From: Eubacteriales bacterium
GTDB taxonomy: Bacteria; Bacillota; Clostridia; Oscillospirales; CAG-272
Direction: 5' to 3'
Assembly (NCBI GenBank): GCA_045586785.1
Contig: JAZNBA010000072.1
Location: 59,197 to 123,196, forward strand
Length of the DNA: 64,000 bases
In this document: positions 1 through 64,000 of the stretch, piece by piece
Position numbering within the stretch: the stretch's first letter is position 1
How the letters are laid out: each line of letters starts with the position of its first letter
Position numbers and translations under genes: made by a program
The notes under the pieces: generated by a model
Told to the model about the DNA's origin: nothing
Seen by the model: the letters and a program-made list of their open reading frames with translations, nothing else
Database searches by the model: none

Positions 1-102
1 CATACGGACCGCCGCGGAGCAGTCGAGCCCGGCAGCTTCCCAGTCCTCTTTGTTGAGCGTGCAGTTCCATTGATTCTGACTCATAAGTCGTATCATACTC
101 AT
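1..102 (-). CDS. hypothetical protein, 5' fragment (continues past window start)
   Basis: Minus-strand ATG at 102 with AAGGAG 7 nt upstream. Frame is open to position 1 (MSMIRLMSQNQWNCTLNKEDWEAAGL...). No family recognised. Confidence 0.3.
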   Translation of the reverse strand, partial: MSMIRLMSQNQWNCTLNKEDWEAAGLDCSAAVRM

Positions 103-125
103 AGCTTTTCTCCTTTTTTACAGTT

Positions 126-149
126 AAGGGGCTGTAAAGACAGCCCCTT
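126..149. terminator. GC-rich hairpin between tyrS stop and next gene
   Basis: AAGGGGCTG-N6-CAGCCCCTT. A U-run is present only in the + orientation, so a role as the tyrS terminator is uncertain. Confidence 0.35.
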
Positions 150-158
150 GATTTTTAT

Positions 159-1382
159 TTATTCTGCAATGACCTTAATAAAGTTCTTTTTACCCTTGCG
201 CAGCATCTTACCCTCTGCAAGATCAGCGGGTGCAAAGGTTGTGCGAGGATCGGTGATCTTTTCGCCGTCCAGCGTTACGCCGCCCTGCTGAATAGCCTGA
301 CGCGCCTCGGACTTGGACTTAACAAAGCCTGCCTTGACCAGCATTGTGGGAACGTCGCAACGACCGTCCATATAGAAGTCGTCAGCGGTAAGTGCAAGTG
401 TGGGAACCTCGGCATCCGCGCCGCCGCCGAACAGAGCGCGTGCGCTTGCGCGTGCCTTTTCGGCTTCCTCGTCGCCGTGAACAAGCTTTGTGAGCTCGTA
501 TGCCAGAATGTCCTTTGCTTCGTTGAGCTTGGAGCCTTCCCAGCCGTCCATTGCGTTGATCTCCTCAATGGGCAGGAAGGTGAGCATTCTGATGCATTTG
601 AGAACGTCGGCGTCGTCAACGTTTCTCCAGTACTGATAGAAGTCGTAGGGAGTGGTCTTTTTGGGATCCAGCCAAACAGCACCCGACGCAGTTTTACCCA
701 TCTTTTTGCCCTCGGAGTTGAGCAGCAGGGTGATAGTCATAGCGTGAGCGTCCTTGCCCAGCTTGCGGCGGATAAGTTCGGTGCCGCCCAGCATATTGGA
801 CCACTGGTCGTTACCGCCGAACTGCATATTGCAGCCGTACTTTTGGTACAGATAGTAGAAGTCGTAGGACTGCATTATCATATAGTTGAATTCAAGGAAG
901 GACAGGCCCTTTTCCATTCTTTGCTTGTAGCACTCGGCTCTGAGCATATTGTTGACAGAGAAGCACGCACCGACTTCGCGGAGTACGTCAACGTAGTTGA
1001 GGTCAAGCAGCCAGTCAGCGTTGTTGACCATGATAGCCTTGCCCTCGCCGAAGTCAATGAAACGCTCCATCTGCTTCTTAAAGCAATCGCAGTTGTGCTG
1101 GATGGTCTCGCGAGTCATCATACTGCGCATATCGGTACGGCCCGAGGGGTCACCGATCATAGCTGTTCCGCCGCCGATAAGAACTACGGGCTTGTTACCT
1201 GCCATCTGCAGACGCTTCATAAGGCAAAGCGCCATAAAGTGACCTACGTGCAGGGAATCTGCCGTAGGGTCAAAGCCGATGTAGAAGGTAGCCTTGCCGT
1301 TATTGATCATTTCTTTTATCTCGTCTTCATTTGTAACCTGCGCGATAAGACCGCGGGCGACGAGCTCGTCATAAATATTCAT
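159..1382 (-). CDS. tyrS: tyrosine--tRNA ligase
   Basis: 407 aa. Class I HIGH motif (HVGH), KMSKS-like KMGKT, C-terminal S4-like tail. Full length. Confidence 0.95.
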   Translation of the reverse strand: MNIYDELVARGLIAQVTNEDEIKEMINNGKATFYIGFDPTADSLHVGHFMALCLMKRLQMAGNKPVVLIGGGTAMIGDPSGRTDMRSMMTRETIQHNCDCFKKQMERFIDFGEGKAIMVNNADWLLDLNYVDVLREVGACFSVNNMLRAECYKQRMEKGLSFLEFNYMIMQSYDFYYLYQKYGCNMQFGGNDQWSNMLGGTELIRRKLGKDAHAMTITLLLNSEGKKMGKTASGAVWLDPKKTTPYDFYQYWRNVDDADVLKCIRMLTFLPIEEINAMDGWEGSKLNEAKDILAYELTKLVHGDEEAEKARASARALFGGGADAEVPTLALTADDFYMDGRCDVPTMLVKAGFVKSKSEARQAIQQGGVTLDGEKITDPRTTFAPADLAEGKMLRKGKKNFIKVIAE

Positions 1383-1419
1383 AGATGTAAGTCTCCTTAA
1401 AAATATACCAATTCACATT

Positions 1420-1448
1420 ATTATAACACAATCTGCCGCTTTTTGCAA
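1420..1448 (-). promoter_or_regulatory. sigma-70-type promoter of tyrS
   Basis: Minus strand TTGCAA-17 nt-TATAAT, about 35 nt upstream of the ATG. Confidence 0.55.
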
Positions 1449-1465
1449 TACTATAGCGAAAAAAT

Positions 1466-1496
1466 ATGCCGCGCAGACTGTAAATCTGCGCGGCAT
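1466..1496 (-). terminator. rho-independent terminator of the 1513-3009 gene
   Basis: ATGCCGCGCAGA-N7-TCTGCGCGGCAT followed by a T-run on the minus strand. Confidence 0.8.
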
Positions 1497-1512
1497 AAGT
1501 ATAAATGAGATT

Positions 1513-3009
1513 TTATTTACTGAAAGTATCGTTGATATCACTAAGTACTCTGTTCATCTGCTTTTCAGCTGCTCTGTAAGCACTTGCCCAAGCATTGGGA
1601 GTGTTCTGAGAGCAACGATCACGGAATGTGGAGTAAGTGAAGTTCTTAAGCTCTGTGCAGAAGATACGTCCGATGTCGATGCTAACACCCTCGCGGATGA
1701 TGTCGTACATAGCGGAAGCCTCGTTATCGGAGGAATACTTCAACTTCATAGAGGTCTCAAACAGCATAGGAGTAACTTCTCTGTAACCCTCGGAGCCAAG
1801 GCACTCAAGTGTAGCCGCTGCAGCGTCAGAGTTGTGGGAAGCCACGGAGATTGCGTACATGGAGTAGGGGAAGCCAAGGCAGGTTATGTAATTTTCCTGA
1901 GCCTCGTCGAACTTGGGAACGGGAACTATACCGTATTCAAATGTGATATCATCCTTACGGTTGAGAGCCATGTAAGAACGGTCAAGTGTAAATATGGTGT
2001 TGCCTCTTGCGAATACGTCACCGGTAGAACCGTGGTAGCCGTCCTCGCTGTCCCACATGTAAGTACAAACGCCTTCAAGCAGGGCAATGGTCTTTTCAGA
2101 GTTGAAGCTGGGGGAAATGATCAGCTGGTCGTTGCTGTCCTTTTCGACAGTGTTAAGACCTGCGCCGGTAAAGAATGCGTCATAGTGGATGGATGCAGTG
2201 CAGAGACCGTAAGCATCGTCGGCATCACGAGTGCCGTCGCCGTTTTTGTCTGCATATACGTTGGAGCCCAGCTCGAACATCTTTTCGTATGTCCACTTGC
2301 CGCCGTCAACCAGCTCATAGGGGCTTTCAAGGCTATTGTCTACGATGAGCTGCTTGTTGAAGAATACAACGTACATCATGTGCAGCATGTTGGTGGATAT
2401 ATCGCCGGATGCGAAGTACAGCTTGTTGTTGATGGTAGCCTGGTCAACAAGGGAAGCGGGCCACCAGGGTTTATCAAAGTCGAGATACTCAAGGGCGTTC
2501 ATGTCCTGAACGTAGCCGTTTACCGCGAGAGTAGCGCCGGTCATACTGTAGCCTGAGAAAATATCGTACTCACCGCCCGAGCTGATGCTGTTGAGTGCGG
2601 TAGATACAAAATTTTTCTGATTGTTGAAGTTGCCGGGGGTACCGATAAAGTTGAGGTCAACCTTGATACGGGTCTCGGTGTTGAGGTTACGCATGTAAAT
2701 AGCGTCGTTAACAATGTCACCGGTCTGCTCGAGAACCTCGAATTCGGGCTTCTCAACGTCACTCCAGTAGAGAATGGAAACGGTTGCGTTGTTGAAGTTG
2801 AGTTCTTCGGGAATGTCGTCTTCGACGAATTCGGTGGTTACGTCTGCGGAAGCAGTGGTGTCAGCGGGGGTGTTGGTGTCGCCTGTGGGCGCAGTGGTGT
2901 CAACGGTTGCCGCGGTAGTGGTGTCAACAGAGTCGCCGGGTTGTGCGCAAGCGACGAGCGTAGCCGCCAGCATAAGCACTGCCAGAACTATAGCCAATGT
3001 TTTTTTCAT
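1513..3009 (-). CDS. extracellular solute-binding lipoprotein (ABC sugar-binding type), no adjacent permease genes
   Basis: 498 aa. Signal peptide with lipobox LVAC and a Thr/Asp-rich linker. Clear paralog of 18194-19714 (shared PWW..., DPY.L..N.W..., YGLCT blocks). Confidence 0.7.
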   Translation of the reverse strand: MKKTLAIVLAVLMLAATLVACAQPGDSVDTTTAATVDTTAPTGDTNTPADTTASADVTTEFVEDDIPEELNFNNATVSILYWSDVEKPEFEVLEQTGDIVNDAIYMRNLNTETRIKVDLNFIGTPGNFNNQKNFVSTALNSISSGGEYDIFSGYSMTGATLAVNGYVQDMNALEYLDFDKPWWPASLVDQATINNKLYFASGDISTNMLHMMYVVFFNKQLIVDNSLESPYELVDGGKWTYEKMFELGSNVYADKNGDGTRDADDAYGLCTASIHYDAFFTGAGLNTVEKDSNDQLIISPSFNSEKTIALLEGVCTYMWDSEDGYHGSTGDVFARGNTIFTLDRSYMALNRKDDITFEYGIVPVPKFDEAQENYITCLGFPYSMYAISVASHNSDAAAATLECLGSEGYREVTPMLFETSMKLKYSSDNEASAMYDIIREGVSIDIGRIFCTELKNFTYSTFRDRCSQNTPNAWASAYRAAEKQMNRVLSDINDTFSK

Positions 3010-3209
3010 GGGAAATCCTTTCTTTATAATAAATTTAACTAATTATACAACTTATACAATGGTTGGTCAATGGAAAATATTACAATTAGCCTGATATGGC
3101 AAAAAGTTAGCCAAAAACATAAATTTTAATTGACATAAAAGCCAAAATGTGATATAATATCAAATCATATGAATGTTTTTTAATAAAACACATAAAGGAG
3201 TTTACGCAT

Positions 3210-3962
3210 ATGCAGCTTCCGAAAATAGAATATGCTTTGCGCCGAACCCGCGCGGCGGGGGAGAACGTTACATTACATATGCACGACACCTGGGAGCTGG
3301 TAATGTATATCAGCGGTGAGGGCAGGTGCATTTGTAACGATCTGAGCTATGAATATTTGACAGGATCGATATGCTTGATACCGCCAAATACGCATCACAA
3401 AGAAATAAATCAAACCGAAACTGACCTGATATTTTGCTCATTTGTGCCCGGAGATGCAGATTGCCGAGATGGAATGTTTGAGGGAGATGCGGAGCTCTCG
3501 GAGGCGGCAGCTCATATGGTAACGGCAATGGCGGAGCGAAGCGCAGGGGCAGAGCAGATCGCGGCGATGTATCTATCTATAATATTGCTTCGTTTAAGAC
3601 TGCGCGACAGTGTGGACGGTGAGCGCGTGGAGGAAAAGAATCGGTCGCTTGACAGCGCGCTCCGCTACATTTTTGATTATTACAATACCGATATAAAGCC
3701 GCGGGAGCTTGCTGCCTCGGTCGGTTACAGCTATGACCGCTTCCGTCACATTTTTAAGGAGAAGTACGGCATCACGCCCAAGCAGATGATATTGTATAAG
3801 CGGCTTGACTCTGCTAAGCAGTTGCTGCGTCGTGACGGCAAAATAGAAAATATCGCGCGCTCCTGCGGCTTTGGCTCGGCAACGCAGTTCAATATTATTT
3901 TCAAAAAAACGCAGGGAATGACGCCGAGCGAATACCGCGCGAGAGAGAAAAGCTTGAAATAA
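3210..3962 (+). CDS. AraC family transcriptional regulator
   Basis: 250 aa. N-terminal cupin-like part and C-terminal AraC-type double HTH (...ARSCGFGSATQFNIIFKKTQGMTPSEYR). Confidence 0.85.
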   Translation: MQLPKIEYALRRTRAAGENVTLHMHDTWELVMYISGEGRCICNDLSYEYLTGSICLIPPNTHHKEINQTETDLIFCSFVPGDADCRDGMFEGDAELSEAAAHMVTAMAERSAGAEQIAAMYLSIILLRLRLRDSVDGERVEEKNRSLDSALRYIFDYYNTDIKPRELAASVGYSYDRFRHIFKEKYGITPKQMILYKRLDSAKQLLRRDGKIENIARSCGFGSATQFNIIFKKTQGMTPSEYRAREKSLK

Positions 3963-3965
3963 AAA

Positions 3966-3988
3966 ATGCCGCAATGCGGCGTTTTTTA
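3966..3988 (+). terminator. rho-independent terminator
   Basis: GCCGC-AAT-GCGGC followed by GTTTTTTATTTT, directly after the AraC stop. Confidence 0.6.
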
Positions 3989-4055
3989 TTTTAATGTATA
4001 ATTTCTCTCATTTACAGCCACAATTATTATAAGTTTACCTTGGGAGTGCTGTAAA

Positions 4056-4679
4056 ATGAAGCCTATTGACCGTGCGCGCAGAATATATTGCGGCGTGCCG
4101 AAAAGAATACTTGATATAATTTTTTCCGTGTCGGGACTGTTGCTTTTTTCGCTGCCAATGCTGCTGTGCGCGGCGGCGATAGCGGCGGAGGACGGATGCC
4201 CCGTGATATTCTGTCAGACGCGCATAGGCGCCGATCTCAAACCGTTTACTTGCTATAAATTCCGCACCATGCGCTGTGACGCCCCCCACGATTGCGCCAC
4301 GTCAGATCTGCGCGACGCGCATTTGTATATAACGCGCGTGGGCGCGTTTTTGCGCCGTACCAGCCTTGACGAGCTTCCGCAACTTTTTAACGTGCTGCGC
4401 GGCGACATGAGCCTGATCGGTCCGCGCCCCGTCATACCGCAGGAGCGCGAGCTTATTGCCTTGCGTGACAGCCTTGGCGTGTATTGCATACGTCCGGGGC
4501 TTACGGGACTGGCACAGGTGCGCGGTCGCGATTCGGTGAGCGTGCGCCGCAAGGCGGCGTACGACGCGCAGTACGTACAGCGAATGTCCTTTGCATACGA
4601 CGCAACGCTTATGGCGAAAACGTTTGTGAGCGTTATATGCTGTCGCGGAGTGCGTGAGGGAGAGAATCGTGGACAGTAA
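4056..4679 (+). CDS. sugar phosphotransferase (bacterial sugar transferase family, initiating enzyme type)
   Basis: 207 aa. N-terminal TM helix and hallmark [21 protein letters not shown] block. Confidence 0.85.
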
Positions 4680-6072
4680 GCGTCTGGTTCGCGCCGCCGC
4701 AGTGGCGTTTCTTTCCCAGGGCGTGACGGCGGCGGTCAACGCTCTGACTGTATTTATGCTTGCGGGCAAGCTCAGTGCCGCGGAATACGGACTATGGCAG
4801 TTTTTCGTGCTTTTGGGTTCGTATTCGGGGTTGTTTCACCTGGGACTTTGCGACGGTATTTATCTTAACAACGGCGGCATGGAGCTGAGCGAGCTTGACG
4901 CGCCAAAATTGGGAACGCTGTTCAGAAGGTCTTTTGCCATACAGTCCATCGCCGCGGCAGTTATTATTCCGATAATATTATCGCTTGGTGCTGCGGGTGA
5001 CCGCGTTTGGGCGATAGCGCTGGCGCTGGTCTATATGCCGATCTTCAACGCCGACGCGTATCTTGGACATGTATTGCAGGCGACAGGAAATACCGAGGCG
5101 TATTCCGTGTCCGTTATAATTGACCGCGTAAGCTTTTTCGCGTTTGCGGTGCTTTTCGCAGTAGGCGGCTTTTACGATTTCCGCGCGTATGCCGTGGCGG
5201 GTATTCTGGCTGAGAGCGTGTCGTTTGTGTACTGCGTGTATAAAACGCGTAGCATTGTGTTCGCGCCCCGCGCACATGGCGGCATAGCGGGCATGGCGCG
5301 GCGGGATATTTCGGTAGGCTCGCGGCTGATGATATCAAATCTGTCGGGTCAGCTGGCAGGCGGCGCGGCGCGTCTTGCGGTCATATGGCGATACGGTGAC
5401 GCGGAATTTGGACGAATATCATTTGTTATGACGCTTGCAAACGTATTTTTGCAGTTATTGTCTCAAATGAGCATGGTACTGTTTCCATCGCTGCGCCGTG
5501 AGGACGAGGCGGCACGCTTGCGATTTATGTCGGGAATGCGATCTGCTGTGGGACTGCTTTTGCCGGCTGTGTTTTTTGCGTATGTGCCGTTGCGACTTTT
5601 TGTAGCGACGTTTTTGCCGAATTTTGAGTCGGGAATGGAATACCTCGTTTTACTGTTGCCTATGTGCCTGCTGGATGGAAAAACAAATTTAGTGGCGACA
5701 ACGTATTTTAAGGTGCGCGGCAGGGCGGGAGAGTTGATGCTTCTGAATCTGTTTTCGGCGGCGCTGGGCGTTGCGCTTTGCTTTACGGTTGCCGGAGCGG
5801 ACGGCGGTGTCGGGGCAATACTTTCGGCGGCTGTAGTGGTGTCGGCGGTCAGATACGTTGCGTTTGAACTCAGGTGCCGCCGTCTTGAGCGGAGGGAGGA
5901 CAGGGAAGTGACGTTGCGGCTGTTCAGCGAGACGGCTTTGTGCGGCATATTTATTCTGGCAACCGTCTATCTGACGGATATTTACGCGGTGATCATTTAC
6001 GCGGGCGCGTATTTTGTTTATCTGTACGCACGGCGAGGAGAGCTCGTTCGGCTTATTCCGATACACAAATGA
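4654..6072 (+). CDS. polysaccharide flippase-like membrane protein (Wzx/MOP type)
   Basis: 472 aa polytopic membrane protein. 26-nt overlap with the sugar transferase gene. Confidence 0.6.
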
Positions 6073-6096
6073 CCCTCGTTATAGACGAGGGTCATT
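6069..6096. terminator. bidirectional terminator between convergent genes
   Basis: TGACCCTCGT-N5-ACGAGGGTCA between the flippase (+) and azlD (-). Confidence 0.6.
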
Positions 6097-6101
6097 TGAA
6101 T

Positions 6102-6401
6102 TTAAAATATAAATCCCGTGATAAACGCCGTCAGTGACGCGGCAAGAGAGACGACTATCAGCGGCTTGCCGAAATAAGCAAGCACCAATGCCACTGCAGT
6201 ACCCGCGATAGCGGTGGGGATACTGCCCGTTGAATAAAAGATAGCGGGCAGTGTCATTGCGCTCAGCACGGCGTAGGGAATGTATCCGAGAAAGCTACGG
6301 AAAAACCTTGAACGAATCTTTTTGCGGAACAGCGTAAAGGGCAGCATGCGTATGAGATACGTAACGCCCGCCATGACGGCAATATAAATGAAAATACTCA
6401 T
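6102..6401 (-). CDS. azlD: branched-chain amino acid transport protein AzlD
   Basis: 99-aa hydrophobic protein. 4-nt overlap with the upstream AzlC-like gene. Confidence 0.7.
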   Translation of the reverse strand: MSIFIYIAVMAGVTYLIRMLPFTLFRKKIRSRFFRSFLGYIPYAVLSAMTLPAIFYSTGSIPTAIAGTAVALVLAYFGKPLIVVSLAASLTAFITGFIF

Positions 6402-7111
6402 GCAGCGCCCTCCTTATCCGAGTCCTCAGCAGGAAGCGGGAAAAAGACCGCGCAAACGGTTGCCGCGATAACGGCGCTGATTATGACCGAAAATCCGCTT
6501 GATATAAAGGTAAAAACGTATTTGATGACGATACTGCACACAGCACCTATTATGACGGCGGCGAGTATGCCGCGGCTTTTGCGGGCAGGCGGTATTATTA
6601 TGGCGATAAACATACCGTAGACCAGTATTCCCATGGCGGCTGTCAGCGAGGCGGGGAGCACGTTGCCCGCTACAGCGCCCAGCAGTGTGCCCAGCACCCA
6701 GCCTGCTGCTGAAATTGATATCATGCCGTACATATATGACGGTGTTATGAGGTGAGGCTGTGAGTACGCTACTGCAAAATTTTCATCGGTTATGCCAAAT
6801 GACGTCACCATTCTGTGGAAAGTGTTAAATTTGCTGTCTAACTTTTGCGAGAGTGACAATCCCATGAGCGAGTATCGTATGTTGAGCACCAACTGCGTCA
6901 GTATCATTTCCACCAGTGTGCCGCCTGCCGCAATGATGCCGACACCTGCGACCTGTCCTGCTGATGTCAGATTTGTAGCGGATATGAGCACAGCTTCAAG
7001 CACCGATATGCCGAGGCTTGTGGCTAATATACCGAAGCCGAATGAAACCGAAAGGTAACCGAGAGCAGTTGGAATACCGTCGCGTATACCTTTGGTAAAT
7101 GAGTTTTTCAC
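6398..7111 (-). CDS. azlC: AzlC family branched-chain amino acid permease subunit
   Basis: 237 aa. N-terminal GIRDGIPTALGYLSVSFGFGILA and NIRYSLMG blocks typical of AzlC. Confidence 0.8.
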   Translation of the reverse strand: MKNSFTKGIRDGIPTALGYLSVSFGFGILATSLGISVLEAVLISATNLTSAGQVAGVGIIAAGGTLVEMILTQLVLNIRYSLMGLSLSQKLDSKFNTFHRMVTSFGITDENFAVAYSQPHLITPSYMYGMISISAAGWVLGTLLGAVAGNVLPASLTAAMGILVYGMFIAIIIPPARKSRGILAAVIIGAVCSIVIKYVFTFISSGFSVIISAVIAATVCAVFFPLPAEDSDKEGAA

Positions 7112-7130
7112 GGGTAATGTTCCTTATGGT

Positions 7131-8417
7131 TTAGTTGAAATAACGTATGGATATGGAAAGGTTTGCGGTATCCGCGTAGTTCTTGATGTAGGTGTCGATA
7201 TGACTTTGCTGTATTGAATTTCTCATATCCGCCTTTGGGACCTCGCCGTAGATGGAACGGTATATCATATGAGCACCCACATATCCTGCCAGCGGCTTGC
7301 TGTGGTCGTAGGTATCATCGACACAGAATATCCATCTGCTGAGATCGGTAGCAATGAGTGAATCGATCTCATTTTTCCAGTTGAGGCAAACGAGGTCGGG
7401 ATTGTTTTTCATTGCCGCGTTGATGACGGCTGTCGGTTCGTTGTGGGCGGGGAATATGACAAGCTGTGTATTTGATCTCTTGCAGATACCGCTCAGCGCT
7501 TGAAGCGGTGTGAGCTGATCACCGGAGTATAGACCGCAAATAAACACGGCATCATACGTTCCGTTAAGTATTGAGGTCATGAGCTCGGAGTCGGTAACGT
7601 ATGTGTCGACCTCGGCGTATCCTCGGGAAATAGCGTTAACTTTGCAACGGCGCTGATTGTTGGCAAACATTTCGCTAAGTATATTTCCAATGTCGGACGA
7701 ACCTATAAAGCTGTTGCCGAGAATGAGAATGGAGCCGTCTTTGACAGAGGACAGCGTATTGAACTGTGTTCTTGATGTGGTGTTGGTGAGGTCCGAACGG
7801 CCAAGCAGATGGTCGGCGGTCTGGGCGCATACCTGATCGTAGTCCGCAATCAGAGTGACAGTGCGTATCGTGTCGTTTTCGGTGAAAGAAAAGCTGTATC
7901 TGTAGCGGAACTTGAGTGTACTACCCGAGCCCGATCTTTCTATAAATTCGGTAACAGACAAGCCATTTCTTGCTTTTTCTCGTGTTGCAACCGATGTCCA
8001 AGACTCGGAGTCGGTTATCTCTCCCGATATAAGCTTGCCAAAAACGGTTGAGTCGCGTTCAAGTGTATAACCGTTCACACCCTCCGCAGGTCTTAATATC
8101 CATTCAGCGGGGAGATAGTAGCACATGGTGAAGTTGGAATTTTTATATGAAAAAAGCGTGTTGAGATATTTTTCGGATGTCTGACATACTATGTCTCGAT
8201 AAAGCTCATCCTCGGATACCGTGGTGACAGGCTCTGTCGTTTCAGGTGTCGGCTCAGTCGTCTCGGGGGACGGCGTGGTTTGAGGAGTTGCGGTGTCGGG
8301 GGTGGTTGTTGTGACATCGGCAGATGAAGTGTCACTTGGTATATTTGACCGATCGTTTTGACACCCGCATATCACTAAAACAAATATGATTGATAAAATA
8401 AGTATGGTTTTCTTCAC
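7131..8417 (-). CDS. secreted lipoprotein, unknown function (possible SGNH/DUF4886-like C-terminal part)
   Basis: 428 aa. Lipobox VICGC and a Thr/Pro-rich linker. ILILGNSFIGSSD block resembles the GNSF block of 27651-29429. Confidence 0.45.
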   Translation of the reverse strand: MKKTILILSIIFVLVICGCQNDRSNIPSDTSSADVTTTTPDTATPQTTPSPETTEPTPETTEPVTTVSEDELYRDIVCQTSEKYLNTLFSYKNSNFTMCYYLPAEWILRPAEGVNGYTLERDSTVFGKLISGEITDSESWTSVATREKARNGLSVTEFIERSGSGSTLKFRYRYSFSFTENDTIRTVTLIADYDQVCAQTADHLLGRSDLTNTTSRTQFNTLSSVKDGSILILGNSFIGSSDIGNILSEMFANNQRRCKVNAISRGYAEVDTYVTDSELMTSILNGTYDAVFICGLYSGDQLTPLQALSGICKRSNTQLVIFPAHNEPTAVINAAMKNNPDLVCLNWKNEIDSLIATDLSRWIFCVDDTYDHSKPLAGYVGAHMIYRSIYGEVPKADMRNSIQQSHIDTYIKNYADTANLSISIRYFN

Positions 8418-8429
8418 AATTGATCTCCT

Positions 8430-9404
8430 TTAGTCTATATCTTCGTATACAACCTCGGGCGGTACATTGAGCTGGGCGGGGTTTTCCGCCATTCGCTTGA
8501 AGAACTTAAAGGCGGAGGCGAAGTAGTAGCCATCGCATATGCGCTCGTCTGTCACTGCCTTGAGATCGATATATCGGCGCTTTAGCACATTGCCCTGGGC
8601 GTCAAGCTCATAGGCGGTGCGCTTGGCACCGTAGGAAAGAAATACGGGGAGGTTGCCGAAATCGTAAATGTGGTGGTAGATAGGCTTTATGCCCAGCGAG
8701 CCCATACTGGTTATTATCATGGAGCCATGGAAGGGACTGAGCTTTGTCAGCGCTTGAGGAAGCCATCCGAAATAGTCGAGGAAAAACAAAAACTTGACAG
8801 TCCAGCGCAAAAGCAGTCCGGGAATGAACAGCAGCGCTTTGTTGAGCTTGTCGAAAGCGTTTACCTCGCCCTCGACTGCGTTTTCTTCGACGGCTTTATT
8901 GAATTTTCTGTAGACGTCGTCCAGCGTGTCGGTGGGCTCGAAAACCACCTTTATAGTGGTGTCGGGGGAGTCGATAGCCATTTTGCGCTTGACTACCATA
9001 ACTACAGATATTTCGTTTCTCGCATATATTTTCTGACCGTTGACAAAGCGGTTTACGGCAGGGTATTGAGATATCGTTCTGACGTATGCGGCAAGCAGGA
9101 TGTGCAGCATACCGAAGCTGGTCATGCCTTGCTTGACCTTTTGACGGCACAGTATGTCAGCGCGGGATATATTGAGGCTGTCCGCAAAGGTATTGCAGGC
9201 GTCGGAACGGCGAGCCATTATATAGGGCATAAATTGGTTCATAGCCTGAAGTGTGCGCAACTTGCGACCGTCCTTGCGGTCACCCAGACGGCGACGGCGC
9301 TTTTTCTTTTTAACTTTCGGTGCGGAGGAGGTGGCTGTGCTTGGGGGCGTAACATCTTTGGTTATCGGCGCGATTTGCTGTACAGGCGCGGTTTTCTTGC
9401 TCAT
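8430..9404 (-). CDS. 2-oxoacid dehydrogenase E2-type acyltransferase catalytic-domain protein (stand-alone)
   Basis: Start moved to ATG 9404 (AAGGAG 6 nt upstream). C-terminal DERICDG matches the DHRxxDG catalytic motif. N-terminus has a polybasic tract KKKKRRRR and no lipoyl domain. Confidence 0.5.
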   Translation of the reverse strand: MSKKTAPVQQIAPITKDVTPPSTATSSAPKVKKKKRRRRLGDRKDGRKLRTLQAMNQFMPYIMARRSDACNTFADSLNISRADILCRQKVKQGMTSFGMLHILLAAYVRTISQYPAVNRFVNGQKIYARNEISVVMVVKRKMAIDSPDTTIKVVFEPTDTLDDVYRKFNKAVEENAVEGEVNAFDKLNKALLFIPGLLLRWTVKFLFFLDYFGWLPQALTKLSPFHGSMIITSMGSLGIKPIYHHIYDFGNLPVFLSYGAKRTAYELDAQGNVLKRRYIDLKAVTDERICDGYYFASAFKFFKRMAENPAQLNVPPEVVYEDID

Positions 9405-9494
9405 AGCAGACTCCTTTGGCGTCAAATAAATATTTCTATGCAATATTTTATCATATTAGCGGACAAAATTCAAGTGTATTTTGCAATATACTAC

Positions 9495-9520
9495 AAAAAC
9501 GGCACGGGAGTGCCGTTTTT
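9495..9520 (-). terminator. rho-independent terminator of the esterase gene
   Basis: AAAAACGGCAC-N4-GTGCCGTTTTT. Confidence 0.75.
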
Positions 9521-9524
9521 ATGT

Positions 9525-10343
9525 TTATTTGAAGTCCTTTATCCACTTGATAGCAAGGTCTATCCAGCCTTCGGTGTGGGGCATTATCAGGTTTGGCTTT
9601 TGTGACCAGGTCTCCTCGTTGGAGAGCGCCAGACCGTGAACACCTTCGGGATAAATGTGCAGCTCGAAGGGAATGTTGTTGTCCTTAAGCTTTTGCGCAA
9701 ATGTCAGTGCGTTCTGAACATCTACGGTCTTATCTGTGAAGGTGTGCCATATAAAAGCGGGCGGTGTGTCGGGGGACACGTGCTTTTCAAGCTCAAAGCG
9801 CGCCAACTGCTCGGGTGTAGGCTCTTTTGTGCCGCAAAGATTGTAGAAGGAATTTTTGTGCGAGAAAATGAGTACCGCATAGCACAGGATCATACCTGTG
9901 GGCTTGTTAATGCCAAGGGGCGCGTCGCCCAGCTCGGCAAGAACCTCCGGAATGTTCCACAGCGTTCCCGCGGACGCCGCAAGGTGACCGCCTGCGGAAA
10001 AACCGGTGATGAAAACGTAGTTGGGATCAATGTTGTATTTTTCTGCGTTCTCGCGGACGTGCTTTATGGCAAGTGATGCCTGAATGAGAGGGGCATAATT
10101 TGCCGCGCCCGGCCCTACGGTGTAGCGAAGCAGGAATACGTTAAGACCTGCTGCCAGATACATTTTTACAATAGGCTCTGCCTCACGGTCGGAAAGAAAA
10201 TGGTAGCCGCCGCCGGGGCATACGATTATGGCGCGTCTGGGAGGCATATTGAGCTCGGGCGGATCGTAGGATACGTACGTTGTAAGCGTTGCGCCCGGAT
10301 ATTTTTGGGAAAGCTGTATTGTTTCGTGAAGCATAGCTGACAC
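9525..10343 (-). CDS. alpha/beta hydrolase (esterase/lipase type)
   Basis: 272 aa. HGGG-like CPGGGY and nucleophile elbow GFSAGGH. Confidence 0.8.
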   Translation of the reverse strand: MSAMLHETIQLSQKYPGATLTTYVSYDPPELNMPPRRAIIVCPGGGYHFLSDREAEPIVKMYLAAGLNVFLLRYTVGPGAANYAPLIQASLAIKHVRENAEKYNIDPNYVFITGFSAGGHLAASAGTLWNIPEVLAELGDAPLGINKPTGMILCYAVLIFSHKNSFYNLCGTKEPTPEQLARFELEKHVSPDTPPAFIWHTFTDKTVDVQNALTFAQKLKDNNIPFELHIYPEGVHGLALSNEETWSQKPNLIMPHTEGWIDLAIKWIKDFK

Positions 10344-10502
10344 CTCATTTGTGTTTTTTCTTTATTTTAACACGCGGCGCTCAATTTGGCAAGAGAAATG
10401 TGAAAATATAGACCGAATTATTGACTTTTGACTTTAAATATGTTATCATTAAAAGGAATAATGATAAATTCCACTCTGAGTAGAGTTGCTGAAAGGATAA
10501 AT

Positions 10503-11180
10503 ATGGATAAAAAGATTAAAGGCATTTTGTTTGATTTTAACGGTACGATGATATTTGACACCGATATTCACCGTGCGGTGTGGCACAAATATATGCCGAG
10601 TCTTACGGGCAAGCCTATCAACGATTCTGAAATAGATAAATATATTATAGGTCGCGGAAATACATATATTTTTACCAGCTATATTCCCGGGATCTCAACC
10701 GAGCTCGTCGAGAAATACACTTACGAAAAGGAAGCGGCATATCGCGCTGAATGTCTTTGCCGGCCTGACAAATTCAAGCTGGTAGACGGACTTGTTGAGT
10801 TTCTTGATCTGCTAAAGCAAAAGGGAATACCCATGACCATCGCGACAGGATCCGAAATAAACAATATTACGTTTTATTTTGAACAGTTTGGTCTTGAGCG
10901 TTGGTTTGACTTTGACAAGGTCGTGTATGATGATTGCAGTTTCCCGGGCAAACCCGATCCCGAGGTGTATATACGCGCGGCGGCAAAGCTGGGCCTCACT
11001 CCTGCGGACTGTATCGTATTTGAAGATTCTTATTCGGGCGTTAAGGCGGCACGCGCAGCAGGTGCCGGACTTGTGCTGGCTGTCAGTGAAAAAAATTCCG
11101 ATGCCGACTATATAGAGGCAGGGGGAGTTGACGCGGCGGCTCACGATTTTGTAGGATACAAAACGCTCCTGATGCTGTAA
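10503..11180 (+). CDS. HAD family hydrolase (beta-phosphoglucomutase-like subfamily IA)
   Basis: Start at MDKKIKGILFDFNGT (DxD-type motif FDFNGT). C-terminal FEDSYSGVKAA motif. Confidence 0.8.
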   Translation: MDKKIKGILFDFNGTMIFDTDIHRAVWHKYMPSLTGKPINDSEIDKYIIGRGNTYIFTSYIPGISTELVEKYTYEKEAAYRAECLCRPDKFKLVDGLVEFLDLLKQKGIPMTIATGSEINNITFYFEQFGLERWFDFDKVVYDDCSFPGKPDPEVYIRAAAKLGLTPADCIVFEDSYSGVKAARAAGAGLVLAVSEKNSDADYIEAGGVDAAAHDFVGYKTLLML

Positions 11181-11195
11181 TACCCAAGAAAGGCA

Positions 11196-11924
11196 TTGCG
11201 ATTTATGTTGGAAAATGAATTGAAGCAAAACGTGGCGCGTAATATAACAGCTTTGCGCAAAAAGAACAATATGACGCAGGCAGATCTTGCTGAGCAGTTA
11301 AATTATTCGGATAAATCCATATCCAAATGGGAGCGCGGCGACGGATTGCCCGATATATTTGTTCTTACAAGAATAGCTGAGCTGTTCGGGGTTACGCTCA
11401 ACGATTTGGTATCTTCGGAACAGGCCGATGCGGAGCAGTCTGCGGAGGCGGCAAACAGCTTGGATGCGTTTTACCCGCGCCGAACGCTTATTACGGCGCT
11501 GTGCGTTGGACTTGTCTGGTTTATTGCTACGCTTGTGTTCTTTCTTTTGAATGTCTTTTTGCCGGACGCAAAAGGCCTGTGGCTTTCGTTTATATATGCG
11601 TTGCCCGTATCTTCGATAATATTGGTCGTGTTTACGCATATGTGGTGGAAGAACGTTGCAAGATGCCTGTCGGTCAGCTCGCTTGTGTGGATGCTGACGC
11701 TGTGTGTTCAGCTTACCGCTACGCTGATAAGTGACAATGTGCGCAATATGTGGCTGATATACTTTGCGGCGGCAGCATTTCAGGTTCTTGTTGTGCTGTG
11801 GTATCTTTACAGATACATACGCAAGAAAAACGGCGGTGCCGGCAAAGTGAAAGCAGATCAGATAGAAGAATTGAAATCTGATGACGCTGTGATCTCGGAT
11901 GATCAGGAGCCCGATGCTGATTGA
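11196..11924 (+). CDS. XRE family HTH regulator with C-terminal transmembrane domain
   Basis: LRKKNNMTQADLAEQLNYSDKSISKWERG HTH, followed by 4 hydrophobic helices. Confidence 0.75.
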   Translation: MRFMLENELKQNVARNITALRKKNNMTQADLAEQLNYSDKSISKWERGDGLPDIFVLTRIAELFGVTLNDLVSSEQADAEQSAEAANSLDAFYPRRTLITALCVGLVWFIATLVFFLLNVFLPDAKGLWLSFIYALPVSSIILVVFTHMWWKNVARCLSVSSLVWMLTLCVQLTATLISDNVRNMWLIYFAAAAFQVLVVLWYLYRYIRKKNGGAGKVKADQIEELKSDDAVISDDQEPDAD

Positions 11925-11954
11925 AAGTAATTGTTATTGAAAGGAAGAATATAT

Positions 11955-13403
11955 ATGAAAAAAATAGTTTTTTGGATGTCTACGGTACTGCTTGCTGCTA
12001 TGTTGCTTACTGCGTGCGGAGGTGTCGATACACCTGCCGCTGATACAACCACCGCGCAGAACGAGAACGCCGATACACCTGCAGATACAACAACAGATGC
12101 CGCCGTTACCACCGAAGACCCGAACGCTCCTCGCGTCATTTTTGACGGTCAGTCATGCGATTACATTATCTACCGTTCCGAATACTGCGGTGACCTGGTT
12201 ACGGACGCAAGCGTTGCTTTCAGAAACGCCCTTCGCGACAACGTCAGCGATACGGCAACAAGGCTGGTGTCTCTTAAGACCGACTTTGATAAGGAGGCAG
12301 GTCGCGACGGTATAATTGAAAACGACGAAAAGGAAATACTTATCGGTAAGACAAACCGCAAGGAATCACGCGATGTTCATGCCACTCTCAAGGAGCAGGA
12401 ATACGTTATCAAATGGGTTGGCAAAAAGCTGGTCATTGTTGGTTACGACGATTATGTTACCGCACAGGCGGTTGCTGTATTCATCAAAGAGTACGTAAGT
12501 ACAAAGCAGGATGTGTTCGCGCTGGCAGGCGATATTAATATGACAGGCACCGCAACCATCCAGAAGATATTGCTTACCGATGGCGCAGACCTTCGCGTTA
12601 TGACTTATAATGTTGCGGGTAGCACGAAGGGTTATGATGACCGCAAGGACAAAATGATACAGGTCATACTGGATTATCTTCCCGACGTTGTGGGCTTCCA
12701 GGAGTCAAATGCGAACACTCAAAGAGATGTGCTCAAAAGCGAGGAAATATCAGAGTATTATTCAATCAACAAAAGCACACATACCGGAAACTCTCCCGTA
12801 AACTATACGCCTATTCTTTATCTCAAATCCAAGTATAAGCAGCTTGAGGCGGGTGTTGAGTGGAACAACAGCCGTTACACAGGAACAAATACCAAGTCCA
12901 CATCCTGGACGGTGCTGGAATGCATTTCAGACGGCAAGCAGTTTATGGTAATCAACATTCACGGTTCGCTGTGGAGTGAGGATTATAAGCTTCCTTCCGG
13001 TGAAACTCACGCGACTATGAAAGAAAAGGCGGCGGTCGAATGGAAGGTAGACAATGCAAAGCAGATGCTTGCCAAGATAGAAGAGCTTAAGGCAAAATAT
13101 CCGGGCATATCTGTTTTCACCACCGGTGACTATAACTATAACAATACTCACGCCGCATATCAGGTGATGAAGTCGTCAGGTCTTGGCAGCGCACAGGATG
13201 ATGCTACTGTCAGCAAGACAACATCTCACGGCAGCTATCACAGCACCGTAGGAAATATGCCGGCGGCAAACGGCCTTGCTATCGACCATATCTTCTTCAG
13301 TCCCGAGACGGTTACCGTTCTCAAACACGGTATCGGTTACCGCGCGATAGATATTCAGTCCTCTGACCATTGCCCCGTATATGCCGATATAAAATTTAAT
13401 TAA
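11955..13403 (+). CDS. secreted lipoprotein with endonuclease/exonuclease/phosphatase (EEP) domain
   Basis: Start at MKKIVFWMS with lipobox LTACGG and a Thr-rich linker. EEP blocks LRVMTYNV, DVVGFQE, SDHCPVYADI. Confidence 0.7.
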   Translation: MKKIVFWMSTVLLAAMLLTACGGVDTPAADTTTAQNENADTPADTTTDAAVTTEDPNAPRVIFDGQSCDYIIYRSEYCGDLVTDASVAFRNALRDNVSDTATRLVSLKTDFDKEAGRDGIIENDEKEILIGKTNRKESRDVHATLKEQEYVIKWVGKKLVIVGYDDYVTAQAVAVFIKEYVSTKQDVFALAGDINMTGTATIQKILLTDGADLRVMTYNVAGSTKGYDDRKDKMIQVILDYLPDVVGFQESNANTQRDVLKSEEISEYYSINKSTHTGNSPVNYTPILYLKSKYKQLEAGVEWNNSRYTGTNTKSTSWTVLECISDGKQFMVINIHGSLWSEDYKLPSGETHATMKEKAAVEWKVDNAKQMLAKIEELKAKYPGISVFTTGDYNYNNTHAAYQVMKSSGLGSAQDDATVSKTTSHGSYHSTVGNMPAANGLAIDHIFFSPETVTVLKHGIGYRAIDIQSSDHCPVYADIKFN

Positions 13404-13428
13404 ATAATGATAAAATGCCCGTTCGCAC

Positions 13429-13457
13429 TTGACATTGAGTGCGGACGGGTGTATAAT
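13429..13457 (+). promoter_or_regulatory. consensus sigma-70 promoter of the folT-folC operon
   Basis: TTGACA-17 nt-TATAAT. Confidence 0.75.
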
Positions 13458-13467
13458 ATGTGCATCT

Positions 13468-13566
13468 TGAAGAGTAAGGGTCCGGGCGTGAAGTGTCGGG
13501 TGAACGGGGAGTTGTCAGCCGAACGAAGGGATATTTTCCGCGGTCAGGACTCTGCATCCCGCTTCA
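13468..13566 (+). promoter_or_regulatory. THF (tetrahydrofolate) riboswitch
   Basis: UGAAGAGUAAG...GGCGUGAAGUGU...GUGAACGGGGAGUUGUC...CGAACGAAGG...CCGCGGU...CUGCAUCCCGCUUCA matches the conserved THF-I core as I recall it. It sits upstream of a folate ECF S-component. Confidence 0.8.
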
Positions 13567-13591
13567 TACGGCAATAGCACGTGTCCATACG

Positions 13592-13634
13592 TCCTCCTTT
13601 TTGCCATATCAAGTGTGGGAAAAGGAGGTTTTTT
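13592..13634 (+). terminator. riboswitch expression platform (terminator / SD-sequestering hairpin)
   Basis: CCTCCTTTT pairs with AAAAGGAGG (the folT RBS) and is followed by TTTTTT. Confidence 0.65.
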
Positions 13635-13636
13635 AT

Positions 13637-14236
13637 ATGAAAGAAAAAAATTCTGACAGCCGCGGTAAGGCTTTGCGCGGCGATCTTGCGCTGTTTGGAA
13701 ACGTAAGAGTATTGGCGGCGGCGGCACTGCTTGCGGCCATGAGCCTGATACTCGGCAAGTTTTTGCAGATACCAAATCCGTTTTCAAACATTTTCCGAAT
13801 AAGCCTTGAAAACCTGCCTATCATATTGGCGGGAGTTTGCTTCGGTCCTGCCGTGGGCGGCGCAGTGGGCGTGGTGGCTGATATTGTCGGCTGCCTGCTT
13901 TACGGATATACGATAAATCCCATTGTTACGCTGGGAGCGGCGGTAGTCGGTATCGTGTCGGGAACTATGGCGCGCTACATTATCAGAAAGCCGAGGCTGC
14001 TGTCCGTGCTTGCCTCTACCATTTCGGCACATCTGCTGGGCTCGGTGCTGATCAAGTCCTTCGGGCTTGCGTCATGGTATTTGTCTGAGTATAGCATGGG
14101 ACTTACCGAGCTTATATTGTGGAGACTTGGACTTTACTGCGTTATTGGAACGGTTGAATGTATGCTGATATATTTTCTGACCACACGGCGCGCCGTCATG
14201 CGTCAGATCGAAAAAATGAGGACTCGAAGAAAATGA
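13637..14236 (+). CDS. folT: folate ECF transporter S component
   Basis: 199-aa membrane protein. Start at MKEKNS 8 nt after AAAGGAGG. THF riboswitch upstream and ATGA overlap with folC. Confidence 0.8.
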   Translation: MKEKNSDSRGKALRGDLALFGNVRVLAAAALLAAMSLILGKFLQIPNPFSNIFRISLENLPIILAGVCFGPAVGGAVGVVADIVGCLLYGYTINPIVTLGAAVVGIVSGTMARYIIRKPRLLSVLASTISAHLLGSVLIKSFGLASWYLSEYSMGLTELILWRLGLYCVIGTVECMLIYFLTTRRAVMRQIEKMRTRRK

Positions 14237-15510
14237 ATTACACAGAGGCACTTGAATATATTCATTCGGTTTGCTGGATGGGCAGCAGACCCGGGCTTGA
14301 GCGCATAAGCGAACTGTGTTCGTTGCTGGGCGACCCTCAAAAGGGCATAAAATTTATACACGTGGCGGGTACTAACGGCAAAGGCTCGTTTTGCTCCATG
14401 ACAGCGTCTATACTGCGGGAGGCAGGCTATCATACAGGACTTTATACCTCGCCCTACGTACGCCGCTTCAACGAGCGCATGAGCATCGACGGCGCCGATA
14501 TTGCGGATGACGAGCTGGCGGAGATAACATCGTACGTCAAGCCTTTTGCCGAGAGCATGCAGTCAAAGCCGACCGAGTTTGAGCTGATAACCGCTATCGC
14601 GTTTGAATATTTCAAGCGTCATAATTGCGACGTCGTAGTGCTGGAGACGGGCATGGGCGGCAGACTTGATGCTACCAATATAATTGAACAGCCGCTGATC
14701 TCGGTCATCACGGGCATCGCTCTTGACCATGTGGCGTTTTTGGGCGACACCGTTGAAAAGATCGCCGCGGAGAAGGCGGGAATTATAAAGCGCGGCGCGC
14801 CTGTCCACTGGGGCGGCAAGGATGAGGCGGCCGCACGTGTTATTGCCGAGAGGGCAAAGCAGATGGGAGCTGAATTTCATGCAGCAGATTACGGCAAGCT
14901 GAAAAATGTCAAGCCGACGGTGGAGGGAACTACCTTTGACTATGACGGATATGCCGACCTGAAGATACAGCTTCTCGGCCTTTATCAGCCCGAAAACGCC
15001 GCAAGTGTTGTCAGCGCGATACCGCTTTTGCGCGCCCGCGGACTTGATATCAGCGACGGGGCAGTGCGCCGCGGCCTTGAAAAAACGCGCTGGGCGGCAA
15101 GATTTGAACGTATGGCATCGGATCCCACGGTAATATACGATGGCTCGCACAATCCTCAGGGAATACAAGCGGCGGTGCGCAGTATACGCGGTATTTTCGG
15201 AGATAAACGCATAAATGTGCTGACAGGCGTGCTTCGCGATAAGGATTACAGATATATTACCGAAACGCTGTCGGGCGTTGCCGATAAGGTGTGGTGTGTC
15301 ACACCCGATAACGACCGTGCATTGCCCGCAACCGAATATGCGGCGCTTTTCCGCGAGTTCGGGCGGGAGGCAGTTGCGTGCGAGACGCTCTGCGAGGGCG
15401 TCGGCGCGGCATATGCCGACTCAAAGGCTCGCGGCGTGGCAATGATAGCTCTGGGATCGCTTTATATGTACGCTGAGTTTTGCGAGGCTTTTGAAAATAT
15501 TAAGAAATAA
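14233..15510 (+). CDS. folC: folylpolyglutamate synthase / dihydrofolate synthase
   Basis: Start at MNYTEALEYI. P-loop HVAGTNGKGS and Mur-ligase-type blocks. Confidence 0.9.
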   Translation: MNYTEALEYIHSVCWMGSRPGLERISELCSLLGDPQKGIKFIHVAGTNGKGSFCSMTASILREAGYHTGLYTSPYVRRFNERMSIDGADIADDELAEITSYVKPFAESMQSKPTEFELITAIAFEYFKRHNCDVVVLETGMGGRLDATNIIEQPLISVITGIALDHVAFLGDTVEKIAAEKAGIIKRGAPVHWGGKDEAAARVIAERAKQMGAEFHAADYGKLKNVKPTVEGTTFDYDGYADLKIQLLGLYQPENAASVVSAIPLLRARGLDISDGAVRRGLEKTRWAARFERMASDPTVIYDGSHNPQGIQAAVRSIRGIFGDKRINVLTGVLRDKDYRYITETLSGVADKVWCVTPDNDRALPATEYAALFREFGREAVACETLCEGVGAAYADSKARGVAMIALGSLYMYAEFCEAFENIKK

Positions 15511-15514
15511 AAAA

Positions 15515-15558
15515 CCGGTGAGTTCGTAACCATCCTCACCTAAATAAAAACTAAGGAG
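15515..15558 (+). promoter_or_regulatory. preQ1-I riboswitch
   Basis: GGUGAG-UUCGUAACCAUC-CUCACC-UAAAUAAAAACUAAGG. This is a short hairpin plus an A-rich tail whose end overlaps the SD (AAGGAG) of queT. Confidence 0.75.
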
Positions 15559-15566
15559 ACCCCTTT

Positions 15567-16061
15567 ATGAAAAGGAAAATACATCAAAGCACGATATATC
15601 TGTGTCGTTCCGCGGTAATTGCCGCACTTTACGTAGTGCTGACGCTGCTATCCGCTGCGCTGGGTATATCGTCGGGCGTAATACAGTTTCGGTTGTCTGA
15701 AGCACTGTGTGTACTGCCCGTGTTCACCTCTGCCGCTGTTCCCGGACTTACGGTAGGCTGTCTGATTGCAAATCTTGTCACGGGTGCCCCTGTGTGGGAT
15801 GTGGTGTTCGGCAGTCTTGCCACTCTGCTGGGAGCCCTCGGCGCGTATGCACTCAGACGCCGGAAATATCTTTCGTCACTGCCGACGGTATTGGCAAATG
15901 CGGCTATTATTCCACTCGTGCTCATATTCGCGTATGATGTGCCGGACGGCTGGCTGTTTCTTGTGGGAACGGTTAGTCTCGGAGAGCTTGTCTGTTGTAC
16001 GGGTATCGGAAGTGTGCTTGTTGCGGCGCTGGACAAACGCGCGGATAAAATATTCAAATAA
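15567..16061 (+). CDS. queT: queuosine precursor transporter QueT (ECF S-component-like)
   Basis: 164 aa with 5 TM helices. AALYVVLTLL and FRLSEALCVLP blocks, plus a preQ1 riboswitch upstream. Confidence 0.75.
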   Translation: MKRKIHQSTIYLCRSAVIAALYVVLTLLSAALGISSGVIQFRLSEALCVLPVFTSAAVPGLTVGCLIANLVTGAPVWDVVFGSLATLLGALGAYALRRRKYLSSLPTVLANAAIIPLVLIFAYDVPDGWLFLVGTVSLGELVCCTGIGSVLVAALDKRADKIFK

Positions 16062-16063
16062 AG

Positions 16064-16096
16064 AAAAATGCGAATGTCTTTACATTCGCATTTTTT
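16064..16096. terminator. bidirectional terminator (queT / DeoR gene)
   Basis: AAAAATGCGAATGT-N4-ACATTCGCATTTTT. Confidence 0.8.
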
Positions 16097-16928
16097 AAAT
16101 TGTGATCACGTTCACACCAATTCCGCGAAACCGTTCGCATACAGCACTGTCAAGACCGATGTCGGTCACGATGCAGTTTATCTCGGAGAAGGGAGCGTAG
16201 CAAACAACCGAGCTTTTGCCGTATTTTGATGAGTCTGCAAGCAGTATGCGGTATGCGGAGTTTTGTGCTACTGTCTGGTTTATACGAGCTGTGCCGAAAT
16301 CGGAGGCTAATATGCCCATATCCTCACTGTAGCCGTCAGCGCCCACAAAGCATTTTGTAAAGCGCAGATTTTTAATGGCTTCCTCGGTAAGGTAGCCGCA
16401 GAAGTCACGTCTGCCGTCGCGGTACTCACCGCCGATAAGATAGACCTTTATATGGTTTTTCAAAAGATTGAGATTGACCAAGGAGTGAGTGAAGACAGTT
16501 ACATTTTCGAGCATTTTTTTAAAGTCATGATATTGCTCATCGTCGGCGGAGGTAAATATGCGGTCGATCTCGTCGCACAGTGACATTACCGTAGTACCCG
16601 AGTCAAGATATATTATGTCGCCCGTTTGTATAAGCTGTGCCGCCGCCGCGCCTATGCGGCTTTTTTCTTGCTGACAGTAAAGCTGGGTGTGCTCGAATGA
16701 GTAATTCTCAGCACCCAGTACGGATTCGTTGAAGCATATTCCGCCGTAAGTGCGTATGACAAGACCCTCGTTTTCAAGCTGCGCAAAAAGCCTGCGCACG
16801 GTGGATTCCGATACGTCAAGTGTCCGCATAGCCTGCTCTATAGACAGCTTTTTAGATGTTCGTAATGCCTGAATTATTACCTGGCGCCGTGTGTCATTAT
16901 GCTTCATTTTTACAGCTTGCCCTTTCAT
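16095..16928 (-). CDS. DeoR family transcriptional regulator
   Basis: N-terminal HTH (LSIEQAMRTLDVSESTVRRLFAQLENEGLV) and a DeoR C-terminal sugar-phosphate-binding domain. An alternative start at 16907 is possible. Confidence 0.85.
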   Translation of the reverse strand: MKGQAVKMKHNDTRRQVIIQALRTSKKLSIEQAMRTLDVSESTVRRLFAQLENEGLVIRTYGGICFNESVLGAENYSFEHTQLYCQQEKSRIGAAAAQLIQTGDIIYLDSGTTVMSLCDEIDRIFTSADDEQYHDFKKMLENVTVFTHSLVNLNLLKNHIKVYLIGGEYRDGRRDFCGYLTEEAIKNLRFTKCFVGADGYSEDMGILASDFGTARINQTVAQNSAYRILLADSSKYGKSSVVCYAPFSEINCIVTDIGLDSAVCERFRGIGVNVITI

Positions 16929-17106
16929 ATTATAGAATGTGATCTTATTTTATCACAGCCGGGGGGATGAGTCAAGCAAAGTTGCAAAAAAAGTGAAAGA
17001 ATTTTTTATTTTTTGAACAGATTTGGTCAAAAAATGCGAGTATTTTTTCAAAAGTGAAATAAAAAGTCATTTTTGCGCATTTATGTGAAAAAATTATTCA
17101 AAATCA

Positions 17107-17135
17107 TTGACAATATAATTATATTAGTGTATAAT
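17107..17135 (+). promoter_or_regulatory. consensus sigma-70 promoter of the 17195 gene cluster
   Basis: TTGACA-17 nt-TATAAT. Confidence 0.7.
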
Positions 17136-17194
17136 TTAACTAAACTATTGGCAGTGTTTATGCCAAAATATTTTACTTATATCGGAGGTTCCCA

Positions 17195-18175
17195 ATGAAA
17201 AAAACTGTATCGGTGCTTATTTTGATCGGAATGATCATGCTTATGTTTGTTCCAACGGTATCGGCGGCTGAAGAAGCACGCGTCAATGTCATGAGCTCGG
17301 CGATAATTGGTATTACTCAGGGTATCGGCTCTAACAGCAAATATGTGCCCACCATTATGTGGGACGGCGTCAATATTTATAACGGCGACGTTGCAGGCTC
17401 TTATTGTGATTTCAAGCTGTCTGCCGGTAAATCTGCTATTCAAGACGGCACCGCAACAAAATACAATATTTACGGCGACGAGGGCGCTGAGGACAGTATA
17501 TATTACGCGACCTTCGAGGTTATTCTTGACGGTGTTTATATGGTGGATTCCTTTAAGTTCTACGGCGGCGTTTTCGGCGGCACTGCCAATATCGACGGCT
17601 TTGATATCTGGGTAAGTGAAACGGGCGAAGACAAGAGCTATAAAAAAGTTGTATCCGTTACAGAGCTTTTCTGCGGAAATAAGTATGAAAACCACACAGC
17701 AGAAGGTCTTGAGACAATGTTGTACTCAGCAGAGTTTGATCCCACTCCCGCGCAGTATGTAGTATTTGGCCTTTCCCAGACTCGCTGTCTGCACGCAGAG
17801 GAGCTTGCCAAGGTAGACCTGACACCTAACGCAAATCCTCATTATTTCCGTATAACCGAGCTGGAGCTTTACGGCGTTGCTACTGCAGCTGCCGACACGA
17901 CTACAGCAGCTCCCGTTGATACGACTACTGCGGCTCCCGTTGACACGACCACAGTTGCGGAGGATGTTACTACCGACGCGCCTGCTGATACAACAACAGC
18001 GGCACCTTCAGAGGATGTTCCGGCTGAAACCACCACAGCGGCGCCTACGACCCAGGCACCTGCCACCGAGAAGCCGAAGGATGAGGGCGGATGCGGAGCT
18101 GTTGCGATTTCTTTTGCGATAGTACCTGTAGTCGCACTGGCAGGCATTGCGCTTGTGACCAAGAAACGCAAATAA
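17195..18175 (+). CDS. secreted F5/8 type C (discoidin)-like domain protein with Thr-rich stalk and C-terminal membrane anchor
   Basis: Signal peptide present. The domain ends in the ...YFRITELELYG signature. A (D)TTTAAPV repeat stalk follows. C-terminus is GGCG + hydrophobic helix + KKRK. Confidence 0.55.
   Translation: MKKTVSVLILIGMIMLMFVPTVSAAEEARVNVMSSAIIGITQGIGSNSKYVPTIMWDGVNIYNGDVAGSYCDFKLSAGKSAIQDGTATKYNIYGDEGAEDSIYYATFEVILDGVYMVDSFKFYGGVFGGTANIDGFDIWVSETGEDKSYKKVVSVTELFCGNKYENHTAEGLETMLYSAEFDPTPAQYVVFGLSQTRCLHAEELAKVDLTPNANPHYFRITELELYGVATAAADTTTAAPVDTTTAAPVDTTTVAEDVTTDAPADTTTAAPSEDVPAETTTAAPTTQAPATEKPKDEGGCGAVAISFAIVPVVALAGIALVTKKRK
17894..17965 (+). repeat. 3 x 24-nt imperfect tandem repeat (coding, DTTTAAPV units)
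   Basis: GACACGACTACAGCAGCTCCCGTT / GATACGACTACTGCGGCTCCCGTT / GACACGACCACAGTTGCGGAGGAT. Confidence 0.8.
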
Positions 18176-18193
18176 ATATAGAGAGGTTTATTT

Positions 18194-19714
18194 ATGAAGA
18201 TAAGAATTATTGCAATATTGCTGGCGCTTCTTATGCTTTCGGCACTTGCTGTAGGCTGTGCCGACAATGGAGATAAGCCTGCAAATGATACCACGACGGC
18301 GGCTCCCATAGGCGGTGACGTCACAGATGCTCCCGGTGATGGCAGCGGTGATGCGGGCGATGTTACCACCGCAGAGCCTGTTCCCGAATTTGTCGAGGCA
18401 GACTACGGAAATGACGACTTTATAATTTTCCAGCGTAACTCTCAAGCGGCATCCTACCCCGGATTTTATATCGACAGCGACGAGCCTACCGATACCATGT
18501 CTGAGGCTACATATATGCGTAACCTTGCCGTGGAAGAGAAGTACAAGGTAGTTATCAGCTCCATGGAGGTTGGCGATCCGTATAAAGAGATACGTACATA
18601 TGTTTCATCAGGCGACGTCCCCTTTGATCTTGTGCTTGATCGCCGCAGCTATATGGGTGCACTTGCGCAAGAGGGCTACTTCTATGATTTCAACAATCTT
18701 GATCATGTGGATTTTACACAGCCTTGGTGGGACGCAAATTGTGCACGTGACTATGAGGTTGCGGGCAAGCTGTTCTTTATGGTAAACGACGTGAGCGTTT
18801 CCAACCTTGCGGGTGCGCGTTTCTTCTACTTCAACCGCAATCTTATTAATGAATATGACCTTGAGGATCCGTATAAACTGATTGAAAATAATCAGTGGAC
18901 ACTTGATAAATTCCTTGAGCTTGTAAGATCGGTATCGGTTGATAACGGCGACAATATCTGGGACGGAAATGATGTTTACGGACTTTGCACCGAGACCGGC
19001 GAAGGCAACGGTAATATCATGCATCTGCTTGTAGGATGCGGTATCAAGTTTATTGAAAAGGACAACAACGGCGAGCTTTTGACCAAGGCTTACAGCGAAA
19101 AGACACAGACTGTTATGACTCGCGTTGCCGAAACGCTTGTCGGTACAAATTATGTTTTGTCCTATGGCGACGCTGCCAAAGGCGCGGACACGTCCGACTA
19201 TGCAAATAACTATGATTACGGACGTTCACTGTTTGCAAACGACCACTTCCTGTTCATTCAGGGTAATATGGCGATATCCTCTCAGTTCAGAGATATGACC
19301 TCGGACTACGGCGTAGCGCCTAACCCCAAGTTCGATGCGGCACAGGAAGAATATTATCACAAGATGGATAAGTATTCGTTGATTTGGGCAGTTCCCAAGT
19401 GCGAGATGGACTATGACCGCCTGGGTGTTGTTTTTGAATATTGGGCATATGAGTCTTCAAAGACAGTTATGCCTGCATACTATGAGATCACTATAAAGAC
19501 CAAGCGTGTTCCCGACGAGATAGCTTCCGGTATGATAGATCTTGTCAAGGATTCTATACGTTACGACACCTCCGAGATATATAATGGCGAGGTTCTTACC
19601 GTTCTTTATAACGGATATACTACCGGCAATCTTTCTTCCACCTGGAAGTCCGGCGAGAGAGTAATTCAGCGAAAGCTCGACAATATTTACAAGACTATCA
19701 GTGAACTTGATTAA
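18194..19714 (+). CDS. extracellular solute-binding lipoprotein (paralog of 1513-3009)
   Basis: 506 aa. Lipobox AVGCA and an acidic/Thr linker. No permease or ATPase genes nearby. Confidence 0.7.
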   Translation: MKIRIIAILLALLMLSALAVGCADNGDKPANDTTTAAPIGGDVTDAPGDGSGDAGDVTTAEPVPEFVEADYGNDDFIIFQRNSQAASYPGFYIDSDEPTDTMSEATYMRNLAVEEKYKVVISSMEVGDPYKEIRTYVSSGDVPFDLVLDRRSYMGALAQEGYFYDFNNLDHVDFTQPWWDANCARDYEVAGKLFFMVNDVSVSNLAGARFFYFNRNLINEYDLEDPYKLIENNQWTLDKFLELVRSVSVDNGDNIWDGNDVYGLCTETGEGNGNIMHLLVGCGIKFIEKDNNGELLTKAYSEKTQTVMTRVAETLVGTNYVLSYGDAAKGADTSDYANNYDYGRSLFANDHFLFIQGNMAISSQFRDMTSDYGVAPNPKFDAAQEEYYHKMDKYSLIWAVPKCEMDYDRLGVVFEYWAYESSKTVMPAYYEITIKTKRVPDEIASGMIDLVKDSIRYDTSEIYNGEVLTVLYNGYTTGNLSSTWKSGERVIQRKLDNIYKTISELD

Positions 19715-19812
19715 TGCTTATGGGGCGCGGCGGCACAATGCGGTCTGCGCCCCGCAATATTAACTTTGAAAATAATTTATGCCGCGCTATGCGGCGGAAC
19801 GGAGATATAATT

Positions 19813-21009
19813 ATGGAAAAGCAACTCAGAATAGGTGTTTTCGGTACATGGAGAGGCAATGCATATATAAAGGCATCCAAATTCGTGGACGGTGCTATTA
19901 TTACGGCAATTTGCGATAAAAATCCCGAGAGAATAGAGTCGGCAAAAAAGAATTGCCCCGAGGACGTGGCGATATTTGATAACTTTGATGAATTTATAAA
20001 TTCGGGTCTGTTTGAAGCTGTGTTCCTCTGCAACTATTTCCACGAGCATGCGGAATATGCTATCCGTGCTATGGAAAAAGGAATACACGTTTTCAGTGAG
20101 ACTATGGCGGCGTCCACAATGGCGCAGTGCGTGGCGCTTTGCCGCGCGGTTGAAAAGACGGGCTGTGTTTATATGCTGGCAGAGAACTATCCCTTTACTC
20201 GCGGCTGTCTTGAAATGAAGCGTCTTTATGAGACGGGCAAGCTGGGCAAGGCAATGTTTGAGGAGGGTGAGTACGTTCACCCCATGAGTCCCAAGGAAAG
20301 CTGGAAATATAACGATCCCGCAATCCACGGAGATTTCCACTGGCGCAGATATCTGCCTGTAACCTATTATTGCTCACATGCGCTGGCACCCATTATGCAT
20401 ATCACAAATACAGTTCCCAAGTCCGTTGTGGCTATGGCGGCACCCGATACCGATGAGCACATCGCGGAATACAAGCATTCCCGTACCGACTGCGTAGGCG
20501 TAATGCTGCTGAGCATGAGCGACGGCGCGGTTTGCCGTATCAACGGATCTTCTTATATCGCGCCTCACGGCAACTGGTATCGTGTTGGCTGTCTTAACGG
20601 CGGTGCTGAAACCATTCGTGGTGACGAGAAGAAGATTCGCGTAGCATATAACTCCTGGTGCATTCCCGAGGGCGATCACCGCGAGTGCGTATACGAAGCG
20701 CAGTGGCAGGCTGACGCCGATAAGGCAAACGCCAACGGTCACGGTGGCGGCGACTACTGGGTAGTCAAGCACTTTGTTGACGCAATACTTGAAGGCAAGC
20801 AGCCCTTCTTTGACGTTTACCGTTCCACCGCTATCGCGGCAGTTTCCATTCTTGGCTGGCGAAGCGTGCTGAATAAGTCCAAGAGATACGATATTCCCGA
20901 TTTCCGCCGTGAGCGAGATAAGAAAAAATGGGAAAATGACGAGCTGACTCCGTTCCCCAAGGCAGGCGCCCCCAACACACTGCCGTTTAACAGCAGAGAC
21001 AAGATCTGA
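19813..21009 (+). CDS. Gfo/Idh/MocA family oxidoreductase
   Basis: Start at MEKQLRIGVFGTWRG (GGAG upstream). Rossmann N-terminus and EHAEYAIRAMEKGIHVFSE block. Confidence 0.8.
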   Translation: MEKQLRIGVFGTWRGNAYIKASKFVDGAIITAICDKNPERIESAKKNCPEDVAIFDNFDEFINSGLFEAVFLCNYFHEHAEYAIRAMEKGIHVFSETMAASTMAQCVALCRAVEKTGCVYMLAENYPFTRGCLEMKRLYETGKLGKAMFEEGEYVHPMSPKESWKYNDPAIHGDFHWRRYLPVTYYCSHALAPIMHITNTVPKSVVAMAAPDTDEHIAEYKHSRTDCVGVMLLSMSDGAVCRINGSSYIAPHGNWYRVGCLNGGAETIRGDEKKIRVAYNSWCIPEGDHRECVYEAQWQADADKANANGHGGGDYWVVKHFVDAILEGKQPFFDVYRSTAIAAVSILGWRSVLNKSKRYDIPDFRRERDKKKWENDELTPFPKAGAPNTLPFNSRDKI

Positions 21010-21026
21010 GTCACGGAGAGATAAAA

Positions 21027-22166
21027 ATGTCAAATAAAACTGTAAGATTTGCCATTATAGGATGTGGTCTGATGGGGCGGGAGTTCGCGTCAGCCGCAGC
21101 CAGATGGTGTCATATAACTGCGGACGTTGCTCGGCCTGTGATCGTGGGTGTTTGCGACGTTTCCGCCGACGCACGAGCTTGGTTTGAAAAGAATTTTGAC
21201 AGCGTTATTTACAGCACCGATAATTATCACGAGCTGCTCCAAAAAGACGATATTGATGCTGTTTATTGCGCAGTGCCTCACAATCTGCACGCAGATTTTT
21301 ACGTTGATATAATCAACGCAGGTAAACATCTGTTGGGCGAGAAGCCGTTTGGCATTGATAAGGCGGCGAATGACCGCATTATGGCGGCTATCGCGGCGCA
21401 CCCCGAGGTGACGGTGCGTTGCTCCAGCGAGTTTCCGTACTATCCTGCTTGCCAGGAGCTTATCCGTTGGATAAAAGAGGATCGCTTTGGCAAGATCATT
21501 GAGGTGCGTTCGGCATTTTGTCACTCCAGCGATATGGACGTGAACAAGCCTATCAACTGGAAACGTCGTGTCGAGATAAACGGCGAGTACGGATGTATGG
21601 GCGATCTTGGTCTGCACACCCAGCACGTACCCTTCAGAATGGGCTGGAAGCCGATAAACGTATATGCTAATCTTTCAAATATAGTCACCAAGCGTCCCGA
21701 CGGCAAGGGCGGTGTGGTTCCGTGCCTGACCTGGGATAACGCAATACTTAACTGCGAGGTACAGGATAAGGACGGAAGCGTGTTTCCCATGATATGCGAA
21801 ACCAAGCGACTTTCCCCGGGCTCTACCAATGAGTGGAAGCTGGAGGTCTACGGTATGAAGGCATCAGCGCGCTTTTCCACCAATGATCCCGGCGCGTTTT
21901 GCTTTACAGAGGCATGGGGCAGAGAGCAGGCGTGGTGCCGCATAGACGTAGGCAATAAGCCGGCTATCCCCACTATTACGGGCAGTATATTTGAGTTCGG
22001 CTTTGCGGACGCAATACTGCAGATGTGGGCGACCTTCATGCAGGAACTGAGCGGTGAGGAGGTTGCGTTCGGTTGCATCCGTCCCGAGGAAACAGCGCTG
22101 TCTCACAAGGTATTTACCGCGGCGCTCGATTCTTATCGCCAAAAGCGAGCTATTGAGATAGACTGA
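21027..22166 (+). CDS. Gfo/Idh/MocA family oxidoreductase
   Basis: VRFAIIGCGLMGREF Rossmann motif and GKHLLGEKP block. Confidence 0.85.
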   Translation: MSNKTVRFAIIGCGLMGREFASAAARWCHITADVARPVIVGVCDVSADARAWFEKNFDSVIYSTDNYHELLQKDDIDAVYCAVPHNLHADFYVDIINAGKHLLGEKPFGIDKAANDRIMAAIAAHPEVTVRCSSEFPYYPACQELIRWIKEDRFGKIIEVRSAFCHSSDMDVNKPINWKRRVEINGEYGCMGDLGLHTQHVPFRMGWKPINVYANLSNIVTKRPDGKGGVVPCLTWDNAILNCEVQDKDGSVFPMICETKRLSPGSTNEWKLEVYGMKASARFSTNDPGAFCFTEAWGREQAWCRIDVGNKPAIPTITGSIFEFGFADAILQMWATFMQELSGEEVAFGCIRPEETALSHKVFTAALDSYRQKRAIEID

Positions 22167-22186
22167 TACGAAAGGAAACTTTTTAA

Positions 22187-23725
22187 ATGTTCAAAAATAT
22201 AAAAATGTCGCTGGCGGATATTTGCGGCGCGGACTATGCCAAAGCTTTGGCAACCGCGTCTGCCGCTGTCGGCAATATGAAATATGGGGAGGCGGAGGCG
22301 CTTGCTTGTGAAAAAGTAGACTTTTTCTCTGAGCAGGATATGGCGCGTTCCGACGCGTTGCTTGACAGCGTTGGCAAACAGCTGGCGAACCCCTTTGAAA
22401 ACAGCATCGACGGCGCGCCTACCGATTCATTCCGTCACGCGGAAAACAAAAGCGCGGCACCGTTGGTGGGATTCAGCAGCTTCAGATTGGGTGAGGATGG
22501 CAAGCTTTACCTCATCGGTAAAAGCGAGCATTACCACGCATCCCTTGGTCACAGTTTCGGCGGTTACCGCCTTATAGACAAGGCAAGACGGCTTGGAATA
22601 CCCAACGCAACGCATAACAACACACGTGGTTATATAACCAGACTTTGCGAGCGCAGACTTATTCAGACCGCCAACGGCATCGATTGGGATGACGATGCGG
22701 CAACAGAGCAGGTGCTTGCCTCTAAAGAGTCACACGTGCTCAACAGAGTCATAAATCTTGAAACAGGCTCGCTGGCAGTTGAAGCAGGCGTTAAAATGAT
22801 GCTGGCGCGGTTTTATAAGCTGTCGCCCGAGCTGGATGAGCCTAAGTACGCAGGTAAAACTCCCGTATTCTTTGTAATGGCAGACCGCGCGAGTGAGAAC
22901 ACCGGTAACTATCACGGTACCACCGTGCTGACGCAGACCTTCCGAGGTCTGTGGGGCGGCCTTTACGATGCAATGGAGCGCGCGGGACTCTACAAGGTCG
23001 TGCCCGTTGACATCAACGATATTGACGGCTTTGCTCAAAAAATAAAGACGTACAACAGCGGCAACTACAAGACCGCAGGCTTCATGCACGAGATCATTAT
23101 GATGAACTACGGCGGTATTCGCCTGCACCGTGAGTTCTTGCAGGAGGCGTACCGCCTGTGCGCCGAGACCGACACGCCTACACTTGTGGACGAGATACAG
23201 ACTTGCATGTGGTATGACGGAATGTTCCTGTTCCGCAAATACGGTCTGAAGCCCGATTTTGCATCGGTTGGAAAAGGATTCCCCGGCGGTGAATATCCCG
23301 CAAGTAAGATACTGACTACCGCAGAGTACGATAACCTTAATCAGTTCGGCGCTTTGGTCACCAACGGCCAGGAGGAGCTGGCATCACTTGCATACCTTGT
23401 TACAATGCATTATTCCCGTGCCAACGGCGACGAGATACAGCGTGTGGGCGATTTGTTCGAAAACGGTATGAGAGCGCTTGCGGAGAAGTATCCCGAGCGA
23501 ATAGTCGCGGTAGAGGGAATAGGTCACCTGACAGCACTTCACTTCGGCACGGTCAAGGAAGCGGCAGATTTCACGCACGCTCTGCACGACGCGTGTGTTG
23601 ATGCCAGCGCACAGCTTTATAAGGCCAACTGCGTGCCTGCCGTGCTGTTCAAGCCTCCGCTTAACATCAGCGAGGCGGCTGTGAATAAAATGATGCAAAT
23701 ACTTGATGGTATTTTGAGTAAATAA
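22187..23725 (+). CDS. class-III (PLP-dependent) aminotransferase-like protein
   Basis: 512 aa. Blocks equivalent to SGSEA (TGSLAVEAG), DEIQTC (DEVxTG) and SVGKGFPGG (PLP Lys). Long atypical N-terminus. Confidence 0.6.
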   Translation: MFKNIKMSLADICGADYAKALATASAAVGNMKYGEAEALACEKVDFFSEQDMARSDALLDSVGKQLANPFENSIDGAPTDSFRHAENKSAAPLVGFSSFRLGEDGKLYLIGKSEHYHASLGHSFGGYRLIDKARRLGIPNATHNNTRGYITRLCERRLIQTANGIDWDDDAATEQVLASKESHVLNRVINLETGSLAVEAGVKMMLARFYKLSPELDEPKYAGKTPVFFVMADRASENTGNYHGTTVLTQTFRGLWGGLYDAMERAGLYKVVPVDINDIDGFAQKIKTYNSGNYKTAGFMHEIIMMNYGGIRLHREFLQEAYRLCAETDTPTLVDEIQTCMWYDGMFLFRKYGLKPDFASVGKGFPGGEYPASKILTTAEYDNLNQFGALVTNGQEELASLAYLVTMHYSRANGDEIQRVGDLFENGMRALAEKYPERIVAVEGIGHLTALHFGTVKEAADFTHALHDACVDASAQLYKANCVPAVLFKPPLNISEAAVNKMMQILDGILSK

Positions 23726-23727
23726 TT

Positions 23728-25182
23728 ATGATATTTATTGGACTTGATATAGGAAGCACCGCTGTGAAGGCTATGGCGCTTGATGAAAACGGTCAGGTGC
23801 TTGCCCGCGGCAAGTGCGCGTATCCAACGGCAACGGACGGTGCGCGCTCCACTCAAAAGGCGGAGGACTGGTGGCAGTCCTCGGTCAGCGCGGTGCGGCA
23901 GGTCGCCGTGGCGCTGGGAGCTCGGGCAAGTGAAGTCACAGCGATCTCCACATCTTCTCAGGGCGGAAGTATGCTGGCGCTTGATGAAAATTACGTGCCG
24001 CTGACCGACGCACTGACCTGGATGGACCGCCGCGCGCAAGGCGAAGCCGACGAAATGTCCGAGCACTTTGGAACGCGCATATACCGCAAATGCGGTTGGC
24101 GAAGCGCGGCGTCGGATTGCGCAGCAAAGCTTGTGTGGTTGAGAAAAAACGAGCCCCAAATATTTGCGCGTTCGGCGCATTTTATGACTACCGAGGAATA
24201 TATAAATTATCGTCTTTGCGGTGAAAACGTTACCGATCCCACGGGTGCGGGTATAATGCGGCTTTACAATATCAATGATGGCACGTGGGATGCCGAAATG
24301 CTTGAATATACAGGCATAAAAGAGAGCCAATTGCCTCGCGTTGTGAGTTGCGGTGAGCTTATTGGAACGCTTACACGTGAAGCAGCTGACGCAATGGGGC
24401 TTGGCTCACATGTCCGCGTATATTGCGGTGCTCACGACCAATACTGCGCATCTCTTGGTAGCGGCGCGGTGAATCCCGGCGATATTTTGCTGGCTACGGG
24501 TACGGCGTGGGTGATCTTCGGCGTGACCGACACACTGTGCTTCAATGACCGTTTCATTGCTCCCGGCATACACCCCATAGACGGTCGCTTCGGCGCTATG
24601 GCAACGCTTTCGGGCGTCGGCGCGGCAGTAGACAATCACGCGCGCGCTATTGGCGTGGAACTGCGCGAGGTGGATAAGATCGCGGCGACTCGACGTAACA
24701 ACGCCAAGCATTTGCTTTGCTGTCCGTGTCCTCCCGGCAGAACGTTTCTGGAGCACAGGAGTGGATGCTGTGAAAATACCCACGGACGCCTTGACAGTCA
24801 CGATAAATATGACGTGGCACTGGCTATGATGGAGGGGGCGGCGTTTGAGGTCAGTCTGGTGATTGGAAGCTTCCGCGCGGCGGGCATGGTAGGACAGGGA
24901 AGTCTTATTATGTCGGGCGGTGCGGCAAGAAGTGAGCTGTGGAGAAGCATTGTTGAGGCGGTTGTGGGAGCTAAGCTTTTACTGCCTTCAGAGGCAGATA
25001 CCCCCGCCCTCGGCGCGGCTATGATAGCAGCGGTATCTTGCGGCGCGTTCGACAGCTTTGCCGACTGCGCGGCGAAATTCGTAAAATATTTGCCAAGCGA
25101 CAACGCCGATATTGACAGCGCAGAGCGTGAATTTTATGCGCAAAAGCTGCAAAGCTACCGCGAGTGGTGCATTATAGAATAA
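23728..25182 (+). CDS. FGGY family carbohydrate kinase
   Basis: MIFIGLDIGSTAVKA N-terminus and C-terminal SGGAARSELW block. Confidence 0.85.
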   Translation: MIFIGLDIGSTAVKAMALDENGQVLARGKCAYPTATDGARSTQKAEDWWQSSVSAVRQVAVALGARASEVTAISTSSQGGSMLALDENYVPLTDALTWMDRRAQGEADEMSEHFGTRIYRKCGWRSAASDCAAKLVWLRKNEPQIFARSAHFMTTEEYINYRLCGENVTDPTGAGIMRLYNINDGTWDAEMLEYTGIKESQLPRVVSCGELIGTLTREAADAMGLGSHVRVYCGAHDQYCASLGSGAVNPGDILLATGTAWVIFGVTDTLCFNDRFIAPGIHPIDGRFGAMATLSGVGAAVDNHARAIGVELREVDKIAATRRNNAKHLLCCPCPPGRTFLEHRSGCCENTHGRLDSHDKYDVALAMMEGAAFEVSLVIGSFRAAGMVGQGSLIMSGGAARSELWRSIVEAVVGAKLLLPSEADTPALGAAMIAAVSCGAFDSFADCAAKFVKYLPSDNADIDSAEREFYAQKLQSYREWCIIE

Positions 25183-25204
25183 ATTGAAAAAGGTGGTTTT
25201 TGAT

Positions 25205-26221
25205 ATGTTCGGAGTAAATCTTACCGATTATGATAAAAAAGTATACGAGGAACAGTTAAAGGATTTTCTTCCCGATAAGTTCATCGATGCTCACGTTCAT
25301 TTATGGGAAGAAGGAACGCGCGTGAGCGGTCTTAAGGGCTGTGTTACCTGGACGCAGATAGTTGCGCCCTCGCAGACATATGAAGATATGGCTGAGTCCT
25401 ACAGACAGCTTTTTCCAGACAAAAAGGTGACTCAGGTCGTTATGGGTTCGCCCTCCTGCAATCTCAGCGTGGTAAACAAATACGTTCGTGAATGCTGTGA
25501 TAAGCATGGAAACACATCGCTGTACTGTACTAACTGGGATACCACTCCCGCGGAAATAGAGCGGGCGATGAAGGCAGGCTTTGTGGGTATAAAACCGTAT
25601 CAGAACAATTCTCCCGACTATATTCCCGCCGCGGAGGTCAGAATATTCGATTTTCTGACCCACGAACAGCTTGAATATATGAACAGCGTCGGCGGTATAG
25701 TTATTCTGCATATTCCGCGCAAGCTGCGTTTACGTGACCCCATAAACATTGCGCAGATGATGGAGATAGACGAAAAGTACCCCAATGCCAAGGTGGTTAT
25801 CGCCCACGTTGGTCGTGCTTACGTTGAGCAGGACCTTGGTGACGCGTTTGAAACACTTAAGCATTCAAAGAATCTTATGTTCGATTTCTCCGCAAACACC
25901 TACGATTACGCTATGCAACAGTGCATTGAGGCGGTAGGTGTAAAGAGAGTAATGTTCGGCTCGGATATGCCGTTCACCAAGATGCGTATGTACCGTATAA
26001 ACGACAACGGAATATATGTAAACGTAGTGCCGAGAGGTCTTTACGGTGATGTTTCGGGTGACAAGAATATGCGTGAGACGGACGAGACGGATATTACGCT
26101 GTTTATGTACGAGGAGCTGTTGGCGTTCAAGCGCACGGCAGAAAAGCTGAACCTCAGTCGCGCCGATATTGAGGATATCATGTATAACAACGCCTCAAAA
26201 TTCTTCGGCATTACACTCTGA
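25205..26221 (+). CDS. amidohydrolase-2 family metal-dependent hydrolase (lactonase/decarboxylase type)
   Basis: FIDAHVHLW metal motif. ATG 25205 with GGTGG 8 nt upstream is preferred over TTG 25184. Confidence 0.65.
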   Translation: MFGVNLTDYDKKVYEEQLKDFLPDKFIDAHVHLWEEGTRVSGLKGCVTWTQIVAPSQTYEDMAESYRQLFPDKKVTQVVMGSPSCNLSVVNKYVRECCDKHGNTSLYCTNWDTTPAEIERAMKAGFVGIKPYQNNSPDYIPAAEVRIFDFLTHEQLEYMNSVGGIVILHIPRKLRLRDPINIAQMMEIDEKYPNAKVVIAHVGRAYVEQDLGDAFETLKHSKNLMFDFSANTYDYAMQQCIEAVGVKRVMFGSDMPFTKMRMYRINDNGIYVNVVPRGLYGDVSGDKNMRETDETDITLFMYEELLAFKRTAEKLNLSRADIEDIMYNNASKFFGITL

Positions 26222-26238
26222 TATGGAGGACTTGAAAA

Positions 26239-27642
26239 ATGAAAAAGATAAAAATAGGATTTCTTCCGCTTTATATAAAGCTTTATGACGATACCGGAAA
26301 CGGCGCGTCCGAGCGCCCCGTTATGATGGACTTTTATCTCGGTATCGCAAAGCAGTTCGAGCAAATGGGCTTTGACGTGCTGACAAGCGAATTTTGCCGC
26401 ATTGAGCCCGAATTCCGTGAAACTGTAGGAAGATTTGAGCGCGAGGGGGCGGACTGCATCGTTACCTGGCACGCCGCGTATTCTCCCTCCCTTGAAAGCA
26501 TCAAGGTGCTGACCGAGACCAAGCTGCCTATAGTTGTACTTGATACCACCGATACATATGATTTTTCACCTTCACAGGCGCCCTCAAATATAAGCCGTTG
26601 CCACGGCATACACGGTGTTATGGATATGTGCAGTATGCTTCGCCGCTACGGCAAGAAGTACGCTATTGCGGCAGGACATTACGCTGAATCGAGCGTGGTT
26701 GAAAGAGTTGCGGGATTTGTTCGCGCGGCGTATGCGGCAACCTCTCTTGAAGGTAGCCGCACAGCAAGCATTGGCGGCAGCTTTGATGGCATGGGCGACT
26801 TTTTGGTTCCCGATGAGCAAATGAAGGAACGCTTCGGTGTTGAGATAGTTTATCCCTCAAGAGATGAGCTTGTTGCCGAGCTGGAGGCGGTCAGCGATGC
26901 GGATGCCGAGGCTGAAATGGCTATTGACAGAGAGAATTGCTATGAGATACTGCCCGTTGACAAGGCAGTACACATGAGGACCGCCAAGAACTGTCTTGCG
27001 GTTCGTCGCTGGCTGGATAAAAACAACATTGATGCGTTTACCGCCAACTTCCGCGAAGTAACATATGAAGGTTCGGGACTTGAGATCATGCCCTTTATGG
27101 AAGCGTGCAAGTCTATGGCTCGCGGCATCGGTTATGCGGGCGAGGGCGATGTGTTGACCGCATCACTGGTCGGCGCTCTTATGAAGGGATTTACCGATAA
27201 GGCGGCGTTTGTCGAGATTTTCTGCCCCGACTGGAAGGGAAATACTTTGCTTCTCAGTCATATGGGCGAATACAATCCCAAGCTGATACGCGGTAAGGCC
27301 GGAATGAAGGAAATAAACTTTATTTTCGGCGACTCCGAAAATCCCATAGTTTCATATGGATGTTATCGCGGAGGAAGTGCTGTGTTTGTAAATCTGTATC
27401 AGGCGGCAGAGGGCTTCAGACTTCTCATCTCGCCCGTTGAGATGCAGGATGTTAAGGCAGAGGAAGATAATTTTGACGGACGTGTTCGCGGTTGGATGAA
27501 GCCGCACATTTCCGTAGCTGATTTCCTTGAGGCAATAAGCCGCGCAGGTGCTACGCACCACAGCGCGCTGATATACGACGCAACTCCCGAACAGCTTGCG
27601 TTCTTTGCGGAGCTTTGCGGACTTGGCTACGAGATAGTATGA
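26239..27642 (+). CDS. L-arabinose/L-fucose isomerase family-like protein
   Basis: 467 aa. N-terminal KIGFLPLYIKLYD and general layout resemble the sugar isomerase family. Weak by-eye call. Confidence 0.45.
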   Translation: MKKIKIGFLPLYIKLYDDTGNGASERPVMMDFYLGIAKQFEQMGFDVLTSEFCRIEPEFRETVGRFEREGADCIVTWHAAYSPSLESIKVLTETKLPIVVLDTTDTYDFSPSQAPSNISRCHGIHGVMDMCSMLRRYGKKYAIAAGHYAESSVVERVAGFVRAAYAATSLEGSRTASIGGSFDGMGDFLVPDEQMKERFGVEIVYPSRDELVAELEAVSDADAEAEMAIDRENCYEILPVDKAVHMRTAKNCLAVRRWLDKNNIDAFTANFREVTYEGSGLEIMPFMEACKSMARGIGYAGEGDVLTASLVGALMKGFTDKAAFVEIFCPDWKGNTLLLSHMGEYNPKLIRGKAGMKEINFIFGDSENPIVSYGCYRGGSAVFVNLYQAAEGFRLLISPVEMQDVKAEEDNFDGRVRGWMKPHISVADFLEAISRAGATHHSALIYDATPEQLAFFAELCGLGYEIV

Positions 27643-27650
27643 GGTGAGAT

Positions 27651-29429
27651 ATGTTAAAGAAGCTTTTATTTGCTATGCTTGCTTTAACACTTGCCATAGC
27701 ACTTGTTGGCTGTGGTGGAGACGGTACTGGTGATGATACTTCTGCTTTTGATACCACCACCGAGATAGTTGCTGACACACAAGCCCCCGACACATCAGTG
27801 TCGATAAAATTGACAGGTGACGTTAAGTACACCATAATTCGTTCCGAGGATGCGGATAAAGATGTTATAAGTGTGGCGTCGGATATGTGGAAGGATCTGC
27901 GAGTGCTTCTCTATTCATCCAACGTAACGATAACCGATGACTTTGTGAAAAGACAAGAGGATGCCGATAACGATAATTATGAAATACTGCTGGGCATGAC
28001 AAACCGTCCCGAGTCTGCAGAGGCGCTGGCGGCACTTCCCACGTATCTCGATTATTCCGTAAGCGTTGTTGGAAACAAAATTGTCATTGCGGCAAACACA
28101 ACAGAGCGGCTCAAGCAGGCAGCTGAATGCTTTATGAGCCATGTTGCCTGTGTTGACGGTGTGCTGATATATACAGCAGATAATTCGACAATTGTGGATT
28201 CGTATGGAGATTACAAAATCAAAAATATGACCGTGGGTGGCAAGAATATTTCTGATTATGTGATCATAATACCTAAAGAAGACAATGAGTCCGAGCTTGA
28301 TTTTGCGGCAGAGCTTGTTGCATGGTTAGGCAAGAATTGCGGATATGCTCCGTCGGTGGTTGATGACAGCACCGCGCCTGCATCTTGTGAGATCGTGCTT
28401 GGTAAAACATCAAGAGCGGCAAGCGCGGGTATGTATGATACCACGCTGGGGCGTACCGGTTGTAAGATAAAGACACTTGACGGCGCGCTTATTATTGCCG
28501 CCGAAACGCTGGGAGGATATAAGGTCAGTATGGCAAAACTACAGGAGCTTATGGGTGACGGCAGCGCGCTTGCGTCCGGTATAGATCAGCTTTACGTGGG
28601 CGACGATTCCAGCCTTGACGGTGCAAACGTAATGTTTATCGGTAACAGCTTTACATATTACGGTCACTGCTGCGGCTCAAAAGAGAATAACCCTTGGGGC
28701 GGAAGTGATAAGGGGTATTTTTATAAGGTCGCACAGTCATTTGGCGATAATGTAAAGGTTGTAAACTTCACCTGGGGCGGTGCCAGCTTGTGGCATAAAA
28801 AGAGCGGAGTGGCAGAAAAGGCGCTTTACGTAAAAATGCTTCAGACACATCCCAATTATTATAATAATCCGCAGGGCAAGCCTATGGATAAGATATATGA
28901 ACAGGATTATGTCATACTTCAGCAGTCGGGCGATAATATAAGCGAAACATACTCAGATGCAAAGGCTATCATGGCGCTTTTCCCACCCGAAACGAAGTTC
29001 TACTTTTATATAACCACACACGACCTGAGCAGTAATCACACGCCCACCACCTCGGCTGCGGCAAAGCTGGAGAAAGAGGGAAGTGCAGGCTATATTCCGC
29101 TTGGACATATGGTATATAAGGTGTGGTCGGGCTCTGAGCGCGTGCCCAATTCTACCATCAAGTATAATAAATACTCGTTCGTTGTAAATCAGAGCTCGTC
29201 GGACGGATATCACCCCAACCATTTGACAGGCTACCTGACAGCGCTTATGACGTATTGTACCATTACGGGTAAGAGCGCTCAGGGGGCGGATTATTCGTTT
29301 GTAGTTAAGGACGGTAAGACGTATTATACAAACGGAACCACCAATTATCCTGATGTTCTTGAATCCGCAAATGATATGGCAGAATGGCAAAAGCTGATAG
29401 ATAAGTATATTGCACAATATAATAAGTAA
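27651..29429 (+). CDS. secreted lipoprotein with duplicated N-terminal module and SGNH/DUF4886-like C-terminal part
   Basis: 592 aa. Lipobox LVGCGG. Two repeats of the module also seen in 11955-13403 (..Y.II...E...ILLG.TNR..). VMFIGNSFTYYG block. Confidence 0.45.
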   Translation: MLKKLLFAMLALTLAIALVGCGGDGTGDDTSAFDTTTEIVADTQAPDTSVSIKLTGDVKYTIIRSEDADKDVISVASDMWKDLRVLLYSSNVTITDDFVKRQEDADNDNYEILLGMTNRPESAEALAALPTYLDYSVSVVGNKIVIAANTTERLKQAAECFMSHVACVDGVLIYTADNSTIVDSYGDYKIKNMTVGGKNISDYVIIIPKEDNESELDFAAELVAWLGKNCGYAPSVVDDSTAPASCEIVLGKTSRAASAGMYDTTLGRTGCKIKTLDGALIIAAETLGGYKVSMAKLQELMGDGSALASGIDQLYVGDDSSLDGANVMFIGNSFTYYGHCCGSKENNPWGGSDKGYFYKVAQSFGDNVKVVNFTWGGASLWHKKSGVAEKALYVKMLQTHPNYYNNPQGKPMDKIYEQDYVILQQSGDNISETYSDAKAIMALFPPETKFYFYITTHDLSSNHTPTTSAAAKLEKEGSAGYIPLGHMVYKVWSGSERVPNSTIKYNKYSFVVNQSSSDGYHPNHLTGYLTALMTYCTITGKSAQGADYSFVVKDGKTYYTNGTTNYPDVLESANDMAEWQKLIDKYIAQYNK

Positions 29430-29435
29430 GGTTTT

Positions 29436-29476
29436 CCCGACAAGGTAAATAAATAGCCTTGTCGGGTCTCTTTTGT
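29436..29476 (+). terminator. rho-independent terminator
   Basis: CCCGACAAGG-N11-CCTTGTCGGG followed by TCTCTTTT. Confidence 0.8.
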
Positions 29477-29534
29477 AGTATAGAAGATGCTCAAAAAATA
29501 TATGAAAATAAATAAAATTTTTGCAAAAAAAGTG

Positions 29535-29563
29535 TTGACAAATGTAAAGTGTTGTGATATAAT
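29535..29563 (+). promoter_or_regulatory. consensus promoter of the tRNA pair
   Basis: TTGACA-17 nt-TATAAT with extended -10 TG. Confidence 0.75.
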
Positions 29564-29599
29564 AATCAAGCGCTGTGAAAATCACAGTGTAAAAAACGT

Positions 29600-29676
29600 G
29601 GCGGAATAGCTCAGCTGGCTAGAGCATCCGGTTCATACCCGGCAGGTCGTTGGTTCAAATCCGACTTCCGCTACCA
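29600..29676 (+). tRNA. tRNA-Met (anticodon CAT, elongator-like)
   Basis: Cloverleaf readable: GGCGGAA acceptor, GCTC/GAGC D-stem, loop TTCATAC, T-arm GTTGG-TTCAAAT-CCGAC, encoded CCA. A lysidine tRNA-Ile2 is not excluded. Confidence 0.85.
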
Positions 29677-29751
29677 GGCCCGTTGGTCAAGCGGTTAAGA
29701 CACCGCCCTTTCACGGCGGTAACATGGGTTCGATTCCCGTACGGGTCACCA
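29677..29751 (+). tRNA. tRNA-Glu (anticodon TTC)
   Basis: GGCCCGTTGGTCAAGCGGTTAAGACACCGCCCTTTCACGGCGG...GGGTTCGATTCCCGTACGGGTCACCA. Starts directly after the CCA of tRNA-Met. Confidence 0.95.
29712..29751 (+). repeat. attL-side repeat (3' half of tRNA-Glu)
   Basis: CACGGCGGTAACATGGGTTCGATTCCCGTACGGGTCACCA. A degenerate copy lies at 55255-55283. Confidence 0.75.
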
Positions 29752-29755
29752 ATAG

Positions 29756-29808
29756 AAACAAATCCGAACTATTTCGTAACAAACGATGTGTTCGGATTTG
29801 TTTTTTAT
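29756..29808 (+). terminator. rho-independent terminator after the tRNA pair
   Basis: AAACAAATCCGAAC-N20-GTTCGGATTTGTTT followed by TTTT. Confidence 0.8.
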
Positions 29809-29845
29809 TTCAGTTATCCATATTAAAAGTTTAAGGGTGCAGGCA

Positions 29846-30097
29846 TCACGCCTGCACCCTCAGTTCTTTTTGTTGTTTTCGCTTGGCTTTCCACTCTTCA
29901 AAGTCCTTTACGTTTTCTTCTTTACTGAAATATTCAAGAATATACGGCAAGAAACTTCGAGCAAGAACCTCATATTCATAATCGGGAACCTTTGTAGGAA
30001 GATCAACGATTAAATCTTCACCTCCGGACAAGGCGAGCTTGTTACTAAGCAACCACAAACCCACATAATATAATTTTTTAAATAAGCTCAATAGCAT
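29846..30097 (-). CDS. small hypothetical protein of the mobilisation module
   Basis: 83 aa. 1-nt overlap with the upstream ParB-like gene. No motif recognised. Confidence 0.5.
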   Translation of the reverse strand: MLLSLFKKLYYVGLWLLSNKLALSGGEDLIVDLPTKVPDYEYEVLARSFLPYILEYFSKEENVKDFEEWKAKRKQQKELRVQA

Positions 30098-30996
30098 TAC
30101 CTCCCGTCTCTATCCCAACTGCTACGGCTCTGCACTTTGCTCTGTTCTTTCTTTTTCCACTCGGTTAAGATTCGCAGAATTGCGCTCTCTATATCCTTTG
30201 GTGTAGAATCGGGAAAGAATGTTCGAAGAGATTCCAAATCAAGCCTCAGCGTTTCTTTTTGATTAGGTTTTGGGCGGCTCATAACCTCGAACATCATATC
30301 CGCATCAAGCAACTGCATTGCACTCATTTCTTTTAGTTTTACCGCCTGCGAGAGCGACGGAGTTGCCTCGTAATCTTGAATCAGTTCGGCAAGAGCTTGC
30401 TGTTCTTCCTCCTTGAGATAAGATAATTTCTCGGCGGGAGTTAAAGCGATCTTGCCTTCATCCACTAAATCAAGTAGCGGCTTGATAAGCTTTGTCAGAC
30501 GGATATACCGCTTGATCGTGTCCTTGCTCGTGTTCTCTTGTTCCGCGATAATCTCGGTAGATAACTTCGGCGCAACTTGCTCCGAAGTTAAATCACTCCT
30601 TGCTCCCTGCCGTTTGAGTGCATCAAACTTCATTTTGTACGCGAAGGCTTTTTCCGACGGTAGCAACTGCTCTCTGTGAAGGTTGGAATCTACCATTGCA
30701 AGGATTGCCTCATCGTCATCCAAATTGCGAACGATTACGGGAATGTCCTCTATACCAAGACGCTTGCAGGCTTCATATCTGCGGTGTCCCGAAACGATCT
30801 CATACTTCGCTCCACCATCAATTGGATTGGGACGCACAAGGATCGGCACGATCACGCCGTACTCTTTGATGCTCTCCATAAGCTGCTGCATATCGCTGTC
30901 ATCTCGAACTTGAAACGGATGGTTGCGCATCGGTATAAACATATCTAAATTGTAATTAACGGTTGTTTCGATTCTTTTGTTAGAATTTGTTATCAT
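30097..30996 (-). CDS. ParB/Srx-like nuclease domain protein
   Basis: 299 aa. VPILVRP...YEIVSGHRRYEACKRLG ParB N-terminal box. Confidence 0.8.
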   Translation of the reverse strand: MITNSNKRIETTVNYNLDMFIPMRNHPFQVRDDSDMQQLMESIKEYGVIVPILVRPNPIDGGAKYEIVSGHRRYEACKRLGIEDIPVIVRNLDDDEAILAMVDSNLHREQLLPSEKAFAYKMKFDALKRQGARSDLTSEQVAPKLSTEIIAEQENTSKDTIKRYIRLTKLIKPLLDLVDEGKIALTPAEKLSYLKEEEQQALAELIQDYEATPSLSQAVKLKEMSAMQLLDADMMFEVMSRPKPNQKETLRLDLESLRTFFPDSTPKDIESAILRILTEWKKKEQSKVQSRSSWDRDGR

Positions 30997-32381
30997 CTTT
31001 GTTTGTCCTCATTTCTTTTAGTTTTAGATTGGATCTTCGCTCCCGTTTCTCTCGGGAACATTTCTTGTTCTTGCTCCATTTCAATGCGGAGCTTTTCTTT
31101 TAGGTTTTCGATCATCGGGAATACACCCTTAGCCAAGTTGATATCGTGGCGAAGCGCCTTGAGTTCTCTTGAGATCGCTTTACGTTTGCGGGAACATTCT
31201 TCTTTTTCGGCATCCGTGGTTGCTCTGCGGCGGCGGTTGTCGATCTTGTTACGTGCTGACAGTAACATAGCCATATCTGCTTCTTTCTCATCAATAAAGG
31301 TTTGAACCTTATCGACAGTACCGAGATCGTTACGATTGATGAGATTGACCGTTTCCATATAACGTTCTAAATAGATCTGCTCTTGACGCATTGCAGGCGA
31401 AAGCGGCTCTTGATAGTTTTCCATCTTCATTAGGTTGCCGCTTGTATCGATGCCAAAGAGTTCAAGCACAATCATAAAGATAAGTTCAATCGTGTTGTGC
31501 TGATCATAGCTCTTGCGACGTTGCCAAATCTCATAAAGCGGTGGGTGACTCGGATAGTACGGTGTTCGGTATTCTCGCCTTGACAAGATGCGCTTTTCAA
31601 TCGCTTCGGGGGTATAGCGCTCTCCGAGGTTGTCGATACGGATAGGGCGTTTCCATCCCTTTGCTATTACACAAGGATGCTTATAATCCTTTCCGCGAAG
31701 ATAGGTGTAACCACGCCTTGACAAAGCGAATTGAAAGTGCTGCGGCAAAATGCAATCAGCGATAGCATCGTCAATGTCCATCTTCAATAGCATTCTGTGC
31801 GACGGCTTACCTTTCTTCTCCGCCATATACGCGACGTATGGCGCGCGTTTCCGCTGTGGGTTCTGAATGATCGACAGACCGTGTTCTCGGCAAAGCTTGT
31901 CCGATTCGGGAGCCATCACCGTATCGTGATAGTACGGCGGGCAATGGAACTTTTCTCCGTCCTTGAAGCTCACGCTATTCAGAATAAAGTGGTTGTGCAG
32001 ATGCTCGTGATCTCGATGGCTCGTTACGAGAACTTCATATTTGTCACCCCATAATCGCTTGGCAAGCTCCACACCGAGCGCGTGGCATTGCTCGGGGGTA
32101 ACCTCACCGGGTTTGAAACTTTGGTATCCGTGGTAGGCGACGATGCCGCCGTACTTGCCGTACCGTCGCTTGGTCTCCATCATCCGCTCATAGGCAAGCT
32201 CCGGCAGGCAGTTGACACCACTAATCAGATACCGCTGTTCCGTCTTATCGGGGTTCTCCGCATAATCCATAAGACGCTTGAGATCTTCCTCATTGGGATT
32301 TGATGTCTTATCCGGATTAGCGGCATAATCAAGCGCATCCTTGATAGAGCGATGCACAGCCCATATTGACGTTACTGCCAT
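30993..32381 (-). CDS. relaxase / mobilisation nuclease (MobA/VirD2-type)
   Basis: 462 aa. Histidine triad HRDHEHLHNHFILNSV and N-terminal AVHRSIKDALDYAANPDKT. Confidence 0.85.
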   Translation of the reverse strand: MAVTSIWAVHRSIKDALDYAANPDKTSNPNEEDLKRLMDYAENPDKTEQRYLISGVNCLPELAYERMMETKRRYGKYGGIVAYHGYQSFKPGEVTPEQCHALGVELAKRLWGDKYEVLVTSHRDHEHLHNHFILNSVSFKDGEKFHCPPYYHDTVMAPESDKLCREHGLSIIQNPQRKRAPYVAYMAEKKGKPSHRMLLKMDIDDAIADCILPQHFQFALSRRGYTYLRGKDYKHPCVIAKGWKRPIRIDNLGERYTPEAIEKRILSRREYRTPYYPSHPPLYEIWQRRKSYDQHNTIELIFMIVLELFGIDTSGNLMKMENYQEPLSPAMRQEQIYLERYMETVNLINRNDLGTVDKVQTFIDEKEADMAMLLSARNKIDNRRRRATTDAEKEECSRKRKAISRELKALRHDINLAKGVFPMIENLKEKLRIEMEQEQEMFPRETGAKIQSKTKRNEDKQR

Positions 32382-32740
32382 TACGCGCCTCCCTTATAGA
32401 GATCGCGGATGAGATTTACGAGCTCGGCTCTCGTTTCGCCATCCGCTCCCGCGCAGATATTTTCGAGCCTTGCGATGGTCGGATACCAATCCATAGGTCT
32501 CTCTCGGCTCATCCTTGTGTTAACCGATTGACGAAGGTACTCGGATACCGTAATTCCTCGCTTTTCGGCCGCGCGTTCGATTTTTGCTTTATGATCCGTT
32601 GTAGTTTTGAAACGAATCACTTCTTCTTTTTTCTTGTTGTCGATAATGTTTTCCTCCATTCCTTTTGGTTTTGTTCGTTCATCCGAGGGTATTAGGGACA
32701 CCTCCCTAAAGTGTCTTTGCGCTGAGGCAAAGACGGGCAA
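32381..32740 (-). CDS. MobC-like relaxosome accessory protein (ribbon-helix-helix)
   Basis: IRFKTTTDHKAKIERAAEKRGITVSEYLRQSV. The true start may be the internal ATG at 32659. Confidence 0.65.
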   Translation of the reverse strand: MPVFASAQRHFREVSLIPSDERTKPKGMEENIIDNKKKEEVIRFKTTTDHKAKIERAAEKRGITVSEYLRQSVNTRMSRERPMDWYPTIARLENICAGADGETRAELVNLIRDLYKGGA

Positions 32741-32924
32741 GCTGGCGTAGCCACGTTTGCTATGCTTGTTACAGTATAGGACAGAGCCCTATACCGTAAG
32801 GTGGTCTATTACCCTCGTTCTTTCCCTTGAGCGTACCGCAGACTATGTTGAGCCTCCTTCCGTGAAGATTTACGGCGTGGTCTTGGGCGGTGTGCATAAG
32901 CACTATGTATGGAGGATTTTCGTT

Positions 32925-32953
32925 GTGGTATGGGTCAATTTGACCCATACCAC
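32925..32953. repeat. 29-nt perfect palindrome, candidate oriT inverted repeat
   Basis: GTGGTATGGGTCAA-T-TTGACCCATACCAC in the 247-nt non-coding gap upstream of mobC and the relaxase gene. Confidence 0.5.
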
Positions 32954-32987
32954 TCTCTATTTTGCTTCGTGCCATCTTGGCACAAGG

Positions 32988-33878
32988 TTATGATTCTTGT
33001 TCCGATTGAGGCTTGTCCGTATTAAGCGCGTCCAAAAGATCTTTTTCCACCTCATTCAAGTAATCACGGACTGCTTCAATTACAGATAATGTGCGAGGAA
33101 TGTACGCAGGATCAAGCCGTAGCTTGGGAAATCTTGAAAGGAAATTGTTCATACTGCTAATAAACATATTGGCATTTCCAACCATACTCACATTGGCAAC
33201 ACTTTCTTCAATGGGATGCGTTTCTTTCTCGTCTTCCTTTTTCTTTATCCCGCGTAGCTCGTCAATCATATCGGGAAGATCTTCTTTGTCCGCTTTCAGC
33301 AAAGCGATTACATCCTTATTTGTGGTATTGATAAAGCCACTTAAAATGTCTTTTTTTATACCGGGACAAACGCTATCCACAAAATCAAGAGCCTGCGCAT
33401 ATTGCTCGGCGCGTCTTACGTGTTTCTCACTCTTGCCGATTTCCTTGGCTATGCGCTCACTCGTTTTGAGCCTATCCTCCGGGTGGTCATTTTGTCCACC
33501 TGGGGCAAACCTGCCATTTTCATCGCGTTGCTTTTCAATTTGCTTCTCGACGGAATAGCGTTTGCCAAGCAAATATGCCTTCTGCTCGTCGCTCAAATTA
33601 CGCCTGCCAAGCTGATTCTTGCAGATCCAAGCAATAGCTTCGTAACGATTTTCAAAGTCAAGCTGCGTTGTCGTGAACGGAATATCTCCGTACTCACGGG
33701 CGATGCGGTAGCGGTTGTGTCCGTCCACAATGATGTCACCCCACACTGCAATAGGCATCATAATCCTGCCATCTTCCAAAATGTTTTCCTTAAGCTGCTG
33801 ATACTCGTCCTTGGTCAGCGGTGGAATAACCTTTTCAAATTCGGGTTCGATCTTCAATTGTTCAAGCATTTCGTTCAT
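32988..33878 (-). CDS. ParB N-terminal domain protein
   Basis: Start at MNEMLEQLKIEPEF (AAGGAG 9 nt upstream). MMPIAVWGDIIVDGHNRYRIA box. Confidence 0.7.
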   Translation of the reverse strand: MNEMLEQLKIEPEFEKVIPPLTKDEYQQLKENILEDGRIMMPIAVWGDIIVDGHNRYRIAREYGDIPFTTTQLDFENRYEAIAWICKNQLGRRNLSDEQKAYLLGKRYSVEKQIEKQRDENGRFAPGGQNDHPEDRLKTSERIAKEIGKSEKHVRRAEQYAQALDFVDSVCPGIKKDILSGFINTTNKDVIALLKADKEDLPDMIDELRGIKKKEDEKETHPIEESVANVSMVGNANMFISSMNNFLSRFPKLRLDPAYIPRTLSVIEAVRDYLNEVEKDLLDALNTDKPQSEQES

Positions 33879-34055
33879 TCTGTTTTTCTCCTTCAAAATT
33901 TGTTTTTTCAACTTCGGTGCAAATTGCACCGAAGTCCTCTCACTAATATACCGTATCGAAAATGCGAAATTTGTCCTGAATCTCAAAAAATTTTTTCAGC
34001 CCTCACTTCAGCGCAACTTGCTCCGAAGTTTTTTGGAGGAAAAAGAAAAAAGCCA

Positions 34056-34094
34056 TTTCGCACATTTGCCGACAATTGGCAAAAATGGTAAAAT
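34056..34094 (+). promoter_or_regulatory. promoter of tnpV-like gene with conserved upstream motif
   Basis: TTTCGCACATTTGC motif overlapping -35 TTGCCG, then 17 nt, then TAAAAT. The same architecture occurs at 53401-53439. Confidence 0.55.
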
Positions 34095-34132
34095 GACTTT
34101 GTAAAAAATATTTGATTGGAGGAGATTTGATT

Positions 34133-34483
34133 ATGGAACTCACCCACACCGAAAGAAACGGCATTATGTATCCCGACTTGGCACTCCCCGAGCAGACCAA
34201 TTACCCCATCGGCAAGTACGGCAGAATGCGCCTCAACTATCTCAAAAAGCATCGCCGCGGCACCTACACCACGCTTCTCACCTCGTGCACGCTCAATCAG
34301 CATCTCTATGAAACCGAGCAGGAGGTACAGCGGCAGATCGACCTCACCCTATCACGGTTGGTAAAAGAGCTCGGCATCACCGAAGAACTTAAAGTTTCTA
34401 ACCTTCTTCAGTGGGTACAAGAAATGAACAACGCGAAACAAAGCGCGGAGGAAATCGTGCTGAATGAAATAATCTGCAAATAA
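34133..34483 (+). CDS. TnpV-like transposon-encoded protein
   Basis: MELTHTERNGIMYPDLALPEQTNYPIGKYGRMRLNYLKKHRRGTYTTLL is typical of the TnpV family as I recall it from Tn4451-type elements. Confidence 0.7.
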   Translation: MELTHTERNGIMYPDLALPEQTNYPIGKYGRMRLNYLKKHRRGTYTTLLTSCTLNQHLYETEQEVQRQIDLTLSRLVKELGITEELKVSNLLQWVQEMNNAKQSAEEIVLNEIICK

Positions 34484-34496
34484 CTATCTAATCAAT

Positions 34497-34528
34497 CGCC
34501 GCTAAAAGTTTTTAGACTTTTGGCGGCG
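34497..34528 (+). terminator. terminator-like hairpin after tnpV
   Basis: CGCCGCTAAAAGT-N6-ACTTTTGGCGGCG (13 bp). Weak T-run. Confidence 0.5.
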
Positions 34529-34634
34529 GTTGGCTTATTATATCCGTAACTCTCCCGAAAACTTTCTGAGATATAATATTTAGCGGAACGCGCATTGCGC
34601 TGACCGCTATTTTCATTTTGGGAGGAAATGTAAA

Positions 34635-35549
34635 ATGCTTTATAAGGAATGGCTATCAAATTGGCTTGAAAATTACGTTAAAACCTCGGTAAAGGAGCGA
34701 ACGTATGTAAAATATGCAGATATCGTAAGAATCAGATTGTTCCCCGCACTTGGCGATTATGAATTGAATGATCTAACCCCCTTCAACGTTCAACGGTACA
34801 TAACAGAACTGTTGCATCACGGTAACTTGAAAAACGGCGAAGGATTGTCTGCAAACACGGTGAATTTGATTATTGCCGTCATACAAAGCTCAATGGAAAC
34901 GGCGCATTCCATCGGACTTACGGATGAATACAAGATGAATAAAATAAAACGCCCGAGGGTGCAGGAAAAACAAATCTCTTGTTTTTCTCCCTCGGAGCAA
35001 AAAATGATAGAGCAAGCGGTACTCGCTGACAAGCGCAGCAAGATGATCGGCATTTTGATATGCCTGTACACCGGCTTGCGCGTGGGAGAACTGCTTGCTC
35101 TTGAATGGACGGACATTGATTTTAGTAAAAACGAGCTTTCGGTAAACAAAACTTGTCACGACAAAGGGAAATCAAGAGTTACGACCACTCCAAAAACAAT
35201 ATCCTCGGTTCGGATCATCCCTATTCCAAAACAACTCGTTCCACATTTAAAGCCACTTAAAAAGCGAAGTAAAAGCCAATACGTTATATCCGAAAACGGC
35301 ACGTATATTTCGGTTCGATCATATCAGCGGAGCTTTGAACTGCTGTTAAAACGGCTTGGAATCGCTCATCAAGGCTTTCATTCTCTGCGACACACCTTTG
35401 CAACAAGGGCATTGGAGTGCGGAATGGATGTCAAAACGCTCTCGGAGATCCTCGGACATAAAAACGCGACGGTCACACTCAATCGCTATGCCCATTCACT
35501 GATGGATCACAAACGAGAGATGATGAACCGCCTTGGAAAACTGATGTAA
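34635..35549 (+). CDS. tyrosine-type site-specific recombinase/integrase
   Basis: 304 aa. SAM-like N-domain. Catalytic region ...GLRVGELLAL...HSLRHTFATRAL...LGHKNATVTLNRYAHS (R, HxxR, Y). Confidence 0.9.
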   Translation: MLYKEWLSNWLENYVKTSVKERTYVKYADIVRIRLFPALGDYELNDLTPFNVQRYITELLHHGNLKNGEGLSANTVNLIIAVIQSSMETAHSIGLTDEYKMNKIKRPRVQEKQISCFSPSEQKMIEQAVLADKRSKMIGILICLYTGLRVGELLALEWTDIDFSKNELSVNKTCHDKGKSRVTTTPKTISSVRIIPIPKQLVPHLKPLKKRSKSQYVISENGTYISVRSYQRSFELLLKRLGIAHQGFHSLRHTFATRALECGMDVKTLSEILGHKNATVTLNRYAHSLMDHKREMMNRLGKLM

Positions 35550-35556
35550 AAAAATA

Positions 35557-35584
35557 CACCTAACAATCTATTAGGTGAACAAAA
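35557..35584 (+). repeat. inverted repeat, left copy (IR-L)
   Basis: CACCTAACAATCTATTAGGTGAACAAAA. Its reverse complement matches 35689-35716 at 27/28 positions. Confidence 0.9.
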
Positions 35585-35604
35585 CAATATACTAACCCAT
35601 TATT

Positions 35605-35633
35605 ATTCTACCACAATACTCGCTTTTTTTCAA
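35605..35633 (-). promoter_or_regulatory. promoter inside the IR-flanked segment, currently facing the integrase 3' end
   Basis: Minus strand TTGAAA-17 nt-TAGAAT with TG extended -10. Confidence 0.5.
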
Positions 35634-35688
35634 TACATAGGAAGAAAAATTTACATATTTCTCCTCTATAGATGAACATCTCACGGAT

Positions 35689-35716
35689 TTTTGTTCACCT
35701 AATAGATTGTTACGTG
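35689..35716 (-). repeat. inverted repeat, right copy (IR-R)
   Basis: TTTTGTTCACCTAATAGATTGTTACGTG. Also part of a local 14-bp hairpin, 35684-35727. Confidence 0.9.
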
Positions 35717-35788
35717 AACAAAATCCGACTTGAAAATTCATCTATACCATTGACCAAATCAATGAAATAATAACAAGGAGAAACGAAA

Positions 35789-37759
35789 ATGTGTAAGTAT
35801 GAAGTGCCCAGTTCAGAATTAATGCGGAATATCAATTCGATGATTAAACCCTACGGAGTGAAGTATTTTGTCTCTGAAGAAAAATTCAATAATAACGAAA
35901 GCTGCTTTCCAACATTTGCTCGGAAGCCTGCTTCTGATGAGGACATTGCTAAATATGTGACCCATTACGGTTTGAGTCGCTATACAAAAGCCAACCAAAA
36001 AGCATTATTGGAATATTTTTGGGACGATTATCGTACTTTTTTCGGACGAGAACACGACAGAATAATTTGCACCAACTCTTTCCGTCGCTTGCAATATAAA
36101 ACGCAAGTTATGGTTAACTCTGCATCCGACGAGCAAAGAACAAGACTGTTGCATTCCTCGGAGGTTCAGAGAATCGCTAAAAAGATAGCCATTGGTGTTG
36201 GAGCCAATGCGGAATTGTCAGAAAATATAGCAATTGCTCACGATATTGGTCATGCTCCTTTTGGTCATAGTGGCGAGGAAGCAATTAGTGACTACATACT
36301 CGATATGTTCGAAAAAATCCCATCGCATTCAATTAAGAGTGGAACCACTTGTTTCTTACATGCAATGCAAAGCACCAAAGTGTTAGATTATATTGCTACC
36401 CATCCTACACTTCAGGAGAATGGTATAAATGGCTTGGGACTTTCAGATTATGTTTTAGAAGGAGTTTTGAAGCATGATTCTGATGTGTTTGCGGAGGAAA
36501 TCATAGCTGCACCCTTAAAAAAGCAGTACGATCCGGAAAGGCTGTGCGGTATTGTAGGCATCGGATCATACGAGGAAGTTAAGCGTAAGTTGCAGACATA
36601 CAATATAAAAAATAATGTCTTCATAGATACATATCCCCAAACATTTATCGGTAGCATTGAATCTCAAATTGTTGCTTGGGCTGATAAGATTGCATACCTT
36701 GGACACGATTGGGAAGAATTTTTGGATAATAAACTTCTTGAAAAATTAATGTCGAGAATCAATGATATGATTCACAAGATGTTTGAAGTTTCTTCGAAAA
36801 TTGCAGACACAAACGAAAAATTCTACATTGATACTATTTGTTTCAGACTTAAAGAGATTGAAGCCATATATTCAACTCTTGATGATACTGAAAAGGCAAA
36901 TAAAACTTTTGGTTGGAAAAAGGTTTATCAAGAATTATTGCGCATCATCGAGATTATTGAAAAAATTGAATCCGAGAACAAATTCGACCATTTCTCATCA
37001 AAAGAATATAGAGCTTTGAAAGACTATTTTGTTATGGTAATTAGTTGGACAAAGTTGCTGGACAAATATCCCTCCCCCCAAGCACTTAAATATGATCCCA
37101 TTTATATTTTCTATTTGTATTTGTCTGAGGTCAGAACAACAAATATAACAAAAAATGTTACAGAGAAAATTATCTCTGGATCCAACAGTATCCTTTCATC
37201 ACACAATTTCAACACAAGAGAAGAGTATTTATTGCACTGTAATCAAAAATGGGTTGAAGTTTTTAATAAAATCTTGTCTAACACAAGTCTTGATGAAAAA
37301 TCCAAGAAAAAGCAATTGAAAGACAGTATTCGCACTTGTTTTTTAGTTCAATTTGGTTCAGAGCAAACAAAAAACAACATCGTTAACATTGATTATAATC
37401 CTGATGTAATAAAGAAATCCAATACAGGATATTATTCTTTCGATGATACATACTGTTGCTTATTAAACATCATAGGTTGCATTTTTAGTCAATATATTAA
37501 AAGTACCCGTGTTAATTTTATGACTCAGAAGGCGAAAAGAATTGTTGCGGGATTGATGGAATATTACGTTAACCATCCCGAAATGCTCCCGTATTCTCAA
37601 CGAAGAAAGAATAACTTAAGCGATACCGATGAAGAACTTATTTATTTTATTGCAGATTATGTTGGTGGTATGACCGATCGTATGGCTAAGAAAAAATATG
37701 ATGAAATTATGTCATCGGATACCAAGTGGAGTAATGAATACAGTAGCGGCTTGAATTAA
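35789..37759 (+). CDS. dGTPase-like HD-domain (dNTP triphosphohydrolase family) protein with long C-terminal extension
   Basis: 656 aa. REHDRIICTNSFRRLQYKTQV, RTRLLHSSEVQRIAKKIA and AHDIGHAPFGHSGEE blocks. About 28 % GC on a sampled line. Confidence 0.8.
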   Translation: MCKYEVPSSELMRNINSMIKPYGVKYFVSEEKFNNNESCFPTFARKPASDEDIAKYVTHYGLSRYTKANQKALLEYFWDDYRTFFGREHDRIICTNSFRRLQYKTQVMVNSASDEQRTRLLHSSEVQRIAKKIAIGVGANAELSENIAIAHDIGHAPFGHSGEEAISDYILDMFEKIPSHSIKSGTTCFLHAMQSTKVLDYIATHPTLQENGINGLGLSDYVLEGVLKHDSDVFAEEIIAAPLKKQYDPERLCGIVGIGSYEEVKRKLQTYNIKNNVFIDTYPQTFIGSIESQIVAWADKIAYLGHDWEEFLDNKLLEKLMSRINDMIHKMFEVSSKIADTNEKFYIDTICFRLKEIEAIYSTLDDTEKANKTFGWKKVYQELLRIIEIIEKIESENKFDHFSSKEYRALKDYFVMVISWTKLLDKYPSPQALKYDPIYIFYLYLSEVRTTNITKNVTEKIISGSNSILSSHNFNTREEYLLHCNQKWVEVFNKILSNTSLDEKSKKKQLKDSIRTCFLVQFGSEQTKNNIVNIDYNPDVIKKSNTGYYSFDDTYCCLLNIIGCIFSQYIKSTRVNFMTQKAKRIVAGLMEYYVNHPEMLPYSQRRKNNLSDTDEELIYFIADYVGGMTDRMAKKKYDEIMSSDTKWSNEYSSGLN

Positions 37760-37780
37760 TCGCTATTTCAAGAATATTAT

Positions 37781-39388
37781 ATGAGAAATAAACCTTTCCC
37801 ACACTACAAGCACCCCATTTACGAAACCTTTGAACAGCTTCTCACTATTGTCAAATCAAAACACGGCGACAAGGTACTGTTCCGCACCCGACGTCACAAG
37901 AGCGAGGTAACTGTTACATACAATCAGTTTTACGATGATGTGCAAAAGCTCGCATCGCATTTCAGCAAGACCTACGGCGCGCACAACAAGATTGCCGTGA
38001 TCGGTGAAAACAGCTACGAATGGATTTTGACCTATTTCGCTGTCGTTTGCAGCAACAACATCATCGTTCCCATCGATAAGGAACTCTCCGCTCCCGACAT
38101 TGCCGAGCTACTGAAGGAGTGCGAGTATCGCACCTTGATCTATTCCAAAGACTACGATGACATTGCCGACGATATTGGTGGCATCATCCCCGATTTTGAA
38201 GCAATCGCCATGCCCAAACTGCGTAGGTTTATCGAAGCAGTTGAGGCAGCAGAGTGGATCGAAACCGACAAAAATGCGCTTGCATCGATCATTTACACTT
38301 CCGGCACGACAGGAAAGAGCAAGGGTGTTATGCTCTCGCAGAAGAATATTTGCGAGGACACCCGTGCGGCGTGCGGTTTCATCGAGCTGTACGGCAGAAG
38401 CCTTGCACTCTTGCCGTTCCATCACACGTTTGCGTTTACGGTCAGCGGTCTTGCCAATATCTATTACGGCGTTGATACCCTCATCGTTCCTTCTCTCAAA
38501 AACGTGATGGAGCTGATCAACGATTTCAAGCCGACCTACCTTGCCGTTGTTCCCATGATCGTCGAAAAGGTGGACAAGGGTATCCTTCAAAAGATTGAAA
38601 AGAGCGGCAAGAAGAAACTGCTCGGCGTGCTTGATAAGGTCTGCAAGCCTTTCGATGCGCTCGGTATCGGTCTGCGAAACAAGTGCTTTTCCGCCATCAG
38701 GGGCGGTCTCGGCGGCGAGCTTGACTTCATCATTTCGGGCGGCGCGCCCATCGATCAGCAGATCATTGACCGCTTTGATTCCTATGGCATCAGAATTATG
38801 AATGGCTATGGCATTTCCGAATGCTCACCCGTTGTCAGCGTCAACCGCCGTTATCACTACCGCGCGGGTAGTATCGGTCAGGCTCTCCCCGAGGTCAAGG
38901 TCATGATCGATAATCCCGACGAGAATGACGAGGGAGAGATCTGTGTGCAGGGCGATATCGTCATGCTCGGCTACTACAATATGCCCGAAGAGACCGAAAA
39001 GGCAATCGTTGACGGCTGGTTCCACACGGGCGACCTCGGCAAGCTCGACAAGGACGGCTTCATCTACATCACGGGGCGCATTAAGAATCTGATCATCTTG
39101 TCTAACGGTAAAAACGTTTCGCCCGAAGAGCTTGAAACGCTGATCGGTCGCATCCCCGGCGTTGTCGAATGCCTCGTCTCCGAGGAAGATAATAAGCTCG
39201 TTGCCGAGATCTATCCCAATGAAGAATTCCGCGCAACGCAGAATGACATTCAAGCATATTTCGACGAGCAGATCGGCCAGCTCAACGATACACTCCCGCC
39301 CTATAAGGCGATTGCAAAGGTCGCTATCCGTGACACCGAATTTGTAAAAACTACCACCAAGAAAATTAAGAGAACATACAAAAAGTGA
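37781..39388 (+). CDS. acyl-AMP/CoA ligase (fatty-acid activating adenylate-forming enzyme)
   Basis: 535 aa. IIYTSGTTGKSKGV, GYGISE, HTGDLG, ITGRIKNLIILSNGKNVSPEELE. Confidence 0.85.
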   Translation: MRNKPFPHYKHPIYETFEQLLTIVKSKHGDKVLFRTRRHKSEVTVTYNQFYDDVQKLASHFSKTYGAHNKIAVIGENSYEWILTYFAVVCSNNIIVPIDKELSAPDIAELLKECEYRTLIYSKDYDDIADDIGGIIPDFEAIAMPKLRRFIEAVEAAEWIETDKNALASIIYTSGTTGKSKGVMLSQKNICEDTRAACGFIELYGRSLALLPFHHTFAFTVSGLANIYYGVDTLIVPSLKNVMELINDFKPTYLAVVPMIVEKVDKGILQKIEKSGKKKLLGVLDKVCKPFDALGIGLRNKCFSAIRGGLGGELDFIISGGAPIDQQIIDRFDSYGIRIMNGYGISECSPVVSVNRRYHYRAGSIGQALPEVKVMIDNPDENDEGEICVQGDIVMLGYYNMPEETEKAIVDGWFHTGDLGKLDKDGFIYITGRIKNLIILSNGKNVSPEELETLIGRIPGVVECLVSEEDNKLVAEIYPNEEFRATQNDIQAYFDEQIGQLNDTLPPYKAIAKVAIRDTEFVKTTTKKIKRTYKK

Positions 39389-39398
39389 GGACAAAACC

Positions 39399-39626
39399 AT
39401 GTTAGATAAAGTAATTTCCATCATCAGCGAATATCAGGACATCCCTGCAGACACCATTCACGCCGATAGCCACCTCGTCAATGACCTCGGCTTCACCTCC
39501 TACGACGTGGTCAGCCTCGTCGGAAAATTTGAGGACGAGTTTGACATCGAAGTCCCCGACAGAAAGATCAAGCTCATGAAAACCGTGGACGATATCGTAA
39601 AATTCATCGAGGCAGCAATAGAATAA
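39399..39626 (+). CDS. acyl carrier protein
   Basis: 75 aa. LVNDLGFTSYDVVSL phosphopantetheine-site block. Confidence 0.85.
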   Translation: MLDKVISIISEYQDIPADTIHADSHLVNDLGFTSYDVVSLVGKFEDEFDIEVPDRKIKLMKTVDDIVKFIEAAIE

Positions 39627-39698
39627 TTATTGGTTCTATAAACACTAACCATACAAACACACATAACATTCATATAAAAAGAAATAGGAGAATGAACA

Positions 39699-40244
39699 AT
39701 GAGTCAGTACATCAAAATCCCCAGAGGACGTATCCCTAATCGCATTAATGATGAAATATTTAGAAAAATTGTATGTATGATTGGAAAAACTGAAAAAAGC
39801 AATTTTGTTACAGCAAAATTGTCAGACTATGCTCGTGGCAAAATTTATTTACGAAACAAGTATGGAATATGTGGATGCACATTGAAGAAAATGCATACAA
39901 TAAAAGTAACTACACACGGATTTGAAAATTTTGGCGATAACTATTCGAATTATGTGTCCCTTCATGAGGGAAAAGCAAAAATAATTTTTATGGTCATCAA
40001 AGACTATATAAAGAAAGACCCTAATAGAATAGCAGAATTACGTCATATATGTGAGGAGTTTTATACTACAAATCCTAATATTACTCCTACATACGCAAAT
40101 TCGTTGTTAAATGAAACGTTCAATTGGATTTTCGATTGTGGGTTGGAAACAGCACCTTTTTGTCAATTTAACAAACGGGACAATGCATGGGATATAGCGA
40201 ATGATATAAAATGTTCCATAGAAGAAATTGACGAAAACTTCTGA
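39699..40244 (+). CDS. hypothetical protein
   Basis: 181 aa with RBS AGGAG. About 30-32 % GC. No motif recognised. Confidence 0.5.
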   Translation: MSQYIKIPRGRIPNRINDEIFRKIVCMIGKTEKSNFVTAKLSDYARGKIYLRNKYGICGCTLKKMHTIKVTTHGFENFGDNYSNYVSLHEGKAKIIFMVIKDYIKKDPNRIAELRHICEEFYTTNPNITPTYANSLLNETFNWIFDCGLETAPFCQFNKRDNAWDIANDIKCSIEEIDENF

Positions 40245-40258
40245 AGGGAGGATATTAT

Positions 40259-40969
40259 ATGCGTCATACTGTGAATGAGTGGCAAGATTTAAGCCTGAAA
40301 AAAGATGTTGAAAATGTGGCAAGAGAAATCAAGAGAAAAGGCAAAAGAGAGAGTATTTTAACACTCGATTTGTTACTTGCCATATTAGCTATTATGTTTG
40401 ATCATTTATTCTCGGAAAATGAGTGCGAAAGGATAATAGTTTTAAGTGTAATTGCTGGATTGGCGGTAATAATTACTGCTATATATTTTTTACTAAAATT
40501 TTTGGATTGGCGTAAAGCGAGAAGAAAAATAAAAAGCGGGATCATAAAAATAAAGCCTTATGTTGATTTGTTTGATAATAATATTTGTTATTATGCCATG
40601 ACAGCAAATACGTTTAGAGAAAATTTCCAAAACGAATCTCATGATTCGTCAATAAAGAACTTCTACTTTATTGAATCGAATTACTATGTGAATAAGTGCA
40701 TAACTGAACTAAATAATATGAAAAATCTCATAGGAGAAATCTTCACAAATGATGAAAATGAAGCTGTTTCAAAAGCGAAAATTCACACTTCAAGATTAGA
40801 GAATATTATTTTGCTTTTATGTGACGCAAGAGTTAATCCAACCTCTGTATCTTCCTCAATAGAAGATACTATACGAATCTCAAAAATATATGATGCACGG
40901 ATGATAAAATTTGTTGAAACTTATAATAAGCAATTTGAAAAAACTATAGAATGGACTTCTTTTCAATAA
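40259..40969 (+). CDS. hypothetical membrane protein
   Basis: 236 aa with RBS GGGAGG. Two predicted TM helices (aa ~33-85), then a soluble domain. About 30 % GC. Confidence 0.5.
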   Translation: MRHTVNEWQDLSLKKDVENVAREIKRKGKRESILTLDLLLAILAIMFDHLFSENECERIIVLSVIAGLAVIITAIYFLLKFLDWRKARRKIKSGIIKIKPYVDLFDNNICYYAMTANTFRENFQNESHDSSIKNFYFIESNYYVNKCITELNNMKNLIGEIFTNDENEAVSKAKIHTSRLENIILLLCDARVNPTSVSSSIEDTIRISKIYDARMIKFVETYNKQFEKTIEWTSFQ

Positions 40970-41041
40970 ACGCTTTCACGTTGAATGTAGTGAAATCAAT
41001 TGAATTTCTACGAGGATTAATCAAAAAATAGATAGGTAAAT

Positions 41042-44000
41042 ATGAAAACATACGCTTTATCCAATGCACAATTAAATATATTAGATACAGAGCTATTTTA
41101 TCGAGGCTCTGCTATCAATATCGTAGGAGGAGTCTGCCTACTTAACGAGCCAATTGAGGAAGAACAGTTGTCATCGGCATTGAACAAACTAATTGCCAAC
41201 AACGATTGGCTCCGCACCAGAATTAGAGGTAACAGATCTTCACTGTATCGTTATGTTTCTGAATATACTGATGCATCTTTTGCAACTTTGGATTTTACCA
41301 ATGTTTCGGAAGCTGAAATGTGGTCTGCATTGGAGGAAGCAAACAAGGCTCCTTTTGATATTTGGGATTCACAACTCTACGATGTAAAATTGGTACGTAC
41401 TCCGAACAATAAAATCGGATATTGGTTCAGAGCGCACCATATTGTTTGTGATGCCGCCAATATGTATCGTATCGTTGCCGAGGTATCGAGCCTTATTTTT
41501 GGCAATGACAATCCGTTGCCGAGTAATGCACGGGTTCGGGATATTACTGCCCGTATGAAAGAAAAGGCGCTTACATATTGGCGTGATAATGAGATCACAG
41601 GACTTGAAAGCCATCGTCCTACGGGAACTGTAGTAGCAGACCGAATGACATTCAAACTGTCGGGCGATATCATGAAAAAGCTGAGTGCGTTTGCTGAATC
41701 CAAACAGATCGCGTGTTCAACCATCGTTGAGGGCGCGTATTATTTGGCTTTGTCTGCTTTGTTTGATAAAGACAGATTTTCAGTCGGTCTTATGTATCTG
41801 GATGACAACAGTGCTTGCGTGGACGGACTTGCCGGACCCCGCGCTTCTGTTGTGCCGACAATTTCAAAACTTGATCCCTCTCTTACCTTTGCGGAATACT
41901 GTGAGGAAATTCTGGATCAGCACATGACGGCATATCGCTATTCATGTTTGCCTTACAGAGATATCCTTTCGGCAGTCAAGCATGATAGCGAAAACAAAAA
42001 TTCCTCGTTTTATGATTTCGTATATTCCTGCCACGCACTCGACACCTCTATTTTGGGGGATTGTGAGATCAAATGGCTTTTCAACGGTTGCTCGGAAGTT
42101 CCGCTGAAATTGAGTGTTATGCCCGAAAAGGATACGCTCAATCTAATGATCGATTGTCGTAAAGGTGTTTACATTGGCGGCTTTACAGAAAAGCTCTATC
42201 AATGTATTCTTTCTGCGCTTAACCACATCTTCGACGCTCCCGATGCACATCTTGGTACATTGGTTAATGCCATCCATGCCGATATCCATCAAACCGGGCA
42301 TATAAGCAAAGAACGTGTTTGTATCGCGGCATCTTTTACTGCTGATCCGATTGACGAATACCTGTATTATTGGGCGCACAGAGATAACGTTATTTTGAAT
42401 TTGTCCTTTGCACCGTATAATCAGATTCAGCAAATGCTTCTCGATCCGAACAGCATATTCCGAAACAATAAAAATGGCACTAACATCATTCTAATGCGTT
42501 TTGAGGATGCGATTCGTCATACGGATGATTCTGCTGAAGCGCGTATTGCGGTCATGCAGCATATGCAAAAGGAATTTACAACCGCCCTGTGTAGCTATCC
42601 TACAGATGCTCCTCGATGCCTTGTAGTGTGTTTGCCTTTTGACGGCAATATTGCGGGTGTGTCTGCCGAGATCGTAGCAAATATGAATGAGCAGATCAAA
42701 GCGGTTTGCTCCAAGATTCCCAATATTCATTATGTCGATACCGACGATCTCTGTGAGAGATACGTTGTTCACGATACCCTTGATACCGTTGCCGATGACG
42801 AAGGTCATATCCCTTATACCACCACATTCTTCGCCGCATTGGGCACTCACGTTTGGCGACAGCTTTGCGCAGCAAAACGAGTGAAAAAACATAAGGTTTT
42901 GGTCGTGGATTGCGATAATACCTTATGGCAAGGTGTTTGCGGTGAAATTGGTGCGACCAATGTAACCGTTGATGGCGGTTACGCATGGTTTCAAAAATTT
43001 CTACTTGCGAAGCGCGAAGAAGGATACCTTCTGGCGATTGCAAGTAAGAACAATCCCGAGGACGTTAAGCGTGTATTTGCCGAAAACAAGCAAATGCTCT
43101 TAAAAGAAAGCGATATTTCCGCTTGGCGCGTATCTTGGAATCCGAAAGCTGAAGAGATCAGATCTATTGCCGAAGAGTTAAATCTTGGGCTTAACAGCTT
43201 TGTCTTTTTCGATGACAATCCCGTTGAATGCGATGCGATGATCGAAGAAAATCCCGAGGTTTTGACAGTACGTATGCCCTTGGATTCTACACAGATTGCT
43301 CCGCTTGTCGGCAACATTTGGGCACTTGACAGCGTATATACCACGGACGAAGATCGCAACCGTGCCGATATGTACCGAGCAGAAAAAGAGCGCGAGCAAG
43401 CGAGAACCGAGGAAAAATCTCTGCACGCATATCTTAAAAAGCTGAACATCCAAATGTATATGTATCCCACCACGCCCGATGAAATTGATCGCGTGGCACA
43501 GCTTACACAGCGCACCAATCAGTTTAACATGAACGGTGTGAGATACCTCAAGGAGGATGTTACCGAATGGCTGCAGAGCGATCACTACGGATGCTATAGT
43601 GTATATGTGAAGGACGCATACGGAGATTACGGTCTTGTCGGCGCGCTCGTCCTTTCTTATACTGACGGCAAGTGTAATTTACAGACCTTTGTCCTTAGTT
43701 GCCGCGTACTCGGACGAGAGATCGAAATTGCTATTTTGAATGAAATTGCCAATATTGCAAGATCACGCGGTGCTTTTGCATTCAGCGCCTCAGTCAAGCG
43801 CACACAGAAAAATGAACCCTTTATGCGCTTCTGGCAGGCGTATGTTGAGGACAATGAAAATATTGTATGTGCGAATTTCAATACGCCTTCGCATATTACG
43901 GTTATCCAAGAAAAATATATTAAGCCTACCTCTCAAAAGGCAAATACAACAGCAGCTGTTAAATCTGTTGCTCATACAGGAACTTGCGCGCTGACGACCG

Positions 44001-47000
44001 TGCCGTCGGATATTCAAACGAATGATGCGGAATTAAAAGAATTCATTCCGTTGTGTGCATCCGAAGCAATTGCTCAAGCACTCGGCAAATTCATTCCCGG
44101 ACAAGCTCAGGGCGAGATCGTGGATAAAGTAAAATCGGTGTGGGAGAGTGTGCTCGGACTTACGATTGACCGTGATGATGCAAGCTACTTTGAACTTGGC
44201 GGTGATAGTCTTAAAGCTGTTCATCTCATTTCTATACTGGATAAAGAATTTGGTGCTCGCATTTCAGTGTCGGACATTTATCGCTATGCCACTATTTCGG
44301 ATATGGCAAAGTATATTGCCACTCTGATACCCGAAGAAGCAGCTGAATTTGAACACATCAGCACGACCGAGCCGTATCCACTCTCGTCAGCACAGCAAAG
44401 AATGTTTGTACTTCAATCCATGAATCGTGACTCTGTTCAGTATAACGAATCGCAAGCAATGGAGATGATCGGTCAGGTCAACATTGAGCGGATACAAAAT
44501 GCTGTGTACGAAATCATCAATCGTCACGATATTCTCCGTACTGCTTTTACGCTTGAACAAGGAGTTCCTGTTCAAACGGTGTTGCCTTGTGTCGATATCA
44601 AGGTTGAGACGATTTCTTGCACCGAAGATTCATGGCAAAAAGAGGCTATCGCATTTAGAAAACCTTTTGATTTGTCGAATCCTCCGTTGATGCGCTTCGC
44701 CGTGCTTCATACCACCGATACCAACCGCAACTTTATGCTGTTCGATGCTCACCATATGGTCATTGACGGCACATCCTTTGCGGTATTTGCAGAGGAATTT
44801 GTCCGTTTGTATAACGGCGAAGTGCTTCCCGAAAACAAGTATCAATACATAGATTACGTTAATTGGGAGAATAAACGTAAGGATACGCCCGAATACGAAA
44901 GCGATATGGCATATTGGGTATCGCAGTTTGATCCTATGCCTGCACCGCTTGCGTGGATCGACGATAGCAAACGCGCCAATAGCATCGGTAGAGGAAATAC
45001 CTTGTTCTATGCTACAGATAGTGAACTCAAACAATCGTTGGAGAACTATGCAAGTAAGAATCAGGTAACCCTATTTTCCGTACTGCTCTCTGCGTATGCA
45101 ATGACGATTTCTTCGCTTGCCAATGCAGACGAGTTTGTTGTAGGTGTCCCTGCTTCTAACAGATTACATCATCACACACTCTCGATGATGGGCAATTTCG
45201 TCAACAGTATGCCGATCCGCATTGCCACCACCGCAGAAAGCAAAATCAGTGCTCTGGTGAAATCGGTATTTGACACAACGACCGAAGCACTCAACCACCA
45301 AAGCTGTCCTTATGAGAATATCGTAAAAGCATTGCAATGCGACCGTCAGAACAATCGCAACCCGCTATTCGACGTGATGTTCTCGCTTCAAAACTTTGTT
45401 TCGCCCATCATTGAAACCAAGGATATGAAGCTTGTACAAATGCCTATGCAAGTCGGAACAGCAAAAAATGATATCCGTTTGTTTGCTGCATTGCACGATG
45501 ACCATATATCTTTTGAAATGGAATACGACATAGACCTCTTTGATACTTACTTTATGGAGTCGTTCCGTGAAAAATATTTGTCTGTATTGGAGTTGATGGT
45601 TACAGACGAGGCAATGACAGCCGGCGATATTGCGACTGAATTGCAACACAAACAGAAAGAAGCAGACCGTTTGTTCCTTGAAAAGTATAACGATACGGCA
45701 AGACCCGGTTACTACGATCACCTCGTTCACGACATGATCCGTGAACAGGTAGAGAAAATTCCGGATGCAATTGCACTTATTTGTGGCGGTGAGAAGCTGA
45801 CCTACCGTGAACTTGATGATCGTTCCTCGGCTTTGGCAAACATTCTGCGTCAAAAAGGTGTTCGTGCAAGAGATAAAGTCGGCATTGTATTGCCTCGTTC
45901 TCCCGAGCTGATCGTCGGACTGTTGGCGATCATGAAAGCGGGAGCAGTCTATGTGCCTGCCGATCCGATATATCCTACCGAGCGTATCGATTATATGTTC
46001 GGTAATAGCGAGATCGTTTGTATGATTTCGCAGAACGATATGGAACTGCCGAGCGAATACATTCGTTACGATATTCATGAATTGGAGAAAGAAGAAACTG
46101 TCGAACAGACCATTGAGGACGAGACGCTTACTCCCGATGATCTCATTTATATTCTTTACACCTCCGGATCAACAGGCAAGCCTAAAGGAGTTATGATCAA
46201 GCATGGCGCGGTAAGCAACTTTATTAATTCGCTCCGTGAGTTGATTCCATACGAAGAACAAAGCGCAATTTTGGCGACAACTACGGTTTGCTTTGATATG
46301 TCAATTATTGAATTGTGGAGAACGCTATCGTTTGGAGGAACGATGATTTTTGCAACCGATAACGAACGACATGATATCGACGCTCATCGGGAAATGATAA
46401 AAAAACATGGCATTTCTGAACTGAATATTACTCCCTCGCAAATGTCTGTGTTTTTACTTGATACAAATCCAAGCATTTGGAAGAGTATTCAAACTATTAT
46501 GATTGGTGCAGAACCTGTTCCACCATCGTTAGTTGAAAAAATAAAACATATCATACCGCAAGCTCGAATTTTTGATTTGTATGGCCCTACGGAAACAACT
46601 GTATATTCTTCAATTATGGAGCTGACAAACGAAACAGAGGTCACTATCGGGCATCCAATTGCAAACACAAAACTTTTCGTTGTTGACTCCGAAAAGAAAA
46701 TTCTCCCTATCGGTATGACGGGCGAATTGTGTATCGGTGGTTTAGGCTTGTCTGCGGGATATATGAATCGTCCCGATCTGACCGAGAGACAATTTGTGAC
46801 CCTTGCCGAAAATAATGAATTTGTTTATCGGACGGGAGATCTTGCAACACTTCGCGCCGATGGGAAGATGCTGTGCCATGGTCGAATCGATAACCAAATC
46901 AAAATCCGCGGTTATCGTGTGGAGTTAGAGGAAATCGAGCAAAGTATTATGAAGAGCGGCTTGTGCAGAGAATGTACTGTATTCTTGTTGGATAATGATC

Positions 47001-48559
47001 ATCTTGGAGCAATTTATACTGCTGTTGGAGATTACGAATCGATTGATATTATCGACTATATATCAGGTGTGCTACCACGTTATATGGTTCCGTCAAAGTT
47101 TGTCAAGGTGGACAGTATTCCGCTCAATGTCAACGGTAAAGCAGATAGAAAGAAAGCACGTGAAATTGCTAATCAAATCGAAGACGATGCTGTAGAGGTT
47201 GCGACTTCGGGATATACCGAAGATGTGCTTCTTGCTATTTTCAGAAGAATCACACGCAATAATCGTATCGGAGTTAATGATTCTTTCTTCGAGGCAGGTG
47301 GATCTTCGCTTGGAATCTTCCAAGTTCTGTCCGAGATCGAATCTGTATTTGGCATTAAACTGCAGTATGCCGATGTGTATAAAAACATGACAGTAGCAGG
47401 AATTGCTTCGATGATTGAGGTAGCAACCAGTGCTACATTGCCCAATGTATCCTCTGTCGGAAATGTTACCAAACAAGATATAGAAGAAGTTCTTGATGTA
47501 TCTAAACTACATATCAATAACTCCAGGAATTCCCTCGCAAAAGGTGTTTTGCTTACGGGTGCAAATGGTTTCCTTGGGAATCACTTGCTATATGAGTTGT
47601 TAGTAGAAACAGATTTTGATATATATTGCTTGGTTCGAAAAAAGCGTCGCTTAATAGATGCGATTCAATATTATTGGGGAAACGGCTTTTATCACAGATA
47701 TCAAGCAAGAATTCATTGTATTGAGGGCAATATAGGCATTCCTGGTTTAGGTGTTTCAGCAGAAATGAAAAAGAATATAAGCGTGATTTACCATGCTGCC
47801 GCAAGCACAAAACACTACGGGGAATTTGCCGATAGTTTCCTATCCAACACATTGGGTACACGATATGTTGTTGATTTGTGTGCAGAAATAGGTGCTGAAT
47901 TACATCATATTTCTACTACGGCTGTGTCGGGATTGAATGTTGTAACTGTAGACTACAATGAACAATCAAAACCTCATTTTACAGAAAATGATCTTGAGAT
48001 CGGTCAACACTACGAGGATAATATTTATATTCACAGCAAATTGTTAGCAGAAAAGATCGTATTGTCTGCTATCGAAAAAGGGATGGATGCTTATATTTAT
48101 CGTGTTGGAAACTTGACCGAACGATTCAGCGACGGAGTTTATCAGATGAACAATGAAAATAATGCATTTATGATTAGAGAAAGAGCTATCCGTAAGCTCG
48201 ATGCAATCTCTCCTGCATTCCACTCGTTCATCTTTGAAAAAACACCTATTGACCTTTGCGCAAAAGCAATCTTGGCACTCACAAAACGTAAACATCAAGA
48301 TCATGTATTCCATGTATTCAGTCCGAATGCTTTGAACGGATACGACTACTACAGAGGCATTTTCCCCGACCTTAAAGAAGTAACTGATGAGGAATGGTTT
48401 GCTTTGCTCGATAAGGAGGCAGAAAAGGATACTTCGTGCGCGGTTATGAGGGCATACGTTAAAAATCTGTTAGCCGTTTCAGTTCCAATAGAAACAAAAT
48501 GTGATGTTACATTGAAAGCACTTGAAAAATGTGGCTTCCAATGGCAAGAAAAGGAGTAA
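41042..48559 (+). CDS. hybrid NRPS-like megasynthetase, domain order C - FkbH-like (HAD-IIIC + GNAT-like) - T - C - A - T - R
   Basis: 2505 aa. C1 HHIVCDA (nt ~41435). HAD motif LVVDCDNTLW (~42905). T1 LGGDSL (~44198). C2 HHMVIDG (~44750). A-domain YTSGSTGKPKG / YGPTETT / YRTGDLA / GRIDNQIKIRGYRVE / NGKADRK. T2 AGGSSLG (~47296). R domain LLTGANGFLGNHL and YIHSK (~47550-48050). Confidence 0.9.
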   Translation: MKTYALSNAQLNILDTELFYRGSAINIVGGVCLLNEPIEEEQLSSALNKLIANNDWLRTRIRGNRSSLYRYVSEYTDASFATLDFTNVSEAEMWSALEEANKAPFDIWDSQLYDVKLVRTPNNKIGYWFRAHHIVCDAANMYRIVAEVSSLIFGNDNPLPSNARVRDITARMKEKALTYWRDNEITGLESHRPTGTVVADRMTFKLSGDIMKKLSAFAESKQIACSTIVEGAYYLALSALFDKDRFSVGLMYLDDNSACVDGLAGPRASVVPTISKLDPSLTFAEYCEEILDQHMTAYRYSCLPYRDILSAVKHDSENKNSSFYDFVYSCHALDTSILGDCEIKWLFNGCSEVPLKLSVMPEKDTLNLMIDCRKGVYIGGFTEKLYQCILSALNHIFDAPDAHLGTLVNAIHADIHQTGHISKERVCIAASFTADPIDEYLYYWAHRDNVILNLSFAPYNQIQQMLLDPNSIFRNNKNGTNIILMRFEDAIRHTDDSAEARIAVMQHMQKEFTTALCSYPTDAPRCLVVCLPFDGNIAGVSAEIVANMNEQIKAVCSKIPNIHYVDTDDLCERYVVHDTLDTVADDEGHIPYTTTFFAALGTHVWRQLCAAKRVKKHKVLVVDCDNTLWQGVCGEIGATNVTVDGGYAWFQKFLLAKREEGYLLAIASKNNPEDVKRVFAENKQMLLKESDISAWRVSWNPKAEEIRSIAEELNLGLNSFVFFDDNPVECDAMIEENPEVLTVRMPLDSTQIAPLVGNIWALDSVYTTDEDRNRADMYRAEKEREQARTEEKSLHAYLKKLNIQMYMYPTTPDEIDRVAQLTQRTNQFNMNGVRYLKEDVTEWLQSDHYGCYSVYVKDAYGDYGLVGALVLSYTDGKCNLQTFVLSCRVLGREIEIAILNEIANIARSRGAFAFSASVKRTQKNEPFMRFWQAYVEDNENIVCANFNTPSHITVIQEKYIKPTSQKANTTAAVKSVAHTGTCALTTVPSDIQTNDAELKEFIPLCASEAIAQALGKFIPGQAQGEIVDKVKSVWESVLGLTIDRDDASYFELGGDSLKAVHLISILDKEFGARISVSDIYRYATISDMAKYIATLIPEEAAEFEHISTTEPYPLSSAQQRMFVLQSMNRDSVQYNESQAMEMIGQVNIERIQNAVYEIINRHDILRTAFTLEQGVPVQTVLPCVDIKVETISCTEDSWQKEAIAFRKPFDLSNPPLMRFAVLHTTDTNRNFMLFDAHHMVIDGTSFAVFAEEFVRLYNGEVLPENKYQYIDYVNWENKRKDTPEYESDMAYWVSQFDPMPAPLAWIDDSKRANSIGRGNTLFYATDSELKQSLENYASKNQVTLFSVLLSAYAMTISSLANADEFVVGVPASNRLHHHTLSMMGNFVNSMPIRIATTAESKISALVKSVFDTTTEALNHQSCPYENIVKALQCDRQNNRNPLFDVMFSLQNFVSPIIETKDMKLVQMPMQVGTAKNDIRLFAALHDDHISFEMEYDIDLFDTYFMESFREKYLSVLELMVTDEAMTAGDIATELQHKQKEADRLFLEKYNDTARPGYYDHLVHDMIREQVEKIPDAIALICGGEKLTYRELDDRSSALANILRQKGVRARDKVGIVLPRSPELIVGLLAIMKAGAVYVPADPIYPTERIDYMFGNSEIVCMISQNDMELPSEYIRYDIHELEKEETVEQTIEDETLTPDDLIYILYTSGSTGKPKGVMIKHGAVSNFINSLRELIPYEEQSAILATTTVCFDMSIIELWRTLSFGGTMIFATDNERHDIDAHREMIKKHGISELNITPSQMSVFLLDTNPSIWKSIQTIMIGAEPVPPSLVEKIKHIIPQARIFDLYGPTETTVYSSIMELTNETEVTIGHPIANTKLFVVDSEKKILPIGMTGELCIGGLGLSAGYMNRPDLTERQFVTLAENNEFVYRTGDLATLRADGKMLCHGRIDNQIKIRGYRVELEEIEQSIMKSGLCRECTVFLLDNDHLGAIYTAVGDYESIDIIDYISGVLPRYMVPSKFVKVDSIPLNVNGKADRKKAREIANQIEDDAVEVATSGYTEDVLLAIFRRITRNNRIGVNDSFFEAGGSSLGIFQVLSEIESVFGIKLQYADVYKNMTVAGIASMIEVATSATLPNVSSVGNVTKQDIEEVLDVSKLHINNSRNSLAKGVLLTGANGFLGNHLLYELLVETDFDIYCLVRKKRRLIDAIQYYWGNGFYHRYQARIHCIEGNIGIPGLGVSAEMKKNISVIYHAAASTKHYGEFADSFLSNTLGTRYVVDLCAEIGAELHHISTTAVSGLNVVTVDYNEQSKPHFTENDLEIGQHYEDNIYIHSKLLAEKIVLSAIEKGMDAYIYRVGNLTERFSDGVYQMNNENNAFMIRERAIRKLDAISPAFHSFIFEKTPIDLCAKAILALTKRKHQDHVFHVFSPNALNGYDYYRGIFPDLKEVTDEEWFALLDKEAEKDTSCAVMRAYVKNLLAVSVPIETKCDVTLKALEKCGFQWQEKE

Positions 48560-48563
48560 TGCT

Positions 48564-49331
48564 ATGAAAACAGCAATTATTACTGGCGCATCTTCCGGCG
48601 TTGGCACGGAATTTTTGAAAGTGCTTGTTCATGATAACAGCATCGAAGAATTTTGGATCATCGCAAGAAACGAAAAACGCCTTGAAGAATTAAAAGCACA
48701 ATATTCCAATAAAAGTATCGTTTGCATACCTCTTGATTTGACAAACGAAGAATCAATGCAGGTATATGAAAATCACCTCCGTGCAAAAAAGCCGGAGGTG
48801 GTGACCCTTGTTAATAATGCGGGATTTGGTATTTTAGGAGAGGTATATGGTTCGGATTATGTAGAGCAAGCGAAAATGGTAGATTTGAATTGTCGCGCTC
48901 TCACAACCATTACAACAATAACCTTGCCGTACATGACTGAAAATTCGGGAATCATCAATATGGCTTCTATTGCTGCATACTGCCCAAATCCGAATTTTAC
49001 GGTTTATTGTTCTGCCAAAGCATACGTATTGAGCTATTCTCGTTCATTGCGTTATGAACTGAGAATGAAAAAACGCAAGATCAATTCTCTTGCCGTTTGT
49101 CCCGGACCTATGAACACAAACTTTTGCGCTACTGCAGGAATCACAACACAGTTTGATGCCTTGCCGTTCACTGATCCTGCCAAAGTTGCTAAAACCGCTG
49201 TCAAGAAACTTCGTGAAGGAAAAGCCGTCTATACGCCCGGTGTATTCTTTAAATTTTATCGTTGTATTGCTAAATTACTTCCACACTCGCTTGTGATGGG
49301 ATTTAGCCAAACGATTAAAGATGGAAAATAA
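48564..49331 (+). CDS. short-chain dehydrogenase/reductase (SDR)
   Basis: Start at MKTAIITGASSGVGTEF (AAGGAG upstream). NNAG and YCSAKAY motifs. Confidence 0.85.
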   Translation: MKTAIITGASSGVGTEFLKVLVHDNSIEEFWIIARNEKRLEELKAQYSNKSIVCIPLDLTNEESMQVYENHLRAKKPEVVTLVNNAGFGILGEVYGSDYVEQAKMVDLNCRALTTITTITLPYMTENSGIINMASIAAYCPNPNFTVYCSAKAYVLSYSRSLRYELRMKKRKINSLAVCPGPMNTNFCATAGITTQFDALPFTDPAKVAKTAVKKLREGKAVYTPGVFFKFYRCIAKLLPHSLVMGFSQTIKDGK

Positions 49332-50481
49332 TGAATATATAGATACGAACAGAGCATGGGCTGAAATCGACATAACTAAAGCAAAGGAAAATTATTTTTC
49401 CATAAAGAAATGTCTTAAGCCCCAAACCCAAATATGCTGTGTAGTGAAAGCCAACGCCTACGGTCACGGCTCTGTTCGTATGGCTCAGTTATATGAGTCA
49501 CTTGGTGCAAATTACTTGGCTGTTGCTACGATTGAAGAAGCTCTGCAACTTCGTCAAGCCCCAATAAAGCTACCGATACTAATATTGGGATATACCGCAC
49601 CGCAATATGCAGATGTTCTATCCGATAACGATATTACACAGTGCGTATATTCATTAGACTACGGTCGAGCTTTGTCAAGTTGCGCTACAGAAAAAGGCAA
49701 ACCCGTAAAAGTACATATTAAAATTGATACGGGAATGGGTCGCATTGGATTTCGATACGTTGGCGGCGATGAGCAAGAATTAACAGATGCGCAAACTGTA
49801 TGCCGAATGCAAGGGTTGACTGTAGAAGGTATTTTTACTCACTTTTCGTCTGCTGATGATGAAATAGGTTCTGATGAAACAACAGAGCGACAGTATCAAT
49901 ACTTCTTAGAAGCAATTTCATATTTGGAAAAGCGAGGCATTCAATTTTCTATTCGCCACTGTTCCAATAGTGCTGCAATCCTTAAATATCCCCATACGCA
50001 GCTCGATATGGTACGTGCTGGTATTTCCTTGTATGGATTGGATGCTGATAATTTATTTTCATGTCAAACAAATCTGCATCAGATACTCCAACTAAAAACA
50101 ATAGTTAGCCATATAAAGCTAATCCATAAAGGAGATACTATTGGATACGGTCGGTAATATGTTGCAGAAAAGGACACAATTATCGCAACTCTTCCAATTG
50201 GATATGCGGATGGTCTGTGGAGAGCCAATTCGCGTCACGGAATGCTTGTGAATATTAACGGTGAGTACGCACCCATTATTGGACGAATTTGTATGGATCA
50301 ATGTATGATTGATGTCACAGCGTTGAAAGAAGTAAATGTCGGCGATATTGTTACGGTATATGGTGATAGTGAAATCAACTCAATAGATAAAATTGCAGCA
50401 ATAAACAAAACTATCAGCTATGAGATTGTTTGTAGTGTTAGCGAAAGAGTACCAAAATTTTATGTTAATAACGATTTGTGA
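49321..50481 (+). pseudogene. alr: alanine racemase interrupted by one in-frame TAA (50155-50157)
   Basis: VVKANAYGHG PLP-Lys motif. ...[33 protein letters not shown]... continues in the same frame (50242 minus 49321 is a multiple of 3). Confidence 0.8.
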
Positions 50482-51085
50482 TTTATCCTCGTATTCAGAT
50501 GAGCAATATCAAAATGACCTAACCACAATTCCAGTATGGCGAAGAGAAAAGGCATTGCAATACAAAAAGCTCGATGACCGCAAGCGTTCGGTCTTGGCTT
50601 TCGTGCTATTGCAGCGCGCTCTGCGTGATGAATATGGTATTACCGAGATTCCCGAATTTGTATATAACGAGTTCGGGAAACCCTCGTTGCTGAATCTGCC
50701 CATCCATTTCAGCTTGAGCCATTGTAAAGATGCCGTTGCTTGTGCCGTATCTGATCACAATATCGGTATCGACGTGGAAAGCATCGTGCCGTATAATCCC
50801 GATGTCGCTCGGAGAGTTTGCACGGCAGCAGAGCTTGAAATGCTTGAACAGAGTGATGACAAGGACGTGGAGTTCATCAAGCTTTGGACGGTTAAAGAAG
50901 CAATCTCAAAGTATGAGGGAATGGGATTGTCGTTGCCGTTTGCAGAGATTGATACGATGAATTACTTACTCTGCTCAAACGTAAGTGTTAATAGCAGATA
51001 TGTACTAAGTATTTGCTATGGAAAACGAACCGACACCCTTGCCCTTCCGCGCATCAAAATGCTATCCGCAACTGATTTAATATGA
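50462..51085 (+). CDS. Sfp-type 4'-phosphopantetheinyl transferase
   Basis: FSLSHCKDAVACAV..IGIDVE and KLWTVKEAISKYEG motifs. The start is uncertain (50420 or 50462) and overlaps the alr 3' end. Confidence 0.8.
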   Translation: MLITICDLSSYSDEQYQNDLTTIPVWRREKALQYKKLDDRKRSVLAFVLLQRALRDEYGITEIPEFVYNEFGKPSLLNLPIHFSLSHCKDAVACAVSDHNIGIDVESIVPYNPDVARRVCTAAELEMLEQSDDKDVEFIKLWTVKEAISKYEGMGLSLPFAEIDTMNYLLCSNVSVNSRYVLSICYGKRTDTLALPRIKMLSATDLI

Positions 51086-51090
51086 ATTTG

Positions 51091-51122
51091 AAAAGTTCGT
51101 GTAACAACGAACTTTTCTTTTT
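51091..51122 (+). terminator. rho-independent terminator of the cargo operon
   Basis: AAAAGTTCG-N8-CGAACTTTT followed by CTTTTT. Confidence 0.75.
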
Positions 51123-51156
51123 CGCAAATTAGTGAAACAAATATTTTCATTATATA

Positions 51157-51185
51157 TTGACAAATGCTTTCTTTTATGATATAAT
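51157..51185 (+). promoter_or_regulatory. consensus promoter of the LexA-like gene
   Basis: TTGACA-17 nt-TATAAT with extended -10 TG. Flanked by GAAAC-N5-(G/T)TTTC palindromes at 51134-51148 and 51199-51213. Confidence 0.7.
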
Positions 51186-51224
51186 TCCAATACATACTGA
51201 AACATTATGTTTCTTGGAGGGTTT

Positions 51225-51839
51225 ATGAGAAGAAAAGACGAATCAAAAAAGAGTGTGATACTTGATTTCATCGACGAGTATTACAACGAATATAACGAGA
51301 TCCCTGCCGTAAGAACAATCGCAGAGGGCACGGGAATTGCTTTAGCAACCGTGCATCGTTATCTGCTGTCGCTCAAAGAAAGCGGCGAACTTGAATACAA
51401 CGGTCGCAAGTCGATCTCCACCAAGCGCATTGATTTGGAATCGCGTCACGCTTCTGCTCCCGTTCTCGGTTACGTCCGCTGCGGCGAAGGCGAAGAAGAA
51501 ACAGAGGAAGTCATCGAGTATATCCGTCTCCCCGAAAGCTTAGTTGGCACGGGAGAATTCTTTGTACTGATAGCAAAGGGTGATTCTATGGTGGATGCAG
51601 GCGTTAATGAGGGTGACTATGTCGTTATCCGAAAGCAGAATACCGCTAATGAAGGAGATTATGTTGTTGCACTATATGAGGGACTTAACAATCTGAAAGA
51701 GCTTGCACGTGGTGATAACGGCAGATACATTCTCCGATCTTGTAATGAGGATAAGGCGACCTATCCCGATATCTACCCAAACGATTTGAGAATACAAGGG
51801 GTAGCCGTTTGTGTAATGCATAAATTATTAAGGAGGTAA
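51225..51839 (+). CDS. LexA-like S24 peptidase repressor
   Basis: Winged-HTH N-terminus (RTIAEGTGIALATVHRYLLSLKESGELE). The GDSM serine and a Lys 37 residues later match the E. coli LexA S119/K156 spacing. Confidence 0.85.
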   Translation: MRRKDESKKSVILDFIDEYYNEYNEIPAVRTIAEGTGIALATVHRYLLSLKESGELEYNGRKSISTKRIDLESRHASAPVLGYVRCGEGEEETEEVIEYIRLPESLVGTGEFFVLIAKGDSMVDAGVNEGDYVVIRKQNTANEGDYVVALYEGLNNLKELARGDNGRYILRSCNEDKATYPDIYPNDLRIQGVAVCVMHKLLRR

Positions 51840-51845
51840 AAACTA

Positions 51846-52718
51846 TTGGCTGAAGAAAGAACTATTCAACAAAATGCGGATGAATTGGTCACCGCACTTG
51901 TAAATACAATCGGTAACGGATCTGTGCAGGAAGTAGTTGATAAGAATCGCGACGATGCGCTCGATATATCAAACATTGCGGTCAACCTTCCTCTCAAAGA
52001 AATGCCACCCGAAGTGGTAAAATATCTCAAAGACCTCGTACAAACCGTTAAAGGAACAAGTATGGATACACGCCACGATTTGAGCTTGGCATTCCCTCCC
52101 TCTCATTTTTCGGGCGAAGATAATCCGCTGATGCTTTTCTACAAAGCGTTTTACGACACCGTTACTTATTATACTACACTTATTCAAAGTGTTCCCGAGG
52201 TTCGCGACGCGCTGATAAGGGCAATGGCAGATAAGGGGTATAACGAGGATAATATCGATGAGTTTCTAAAGCGGGAGTGGGACATCAACGCCTATTTGAT
52301 GAACTTGCCTCAGATTGCGGAGATTTTCAAAGAGTTACCAGACTATTCCGATTACAACCACGGAAAGCCTAATAATTATTCTCTACAAAATGCGAAACGT
52401 AAAATTGAACATATGAGTGGCGGTCAACTTGTTGAGAAAGTATCAATTGAGCGTGGCGGTCCTAAGGATGCAAGCGGACAGTATACGCCCTATCCTTTGG
52501 ACGACGAAACCGACGTTACTACGGAAGTCATCGACAAAATATATCTTGAACAATGTCTTGCTCTGCTTTCACCCGAAGACCGTGAGCTCTTGGTACGTCA
52601 CGCCAACGGCGAAACTTATACCGCGCTTGCCAAAGACTACGGATATGCCAATGCAAGCGGTGTCAGAAAACGTATTGAGAGAATTAAAAAACAGATAACT
52701 AATGCATTTGCTGAATAG
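51846..52718 (+). CDS. sigma-70 region-4 / LuxR-type HTH domain protein with unknown N-terminal domain
   Basis: TTG start 9 nt after AAGGAGG. C-terminal LSPEDRELLVRHANGETYTALAKDYGYANASGVRKRIERIKKQI. No region 2 recognised. Confidence 0.55.
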   Translation: MAEERTIQQNADELVTALVNTIGNGSVQEVVDKNRDDALDISNIAVNLPLKEMPPEVVKYLKDLVQTVKGTSMDTRHDLSLAFPPSHFSGEDNPLMLFYKAFYDTVTYYTTLIQSVPEVRDALIRAMADKGYNEDNIDEFLKREWDINAYLMNLPQIAEIFKELPDYSDYNHGKPNNYSLQNAKRKIEHMSGGQLVEKVSIERGGPKDASGQYTPYPLDDETDVTTEVIDKIYLEQCLALLSPEDRELLVRHANGETYTALAKDYGYANASGVRKRIERIKKQITNAFAE

Positions 52719-52727
52719 GAGATAGAC

Positions 52728-53399
52728 ATGACAATTAATAGTATTAGTAGTGATGTAAAATTCCCGGATATGGAATTTTATAATATGAGCACCCCCGGTG
52801 AGATGGCATTATACCTTGCTCACTGTGATTTTTATCCATTCCAAAGCGTTTTGAGAAACAATCAACTTGCGTTAGATGCACTATCTCAAGGATATCGAGA
52901 AATGCTACAAAAGGCACAAGCCAGCGATGATTTTTACACAGAATCTTTTGCTATGACAAGTGGTACATTACACAATTCTCGTGTCAGTTTGCTAACTTAT
53001 TATTCGTTAGTTTTGACTATGGTGTCCATCTTGGAAGAATCAGTAAATACATTGTGTAGAGTATACTACAATATGCTAACGCTGAAAAAACAGCTTAGTG
53101 ATATAAAGGGGCGAGGATTAGAGCGTGCAGCAGAATACTTAAAAAAAGAAGTAGGCATTGAAGGTTTTACCTCAGACCCCCAATGGGAATATATTACAAC
53201 TATTCGTGATGCAAGAAATATGATTGTTCATAACGGCGGACGAGTAATCAAAGATTTTGATAAATTTGATAAATTCAAAATTGGATATAGAGAAGAAGAC
53301 CACCAATTATATTTTGAATACAGCGATATTGAAAAAATGTATAATGCCATTCTTGAATATATTGATAGAGCTTTTAGACTTGTTCCTACAAAAAAATAA
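52728..53399 (+). CDS. hypothetical protein, possible HEPN-type domain
   Basis: 223 aa with RBS AGGAG. Helical. ITTIRDARNMIVHNGG contains an R-x4-H motif in HEPN-like context. Confidence 0.4.
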   Translation: MTINSISSDVKFPDMEFYNMSTPGEMALYLAHCDFYPFQSVLRNNQLALDALSQGYREMLQKAQASDDFYTESFAMTSGTLHNSRVSLLTYYSLVLTMVSILEESVNTLCRVYYNMLTLKKQLSDIKGRGLERAAEYLKKEVGIEGFTSDPQWEYITTIRDARNMIVHNGGRVIKDFDKFDKFKIGYREEDHQLYFEYSDIEKMYNAILEYIDRAFRLVPTKK

Positions 53400-53400
53400 T

Positions 53401-53439
53401 TTTCGCACATTTGCGAGATTTTCATCACTGTGTTAAAAT
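53401..53439 (+). promoter_or_regulatory. promoter of the serine recombinase gene with conserved upstream motif
   Basis: TTTCGCACATTTGC overlapping -35 TTGCGA, then 17 nt, then TAAAAT (TG extended). Confidence 0.55.
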
Positions 53440-53460
53440 GAGAGCGAAAGGGGTGATTCT

Positions 53461-55350
53461 ATGACAGGCGTTATTTATGCACGATATTCCTCGGACAACC
53501 AACGCGAAGAATCGATAGAAGGTCAGCTTCGTGAATGCACGGCGTTTGCACAAAAGAACGATATAACGATCATTGAGCATTATATAGACAGAGCATATTC
53601 TGCCAAGACAGACAACCGTCCCGAGTTTCAAAGAATGATACGCGAGAGCGCGCGGAAAGCATATGATGTGGTAATCGTATGGAAACTTGACAGATTTTCG
53701 AGAAACCGTTTCGACTCTGCAAAATACAAAGCTGCATTGAAAAAGAACAAGATTCGCGTTATTTCCGCCACAGAAGCGATCTCCGATGGAGCAGAAGGTA
53801 TTATTCTTGAATCCGTGTTGGAAGGCATGGCAGAATACTATTCAGCAGATCTTTCGGAAAAGGTTACAAGAGGTCATACTGAAAACGCCCTCAAATGTCA
53901 GTTCAACGGCAGTGTTGTTCCTTACGGATACGTTATCGACAAGGAGAAGCATTATCAACTTGATCCCGAGAAAGCACCTATCGTTCTTGAAATCTTCAAA
54001 CGATACACAAGCGGCGAAACGATTACCGCTATTACAAAAGATCTTAATGCAAGGGGACTAAGAACAGCTAAAGGAAATGAATTCAACAAGAACAGCCTTC
54101 ACCATATGTTGAAAAATCGTAATTATATCGGTGAATATCGCTACAAGGATTTCGTTACACCCGGTGGAGTGCCTGCTATAGTTCCCGAGGATATCTTCAA
54201 TCGCGCGGTTTCCCTTATGGAAAGCAACAAACACGCGCCTGCGCGTAAGAAAGCCAAAGAGGATTACCTGCTAACAACCAAGCTTTTCTGCGGGAATTGC
54301 CTTGCTATGATGATTGGCGAAAGTGGTCAGAAAAGCAACGGGAATATTTATCGTTATTACAAATGCGCGGGTGCCAAGAAGCACGTTTGCGATAAGAAAA
54401 CCGTTCGCAAAGAATGGATAGAGGATATCGCGTTACAGTTAACGATGAAGATATTGATGAGCGATGAGGACCTTCAAAAGATCGCTGATAGAATTATGGA
54501 GCTTCAAAAGACAGAAAACATGATGATACCTGTGTTGGAACGTCAATTAGAGGCTGTCCGCGCTTCTATCGATAATATTCTTAAAGCCATTGAGATGGGT
54601 GTTTGCACTCGTTCAACCAAAACGCGCCTCGAAGAACTTGAGACGGAGGAAGAACGGATTAAGGGCGATATTTGCCGTGAGCAGTTGGATTCCCGACTTG
54701 TCACCGAAGATCAGATTTGGTATATCTTTGATAAATTCCGCCAAATGGATTTATCAATGCCCAAGCAACGCCAACGTCTGCTTGACAGTTTTCTGCAATC
54801 AATCGTTCTTTTTGATGATAAACTTATTATCTCGTTTAATTATCGTAGTCAACCCGTTACCATTATGCTCGATCAGTTGGTCGATTTTATTAACGGAAGC
54901 GGTTCGGATTTGGTAAGCGCTGCTTCACCAAAACAAAACAGGAGCACTTTGTGCTCCTGTTTTGTTTTGGTGACCCATGTTCGTCAAGACAAGCCCGCAA
55001 AATGCGCAGCATTTTGCAAATTGGCGCTTTGCGCCAATTTTTTCGATAGCCGCAATAGCGGCGTCCCGTACGGGCAGGAGCACAAAGTGCTCCTGTTTTG
55101 TTTTGATAACCCAGTCACCGAAGAAGAACCACACGTTGCCCGCCGAAGCGGTCAACTTACCGAGTTTTGCTTCGCAAAACATCGCCTCAATTTGCGAAGC
55201 AATTTCACAGCGTGTGCGCAGGGAAGAAGAACGCGTGCAGAGAATAATGGCGCACACGGCGGTTCAGATTCCCGTACGTGTCAGATCTGTGTCACTGTCA
55301 CAATCCAAAGATACCGCCGAAAGAGACCAAACGGTCACTCTCGGCGGTAA
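53461..55350 (+). CDS. large serine recombinase (3' end uncertain)
   Basis: VIYARYSSDNQREESIEGQ catalytic Ser region, DRFSRN, recombinase domain, Cys-rich zinc ribbon (CGNC...CAGAKKHVC), coiled coil. Recognisable similarity ends near nt 54915. The remaining ~140 codons run through palindromes and the att remnant. Confidence 0.8.
   Translation: MTGVIYARYSSDNQREESIEGQLRECTAFAQKNDITIIEHYIDRAYSAKTDNRPEFQRMIRESARKAYDVVIVWKLDRFSRNRFDSAKYKAALKKNKIRVISATEAISDGAEGIILESVLEGMAEYYSADLSEKVTRGHTENALKCQFNGSVVPYGYVIDKEKHYQLDPEKAPIVLEIFKRYTSGETITAITKDLNARGLRTAKGNEFNKNSLHHMLKNRNYIGEYRYKDFVTPGGVPAIVPEDIFNRAVSLMESNKHAPARKKAKEDYLLTTKLFCGNCLAMMIGESGQKSNGNIYRYYKCAGAKKHVCDKKTVRKEWIEDIALQLTMKILMSDEDLQKIADRIMELQKTENMMIPVLERQLEAVRASIDNILKAIEMGVCTRSTKTRLEELETEEERIKGDICREQLDSRLVTEDQIWYIFDKFRQMDLSMPKQRQRLLDSFLQSIVLFDDKLIISFNYRSQPVTIMLDQLVDFINGSGSDLVSAASPKQNRSTLCSCFVLVTHVRQDKPAKCAAFCKLALCANFFDSRNSGVPYGQEHKVLLFCFDNPVTEEEPHVARRSGQLTEFCFAKHRLNLRSNFTACAQGRRTRAENNGAHGGSDSRTCQICVTVTIQRYRRKRPNGHSRR
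54926..54972. repeat. perfect 22-bp-stem hairpin (47 nt)
   Basis: CACCAAAACAAAACAGGAGCAC-TTT-GTGCTCCTGTTTTGTTTTGGTG. Confidence 0.95.
54939..54977 (+). repeat. 39-nt direct repeat, copy 1
   Basis: CAGGAGCAC-TTT-GTGCTCCTGTTTTGTTTTGGTGACCCA. Confidence 0.85.
55075..55113 (+). repeat. 39-nt direct repeat, copy 2
   Basis: CAGGAGCAC-AAA-GTGCTCCTGTTTTGTTTTGATAACCCA. The loop is inverted and there are 2 mismatches. Confidence 0.85.
55255..55283 (+). repeat. attR-side remnant of the tRNA-Glu 3' half
   Basis: CACGGCGGTTCAGATTCCCGTACGTGTCA. The ungapped core GATTCCCGTACG(G/T)GTCA matches tRNA-Glu at 16/17. With a 9-nt gap, 27 of 29 nt align. Confidence 0.75.
55313..55348 (-). terminator. terminator of the ECF sigma operon
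   Basis: ACCGCCGA...TCGGCGGT stem with a T-run on the minus strand. Confidence 0.55.
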
Positions 55351-55356
55351 AACTGT

Positions 55357-56202
55357 TTATTCATAATCGCCCGGGTTTTCAGCGAATTTTTCCGCATCCT
55401 GTGCGTAATAATAGTCGTTTGCTGCCTCATTTGATGCATTGACTCTCTCTACCAATCCTTCTTCGTAGATGTCGGAATAAAGAAAATCCATTACTTCAAC
55501 TCGCCCGTATTTATAAAGACTTCCCTCGGTTTGGGGATATTCGAGAACGCAATCAATGGCGTAGAATCCAACTCCCGCACTGTCAAAGCATTTGCGTACT
55601 TCAAGAAGCATCTTTGCTAAACGATCTGCCGATACGGTATTATCGGCTATATACACGGTTAATTTTCCTGATTTTGATCCAAGCTCGTTTACATTGTAAT
55701 AGGCATCAAGTGTCAGCTCATCAGTTATGAGGGCATATTCCGGATAGTCTAATGCATCCTTGAACTCCATGGGAACAAATATAAGCTCACCGTATCCGAT
55801 ATGCGCGTTATATGGAAAAGCATTACTGTCAAATATGGTATCAACCGCTTTGCGATAATCTGCGCCGAGTCTGTCTGCGGTATTCCAGCCGTTTGTTACG
55901 CTGTTGTCATAATCATCATCCTGCAGCTTGCCAAATCCATTGATCAAAAGTGTAAAATGGGTGTCAATGCTGCTCGGAGATGATATATAAGCGTGATAAT
56001 AACAGTCTTTAAAGCTGTAGGTTACTCGTTCAAGCTCATAGTCTTTGTCGCCATACGTTTCTTTGATATATTTTTCGGCGGTATTTTGTGCCAATGCTTT
56101 GGATATAGGATTGCCGATAAGCGAGTTGGCAAACATACATACGCCTACGATCAGAGCAGCTGCTAAAATAAAGGCAGCTATTTTTAATATTTTTTTCTTC
56201 AT
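55357..56202 (-). CDS. membrane-anchored hypothetical protein (third gene of the ECF sigma operon)
   Basis: Start at MKKKILKIAAFILAAALIV. ATGA overlap with the anti-sigma stop. Confidence 0.6.
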   Translation of the reverse strand: MKKKILKIAAFILAAALIVGVCMFANSLIGNPISKALAQNTAEKYIKETYGDKDYELERVTYSFKDCYYHAYISSPSSIDTHFTLLINGFGKLQDDDYDNSVTNGWNTADRLGADYRKAVDTIFDSNAFPYNAHIGYGELIFVPMEFKDALDYPEYALITDELTLDAYYNVNELGSKSGKLTVYIADNTVSADRLAKMLLEVRKCFDSAGVGFYAIDCVLEYPQTEGSLYKYGRVEVMDFLYSDIYEEGLVERVNASNEAANDYYYAQDAEKFAENPGDYE

Positions 56203-56753
56203 TTGTTGTTCTCCTTTCTGAATGCAAAATGCAAAAGAAATGCGATTGCAATGCCTACAAGTACAAATATGCTGTAGATCAATGTCCACATAAGGGCAGA
56301 GTAAAAATCAAGCTCAACTAACTTGAACAGGCAAATAAACATATCAATAATCAAAAGAAGTATGGGCATCTTGTATATTGCTTTCCATCGGAATACGTAA
56401 TATCCGAATATGCCGACAACAGGCATAATCAAGCTGTTATACATCAGATTTTCTCCGCCCGTCCATCCAAATCCAAGAAAGATCAAAAATATTAGAGCTG
56501 AATAGGCGATCGAATAAAATTGTCTGTTCATTCGCTTCATCATTTTCTTGAAAGGCTTTGCGCTATCAGCGCTCGGCGCAGGGGTGTTTTCAATTGCCGT
56601 AAGACCTGCGCCATCTTTCAAATTTGTAAGTTCGACTTGACATTCGGAACAGTTTTCCAAATGCTTGCTTATATAATGTGCCGTTTGCTCGCTCACCATA
56701 TTCTCAACGTAAAGCGGAAGCAGGTCTCTGACAATGCTGCAATCATTTTTCAC
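56199..56753 (-). CDS. anti-sigma factor (zf-HC2 type) with transmembrane C-terminus
   Basis: GTG start at 56753. ...HLENCSECQ H-x3-C-x2-C zinc motif and 4 TM helices. 11-nt overlap with the sigma gene. Confidence 0.7.
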   Translation of the reverse strand: MKNDCSIVRDLLPLYVENMVSEQTAHYISKHLENCSECQVELTNLKDGAGLTAIENTPAPSADSAKPFKKMMKRMNRQFYSIAYSALIFLIFLGFGWTGGENLMYNSLIMPVVGIFGYYVFRWKAIYKMPILLLIIDMFICLFKLVELDFYSALMWTLIYSIFVLVGIAIAFLLHFAFRKENNK

Positions 56754-57246
56754 GGTTTTCTTCCTCCAATCTTTGTTTAATAATTTTTCGCGCTCGATGA
56801 TAGGTGACACAAGCCCAATTTTCGGTCTTGCCGAAGATATCGGCGATCTGCTTGAATGAGAGCTCTGCATATACTCGCCACATAAAAACTTCCTTGTACG
56901 GCTCGCTCACATCGTGCAGTATTTTTTGTATGCGCTCTATCTCATCTCGCTTAGCATATTCGTCAGCCACGCCCGGGGACCGATCGGGTATCTCCAGCAT
57001 TTCGGCTTTGTCAATGTGTTCCGTTCTGTTGCTTTTTTTTATGTATGAATAATAGCAGTTTTTGGCTATTTGACACAGCCAGACGCGCACGTCGCAATCA
57101 CCGCGAAAGCTATCGATGGACTTCATAGCTTTGAAAAAGGTATCGCTTGTTATTTCTTCGGCAATATGCTCGTTGCCCGAAAGCCGCAGAATATACAAAT
57201 AAACATCGTTGAAATATGTGGTGTACAGTTGCTCAAAATCCGTCAC
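56743..57246 (-). CDS. ECF-type RNA polymerase sigma factor
   Basis: 167 aa. GTG start after GGAGGTG. Region 2 (DVYLYILRLSGNEHIAEEITSDTFFKA) and region 4 (EVFMWRVYAELSFKQIADIFGKTENWACVTYHRARKII). Confidence 0.85.
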   Translation of the reverse strand: MTDFEQLYTTYFNDVYLYILRLSGNEHIAEEITSDTFFKAMKSIDSFRGDCDVRVWLCQIAKNCYYSYIKKSNRTEHIDKAEMLEIPDRSPGVADEYAKRDEIERIQKILHDVSEPYKEVFMWRVYAELSFKQIADIFGKTENWACVTYHRARKIIKQRLEEENREK

Positions 57247-57344
57247 TCTATCACCTCCTTCACCTATAAGACTCCGAAGAAAAGAAAATCTTACAAACTT
57301 TTTTATAATTATATCATATTTTTTTTAAAATTGCGTGAAAACAC

Positions 57345-57376
57345 GAAAAAAGGTGCCGCATAACGCAACACCTTTG
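57345..57376 (-). terminator. terminator of the radical SAM operon
   Basis: AAGGTG..GCG..CACCTT hairpin followed by a T-run on the minus strand. Confidence 0.6.
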
Positions 57377-57392
57377 GCTGATTGAGGTTGTA

Positions 57393-58457
57393 TTACAGTA
57401 ATCCGCACTCAAAAAAAGCATTTTTAGTATCCGGTGCCTTGTAAGCTTGTTCGCTCCAGGGAAACCTTATTTCGTACAGCTTTGTTTCAAAGCTGATGCT
57501 GGGCAGCTTGTCAAGCATTGGCGCGGCAAAGTGATCCCGCGGCAGACCTATAACAAACATACCGTATCTTTTGGCGATCTCGCGCTTGATCTCGTTGAGA
57601 AAAACGCGGTAATAATATTCGCTGTCGTCTTGGCATATGAAAAACGCAAGCATCGGGAACTCAAGCGGTTTATTTTGCTTTGGAAGCTTGATATAGCCAA
57701 GCGCGGACAGCAAGGGATTGAAAACACGCGCGAGCTTCATGATGCTTCCGTACCTTTTTACAATATACTGCTTATAATCTGTTTGGTTCCAGAGAGCGGC
57801 GGCGGCGACGATGCTTGCGCCGTCTTTGAGCAGATAAAAGTCTTGTGTCTTGAGGCCATGAAACTGCTCGATAGAACGGACAACAGGGAACATATCTCTT
57901 TTTTTGCCCTCGGCATTCAAAAAATCGATAAGTTCTACGGTGTCGTCTTGCGTTGCCCGGCGGAACGTAAGGCTGTTCTTGGGTGTTTTTATTTTGACAG
58001 CAGGATTTATGATATATGTTTTGTATCCGGATATAGGGGTCATGGAGATCACTCGGCGGCTGCTTTCAAACATTTTCTGTGCGTCAACATTGTCGGACAC
58101 AACAGAGCAGTAATAAAAGTCAACTCCGTCCTGCTGCAGGTCGCGTATAAAGCCGGCGCCAAATCCAACGCCGCCCTCATATGCCGCATCCTTTTTAAGA
58201 CCGCATACGTATGCCGCGCGGCACGCTTCGCCGCCGATATATACCTCTCGCACAATCTTAGCGCAGGTGCCTACAGTCCTGCCTTGCTTTTTTGAAACAA
58301 AGACCGTAGTCTGTCCGTCCTCTTTCATATAAGATTCATACGCATCGGGGCGGCGTGTGTATATCAGCTCTATTTGCCCTTTGGCGGCAGAGCTTTCGAG
58401 TATGCGCAGTATTTCTGCACCGTCCTCTTGTGTGGCGTGATATTTTGACGTGATCAT
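57393..58457 (-). CDS. two-lobed GNAT-fold-like acyltransferase candidate (function unknown)
   Basis: 354 aa. Size and alternating beta/alpha pattern suggest a tandem GNAT. ATGA overlap with the upstream radical SAM gene. Weak call. Confidence 0.35.
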   Translation of the reverse strand: MITSKYHATQEDGAEILRILESSAAKGQIELIYTRRPDAYESYMKEDGQTTVFVSKKQGRTVGTCAKIVREVYIGGEACRAAYVCGLKKDAAYEGGVGFGAGFIRDLQQDGVDFYYCSVVSDNVDAQKMFESSRRVISMTPISGYKTYIINPAVKIKTPKNSLTFRRATQDDTVELIDFLNAEGKKRDMFPVVRSIEQFHGLKTQDFYLLKDGASIVAAAALWNQTDYKQYIVKRYGSIMKLARVFNPLLSALGYIKLPKQNKPLEFPMLAFFICQDDSEYYYRVFLNEIKREIAKRYGMFVIGLPRDHFAAPMLDKLPSISFETKLYEIRFPWSEQAYKAPDTKNAFFECGLL

Positions 58458-59794
58458 TTTTTGTTTTCTTCGAGGTTTTCGCCTATGGGTATGCCGGCAC
58501 GTTTGTCAACTTCAAAGTGAAAAAGGATGTTTATGAACCAATATGCCAGATTTATCATAAAACGGCGGGAGCGCTTAAACATAGTTCTTCCGCGCTTGAA
58601 GATAGAACCGAAACGGAAAAATTCTTTTTTGTATTGCTTACAGAAGATACGCAGCGATTCAGGGGTCAACTGTTTGGGCGTGAAGGTGATGGTACCGAAG
58701 GTGTAGCCGCTCTCAAGCCACCAGTTTTCCGAAATAAGGCGTTCGTCTGCCTTGAAGGCGTCATATGTCTTGGTGTTAGGGAAGATCAGAAGGTGGTTGA
58801 ACGCTACGACAAAGAATTGATGCTTTTGGCAAAATTCAAGTGTTGCCTTGAAGGTGTCCTCGTTGTCAGAGTCAAAACCGAAAACAAAACTTGCGTAAAT
58901 GCCGATACCTGCGTCATGTATCTTGCTGATAAGTGCGTCTCGCTCGCCGAGGCGTTCCGTCCAGCCCTTGTTCATCTGTTTCAGGTTGTCACTCTCAATA
59001 GATTCAAAGCCGATGAGCACCATTTCACAGCCGCTTTCTTTCATAAGACGCAGCATTTCTTCATCTCTGGCGATGTCAAGCGTGATCTGGGTCGTCCATA
59101 TGATGTTGATCTTTTTCAGCTCCCGGAAAAGCTCACGCGCAAATGCCTTGTCCGAGAATATGCTGTCGTCCACAAAGAAAAATATCTTGTGGTTACAAGC
59201 CTTGATCTCGGCGATAATGTCCGAAACCTCGCGGTGTATGTAGTGCTGATGATAATAGCCCGCAATGGAGCAAAACTCGCAGTTGTGATAACAGCCGCGC
59301 CCCGTTTCCACAAGAGATACGGGAAGATACTTTTTTATTTTATCGGCGTAAATGCTTCTGTCCGGCATTTTGTAAGCAATGCAAGCACCGCCGTCATAAC
59401 GCTTTTTTAAAGTGTCTGACTCAAGGTCGGCAAGCACTGAGGCGATGAGGCGATCGGCATTGCCCACCATAATGGAGTCGGCATGTTCCATTGCTTCTTC
59501 GGGACAGAGCGTGACGTGATAGCCGCCCATAATGACTTTTTTACCGCGCTTCTGAAATTCCGACGCGATAAAATAAGCTCGCTTGGCGGTGTATGTTTCC
59601 ACTGTTATAAAAACAATATCTGTTTCAGTGTCATAATTGATGCGTTCGATTCTGTCGTCATAAAACTCTCGCTCAAACTTATCGGGGATCATGGAGTTGA
59701 GTACAGCGATGGTGAGCGGCTCCATAAGCCAGCTTCGCAGGTATTTTTGTCCCGCCTTTTTGCCGATCGCGGGAAGTATAAAGGTTATTTTCAT
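58454..59794 (-). CDS. B12-binding domain radical SAM protein (paralog 1)
   Basis: 446 aa. N-terminal Rossmann-like B12 domain (VIMGGYHVTLCPEE), GCYHNCEFC cluster motif, C-terminal helical (DUF4070-like) tail. Confidence 0.8.
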   Translation of the reverse strand: MKITFILPAIGKKAGQKYLRSWLMEPLTIAVLNSMIPDKFEREFYDDRIERINYDTETDIVFITVETYTAKRAYFIASEFQKRGKKVIMGGYHVTLCPEEAMEHADSIMVGNADRLIASVLADLESDTLKKRYDGGACIAYKMPDRSIYADKIKKYLPVSLVETGRGCYHNCEFCSIAGYYHQHYIHREVSDIIAEIKACNHKIFFFVDDSIFSDKAFARELFRELKKINIIWTTQITLDIARDEEMLRLMKESGCEMVLIGFESIESDNLKQMNKGWTERLGERDALISKIHDAGIGIYASFVFGFDSDNEDTFKATLEFCQKHQFFVVAFNHLLIFPNTKTYDAFKADERLISENWWLESGYTFGTITFTPKQLTPESLRIFCKQYKKEFFRFGSIFKRGRTMFKRSRRFMINLAYWFINILFHFEVDKRAGIPIGENLEENKK

Positions 59795-61149
59795 TCAATT
59801 TCTCCTTCGTCCTTTTCCCGACAGCCGAAGGTCATTCCTTGTTTTTCGAACACCTCTCTGCGGAATACGGGATTGTAGATTATATATGTGAAAAAACGAA
59901 TCGGATTGCGTAAATTGGTTCGTGGCTCAAACAGTCGATATATTACCGACGAGATGCTGTTAAAATGTTTTCTGCAGTAATATGCCGCTTCGGTAAGCTG
60001 GGGGGCGGTCATGTTGGACGGCACGAATGCGGCGTAATTGAAGCGGTATTCGGGATGCAACCACCATTTTCCGTCGTAAAGCAAACGTCCCTCTGCCGCC
60101 AGTTGATCATAGAGCGCCGTTCCGGGGTAGGGCATCAGAATGTTGTATGCCGAGAAACAGAATTTGTTTTTCAGCGCAAACTTATAGGTTGCTTTGATGC
60201 TTTCGGGTGTATCGGTGTCATGTCCTACGGTGAATGCAGCCCATGTTTGCAGTCCGTATTTTCTCAGCTTTTTTATGGCGTCCTTATACTGATCCTGCAC
60301 AAATTTTTTGTTTACGCCCTTGCCCATGGTATTTATGCTGTCCGCTCTGATAGATTCAAATCCTATGACATGTCCCAAGCATCCGCTTTTGACCATAAGT
60401 TTCATTAGTTCATCGTCTTCCAGCATATCGATACTGCCTTGACTTACCCATTTTATTTTTAGCGGTATCAGTCTTTTAAACAGCTCTTTGGCCTTTTGCT
60501 TGTTTCCGACAATATTGTCATCAACAAAAAATATCAGCTTTCTTTTCTGGCTGCGTATTTCGCTGATCACCTCGTCTATATCACGGCAAAAATGCTTTTG
60601 CTTGAAATAAACACTTGAGGCGCAGTATTTGCAGCTGTAACGGCAGCCGCGGCTGAACTGCATGAGTGTTATCGGCATATATTTTTTGCCTTCAAATATA
60701 TCTCGGCGTGTTATTACGCCTTTTTGCGGAATCAAGACAGGATCGCAATGATATTCCGATTTCAGCTTGCCTTGGCGGACATCCTCGATCATCTCGCCCC
60801 ATTTATCCTCGGCATCACCTATCATGATGCTGTCGCAGTGTTGCTTTACTTCCTCGGGAATAAGCGTAACATGCATTCCGCCCATTATGACCTGTCTGCC
60901 GCGCTTTCTGTATTCTTCGCTTATTTCATACGCGCGTCGAGCTGTAAAAGTCTCTACCGTGATGGCAACAAGATCGGTCGGTTCGTCGTAGGGGATAGAC
61001 TCCAATCTGTCATCATACATTACGACGTCTACATCGGACGGCGTGAGTGCGGCAAGTATTCCAAGCTGTAACGGCTCCATGCTGGCATTGTCAACATAAA
61101 GACTGTGCTCACGTCTTCCTATATTTGGCTTTATCAGTGTTATCTTCAT
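59791..61149 (-). CDS. B12-binding domain radical SAM protein (paralog 2)
   Basis: Start at MKITLIKPNIG (ATGA overlap with paralog 3 stop). VIMGGMHVTLIPEE and GCRYSCKYC. Confidence 0.8.
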   Translation of the reverse strand: MKITLIKPNIGRREHSLYVDNASMEPLQLGILAALTPSDVDVVMYDDRLESIPYDEPTDLVAITVETFTARRAYEISEEYRKRGRQVIMGGMHVTLIPEEVKQHCDSIMIGDAEDKWGEMIEDVRQGKLKSEYHCDPVLIPQKGVITRRDIFEGKKYMPITLMQFSRGCRYSCKYCASSVYFKQKHFCRDIDEVISEIRSQKRKLIFFVDDNIVGNKQKAKELFKRLIPLKIKWVSQGSIDMLEDDELMKLMVKSGCLGHVIGFESIRADSINTMGKGVNKKFVQDQYKDAIKKLRKYGLQTWAAFTVGHDTDTPESIKATYKFALKNKFCFSAYNILMPYPGTALYDQLAAEGRLLYDGKWWLHPEYRFNYAAFVPSNMTAPQLTEAAYYCRKHFNSISSVIYRLFEPRTNLRNPIRFFTYIIYNPVFRREVFEKQGMTFGCREKDEGEIE

Positions 61150-62486
61150 GATGTGGCTCCCGTGCATTTTTGATCGTTGTGATCTTCACCGCCAAGCACC
61201 TTGTCCTGCTTGCGATGAATCTCTTTTCTTGAAATAAGATTAAGTGCTAAAAACATAATGGCGTTAAATGGGGACAGATGAATTCGGTTGCCAAAAAGAC
61301 GCTTGAAAATATTTTTATACGAATTAAAGCTGAAGCGCGCGTTTTTGCATCCTCCATAAAGATCGCGGGGTGTCATATTTTCGGGATAAAACACCGTGTC
61401 TCCGTATCTGTAGCCCGGCTCCAGCCACCATTTTTCATAGATGAGCTTGTTTTGCGCTTTAAGCCTTTCGTATAGCGCAGTGTCGGGAAAGGGAATAAGA
61501 GGATTGAAGTTTGCCACCGCAAAATTATGCTTCAATGCGAATTCCAGCGTTTCGTCTATTGAGCGGCGCGTGTCGTGATCATAGCCAAGCACAAAGGTGG
61601 CGTAGATCATAAGACCGTGACGGTATATATTTTGTATCGCTTTTTCATATGTCTCAATGCGCAAATTGGCGCGTTTGTTCATAAGCTTGAGATTATCGGG
61701 ATCTAAGGATTCAAAGCCTATCAGAACAAGAACACAGCCGCTTTTTTTCATAGCTGTCAGAAGGGTATCGTTCATCGCTACGTCCATGCTTATCTGACAC
61801 GCCCACTTCTTTTTGAGCGGTCTTATGGCATCAAACAAAGCAAGCGCCGAGGCTTCATTCAAAAAAATGTTGTCGTCAATGAAAAACAGTATTTTTTCTT
61901 TTATTCCGCGTATTTCTTCAACGACGGTCTGTATGTCCTTTTGACGCACACCGCATTTGTAAAATTGACTTATCGAGCAAAAATCACAGTGAAATTTGCA
62001 TCCTCTTGAAAACTGAACAAGTCCGATGGCGTTATATTTTTTGCCGCGGAAGGCGGGGCTGTTAAAATCAAGACGCAGAAGAGACTGCTTGTGCGACGAC
62101 ATGTATTTTCGTTTTGGAGCAGATTGCTTCAAGTCCGCGAGATACTCGGGCCACGTATCCTCGGCGTCGCCGATCAGCACGGTATCGCAGTGCTCCAACG
62201 CTTCCTCAGGCAATGCCGTTGGGTGAAATCCGCCCATTACAATTTGGTTGTTGGGAGTCTTATACTTCTTCGCCAGGTCATATGCGTGCTTGGCGGCAAA
62301 TGTTTCGACTGACAGCGCGATCACGTCCGAGTCAATGATATCGGGCAGTGTCTCAATGCGCTCGTCAAAGTATTCTACGGTTACATCCGAGGGGGTGACA
62401 GCATGAAATACCGCAAAGATCAGCGGTTTCATTGCGTCACTTCCTTTGCCCTCGAGCATACTGACTTTAATTAACGTAACTTTCAT
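61146..62486 (-). CDS. B12-binding domain radical SAM protein (paralog 3)
   Basis: 446 aa. IVMGGFHPTALPEE and GCKFHCDFC. Confidence 0.8.
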   Translation of the reverse strand: MKVTLIKVSMLEGKGSDAMKPLIFAVFHAVTPSDVTVEYFDERIETLPDIIDSDVIALSVETFAAKHAYDLAKKYKTPNNQIVMGGFHPTALPEEALEHCDTVLIGDAEDTWPEYLADLKQSAPKRKYMSSHKQSLLRLDFNSPAFRGKKYNAIGLVQFSRGCKFHCDFCSISQFYKCGVRQKDIQTVVEEIRGIKEKILFFIDDNIFLNEASALALFDAIRPLKKKWACQISMDVAMNDTLLTAMKKSGCVLVLIGFESLDPDNLKLMNKRANLRIETYEKAIQNIYRHGLMIYATFVLGYDHDTRRSIDETLEFALKHNFAVANFNPLIPFPDTALYERLKAQNKLIYEKWWLEPGYRYGDTVFYPENMTPRDLYGGCKNARFSFNSYKNIFKRLFGNRIHLSPFNAIMFLALNLISRKEIHRKQDKVLGGEDHNDQKCTGATS

Positions 62487-62487
62487 T

Positions 62488-63777
62488 TTATTCTACCCCA
62501 AGGTATTTAAAGCCCAGGTTTGCGCCCAGACATATGAATTTCTCGCGGAGACTTTGGTTGGGTGTGTTTTTGACGCGCTTGAATATGTTTTTAAAGGAAT
62601 ACGTTTGCTTCCAGACGGTCCTGTATATCTGATCAAGGCGCTGAGGCGGCATGTTTTGCGGCATAAACACTGTTTCGTGTTGGTTATATTTTGACCAATC
62701 CCGTGTTATGATGCGCCCCTCGTCCTCCAGACGTCGGAATAGCGGTGAGTTGGGCACAGGCGTAAGAATGGCAAATCTTGCAAGATTCAAGTTAAGATAA
62801 TTGATCTGTTCGGGCAAAGATAACAGCTCCTGCTCGGTATCACCGTCCATCCCGAGAATAAAGCAGCCGTTTACGCTTATGCCGTAGCTTTGCATTATGG
62901 CAATGGCTTGCTTGTAGTTGCTTGGATCGTTGAAGCCTTTGTTTGATGTATCAAGTGTATTTCGATTCATTGATTCAAGACCGACCAGCAGTCCCGCACA
63001 ACCGCTTTGCTGTGCGGCGCGCATCAATTCTTGGTCAAATGCCGAGGCTATCGTGGCAGACCCTACCCACCGTATATTCAGCTTGGCAAGCTGCTTCATA
63101 AGAGCTATGGAATATTCGCGGTCACCGAAAAAGTTAGGGTCAAAAAAGACCAGCATACGAGTATTCAGAGCTTTGATCTCATTTATAACGTTTTCAACAG
63201 GACGGGCACTGCAAGTTCTCCACATTTTGCTTATAGCGCAAAATTCGCAATTATTCGGACAGCCTCGATTTGCGATAACGGCAGGATATTTCAGATATTT
63301 TTTGCGAGGTATGGCGCGTCTGTCGGGCGGTACTATATCAGCGCCGTTTACGTGCTGTCGGTCGTAAAGCGGCTTTGGACAGCCGGCGGCGAAATCCTTC
63401 AAAAACTGCGGCCATGAGTACTCTGCCGCGCCCACTATCACGGTGTCAGCATGCTGCGCTGCTTCCTCGGGCATATGAGTGGGATGGTATCCGCCCATGA
63501 CAATATACGAACCCTGCTGCCTGAAATGTTGTGCTATTTTGTATGCTCTCGGCGCGTTTGATGTCAACACGCTGAGCGCGACGATGTCGTATTTCTGATG
63601 TTTCAGCGGATAATTACCCTGTATTTCGTCGTATGTATCAACACTTGCGTCGATTTCTTGCGGAATCAACGCAAGCAGTGTAGCCAACGTCAGCGGAGCA
63701 TATGTTATAAGACCCGATAGCCGCGCGCGATAGCTTTTGTCATCGGCGTGCCACGGCTGTAATAATAAAATCTTCAT
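62488..63777 (-). CDS. B12-binding domain radical SAM protein (paralog 4)
   Basis: Start at MKILLLQPWHADD (GGAG upstream). IVMGGYHPTHMPEE and GCPNNCEFC. Confidence 0.8.
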   Translation of the reverse strand: MKILLLQPWHADDKSYRARLSGLITYAPLTLATLLALIPQEIDASVDTYDEIQGNYPLKHQKYDIVALSVLTSNAPRAYKIAQHFRQQGSYIVMGGYHPTHMPEEAAQHADTVIVGAAEYSWPQFLKDFAAGCPKPLYDRQHVNGADIVPPDRRAIPRKKYLKYPAVIANRGCPNNCEFCAISKMWRTCSARPVENVINEIKALNTRMLVFFDPNFFGDREYSIALMKQLAKLNIRWVGSATIASAFDQELMRAAQQSGCAGLLVGLESMNRNTLDTSNKGFNDPSNYKQAIAIMQSYGISVNGCFILGMDGDTEQELLSLPEQINYLNLNLARFAILTPVPNSPLFRRLEDEGRIITRDWSKYNQHETVFMPQNMPPQRLDQIYRTVWKQTYSFKNIFKRVKNTPNQSLREKFICLGANLGFKYLGVE

Positions 63778-63796
63778 AATAGCGACTCCGGATGTG

Positions 63797-64000
63797 TTAT
63801 ACTGTAGGGATATCCGAATTGTCCGACATAACGTCGGCGCCGAATATCTCAAATTCCTTTGCGTATTTCCTGTAACCAATATTAACTAACATATAGATGC
63901 TTTTGACGGTCTTTGGCTTGGTAAGGTCAAGACGCTTCCAAATGTTTTTCCACGAATAGGTTTGCTTCCATGCCCACGCAATTCCTGCTTCAAGCTGTTC
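63797..64000 (-). CDS. B12-binding radical SAM protein (paralog 5), 3' fragment entering from beyond the window
   Basis: My translation of the minus strand gives ...WAWKQTYSWKNIWKRLDLTKPKTVKSIYMLVNIGYRKYAKEF...PTV-stop. This aligns with the C-terminus of paralog 4 (VWKQTYSFKNIFKRVKNTP...). Confidence 0.65.
   Translation of the reverse strand, partial: EQLEAGIAWAWKQTYSWKNIWKRLDLTKPKTVKSIYMLVNIGYRKYAKEFEIFGADVMSDNSDIPTV

Follow-up and report, generated by a model that had tools for sequence, protein, structure and literature searches.

Introduction

The ssrA-specific islands of Dehalococcoides are placed at the tmRNA 3' end by DsiB, a CcrB-like large serine recombinase (LSR) (PMC3146451). Serine-recombinase integrative mobilizable elements (IMEs) of Firmicutes, such as Tn4451/Tn4453 and the streptococcal ones, combine a single LSR with a relaxase module, have very short end repeats and carry no conjugation pore; the target specificity of Tn4451 is low, and site-specific Firmicutes IMEs disrupt protein-coding genes such as rumA (PMC5704250). 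Serine recombinases acting at tRNA genes are described for Mycobacterium AICEs (tRNA-Leu) and phage phiRSM1 (tRNA-Ser) and have been called rare (PMC3218068). Tyrosine-integrase islands split and regenerate the tRNA, and the displaced fragment is the far boundary (PMC4383910).

The locus described here lies in a 64,000-nt stretch of DNA from Eubacteriales bacterium (GCA_045586785.1, JAZNBA010000072.1:59197-123196; hereafter the window, in whose coordinates all positions are given). Like the Dehalococcoides islands, it is very probably an integrative and mobilizable island that an LSR placed at a tRNA or tRNA-like 3' end, with variable cargo, a core ParB-domain protein and, downstream of the target, tandem relics left by earlier insertions. 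However, the Dehalococcoides islands target ssrA with a 20-bp direct repeat per island, whereas here the target is tRNA-Glu and 7 nt are shared; their integrase lies beside attL on the reverse strand, accompanied by a second small serine recombinase (PMC3146451), whereas here a single LSR sits at attR, with its own 3' codons as the presumed P arm, and the island also encodes a MobA/VirD2 relaxase. The single LSR with a relaxase module, the very short end repeats and the missing pore recall the Firmicutes IMEs (PMC5704250), but here the extreme tRNA 3' end is targeted and the tRNA is left intact. AICEs and phiRSM1 are precedents for the use of tRNA genes, although they come from other phyla and other recombinase lineages, the phiRSM1 enzyme being small and resolvase-like (PMC3218068). 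With islands of the Islander type, the locus shares the tRNA 3' end, compositional contrast, hotspot relics and presence/absence polymorphism (PMC4383910); in contrast to them, its far boundary is free of tRNA fragments, and those close by have nothing to do with the insertion.

Results

Empty sites define the island boundaries

The target and the features around the two boundaries are as follows:

29600-29676, plus strand: tRNA-Met(CAU), chromosomal, abutting tRNA-Glu directly (ARAGORN and Rfam RF00005)
29677-29751, plus strand: tRNA-Glu(UUC), intact after insertion (ARAGORN and Rfam)
54931-54977, plus strand: chromosomal B' side and native tRNA-Glu terminator hairpin, observed in empty-site contig L089
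55064-55113, plus strand: older relic in the native chromosome, in which 11 nt of the tRNA-Glu 3' end run directly into a duplicate of the terminator hairpin
55255-55283, plus strand: decayed tRNA-Glu 3' half; native chromosome, older relic
55357-56289, minus strand: YfjL_N-domain protein, right-flank chromosomal gene (Pfam)

Three metagenome contigs lack the island: L089 and L090, from the same species and two independent samples, and L004, from a related species. In each of them the tRNA-Met/tRNA-Glu pair is present, and tRNA-Glu runs straight into sequence matching window position 54931. L089 and L090 align with window 56766-54925 and then directly with 29758-28848, the right-flank protein being 100% identical and the DNA 94-95% identical; the L089 sequence reads tRNA-Glu GGGTCACCA, then AAACAAAACAGGAGCAC. 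In L004, the left-flank protein is 88% identical to that of the window, upstream synteny is the same, tRNA-Glu is identical at 75/75 positions, and the sequence downstream of it is homologous to window 54960-55047. Since tRNA-Glu meets 54931 directly in the empty sites, the island spans 29752-54930 (25,179 bp); its presence or absence is polymorphic within one species. When rejoined to the tRNA, 54931-54977 completes a perfect palindrome whose arms measure 26 nt (GGGTCACCAAAACAAAACAGGAGCAC / GTGCTCCTGTTTTGTTTTGGTGACCC), which was reconstructed and predicted from the window and then seen in L089. On the right flank, anti-sigma and ECF sigma genes come after the YfjL_N gene, and this sigma/anti-sigma/YfjL_N block adjoins tRNA-Glu in contig L092 too. 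These comparisons show the boundaries of the island and the polarity of its insertion.

The island is real, site-specifically integrated at the tRNA-Glu 3' end, compositionally distinct and mosaic. Its GC content is 42.0%, against 49.3% in the left flank and 45.3% in the right flank, and its tetranucleotide distance from the left flank is 0.31, compared with 0.10 between the two halves of that flank. By module, GC content is 45.5% for mobilization, 37.0% from the tyrosine recombinase to the dGTPase, 42.1% for the nonribosomal peptide synthetase (NRPS) cluster and 41.2% from LexA to the recombinase. A preliminary description of this DNA had already proposed a mosaic, compositionally distinct island; its six 60-nt GC spot counts all reproduce, and its reading of the intervening genes as mobilization, recombination and cargo genes is borne out by Pfam annotation.

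tRNA-like fragments to the right of the island are older relics

The same description had delimited the island as 29712-55283, bounded by a decayed tRNA 3'-half repeat. The strings that it quoted lie exactly at 29712-29751, 55255-55283 and 55064-55074, and the empty-site allele that it anticipated exists, but tRNA-Glu there meets 54931 and not about 55284; the true right junction, 54930, lies 353 bp left of 55283. The repeat itself is genuine. An alignment of the tRNA 3' 40-mer with 55261-55283 (GGTTC[A]GATTCCCGTACG[T]GTCA) reaches a local score of 34, and in 60 block-shuffled 64-kb windows, searched on both strands with the window maximum taken, the null maxima had a mean of 23.8 (sd 2.1; highest 29), so that the match is not due to chance. 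The 11-mer at 55064-55074 scores 22 and is not significant by itself; it is real because it is homologous to the empty-site contigs. The string TCCCGTACGGG has just two occurrences in the window.

L089 and L090 keep the segment matching 54931-55356, both tRNA-like fragments included, which places the end of the insertion at 54930. The relic at 55255-55283 reads CACGGCAGTTCAGATTCCCGTACGGGTCA in L089, and the one at 55064 is found in L089, L090 and, as TCCCGTACGGGTCAACAAAACAAAAAAGGAGCAC, in L004; in L092, a similarly located relic still has a P'-type arm attached. We therefore rejected 55255-55283 as attR of this island and the 11-mer as its boundary. The former is conserved in chromosomes that lack the island, which refutes the boundary drawn there. 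The fragments at 55064 and 55255 are fossils of earlier hotspot events, older than the island: att-like cores at the right end had been taken to suggest serial integration or a remnant of an older element, and older events at the site did occur, but neither core is attR.

These data bear directly on the possibility of a classical 25.5-kb tyrosine-integrase island, with 55255-55283 as attR and the copy at 55064 as a mark of serial integration. A tyrosine recombinase gene is indeed present (34635-35549), and the repeat, besides being statistically real, begins in the anticodon loop like many tyrosine-integrase att copies. Nevertheless, the empty alleles already refute this origin for the present island, and we consider it very nearly impossible: the recombinase is Xer-like and lies 5 kb inside, beside neither junction, and the junctions have 7 nt in common, with no tRNA half. 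When attL and attR are set against the empty L089, only TCACCAA proves common to both junctions, so this is not the classical tRNA 3'-end footprint with a long tRNA direct repeat that had been claimed.

The right junction coincides with the end of a large serine recombinase

The features of the junctions and of the right-end module are as follows:

29746-29752, plus strand: attL copy of TCACCAA (comparison of attL, attR and empty-site L089)
29752-29865, plus strand: island left end, P' half-site ATAGAAACAAATCCGAAC, missing from empty sites
51207-51839, plus strand: LexA/CI-like S24 repressor, first gene of a conserved right-end module (Pfam, PHROGs)
51846-53399, plus strand: two conserved proteins (290 and 223 aa) that may act as regulator or directionality factor
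53461-54930, plus strand: LSR, conserved part 490 aa (Pfam, NCBIfam)
54903-54931, plus strand: attR, with the P half-site in the last recombinase codons and TCACCAA at 54925-54931

The LSR begins with VIYARYSSDNQ and comprises a catalytic Resolvase domain with the nucleophilic serine motif (PF00239, 4.3e-29, residues 4-143), a Recombinase domain (PF07508, 2.6e-17) and a Zn ribbon (PF13408, 7.4e-09), a composition shared with the phage LSRs A118/LI, Bxb1 and phiC31; its best NCBIfam matches, CcrB and XisF, are both far below the equivalog cut-offs. In nine close homologues (68-96% identity), the sequence does not vary up to and including A488-S489-P490, and past that point it is unrelated. The right junction coincides with these last conserved codons, Ala-Ser-Pro (GCT TCA CCA), which fixes its position relative to the recombinase; in the window, the ORF continues by chance through chromosomal DNA to 55350, adding 139 unrelated codons. 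Of the two conserved proteins upstream, the 290-aa one has a weak sigma-70 region-4-like C terminus, and its gene region is 86% identical in nucleotide sequence to positions 9052-9918 of contig L001. L001 likewise holds a LexA-like gene followed by two genes annotated without function and a recombinase, and its cargo differs from that of the window.

The crossover lies within TCACCAA, and site symmetry suggests TC (29746-29747) as its central dinucleotide. On the tRNA side, TTCG at 29729-29732 lies 19 nt before the end of CCA, and the T-arm and acceptor 3' end appear from their sequence to be the B half-site of attB and attL. In attR, TTCG (54903-54906) lies 24 nt before the end of CCA. Here, the window agrees exactly with both L001 and L002 in GGTTCGGATTTGGTAAGCGCTGCTTCACCA and in the 30 nt ending in TCACCA, although the recombinase proteins of L001 and L002 are only 96% and 78% identical to that of the window. 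At the left end, the P' half-site has CGAA 13 nt after CCA, in agreement with the family spacing: TTCG-N24 ending in CNCCA occurs in 50/80 related IMG/VR loci, 21 of which have CGAA exactly 13 nt after CCA. The reconstructed attP of the window has the same 24 + 13 spacing and would extend over 45 bp from the outer TTCG to CGAA inclusive, with inverted outer motifs. The tRNA TTCG-N19 is thus 5 bp closer than the TTCG-N24 of attP, an offset that corresponds to the zinc-ribbon-motif shift described between attB and attP of serine integrases (PMC3783163). Since the B' side of the window lacks CGAA at +8, attB is asymmetric. In another subgroup, which overlaps tRNA-Glu(CUC) in antisense, CGAA does lie at +8, at the same 13.5-nt distance from the center.

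Conservation of the island left end extends to about 29860, and this end is 79-84% similar to sequence beside tRNA-Glu or recombinase ends in L002, L092, L097, L115, L119 and L123. It contains a terminator-like hairpin (ACAAATCCGAAC..GTTCGGATTTGT) followed by a T run, which, to judge from its position and form, replaces the tRNA's own terminator. Among relatives, one P' arm (TTGGACGCAAATCCGAAC) abuts an LSR 3' end in 8 contigs; at 6/8 of these loci, the LSR is about 40% identical to that of the window, and the other 2 do not extend far enough to reveal the gene. The same arm abuts the 3' ends of tRNA-Glu(UUC) or tRNA-Lys(UUU) in other contigs, and in L102, L112 and L121 phage P' arms are attached to the same tRNA 3' half. 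By these sequence matches, related phage LSR contigs hold family-wide pairs of attP (own 3' end) and attL (tRNA 3' end). In L002, the recombinase end is joined to P'-like sequence with a spacing of +9, which the simple model leaves unexplained.

The island carries a mobilization module and variable cargo

The remaining island genes and elements are as follows:

29846-30097, minus strand: 83-aa ORF, no family match
30097-30996, minus strand: ParB-like protein, ParB_N and HTH_ParB (Pfam, 4.7e-19)
30993-32381, minus strand: MobA/VirD2-type relaxase (Pfam PF03432, 1.9e-35)
32381-32740, minus strand: NikA-like relaxase accessory protein (Pfam PF21983, 2.5e-08)
32988-33986, minus strand: 332-aa protein, weakly ParB-like (PHROGs, 1e-06; no Pfam match)
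34112-34483, plus strand: 123-aa conserved mobile-element protein (phrog_24764, 3.3e-31)
34635-35549, plus strand: Xer-like tyrosine recombinase, 304 aa (Pfam, NCBIfam, PHROGs)
35557-35716: 28-nt inverted repeats, 96% complementary, around a 104-nt segment (repeat search)
35789-37759, plus strand: HD/HD_assoc dGTPase-like protein (Pfam; PADLOC dGTPase, 1.8e-55)
37781-51085, plus strand: NRPS cargo cluster (Pfam), comprising the next seven entries
37781-39388, plus strand: stand-alone adenylation enzyme
39399-39626, plus strand: carrier protein
39699-40969, plus strand: two proteins without assigned role
41042-48559, plus strand: 2505-aa NRPS with two C, A, two T and a terminal reductase
48522-49331, plus strand: SDR
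49321-50157, plus strand: Ala_racemase_N protein
50420-51085, plus strand: PPTase

The overlapping minus-strand ORF 33983-34303 was rejected as a gene in favor of 34112-34483, given the phrog_24764 match of the latter. No T4SS, coupling-protein (T4CP) or VirB4 domain occurs among the likely genes scanned (ORFs of at least 70 aa, 29.8-55.3 kb). Because it encodes a relaxase with NikA-like and ParB-like proteins and has no transfer pore, we class the island as an IME; its own integration module is the LSR at the right end, with junctions fixed by the three empty-site contigs. Pfam scans, together with a PHROGs scan of unassigned ORFs, revealed no capsid, terminase, tail or lysis genes, and the only phage-like genes are the CI/LexA-like repressor and the recombinases. 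A prophage was rejected in view of this lack of structural and packaging families.

The dGTPase-like protein is a candidate anti-phage defense cargo. The 104-nt segment between the inverted repeats contains a minus-strand promoter-like site (TTGAAA-17-TAGAAT with TG, 10/12), and the whole, which precedes the cargo genes, is a candidate invertible switch or operator. The carrier protein of the cargo cluster recurs unchanged in another metagenome sample (L093). The Xer-like tyrosine recombinase is separated from the left junction by 4.9 kb and from the right one by 19.4 kb; together with the GC mosaic, it leaves room for a composite history.

The 25.2 kb might accordingly have grown by accretion of at least two elements between one LSR junction pair, for example a mobilization module that includes the tyrosine recombinase (29.8-35.7 kb) and an NRPS-bearing LSR element, whose parts may still move separately. 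The second recombinase with its flanking inverted repeats would fit such an origin, as would the stepwise GC content of the modules, the restriction of the similarity with L001 to the right-end module and L002, which suggests tandem arrangements in the LSR family. However, modular cargo exchange between elements accounts equally well for the GC mosaic, the whole 25.2 kb is missing at once in every empty site, the left-end P' arm has the exact family spacing for the island's LSR, and the interior of the island showed neither an att-like TCACCA/P' junction nor a tRNA fragment. We therefore regard accretion as a minority explanation that deserves some weight, and favor a single element.

Discussion

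Our analysis indicates that 29752-54930 is, very probably, a single IME put at the 3' end of tRNA-Glu(UUC) by its own LSR through attP x attB recombination. In the mechanism that we propose, the LSR would insert the element at the extreme tRNA 3' end, using the T-arm and acceptor end as the left half-site of attB and the recombinase's own last ten codons (GSDLVSAASP) as the left half-site of attP. As attP and attB share only TCACCAA, the tRNA is left intact and no long repeat arises. The element supplies a replacement terminator hairpin behind the tRNA, and at the right junction the recombinase frame reads through into the chromosome. After excision, the MobA/VirD2 relaxase and its NikA-like partner may nick an oriT, and a conjugative element in the same cell could lend its pore for transfer of the excised circle.

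We infer present-day excision activity and mobilization of the island; its variable presence within the species and the occurrence of its cargo gene in another sample lend indirect support. The alternatives, a fixed, immobile relic or "empty" alleles that are precise deletions and not the ancestral state, seem improbable to us. They would agree with a recombinase ORF lengthened by 139 unrelated codons when integrated, with the search for a circular junction, whose pattern gave 0 matches in JGI metagenomes, and with the island's lack of an identified recombination directionality factor. As for the single-IME reading, no second occupied copy with both ends was recovered. Yet none of the recombinase, relaxase and accessory ORFs is disrupted, presence varies within one species, and the empty state is also found in a second one (L004). 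Moreover, the empty state restores the perfect 26-nt-arm palindrome across the junction, as expected of an ancestral site or an exact site-specific excision but not of random deletion.

The predicted att sites of this single LSR-borne element resemble those of the phage LSRs, with inverted outer motifs and the same motif 5 bp nearer the center in attB (model in PMC3783163), although the carrier here is a mobilizable island and no phage, and its att sites are deduced from sequence. We found no literature description of a T-arm serving as a B-type half-site or of an attP P arm within an integrase coding sequence. As a serine-recombinase element at a tRNA gene, the island is a clear-cut example of a known, though rare, kind.

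Boundaries of the tRNA-Glu island

The preliminary description placed a 25.5-kb island downstream of tRNA-Glu(UUC) (29677-29751, directly abutted by tRNA-Met at 29600-29676 according to ARAGORN and Rfam), with a decayed repeat of the tRNA 3′ half at 55255-55283 as attR and an extra 11-mer at 55064-55074 as a second core. The strings that it quoted are found where it placed them, and its six GC spot counts were all reproduced exactly. Local alignment of the last 40 nt of tRNA-Glu with the window returned 55261-55283, GGTTC[A]GATTCCCGTACG[T]GTCA, with a score of 34; in 60 block-shuffled windows, searched on both strands, the maximum averaged 23.8 (standard deviation, 2.1; highest, 29), so that the decayed repeat is not a chance match. 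The 11-mer TCCCGTACGGG occurs at two window sites only, 29735 and 55064, and its own score of 22 lies within the shuffled-window null. The inserted segment has a GC content of 42.0% (left flank, 49.3%; right flank, 45.3%), and in tetranucleotide distance it lies three times as far from the left flank as the two halves of that flank lie from each other.

Unoccupied chromosomes point to a different right edge. A search with a left-flank protein found P0122 (88% identity) on L004, a 64-kb contig of a related species that carries the same upstream genes, tRNA-Met, and a tRNA-Glu identical at 75/75 nt. This tRNA-Glu is immediately followed by AAAA, then a hairpin and a ~90-nt stretch with 80% identity to window 54960-55047; further on lies TCCCGTACGGGTCAACAAAACAAAAAAGGAGCAC, the counterpart of window 55064-55113. 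The search with the right-flank YfjL_N protein found P0175 (100% identity) on L089 and L090, two same-species metagenome contigs from different samples. L089 aligns in two blocks, 1-1789 with window 56766-54925 (94.6%) and 1777-2687 with window 29758-28848 (95.5%), so that window 29751 runs directly into 54931, the overlap being TCACCAA. For a tRNA end continuing into 54931, a perfect hairpin with 26-nt arms (GGGTCACCAAAACAAAACAGGAGCAC / GTGCTCCTGTTTTGTTTTGGTGACCC), three pairs more than in the occupied state, had been predicted, and this palindrome is seen in L089. Both fragments that resemble the tRNA lie to its right in L089; the one that corresponds to 55255-55283 contains CACGGCAGTTCAGATTCCCGTACGGGTCA.

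Read together, the empty-site contigs indicate that the insertion spans 29752-54930 (25,179 bp) and that its presence varies within the species. The empty-site allele foreseen in the preliminary description thus exists, but tRNA-Glu is joined there to 54931 rather than to about 55284, and the proposed attR and the 11-mer both belong to the unoccupied chromosome. The earlier observation is confirmed, and its interpretation is partly supported. A reading in which the hairpin at 29759-29802 is the native terminator and the island begins to its right was also considered and dropped, as L004 and L089 place the native terminator at 54939-54959.

The predicted junction sequences are ...GGTAAGCGCTGCTTCACCAATAGAAACAAATCCGAAC... 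for attP and ...CCCGTACGGGTCACCAAAACAAAACAGGAGCAC... for attB. Neither TCACCAAAACAAAACAGGAGCAC (attB/attR) nor TCACCAATAGAAACAAATCCGAAC (attL/attP, the circular junction) had a match in JGI metagenome contigs (0 each), the exact 30-nt P arm (left arm of attP) had 0 matches in viral contigs, and a second occupied copy of the island with both ends was not found. Scanning genome contigs with the 30-nt recombinase 3′ end returned one 4.5-kb contig from a metagenome-assembled genome, which ends 18 nt past the site, and scanning them with a left-flank protein returned no relative. Exact-protein look-up gave no record of the left-flank proteins of 592 aa and 467 aa, the 629-aa recombinase ORF, or the relaxase. 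Three same-species left-flank contigs (L006, L007, and L008) end inside the tRNA genes and are uninformative on the junction.

Past the junction, 54920-55114 forms a long composite palindrome, an arrangement kept in L004 and L089, in which a 115-nt spacer rich in hairpins separates two copies of the terminator hairpin; the copies are direct repeats and also 40-nt inverted repeats with 90% complementarity. Rfam matches in 54800-55500 were of miRNA type only and were set aside as spurious products of the long palindromes. In the flanks, a THF riboswitch lies on the left at 13468-13566 (RF01831, 84.5 bits). On the right, 57393-63879 holds a tandem array of four paralogous genes for B12-binding radical SAM proteins (~450 aa each) and a gene of unknown function (354 aa); this region adjoins the ECF sigma/anti-sigma/YfjL_N block, has a GC content of 41-48%, below that of the left flank, and may be a peptide-modification cluster.

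Gene content and class of the element

Scans with Pfam, PADLOC, PHROGs, and NCBIfam gave the following genes.

Genes of the island (window coordinates)
30097-30996, minus strand: ParB-like protein, mobilisation module
30993-32381, minus strand: MobA/VirD2 relaxase, mobilisation module
32381-32740, minus strand: NikA-like protein, mobilisation module
32988-33986, minus strand: weakly ParB-like protein, mobilisation module
34112-34483: small conserved gene (phrog_24764)
34635-35549: Xer-like tyrosine recombinase, internal
35789-37759: dGTPase-like HD protein (HD/HD_assoc, 656 aa; PADLOC dGTPase defence model, 1.8e-55), candidate defence cargo
37781-51085: NRPS cluster, with an adenylation enzyme, a carrier protein, two unknowns, a 2505-aa synthetase with a terminal reductase domain, an SDR, an Ala_racemase_N protein, and a PPTase
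51207-51839: LexA/CI-like S24 repressor, right-end module
53461-55350: large serine recombinase (LSR) ORF, preceded by two unknowns, right-end module

No T4SS, coupling-protein, or phage structural gene was found among the island genes with these four resources, and the proteins of 83, 181, 236, and 223 aa had weak matches at most in PADLOC, PHROGs, and NCBIfam. With an integration module of its own, a relaxase plus accessory protein, and no transfer pore, it is by gene content an integrative mobilizable element (IME): a precisely bounded, strain-variable, 25.2-kb serine-recombinase IME at tRNA-Glu with NRPS and defence cargo. Reductase-terminated NRPS clusters of gut Clostridia, which the cargo cluster may resemble, lead to dipeptide aldehydes.

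Two repeat arrangements accompany these genes. Between the dGTPase/NRPS genes and the Xer-like recombinase, at 35557-35716, a 104-nt segment with a strong promoter-like site on the minus strand (TTGAAA-17-TAGAAT with TG) is enclosed by 28-nt inverted repeats (96% complementary); this could be an operator, or an invertible promoter that now faces away from the cargo. A 26-nt palindromic repeat, ACTTCGG.GCAA.TTGC.CCGAAGT, is present in three copies (30564-30589, 33911-33936, and 34005-34030) in or beside both ParB-like genes, and these copies could be parS-like or oriT-related sites.

Probable integration by a large serine recombinase

The recombinase ORF encodes 629 aa, and its homologues align to the first ~78-80% only. 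In an alignment, nine close relatives (68-96% identity) are all conserved through Ala488-Ser489-Pro490, beyond which the tails are unrelated and differ in length. The codons of these residues, GCT TCA CCA, occupy nt 54922-54930, and the tRNA-Glu 3′ end reads GGG TCACCA. The preliminary description had read this locus as a classical site-specific insertion at a tRNA 3′ end. The right junction falls where recombinase conservation stops, and the two junctions have only 7 nt in common; this is the signature of an LSR, and points to insertion by this enzyme rather than by a tyrosine integrase. In the integrated state, the ORF runs 139 codons into the chromosome (54931-55350), crossing two terminator hairpins and the two relics of the tRNA; after excision, the protein would be 514 aa long with a different 24-aa tail, and homologue tails are likewise unrelated and of varying length.

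The 30-nt stretch GGTTCGGATTTGGTAAGCGCTGCTTCACCA is the same in the window and in two contigs whose recombinases are 96% (L001) and 78% (L002) identical to the window's. Conservation above the protein level is expected of a binding site, making this stretch a putative recombinase binding site. The spacing was examined at 80 IMG/VR loci that encode relatives of 42-57% identity: in 50, a TTCG precedes exactly 24 nt with a CNCCA end, and in 21 of these 50 CGAA lies exactly 13 nt past the CCA. The reconstructed attP of the window (54903-54930 plus 29752-29769) shows this 24 + 13 spacing as well, and its inverted pair is GTTCGGATTTG / CAAATCCGAAC. In the tRNA, TTCG is 19 nt from the CCA end, 5 bp nearer than in attP; in a subgroup of relatives overlapping tRNA-Glu(CUC) in antisense, CGAA lies at +8, also 5 bp nearer. 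With the centre set at the TC of TCACCA, the arms on each side measure 18.5 nt for the P type and 13.5 nt for the tRNA type, a symmetry from which we infer that TC would be the crossover dinucleotide. In serine integrases, the zinc-ribbon-domain motif lies 5 bp further inward in attB than in attP (PMC3783163), and the spacing difference seen here would correspond to that shift. CGAA at +13 versus +8 was also tried as a rule for classifying any junction and abandoned, many loci having no CGAA or another spacing; it is kept as supporting geometry.

The two contigs with close recombinases differ in arrangement. In L001, the same right-end module (LexA-like gene, two unknowns, recombinase) accompanies other cargo at a different chromosomal site, with sigma-70-like proteins of 1051 aa and at least 549 aa and an ABC_ATPase protein in 1-7100. 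In L002 (5330-5470 and 14942-15080), the recombinase ends in TCACCA and is followed by a homologue of the island's left end, with CGAA at +9; a tRNA-Glu with a downstream hairpin at P′-like spacing (+14) is also present. This could reflect tandem accretion beside a relic, or a relic target.

Related junctions and older relics

An IMG/VR scan for GGGTCACCA-N10-ATCCGAAC returned 30 loci, in which the sequence upstream of one P′ arm (right arm of attP; TTGGACGC[A/G]AATCCGAACA...) is of three kinds. The arm follows GTGTTCGGATATAGGGCGTGTTGGGTCACCA in 8 contigs, 6 of them with an LSR gene ending at the site (~40% identity to the window's in 5) and the other 2 too short for the gene. It follows tRNA-Glu(UUC) in three (L102, L112, and L121), with a tRNA 3′ half identical to the window's and, in L112, the same tRNA-Met/tRNA-Glu pair, and tRNA-Lys(UUU) in two (L094 and L108). 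Four attL-type loci (L119, L123, L097, and L115) are 79-81% similar to window 29677-29823, so that the left-end hairpin of the island is element-borne and kept among elements of different hosts. L097 and L115 have a 24-26-nt tRNA-Glu 3′ fragment plus P′ arm and no intact tRNA, as in the L092 relic.

That relic bears on the suggestion that the cores are leftovers of older elements, which gains support. On L092, from another species, synteny covers the sigma/anti-sigma/YfjL_N block, which here has tRNA-Glu(CUC) as its neighbour. After this tRNA come a hairpin and a spacer, then GGTTCAGATTCCCGGATGGGTCACCA plus AACGTAACAAATCCGAAC...GTTCGGATTTGTTTTTT. Here a 26-nt tRNA fragment is still joined to a P′-type arm (80% identity to window 29727-29826); it occupies the position of the window relic at 55255-55283 and shares with it the 1-nt insertion GGTTC[A]GATT. 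The tRNA-Glu relics of the two species (L092 10895-11000; window 55255-55283; L089 1495-1525) have this A insertion in common, yet each agrees with the acceptor stem of the tRNA-Glu beside it (UUC in one, CUC in the other). This points to gene conversion or to a shared mechanistic origin.

Implications

Elements of this kind are already known though rarely documented, and as a genomic island this one is ordinary. Serine-recombinase IMEs of Firmicutes are described as being of low specificity (Tn4451) or as lying inside protein genes, which they disrupt (PMC5704250). Integration of serine recombinases into tRNA genes is described as rare, with examples in Mycobacterium AICEs at tRNA-Leu and phiRSM1 (PMC3218068), and a large LSR survey leaves tRNA targets unmentioned (PMC10083194). 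Most similar to the present element are the Dehalococcoides ssrA islands, whose LSR is DsiB (PMC3146451).

For island delimitation, an island at a tRNA gene need not end at a tRNA-derived repeat that lies nearby, and tools that seek displaced tRNA fragments would miss or mis-size serine-recombinase tRNA islands. The exact edges give a clean 25,179-bp unit with predicted attP and attB of ~50 bp each, suited to mobility tests of the NRPS cluster in uncultured Clostridia. Beyond this boundary logic, the instructive point is the putative use of the tRNA end as an attB half-site across the family. We give even chances to the reading that the window recombinase belongs to a widespread, little-described LSR clade of Clostridia phages and mobilizable islands, in which the B half-site is the near-universal tRNA T-arm (GTTCGA) plus the acceptor/CCA end, in either orientation, and the P arm consists of the recombinase's conserved C-terminal codons (GSD...SP). 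It would explain why closely similar enzymes are found at tRNA-Glu(UUC), tRNA-Glu(CUC), and tRNA-Lys(UUU), why the tRNA is never disrupted, why the C-terminal tail of the recombinase differs between the integrated and excised states, and why relics build up at tRNA-Glu loci. If this family pattern is true, the recognised sequence would be one found in every bacterium, which bears on host range and on use as integration tools.

Follow-up and report, generated by a model that had tools for sequence, protein, structure and literature searches.

Our results suggest that positions 35557-35723 of the DNA analysed in this study, a 64-kb stretch from an Eubacteriales bacterium that is hereafter called the window, very probably constitute a phase-variation promoter switch, or inverton, which is served by a recombinase encoded in cis and is in the OFF orientation in this assembly. 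The switch lies between a tyrosine recombinase gene and an operon with NRPS genes. An earlier note on this DNA had proposed a candidate invertible switch at this position, and the proposal is borne out by an exact flip between two homologous loci (L007 and L008), by segments of opposite orientation in four further lineages and by the same architecture in 57 of 73 related loci. The alternatives offered in that note (integrase binding sites, a former end of an element, or a long RNA hairpin) do not explain the exactly reverse-complemented inner segments.

Inverted Repeats and Recombination Sites

The left repeat (IR-L, 35557-35584, CACCTAACAATCTATTAGGTGAACAAAA) and the right repeat (IR-R, 35689-35716) were complementary at 27 of 28 positions (96%) with 104 nt between them, exactly as the earlier note had described. 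On a scale of +1 for each match and -2 for each mismatch, this pair scored 25. When the 64-kb window was resampled 30 times with a first-order Markov model, the best inverted repeat within 400 nt scored between 11 and 15. The pair ranked second among the short-range inverted repeats of the whole window, after an unrelated inverted repeat at 54920-55114. The gap between the stop codon of the recombinase gene and IR-L was 7 nt, with IR-L beginning at the eighth nucleotide.

Each arm was a near-palindrome about a 7-nt core, and that of IR-R was a full palindrome, reaching 35723. The left recombination site, IR-L, consisted of an outer half-site (35557-35563, CACCTAA), a core (35564-35570, CAATCTA) and an inner half-site (35571-35584, TTAGGTGAACAAAA). 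Similarly, the right recombination site (35689-35723) consisted of an inner half-site (35689-35702, TTTTGTTCACCTAA), a core (35703-35709, TAGATTG) and an outer half-site (35710-35723, TTACGTGAACAAAA), the last of which carried one mismatch (CACG vs. CACC). Each arm is thus organised like the core site of a tyrosine recombinase, with a half-site on either side of an asymmetric 7-nt core. The left and right cores were reverse complements of each other, and the two sites were 139 nt apart on the same side of the gene. Given that the cores are mutually inverted, recombination between them would result in inversion rather than excision or deletion. The DNA exchanged from core to core would be approximately 35571-35702 (~130 bp). 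The invertible segment proper is 35585-35688 (104 bp), and the homologous segments of L007 and L008 are exact reverse complements of each other.

Two motifs similar to half-sites were also found near the right site. The inner one, TATAGATGAAC (35667-35677, + strand), lies 11 nt inside IR-R, is kept in L001, L007, L012, and L104, and travels with the invertible segment. The outer one, TTCATCTATA (35737-35746, + strand), forms the right end of the conserved cassette. The two motifs are at roughly equal distances from the right site, one inside and the other outside the segment. In the 64-kb window, the 14-mer half-site was found only in the switch, apart from one match with two mismatches within the recombinase ORF, and neither a third copy of the recombination site nor a second copy of the inverted-repeat unit was detected.

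The repeats might instead act as RNA, with a long hairpin in the read-through transcripts of the recombinase gene serving as an attenuator or a processing signal. The IR-R palindrome indeed folds well (-16.8 kcal/mol, z = -3.8), and the arms could pair over 28 bp; the fold of the IR-L palindrome was not significant (-9.1 kcal/mol, z = -1.45). However, the repeats matched no Rfam family, neither arm is followed by a U-run on the + strand, and an RNA function leaves the exactly reverse-complemented segments, the conserved inner promoter and the asymmetric 7-nt cores unexplained, which makes this explanation extremely unlikely. On the minus strand, the IR-L palindrome together with the T-run at 35549-35556 could possibly serve as a weak terminator. 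A MITE that inserted beside the integrase gene would also present a unit of this kind, 160 bp long with 28-bp terminal inverted repeats. However, the window holds no other copies of the unit, no target-site duplication is visible and the unit always occupies one fixed position behind genes of a single recombinase family, so that a MITE is effectively refuted.

The Recombinase Gene

The gene at 34635-35549 (+ strand) encodes a putative invertase. Its product is a tyrosine recombinase of 304 amino acid residues with Phage_integrase and N-terminal SAM-like (SAM_3) domains by Pfam, which agrees with the tyrosine recombinase that the earlier note had placed just before the segment. The ORF was full length, and R149, H249-x-x-R252, H275, and Y285 were invariant in an alignment of 19 relatives. 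The exact protein was absent from the protein collection, in which relatives of 77-95% identity were present. In addition, a blastn search of PLSDB plasmids with 34400-36100 returned no match.

The nearest solved structure was that of Tn1549 Int (6EN0, 6EMY, and 6EMZ; E = 1e-18), with a match restricted to residues 126-301, i.e., the catalytic domain. The protein is not a member of the Fim-type invertases (25.3 bits with NCBIfam model PRK09871, whose cutoff is 222), nor is it a member of the Xer recombinases, as its scores were 105.6 with XerA (cutoff 220), 78 with XerC (cutoff 335) and 61 with XerD (cutoff 330). An element integrase of the Tn916/Tn1549 type was considered and rejected, as only residues 126-301 match, both sites are 3' of the gene and the cores are inverted. 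Tn1549 and Tn916 integrases integrate and excise elements, whereas the sites of the window protein are arranged for inversion.

Upstream of the gene, the left end of the cassette (34545-34634, + strand) contains a weak recombinase promoter (-10 GATATAAT, 34570-34577) and a leader hairpin at 34581-34609, which is followed by a U-run. The predicted fold of this hairpin was -17 kcal/mol (z = -2.6), and the hairpin and U-run may function as an attenuator of the recombinase gene.

Inversion in Homologous Switches

Inversion was most clearly seen in a sister lineage, in which L007 and L008 identically encode a recombinase (P0013) that is 90% identical to that of the window. Among the contigs with P0013, the promoter was on the + strand and faced the NRPS gene in L007, L009, L010, and L011, and it was on the minus strand in L008, similar to the window. 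L007 and L008 were collinear over 7.8 kb and had 13 differences outside the switch, of which 12 were within the recombinase ORF; since both loci encode the same protein, these 12 differences must be synonymous. Within the switch, the 115 differing bp were exact reverse complements, and this relation spanned 141 bp. Moreover, a polymorphism in the inner half-sites (GGTG vs. CATG) swapped sides together with the segment, and the outer half-sites remained fixed. Given that this polymorphism moves with the segment, the exchange must have taken place in a stretch of 13 nt, TAACATTATATTA, that contains the 7-nt core. An exchange at this place is the outcome expected of conservative site-specific recombination at the cores. 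Misassembly cannot account for the flip between L007 and L008, as both the reads and the k-mers used were far longer than the 27-nt repeat.

Segments of opposite orientation were also found in four further lineages from reference MAGs. The identity between the segments of L031 and L033 was 98% when one was compared with the reverse complement of the other vs. 61% in direct comparison. The corresponding identities were 89 vs. 61% for L019 and L028 compared with L047, 75 vs. 48% for L059 and L077, and 72 vs. 58% for L063 and L093. As judged from these sequence comparisons, the flipped pairs, which come from different samples or strains, prove that inversion has occurred rather than how frequently it occurs within a population.

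All seven copies of the window-type switch that were read through, including those of L001, L002, L003, L005, L101, and L102 and that of the window itself, were OFF, and a flipped copy of this sequence type was not encountered. A subclade pattern that is independent of orientation had no match in JGI metagenomes or in viral/MGE contigs. Because the JGI collection thus lacks the window subclade, the empty result of a scan for flipped junctions in that collection says nothing about orientation. Seven viral/MGE matches to a degenerate pattern of the left arm were attributed to chance, as they were within unrelated phage ORFs and had no recombinase. Three Logan contigs, L103, L017, and L105, ended exactly at the last base of IR-L, which is the point where ON and OFF sequences diverge, and the left arm of L103 was identical to that of the window. 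We take Logan contigs to be built from unitigs with k = 31. With exact repeats of 20-24 nt, i.e., below k-1, a branch in the graph would not be expected from the repeat by itself, but it would arise from two different continuations within one sample. The ends of these contigs are therefore suggestive, at the level of assembly graphs, of mixed ON/OFF populations.

The uniform OFF orientation of the window-type copies might also point to a relic or locked switch, i.e., the family flips and the window copy is inactive as a result of low recombinase expression or imperfect sites, with the operon permanently off or dependent on read-through. The CACG vs. CACC mismatch in the right outer half-site and the terminator-like hairpin in the recombinase leader would be in line with such a state. 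However, L007 and L008 share this half-site mismatch and nevertheless flipped, and the window's recombinase ORF is complete, with its catalytic residues all present. Moreover, L103 has a left arm of the window type and stops precisely where ON and OFF sequences part. A locked switch is thus unlikely. We infer that the recombinase encoded at 34635-35549 is the enzyme that flips the switch, that the copy in the window remains able to flip and that the orientation of the segment controls transcription of the operon.

The Predicted Promoter in the Segment and a Proposed Mechanism

The best promoter-like site of the region was on the minus strand at 35605-35633, with the -35 element TTGAAA (35633-35628), a 17-nt spacer, the -10 element TAGAAT (35610-35605) and a TG extension (35613-35612), and it matched the consensus at 10 of 12 positions. 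That it functions as a promoter is predicted from consensus and conservation. Because it faces the 3' end of the recombinase gene, the window copy is OFF. On the + strand, the stretch from IR-R to the ATG (35717-35788) was devoid of promoter-like sites, and no terminator was found from the recombinase stop codon to the operon. In the latter case, read-through could yield some expression of the operon in the OFF state. After inversion about the centres of the cores, the promoter would be at ~35640-35668 on the + strand with its -10 element at ~35663-35668, and the predicted ON start site would be near 35675, ~114 nt 5' of the ATG at 35789. The predicted ON leader of ~114 nt would include the IR-R palindrome, with no U-run. 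The earlier note's description of the promoter and of the direction in which it fires, its failure to find a convincing + strand promoter in 35717-35788 and its estimate that the inverted promoter would lie about 110 nt 5' of 35789 all hold in this analysis.

In the proposed mechanism, the recombinase would bind to the core sites at 35557-35584 and 35689-35723, and strand exchange within the 7-nt cores CAATCTA and TAGATTG would flip the segment of ~130 bp between them. In the OFF state, the promoter would be directed toward the end of the recombinase gene, with a predicted start site near 35598 on the minus strand, leaving the operon that starts at 35789 with no promoter of its own. In the ON state, the inverted promoter would start transcription near 35675 and into the dGTPase-like/NRPS operon. 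A flipped junction of the window type would read ACACCTAACAATCTATTAGGTGAACAAAA followed directly by TCCGTGAGATGTTCATC.

A Family of Recombinase Switches in Clostridia

At least 551 relatives of the recombinase were identified in a scan of one genome per species, and nearly all of them were from MAGs of gut and rumen Clostridia. The taxa include Christensenellaceae, Oscillospiraceae and "Eubacteriales," and the hosts include ruminants, humans, chicken, and mouse. An inverted repeat that began 1-45 nt past the recombinase stop codon and enclosed 94-177 nt was found at 57 of the 73 loci with enough downstream sequence; the other 16 usable loci had no inverted repeat at the thresholds used. A strict site grammar was also applied, under which a locus had to contain a pair of palindromic 8-7-8 sites whose half-sites matched at 6 or more of 8 positions and whose 7-nt cores were identical and inverted, with shuffled sequences as control. 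Such sites were found at 46 of 93 loci, where they were 127-171 nt apart, and in none of 1860 shuffles. The half-sites were alike throughout the family (yCAyCTAw). The core varied by lineage and was always matched within a locus, and this covariation between the arms is what a crossover region requires.

Almost every inner segment of the family contained a strong promoter with an extended -10 element (TTGAct-17-TGnTATAAT). A promoter score of 11.5 or higher was reached by 68% of the inner segments, compared with 0.8% of the shuffled sequences and 0% of recombinase-ORF pieces of the same length. At a threshold of 10.5, the proportions were 89% for the family switches vs. 6.5% for shuffles. In reference genomes, the promoter faced the recombinase gene (OFF) in 43 switches and the cargo (ON) in 13.

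In the wider family, the first gene on the same strand is ~150-250 nt past the recombinase stop codon. The cargo of distant relatives included Listeria-Bacteroides repeat/LRR surface proteins, DNA methyltransferases, restriction enzymes, helicases, and sigma factors, which is the usual phase-variable repertoire. In the window subclade, the cargo was an NRPS in every lineage whose contig included the downstream gene.

Limits of the Cassette and the Surrounding Element

The recombinase gene and the switch together form a cassette of 1.1-1.2 kb (34545/34623-35746), which recurs before different cargo in gut and rumen Clostridia. DNA homology starts at 34623, or at 34545/6 for the loci that share the recombinase leader (L101 and L104-L106), and with all related loci it ends at 35745/6, right after TTCATCTATA. 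The sequences beyond both edges were unrelated. Even among loci with homologous NRPS genes, the 29-30 nt after TTCATCTATA were hypervariable, and similarity returned at a conserved block, GAGAAAGCGGGACTCAT. This hypervariable spacer explains the sharp right edge without recombination.

The cassette is in a region of low GC content (0.36-0.46 vs. ~0.49 in the left flank) and sits within a mobilisable element. The genes of the region include those for a ParB-like protein (30097-30996, minus strand), a relaxase (30993-32381, minus strand), a NikA-like protein (32381-32740, minus strand), and TnpV (34112-34483, + strand), the last of which is followed by a strong terminator at 34492-34533. The only Rfam match was a hairpin below threshold on this terminator. 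A large serine recombinase (53461-55350, + strand) is the likely integrase of the low-GC element, and that the element has an integrase of its own fits the tyrosine recombinase being a dedicated invertase. A LexA-like repressor is also encoded in the low-GC region.

TnpV and DUF6809 genes are situated 5' of the recombinase gene in many close relatives. Their products were considered as obligate partners or directionality factors of the recombinase, which they probably are not, as they accounted for only 2 of 56 upstream ORFs in the wider family and were absent in L101 and L104.

Sharp edges of homology at 34545/34623 and 35746 with unrelated cargo in different genomes are also what might be expected if the repeats were attachment or binding sites for integration, excision or DNA capture, as in an integron-like platform or at the end of an element, and inversion were a by-product. 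The right edge coincides with a half-site-like motif, and the nearest solved homologue is a conjugative-transposon integrase. However, both sites are on one side of the gene, 139 nt apart and with inverted cores, an arrangement that leads to inversion, and a strong promoter is conserved between them. Moreover, the window has no third copy of the site, the right edge is accounted for by the hypervariable spacer and the element carries its own serine integrase. Attachment sites are thus a very unlikely explanation.

The NRPS Operon and an Analogous Cluster

The cargo operon of the window (35789-50157, + strand) contains eight genes. They encode a dGTPase-family HD protein (35789-37759), an acyl-AMP ligase (37781-39388), a carrier protein (39399-39626), two unknown ORFs (39699-40244 and 40259-40969), an NRPS with the order C-A-T-C-A-T-R (41042-48559), an SDR (48522-49331), and a PLP/alanine-racemase-N protein (49321-50157), all on the + strand. 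Two Condensation domains, AMP-binding, two PP-binding domains and a terminal NAD_binding_4 domain were identified in the NRPS, which is therefore of the reductase-terminated type. Gut Clostridia reportedly use NRPS clusters of this type to make dipeptide aldehydes or pyrazinones (Guo et al., Cell 2017). The C-A-T-C-A-T-R order in a gut-type Clostridia context is similar to those clusters. We know of no description of a dGTPase-family gene or of phase-variable control for this family of gut NRPSs.

The dGTPase-family protein scored 180 bits against a subfamily cutoff of 152 and matched the dGTPase model of PADLOC. Its best full-length homologues were only ~60% identical, and one of them was in L112, where a cluster with a matching gene set was found, including genes for a dGTPase-like protein, a 535-aa ligase, a C-A-T-R NRPS, a carrier protein and a 182-aa ORF. 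The dGTPase-like gene might be an independent phase-variable anti-phage gene, but since it is syntenic with the genes for the ligase and the NRPS in L112 as well, it more likely belongs to the cluster.

Similar to the operon of the window, the L112 cluster is preceded by a recombinase gene, which here encodes a 207-aa serine recombinase with a Resolvase domain and not a tyrosine recombinase. At 34 nt past this gene, a 24-nt inverted repeat encloses 107 nt, in which a promoter with 12 of 12 consensus matches (TTGACA-17-TATAAT, with TG) faces the cluster. Relatives of the serine recombinase also had a homologous switch before other cargo. All four copies of the L112-type switch (L112 and L114-L116) were alike, and no opposite orientation was found among them, so that this switch is a structural inference only. 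The serine-recombinase switch of L112 and the tyrosine-recombinase switch of the window may possibly represent convergence on one type of biosynthetic gene cluster (BGC).

Comparison With Known Systems and Implications

Invertons are well known for surface structures and restriction-modification systems and, more recently, for resistance genes. In Escherichia coli, the fimS promoter is on a short segment that is flipped by the adjacent FimB and FimE, switching the downstream operon ON or OFF. The switch of the window is similar to fimS in that a short promoter segment would be flipped beside a tyrosine recombinase gene. The fimS segment measures 314 bp and its repeats 9 bp, and the two recombinases are ~200 aa long and lack the N-terminal SAM-like domain. 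In Clostridioides difficile, the tyrosine recombinase RecV mediates inversions that affect surface and signalling genes (cwpV, flgB, and cmrRST). RecV serves a number of distant switches in trans, and that of cwpV relies on a terminator instead of a promoter.

The closest described layout is that of Bacteroidales ICEs, in which an invertase gene is followed by a promoter flanked by inverted repeats and then by resistance or glycan genes (IP-ARG classes; PMC8748976). The window shares with the IP-ARG systems the order of gene, promoter and cargo, a location on mobile elements, cargo that was swapped in evolution and a recombinase of the tyrosine type (PMC8748976). Different from them, the window belongs to another phylum (Clostridia) and has unrelated repeats, NRPS cargo and a promoter of the sigma-A type with an extended -10 element instead of one of the Bacteroides type. 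In hCom2, the Clostridia-dominated "inverton group 139" was linked by proximity to the tyrosine recombinases of "invertase group 35," and flipping was observed at the read level in Clostridium sp. D5 and Intestinimonas (PMC11892184). Compared by description, the published examples have inner segments of ~205-228 nt vs. 94-177 nt in the window family, and no NRPS cargo was reported (PMC11892184).

No literature was found that links an invertible promoter or inverton to an NRPS, a biosynthetic gene cluster or a secondary metabolite, and two large inverton surveys make no mention of NRPS or BGC cargo. The mechanism and the kind of switch are already known, and what is unusual is the cargo of NRPS and dGTPase-family genes. 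Tentatively, and with slightly less than even confidence, we suggest that gut and rumen Clostridia have more than once been selected for phase-variable production of nonribosomal peptides, as in the window and in L112, and that the recombinase and its switch form a portable ON/OFF module for many cargos in hundreds of species.

The family of recombinase/inverton cassettes defined in this study, each with its recombinase encoded in cis, is very large in Clostridia, with members in more than 550 species-level genomes. Its clear site grammar (half-site, 7-nt core, half-site) could be used to annotate phase-variable genes straight from assemblies. If the switch works as proposed, only a subpopulation would make the metabolite at any time, which would explain why such clusters seem silent in culture, and locking the switch ON would be a simple handle to activate them.

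Cargo gene homologues and a possible switch of another recombinase class

The first gene of the cargo operon downstream of the switch (window 35789-37759) encodes a dGTPase-family protein that is unusually long (656 aa) and also matches anti-phage dGTPase models. This dGTPase-like gene was syntenic with NRPS genes in contig L112, too. Thus, the gene may belong to the biosynthetic pathway, or it may serve in defence or immunity and be co-regulated. Its closest homologue (78%), in L109, was broken into two ORFs of 203 and 443 aa, with no recombinase gene adjacent. Upstream of the split gene, L109 (3450-3760) retained a remnant (AAAATTCACTTATAC) of the half-site-like accessory motif. In place of the recombinase gene, L109 contained an 81% inverted repeat (3459-3484/3601-3626), which was made of four GGGATAATC motifs.

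The L112 cluster (ENA ERZ27303204 k141_428371), which encodes a dGTPase-like protein, a ligase, a C-A-T-R NRPS and a PCP, was homologous to that of the window. Upstream of this cluster (L112:577-1388) was a gene for a 207-aa serine recombinase, and downstream of that gene were 24-nt inverted repeats that enclosed 107 nt. A perfect TTGACA-17-TATAAT promoter with a TG was found inside these repeats and was directed at the cluster. This L112 arrangement may be a convergent inverton of another recombinase class. Many contigs with tyrosine recombinases related to that of the window or with L112-type serine recombinases were only ~0.8-2 kb long, a pattern that fits assembly breaks at invertible repeats.

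Hairpins and repeats associated with recombinase genes

Upstream of the tyrosine recombinase gene, the leader (window 34570-34620; L001:4740-4818) contained a GATATAAT -10 element, followed by a hairpin and then a U-run. The hairpin with its U-run had a folding energy of -17 kcal/mol (z = -2.6) and may be an attenuator that holds invertase levels low. The leaders of the relatives were of two unrelated sequence types, of which each relative possessed one, and in both types AGC... was paired with ...GCT around a stem. Directly 3' of TnpV and just before the left edge of the recombinase-switch cassette was a strong terminator-like hairpin (window 34492-34533), the stem of which comprised 19 bp. 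As its sole Rfam match was a sub-threshold microRNA model, this feature is regarded as just a hairpin.

Within the serine recombinase ORF (629 aa), a 40-nt inverted repeat of 90% (window 54920-55114) was located in the 3' third, past the Pfam domains of the protein. Its arms were themselves 23-bp perfect hairpins (TCACCAAAACAAAACAGGAGCAC and GTGCTCCTGTTTTGTTTTGGTGA). This repeat may represent the end of an element or an att region; alternatively, the ORF may be over-extended.

Sequence between the switch and the NRPS start

Comparison of the ~60 nt upstream of the NRPS start codon in L001, L007, L012, L098, L101, and L104 revealed a conserved block, GAGAAAGCGGGACTCAT(T/C)CAT(C/T)ATG, directly upstream of and overlapping the NRPS start. 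Between the TTCAYCTAT motif and this block was a hypervariable spacer with a constant length of 29-30 nt. The conserved block was absent from the window. In the L100 variant (L100:1120-1311), whose recombinase was 93% identical, IR-R abutted the GAGAAAGCGGG block directly, with neither the outer accessory motif nor the spacer in between. The L100 arrangement is a natural deletion, which could reveal whether the accessory motif is important.

Follow-up and report, generated by a model that had tools for sequence, protein, structure and literature searches.

A patchwork mobile element beside tRNA-Glu with a candidate flip-switch promoter before a 15-kb cargo operon

The DNA downstream of a tRNA-Glu gene in the window (the whole 64,000-nucleotide stretch analysed) is a patchwork mobile element. 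Its sole unusual feature is that a 15-kb operon is preceded by a candidate flip-switch promoter, which at present faces away from it. Judged from its genes, this operon would pair a predicted nucleotide-degrading enzyme of phage-defence type with a lipid-like small-molecule pathway. With somewhat better than even confidence, we regard the region as an integrative mobilizable element (IME) next to tRNA-Glu, built of separable modules and carrying its cargo operon behind a flippable promoter (Table 1).

Table 1. Features of the element and its borders in window coordinates.
Feature	Position	Strand	Remarks
tRNA-Glu	29677..29751	+	ARAGORN, Rfam; 3' end is left limit of island
Mobilization and maintenance module	30097..34303	-	Pfam, PHROGs; directly after tRNA-Glu
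ParB-like gene	30097-30996	-	Pfam/PHROGs
MobA/VirD2 relaxase	30993-32381	-	Pfam/PHROGs
NikA-like gene	32381-32740	-	Pfam/PHROGs
332-aa gene, weakly ParB-like	32988-33986	-	
106-aa gene	within 30097..34303	-	no assigned function
Tyrosine recombinase, 304 aa	34635..35549	+	Pfam Phage_integrase, SAM_3
Candidate invertible promoter	35557..35722	.	two lox-like sites in inverted orientation and enclosed promoter
HD dGTPase-family protein, long form, 656 aa	35789..37759	+	first gene of cargo operon; GC 35%
Fatty-acyl AMP/CoA-ligase-type enzyme, 535 aa	37781-39388	+	Pfam, NCBIfam
Free-standing acyl carrier protein (ACP), 75 aa	39399-39626	+	Pfam, NCBIfam
casA, 181 aa	39699-40244	+	GC of casA/casB 30-32%
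casB, 236 aa	40259-40969	+	two transmembrane helices, all-alpha domain
NRPS, 2505 aa	41042..48559	+	Pfam; C – FkbH – T – C – A – T – R
SDR	48522-49331	+	
Alanine racemase (Alr)	49321-50481	+	one in-frame stop at 50155-50157
Sfp-type PPTase	50420-51085	+	
Transcription-unit boundary	51090..51211	+	between PPTase and LexA-like genes
Terminator-like hairpin	51090-51117	+	
12/12 promoter with TG	51157-51185	+	
Palindrome AAACAT-T-ATGTTT	51199-51211	+	
LexA/CI-like S24 repressor, 210 aa	51207-51839	+	Cys-Gly, Ser, Lys present
290-aa conserved protein	51846-52718	+	C-terminal HTH weakly sigma-region-4-like
HEPN-like protein	52728..53399	+	GC 34%; slot between 290-aa gene and recombinase
Large serine recombinase	53461..54936	+	Pfam Resolvase, Recombinase, Zn_ribbon
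Degenerate direct copy of tRNA-Glu 3' end	55261..55283	+	22/23 positions, one indel

Extent and backbone of the element

GC and gene content shift directly 3' of tRNA-Glu (29.75 kb), and the element extends from there to about 54.93 kb. A preliminary description had listed its components, and all of them were found at or near the positions it gave. The island is larger than it proposed, as the mobilization module has to be added, and the NRPS cluster encloses the two-gene cassette. The proposal of a mobilisable unit with two recombinases holds: relaxase, NikA-like and ParB-like genes accompany the tyrosine and large serine recombinases. Its observation that transporter and phage structural genes are lacking also agrees with our family profile searches, in which no island ORF matched transporter, T4SS or phage structural families. 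The relaxase, NikA-like and ParB-like proteins would allow hitch-hiking on a conjugative pore, while the large serine recombinase would carry out integration and excision.

The serine recombinase is 50-58% identical to those of related loci L012, L013, L014 and L017. Similarity to other serine recombinases is lost near residue 492 (around nt 54935) of its 629-aa ORF, past which GC climbs to 51%. Three of these relatives are complete (L012, L013, L017), and their tails split after the same point. The remainder of the ORF is read-through into flanking DNA, and the right end of the element is at or near the 3' end of the recombinase gene. Just outside, the copy of the tRNA-Glu 3' end is the top match to that sequence within the window (local alignment score 34 versus 16.6 ± 2.1 for shuffles, maximum 26). 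It is a relic att-type repeat.

The backbone (relaxase, NikA, ParB-like, LexA-like, 290-aa and serine recombinase genes) recurs in other metagenome contigs with other cargo. The gene order is S24–325aa–290aa–SerRec in L012, S24–..–NikA–relaxase–290aa–(PDC-M38A/B + SEC-C protein)–S24–SerRec in L013 and 290aa–SerRec in L017. The relaxases of the window and L013 share 35% identity. The 290-aa family comprises 109 clusters; in L012, L013 and L017 its gene adjoins a serine recombinase gene, and in the first two also an S24 gene. The AF2 model of the window protein is confident at the C-terminal HTH only. The previously described trio of LexA-like, sigma-r4 and HEPN-like genes is thus present, with a weak sigma-region-4 likeness.

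The terminator-like hairpin and the 12/12 promoter that follow the PPTase gene define two transcription units. Because the LexA-like gene belongs to the conserved backbone and has its own promoter, the "stress-sensing" quality ascribed to the island most likely concerns excision and mobility rather than the chemistry or the defence genes. By analogy with SOS-controlled elements, DNA damage would cause loss of the self-cleaving LexA/CI-like repressor, de-repression of the recombinase operon and excision.

A candidate promoter switch and its counterpart in L009

A 28-nt inverted repeat (35557-35584 / 35689-35716) follows the tyrosine recombinase gene. Its arms carry one mismatch and are 104 nt apart. 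The window contains two copies only, against a chance expectation of 0. The repeat forms two lox-like 14-7-14 sites, in which GTGAACAAAA-type arms flank the cores CACCTAA-CAATCTA-TTAGGTG and CACCTAA-TAGATTG-TTACGTG. In these 7-7-7 cores the 7-nt spacer is asymmetric and has opposite orientations in the two sites, which is the geometry for inversion, not excision. The enclosed promoter, TTGAAA-17-TGgTAGAAT, is the top promoter of the region and reads along the minus strand, from 35633 to 35605. No plus-strand promoter of comparable quality was found between 35550 and 35789. Since the promoter faces away from the operon, into a terminator-like hairpin, the operon is OFF in this sequence. Recombination between the sites would flip a ~130-bp segment carrying the only good promoter of the cargo operon. 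The ON orientation would then give co-expression of the long-form HD dGTPase-family enzyme and the lipid-like NRPS pathway. The adjacent tyrosine recombinase is a candidate invertase for this switch. The invertible promoter put forward in the preliminary description therefore stands as a candidate, with inverted lox-like sites, a promoter within and a recombinase gene alongside.

The HD–ligase–NRPS arrangement recurs in L009, a divergent relative. There, a 24-nt inverted repeat, with copies 107 nt apart, lies beside a small Mpi-like serine invertase. It encloses a 12/12 TTGACA-17-TATAAT promoter that faces HD–ligase–NRPS(C-A-T-R)–ACP, in the ON orientation. A decayed C-domain start lies between this switch and HD, and contig L010 is interrupted within the invertible segment of L009, the only hint at an actual inversion. 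The HD–ligase blocks of the window and L009 are collinear, with 72.6% nucleotide identity over 3.4 kb; at the protein level the acyl ligases are 79%, the ACPs 95% and the HD proteins 60% identical. By comparison of the two loci, the switch before the homologous HD–ligase–NRPS block of L009 is independent and built to the same plan, with a different inverted-repeat promoter. Among independent relatives, L009 alone combines switch, HD and NRPS. The inverted repeat of L011 is weaker (81%) and lacks a clear internal promoter, and no convincing inverted repeat was detected upstream of other HD homologues. Site anatomy and L009 together support the term "switchable" for the cargo operon.

It is possible, though rather unlikely, that the repeat is no phase switch and that the tyrosine recombinase is a present or past integrase at tRNA-Glu. 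The paired sites would then serve it for binding or regulation, or represent a relic attP-type region or just a structured leader or terminator. The enzyme is Xer-like; among solved structures it is closest to the Tn1549 Int core, and its matches to FimB/E-type invertases are weak. The degenerate tRNA-Glu repeat past the right end of the island, the strong RNA folding of the region 35557..35722 (z = -7.2) and the left arm, which scores as a minus-strand terminator, all fit this reading. However, the protein consists of core-binding and catalytic domains, without the arm-binding domain, and its core site is absent from both island ends, occurring only as the two inverted copies. The opposed asymmetric spacers, the position of the top promoter exactly between the sites and the L009 switch, non-homologous but of the same geometry, before a homologous operon and beside an invertase-type serine recombinase, argue for a promoter switch.

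Cargo genes

The cargo is one ~15-kb string of co-oriented genes (35789-51085) in the order HD–acyl ligase–ACP–casAB–NRPS–SDR–Alr(pseudogene)–PPTase. Weak promoter-like sites occur within it, upstream of casA and of the NRPS gene, so that we infer, rather than observe, its transcription as a single operon. Per-gene GC is uneven across the island, from 30% to 50%: HD, casA, casB and the HEPN-like gene are at 30-35%, and the ligase, ACP and NRPS genes at 44-50%.

The assignment of the first gene to the dNTPase family, made previously, is borne out by matches to TIGR01353 (180 bits, cut-off 152) and to the PADLOC dGTPase model (1.8e-55). Against the curated NCBIfam anti-phage dGTPase it scores 129 bits, below the 400-bit cut-off. 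The H..HD..D residues are invariant across 24 homologues. The protein matches dGTPases in the PDB and has ~250 residues more than the solved enzymes. In L101, a homologue is flanked by Thoeris ThsA/ThsB and AriA. From these sequence features, the HD enzyme is probably dNTP-depleting and anti-phage. The gene could instead encode an NRPS accessory or regulator, such as a phosphohydrolase whose substrate is a pathway intermediate or nucleotide signal, and no defence enzyme. This would account for the lasting HD–acyl ligase adjacency, the junction being kept in the window and L009 though the HD proteins are only 60% identical, and the score below the curated cut-off and the additional residues could be seen in the same light. 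We judge it improbable, as most homologues at 53-78% identity have no ligase or NRPS neighbour, one lies between Thoeris and AriA, and the dGTPase catalytic residues are invariant. The GC of HD (35%), compared with that of the ligase (50%), also fits a separately acquired gene. Gene contexts of HD homologues are otherwise mostly uninformative.

The ligase, ACP, NRPS and PPTase genes agree with the lipid-like NRPS pathway with its own PPTase described earlier. The FkbH domain (TIGR01686, 299 bits) and a thioester reductase domain were detected in the NRPS, and its A domain has the code DMINMGLVYK. Synthesis would start with a fatty acid loaded by the acyl ligase and ACP, from which C-FkbH-T would form an O-acyl-glyceryl thioester, as in vioprolide/cystomanamide initiation. 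C-A-T would add one amino acid, and the R domain, possibly with the SDR, would release an aldehyde or alcohol. The NRPS of L006 is 91% identical but has a TE domain in place of R. L006 has neither SDR nor Alr, and its PPTase is 72% identical to that of the window. The in-frame stop makes the racemase gene a pseudogene, which may impair the pathway.

casA and casB matched none of the Pfam, NCBIfam, PADLOC and PHROGs families, as expected from their earlier description as an unknown cassette, and no PDB match was obtained with their AF2 model. The pair is kept in L001-L005, there without any NRPS; in L001 its neighbours are PDC-S06 and a CBASS-type 2TM effector, and in L005 it sits within an ICE. 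In L006 and L009, the slot between ACP and NRPS holds a different gene pair. casA/casB form an independent two-gene cassette in this variable slot. The HEPN-like protein belongs to a family in which the RNxxxH motif is invariant (40/40 members); 12/40 match Pfam HEPN_RiboL-PSP. Its slot is unoccupied in L012 and L017, and L013 has PDC-M38 there. casA/casB and the HEPN-like gene, probably small defence or abortive-infection genes, would hitch-hike as cargo in these variable slots. Judged by neighbourhood, they and HD are each plausible as defence cargo.

A decaying relic without current function, its switch frozen OFF, also seems improbable. The stop codon in the racemase, the recombinase ORF running 139 codons into the flank, the degenerate tRNA repeat and the OFF promoter would fit decay, but the other large ORFs, that of the 2505-aa NRPS among them, are all intact, and so are the catalytic motifs of the tyrosine recombinase, HD and S24 proteins. 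The repeat arms differ at 1/28 nt only, and variable recombinase tails are usual in this element family.

The idea of one functional defence and chemistry unit, in which the whole island would be a co-evolved system with a LexA-like/290-aa/HEPN sensor arm and the switch controlling defence and small-molecule output, is very improbable: genes 34635-55350 are all co-oriented and closely packed, one mobile unit holds both defence-type genes and NRPS, and an NRPS condensation-domain gene directly adjoins S24–290aa–SerRec in L012, but the LexA-like, 290-aa and recombinase genes are found elsewhere beside unrelated cargo or with no cargo at all, they are set off from the cargo operon by a terminator and a consensus promoter of their own, casA/casB and HD occur elsewhere without NRPS, the HEPN slot is empty or otherwise filled in relatives, and GC changes from gene to gene. 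Co-occurrence in related loci, a check suggested in the preliminary description, is consistent with separable modules: HD–ligase–NRPS is kept in L009, whereas casA/casB recur without NRPS and the backbone recurs with other cargo.

Comparison with known systems

IMEs (PMC5704250, PMC5357655) with a terminal serine recombinase are known from gut Bacillota, one example being the IME_Rho_tet family (PMC12904643). Compared by architecture, not sequence, the island shares with this family a relaxase and accessory factor without conjugation pore, a 3'-terminal large serine recombinase, putative transcription factors and a conserved backbone with exchangeable cargo. The island ends at the recombinase 3' end, whereas IME_Rho_tet ends 81-90 bp past the stop codon (PMC12904643). 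The island also differs by its NRPS cluster and defence-type cargo in place of tet genes, by the inversion of the mobilization module relative to the recombinase operon and by a second recombinase, of tyrosine type.

Known invertons include the capsule and S-layer switches of Bacteroides, the RecV-type switches of C. difficile and fimS of E. coli. The candidate switch in the window resembles them in having a promoter between short inverted repeats, an adjacent site-specific recombinase gene and an ON/OFF geometry over the downstream operon. Invertible promoters of gut bacteria have been surveyed (PMC11892184). Our literature search found no paper with an invertible promoter directly before an NRPS cluster. 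Unlike invertons of surface structures, the window switch would control an NRPS cluster and a dGTPase-family gene.

Lambda CI and SXT SetR are SOS-responsive repressors of mobile elements. Like them, the LexA-like protein combines an HTH at its N-terminus with an S24 self-cleavage domain in which Ser and Lys are present; its gene heads an operon containing the recombinase, and a palindrome, the putative operator, lies between promoter and start codon. The cleavage position differs, being Cys-Gly as in UmuD.

Anti-phage dGTPases were reportedly shown by Tal et al. in 2022 to act by nucleotide depletion. The HD protein is similar in its fold, intact catalytic residues, PADLOC match and the homologue beside Thoeris and AriA. 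It differs by its long form, its score under the curated cut-off and its apparent co-transcription with a biosynthetic cluster. Nucleotide depletion is also the mechanism given for these enzymes in PMC13519002. Small serine recombinases have been used as markers of recombinase-linked defence genes, with the speculation that inversion might regulate them (PMC13552941). L009, where HD follows a small serine recombinase, resembles such loci.

Vioprolide and cystomanamide assembly lines start with an acyl-glycerate, using a FAAL, an ester-forming C domain and an FkbH domain that loads the glyceryl unit (PMC8949500). The window NRPS likewise has an acyl-activating enzyme and carrier protein, followed by C and an FkbH domain replacing the A domain. 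It differs by its single amino-acid module and reductive release (R domain and SDR), and its host is a Clostridia-type organism instead of a myxobacterium.

Layout of the island and its mobilizable backbone

All the components named in the preliminary description are present, and its observation stands with three corrections. The island is larger than had been proposed: its first 4.5 kb, on the minus strand, had been left out. An Rfam search returned two tRNAs and no other match. Directly past the tRNA genes, the GC content falls from ~49% to 36-45%, and the left end of the island is bracketed only to 29752-29850. At the other side, the large serine recombinase aligns with three relatives up to ~residue 492 (~nt 54935), with differing short tails beyond, and the GC content rises to 51% where the homology stops. 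From these two sequence features, we infer that the element ends at the 3' end of the recombinase gene; the last 139 codons of the ORF would be read-through.

Features of the island and its surroundings, in window positions
Feature	Position	Strand	Remarks
tRNA-Met and tRNA-Glu	29600-29751		
Mobilization genes		minus	ParB-like protein, MobA/VirD2 relaxase, NikA-like accessory protein, second weakly ParB-like protein
Tyrosine recombinase	34635-35549	plus	304 aa
Inverted repeat	35557-35716		
HD, dGTPase-family protein	35789-37759	plus	656 aa
Acyl-AMP/CoA ligase	37781-39388	plus	
Acyl carrier protein (ACP)	39399-39626	plus	
casA and casB	39699-40969	plus	family-less
NRPS	41042-48559	plus	2505 aa
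SDR	48522-49331	plus	
Alanine racemase (Alr)	49321-50481	plus	
Sfp-type PPTase	50420-51085	plus	
LexA-like S24 protein	51207-51839	plus	
290-aa protein	51846-52718	plus	
HEPN-like protein	52728-53399	plus	
Large serine recombinase	from 53461	plus	Resolvase, Recombinase and Zn_ribbon domains
B12-binding radical SAM genes	58454-59794, 59791-61167, 61146-62486, 62488-63879	minus	

The island has the features of an IME. It encodes its own recombinases, a large serine and a tyrosine enzyme, and a MobA/VirD2 relaxase with a NikA-like protein, without a conjugation pore. The island ORFs gave no match to transporter, T4SS or phage structural families, which bears out what the preliminary description had said of transporters and phage structural genes. 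None of these ORFs matched a coupling-protein family. A Megablast search of phage and plasmid collections with the island as query gave no match. When viral contigs were scanned with the 290-aa protein, the HEPN-like protein, the ligase, the tyrosine recombinase and the inverted-repeat arm, there were either no hits or irrelevant ones, the arm sequence being absent from these contigs. Thus, the island is not phage-like.

The backbone recurs with other cargo in three related loci, L012, L013 and L017. The 290-aa protein, whose structure model (pLDDT 59) was too poor for a fold search, has 109 homologous clusters (47-95% identity). In the three loci, it is 64-93% identical to that of the window and the serine recombinase is ~50% identical. 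An S24 repressor is also found in L012 and L013 (~40% identity). The gene order in L012 (290-aa protein 93% identical) is S24 repressor, 325-aa protein, 290-aa protein and serine recombinase. In L013 (71%), it is S24 repressor, 348-aa protein, 80-aa protein, NikA, relaxase, 290-aa protein, cargo, S24 repressor and serine recombinase, the cargo being the PADLOC candidate system PDC-M38A/B (E = 2.6e-114 and 4.9e-81). In L017 (64%), the serine recombinase directly follows the 290-aa protein. This recurrence identifies the LexA-like, 290-aa and recombinase genes as the backbone of an IME family, and the HEPN-like gene of the window sits in the cargo slot of this family. With at least two cargo slots, the family defined by S24 repressor, 290-aa protein and serine recombinase offers a handle for cargo mining in gut metagenomes. 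L012 also contains a divergent NRPS condensation domain (1-585, minus strand; 79 bits), ~450 nt from the S24 repressor. NRPS cargo may recur at this position in the element family.

The LexA-like protein (Pfam S24, 1.5e-20) is composed of an HTH and an S24 domain with the Ser/Lys dyad of self-cleaving repressors. Alignment to T. maritima LexA locates the Ser in GDSM and the Lys in LKEL, with Cys-Gly replacing Ala-Gly at the cleavage position. The protein is not LexA itself, since its TIGR00498 (lexA) score, 96 bits, is under the cut-off of 111. Between the PPTase and LexA-like genes, we found a terminator-like hairpin (51090-51117) and a 12/12 promoter with a TG (51157-51185), which indicates that the backbone operon is a separate transcription unit. 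Excision of SOS-regulated mobile elements is under stress-sensing control. By likeness to these elements, the “stress-sensing” character attributed to the island would most plausibly concern the control of its excision. A palindrome, AAACAT-T-ATGTTT (51199-51211), follows the consensus promoter and precedes the start codon of the LexA-like gene; it is a candidate operator for autoregulation.

In the HEPN-like protein, R163 and H168 of the RNxxxH motif (RNMIVH) are invariant in 40 homologs and N164 is nearly so. The window protein itself scores 17.9 bits against PF18735, for a cut-off of 28.4, and Pfam HEPN_RiboL-PSP is matched by 12 of the 40 family members (best E-value 4e-8). Judged by motif and profiles, the HEPN assignment is a reasonable one.

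Several repeats were observed in and around the island. A 26-nt palindromic repeat, ACTTCGGCGCAACTTGCTCCGAAGTT, is present in three copies that are 85-100% identical (30564-30589, 33911-33936 and 34005-34030), within or beside the two ParB-like genes of the mobilization module; these may be parS- or oriT-type sites. A perfect 23-3-23 palindrome (54925-54973) is located exactly at the end of the serine-recombinase homology and a second, 39-nt copy lies 136 nt downstream. These palindromes, within 54920-55114, may be attachment-site or terminator-like repeats. Just beyond the serine-recombinase element and ~25.5 kb from the tRNA gene, the 3' end of tRNA-Glu recurs as a degenerate direct repeat at 55261-55283 (22/23 positions, one indel; alignment score 34 versus 16.6 ± 2.1 for shuffles). 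It is probably a relic of an older tRNA-targeted integration. Farther on, the minus strand of region 57393-63879 contains B12-binding radical SAM genes, four in tandem, together with a gene for a 354-aa protein of no known family. These genes adjoin an ECF sigma/anti-sigma/YfjL-like trio, and the region may be a separate biosynthetic cluster.

A candidate phase switch before the dGTPase–NRPS operon

The notable part of the island is a candidate phase switch on an operon that joins a dGTPase-family gene, HD, to an FkbH-type lipid-like NRPS. The arms of the inverted repeat are 28 nt long (27/28 matching) and 104 nt apart, and 2 copies occur in 64 kb versus 0 expected by chance. Each arm has a 7-7-7 core (left CACCTAA-CAATCTA-TTAGGTG, right CACCTAA-TAGATTG-TTACGTG). 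Both cores are extended by GTGAACAAAA-type arms to form lox-like sites, the only two in the window, with asymmetric spacers in opposite directions. A MITE as the source of the repeat was rejected because there are neither further copies nor a target-site duplication.

The sites enclose a minus-strand promoter, TTGAAA-17-TGgTAGAAT, predicted only from its match to the consensus (10/12). Of the 5 promoter-like sites in 34300-35900, TTGAAA-17-TAGAAT shares the highest score and is the sole top scorer with an upstream TG. The promoter faces a terminator-like hairpin made by the left arm, and there is no plus-strand promoter of comparable score between 35550 and 35789. With this orientation, the operon appears to be OFF in the window sequence. 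The left arm lies 8 nt past the end of the tyrosine recombinase gene. The product of this gene is Xer-sized, has intact catalytic R, HxxR, H and Y residues and lacks an arm-binding domain; among solved structures, the Tn1549 Int core is its closest relative. Inverted repeats, a promoter inside and an adjacent site-specific recombinase are thereby all present, as in an inverton. The idea that the operon is switchable therefore holds as a candidate inverton, and one independent relative has a version with a different recombinase.

This relative, L009, has the order small serine recombinase, inverted repeat, HD, ligase, NRPS (C-A-T-R), ACP and a gene pair other than casA/casB. Its HD, ligase and ACP are 60%, 79% and 95% identical to those of the window. 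Its NRPS is only 28% identical and has a Ser-type A-domain code. The HD–ligase block is collinear in the two loci (72.6% nucleotide identity), and the two switches have no sequence similarity and belong to different recombinase classes. The small serine recombinase of L009 aligns end to end with an Mpi-type invertase model. The repeat arms, 24 nt long and 107 nt apart, enclose a 12/12 promoter, TTGACA-17-TATAAT, facing the operon. Between switch and HD, region 1389-1854 is the decayed, frameshifted N-terminus of an NRPS starter C-domain, which suggests that an NRPS gene once followed the switch directly. Contig L010, being identical to L009, was not counted as another independent locus with HD and ligase. 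It begins inside the L009 invertible segment, a weak hint of assembly ambiguity and the sole sign that both orientations may coexist in a population.

HD is a dGTPase-family enzyme with its catalytic residues: it scores 180 bits with TIGR01353 (cut-off 152), residues H122, H151, D152 and D299 are invariant in 24 homologs, and PDB dGTPases match. Its score with NCBIfam antiphage_dGTPase (NF041026), 128.6 bits, is below the cut-off of 400, and the PADLOC dGTPase match (1.8e-55) was obtained with a model that has no curated cut-off. The homologs are a long-form subfamily of ~640-870 aa. In two loci, L101 and L102, the HD homolog is flanked by ThsA, ThsB and AriA, other contexts being uninformative. 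In L101 (609-6302), a 58% identical homolog lies between a Thoeris pair and an AriA-like ATPase (ThsA 1.7e-134, ThsB 1.2e-107, AriA-like 6.7e-76). This region is a compact defence island on a metagenome contig. A locus with a 78% identical HD has an inverted repeat that is only 81% matching and of ambiguous content; the other HD loci have neither inverted repeat nor NRPS. A metagenome scan with an HD alignment returned mostly short housekeeping dGTPases, owing to generic search patterns. Its only long-form hits, L018-L025, have neither NRPS nor inverted repeat. A common downstream partner of HD was rejected, since the genes after HD are unrelated in five contexts. The HD loci devoid of NRPS and repeat, together with the L101 context, lead us to view HD as a stand-alone gene of defence-island type. 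It behaves as if recruited, in one lineage, as the first gene of a switch-controlled NRPS operon. Co-transcription of HD with the NRPS would give a testable link from nucleotide-depletion defence to lipid-like chemistry.

In gut bacteria, most known invertons concern surface structures. In the literature, we found no paper on an NRPS cluster placed directly under an invertible promoter. A link between small serine recombinases and defence genes was published in 2026, in a paper that treats inversion as speculation only (PMC13552941). A phase-variable NRPS cluster would mean clonal heterogeneity of small-molecule production in gut Clostridia. Such production would be invisible in cultures locked OFF, which bears directly on “silent” gene clusters.

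The casA/casB cassette and the slot after ACP

The two-gene cassette, whose family-less genes we call casA and casB, exists as described, and its position is corrected to the inside of the NRPS cluster. The pair is kept in two other settings, both without any NRPS. In L001-L004, its neighbours are three serine recombinases, a CBASS-type 2TM effector and a PDC-S06 protein (E = 8e-256), whereas L005 carries it inside an ICE. The GC content is 32% for casA and 30% for casB, versus 44-50% for their neighbours. casB forms only nine clusters in a 5.8-billion-protein collection, and no record was found with the exact sequence of the window HD or casB protein. The AF2 model of casB (pLDDT 78) has two transmembrane helices and an all-alpha domain, with no significant neighbour in the PDB.

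In the closest NRPS relatives, L006 and L009, the slot after ACP is occupied by another gene pair, encoding a 179-182-aa membrane protein and a ~100-aa zinc-ribbon protein (L006 412-1260, L009 9968-10703). The membrane protein is 78% identical between the two loci. It was rejected as a divergent casA because BLASTP shows no similarity. The slot looks like a cargo hotspot within the biosynthetic cluster, and casA/casB is an independent, exchangeable cargo. The pair is probably a small defence or abortive-infection pair. Its rarity and its location near PDC-S06 and CBASS-type genes make it a candidate new defence pair.

The NRPS pathway, overall reading and known systems

Along the NRPS, the domains run C–FkbH–T–C–A–T–R, with Pfam Condensation and PP-binding matches, an FkbH domain (TIGR01686, 299 bits) and a thioester reductase domain. 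The FkbH module is followed by a single amino-acid module with the A-domain code DMINMGLVYK, which is not known to match a code of assigned specificity. Release is reductive (R domain), and the pathway is predicted to yield an O-acyl-glyceroyl amino aldehyde or alcohol, for which “lipid-like” is an apt term.

The NRPS cluster is itself a mosaic. A scan of genome contigs with the NRPS as query yielded one short contig only, L006. Its NRPS has 91% nucleotide identity over residues 1-2132, ends with a TE domain and is not accompanied by SDR and Alr. In the window, the R/SDR/Alr segment has a lower GC content. The cluster is present as first described, with a racemase that is interrupted. This gene, otherwise complete, carries a single in-frame stop (50155-50157) and is either a pseudogene or affected by a sequencing error.

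Taken as a whole, the island does not support a unified “stress-sensing chemical/defence system”, because the backbone regulator, the recombinase, the cassette and the HEPN gene are separable modules. The island is a mosaic IME with defence-type cargo, an ordinary kind of object. Recognizing the mosaic prevents gene adjacency from being over-read as a new system. Inversion, co-transcription, enzyme activity and NRPS product are here all predictions from sequence. A more ambitious reading, which we consider improbable, is that of a bet-hedged cell state created by the inverton, with deliberate co-expression of a dNTP-depleting HD and an NRPS making an O-acyl-glyceroyl amino-alcohol or aldehyde lipid. 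The result would be a two-layer anti-phage programme on a mobilizable element, combining nucleotide starvation with envelope-lipid or chemical defence. As no exporter is found, the lipid would probably stay in the envelope. Two lineages would each have gained a switch, from different recombinase families, under sufficiently strong selection for co-expression that can be switched.

Beyond the mosaic IME itself, the NRPS may be compared with known systems. Guo et al. reportedly described in 2017 a gut-Clostridia dipeptide-aldehyde NRPS with the order C-A-T-C-A-T-R. The window NRPS has the R domain in common with it, but its first module has FkbH and no A domain, so that the two amino-acid modules of the dipeptide-aldehyde type are not found. 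Similarity to AusA-type enzymes is confined to the T-R region. At the other end of the pathway, C–FkbH–T is preceded by an AMP-binding ligase and an ACP. This arrangement parallels acyl-glycerate initiation in the vioprolide and cystomanamide assembly lines (PMC8949500).
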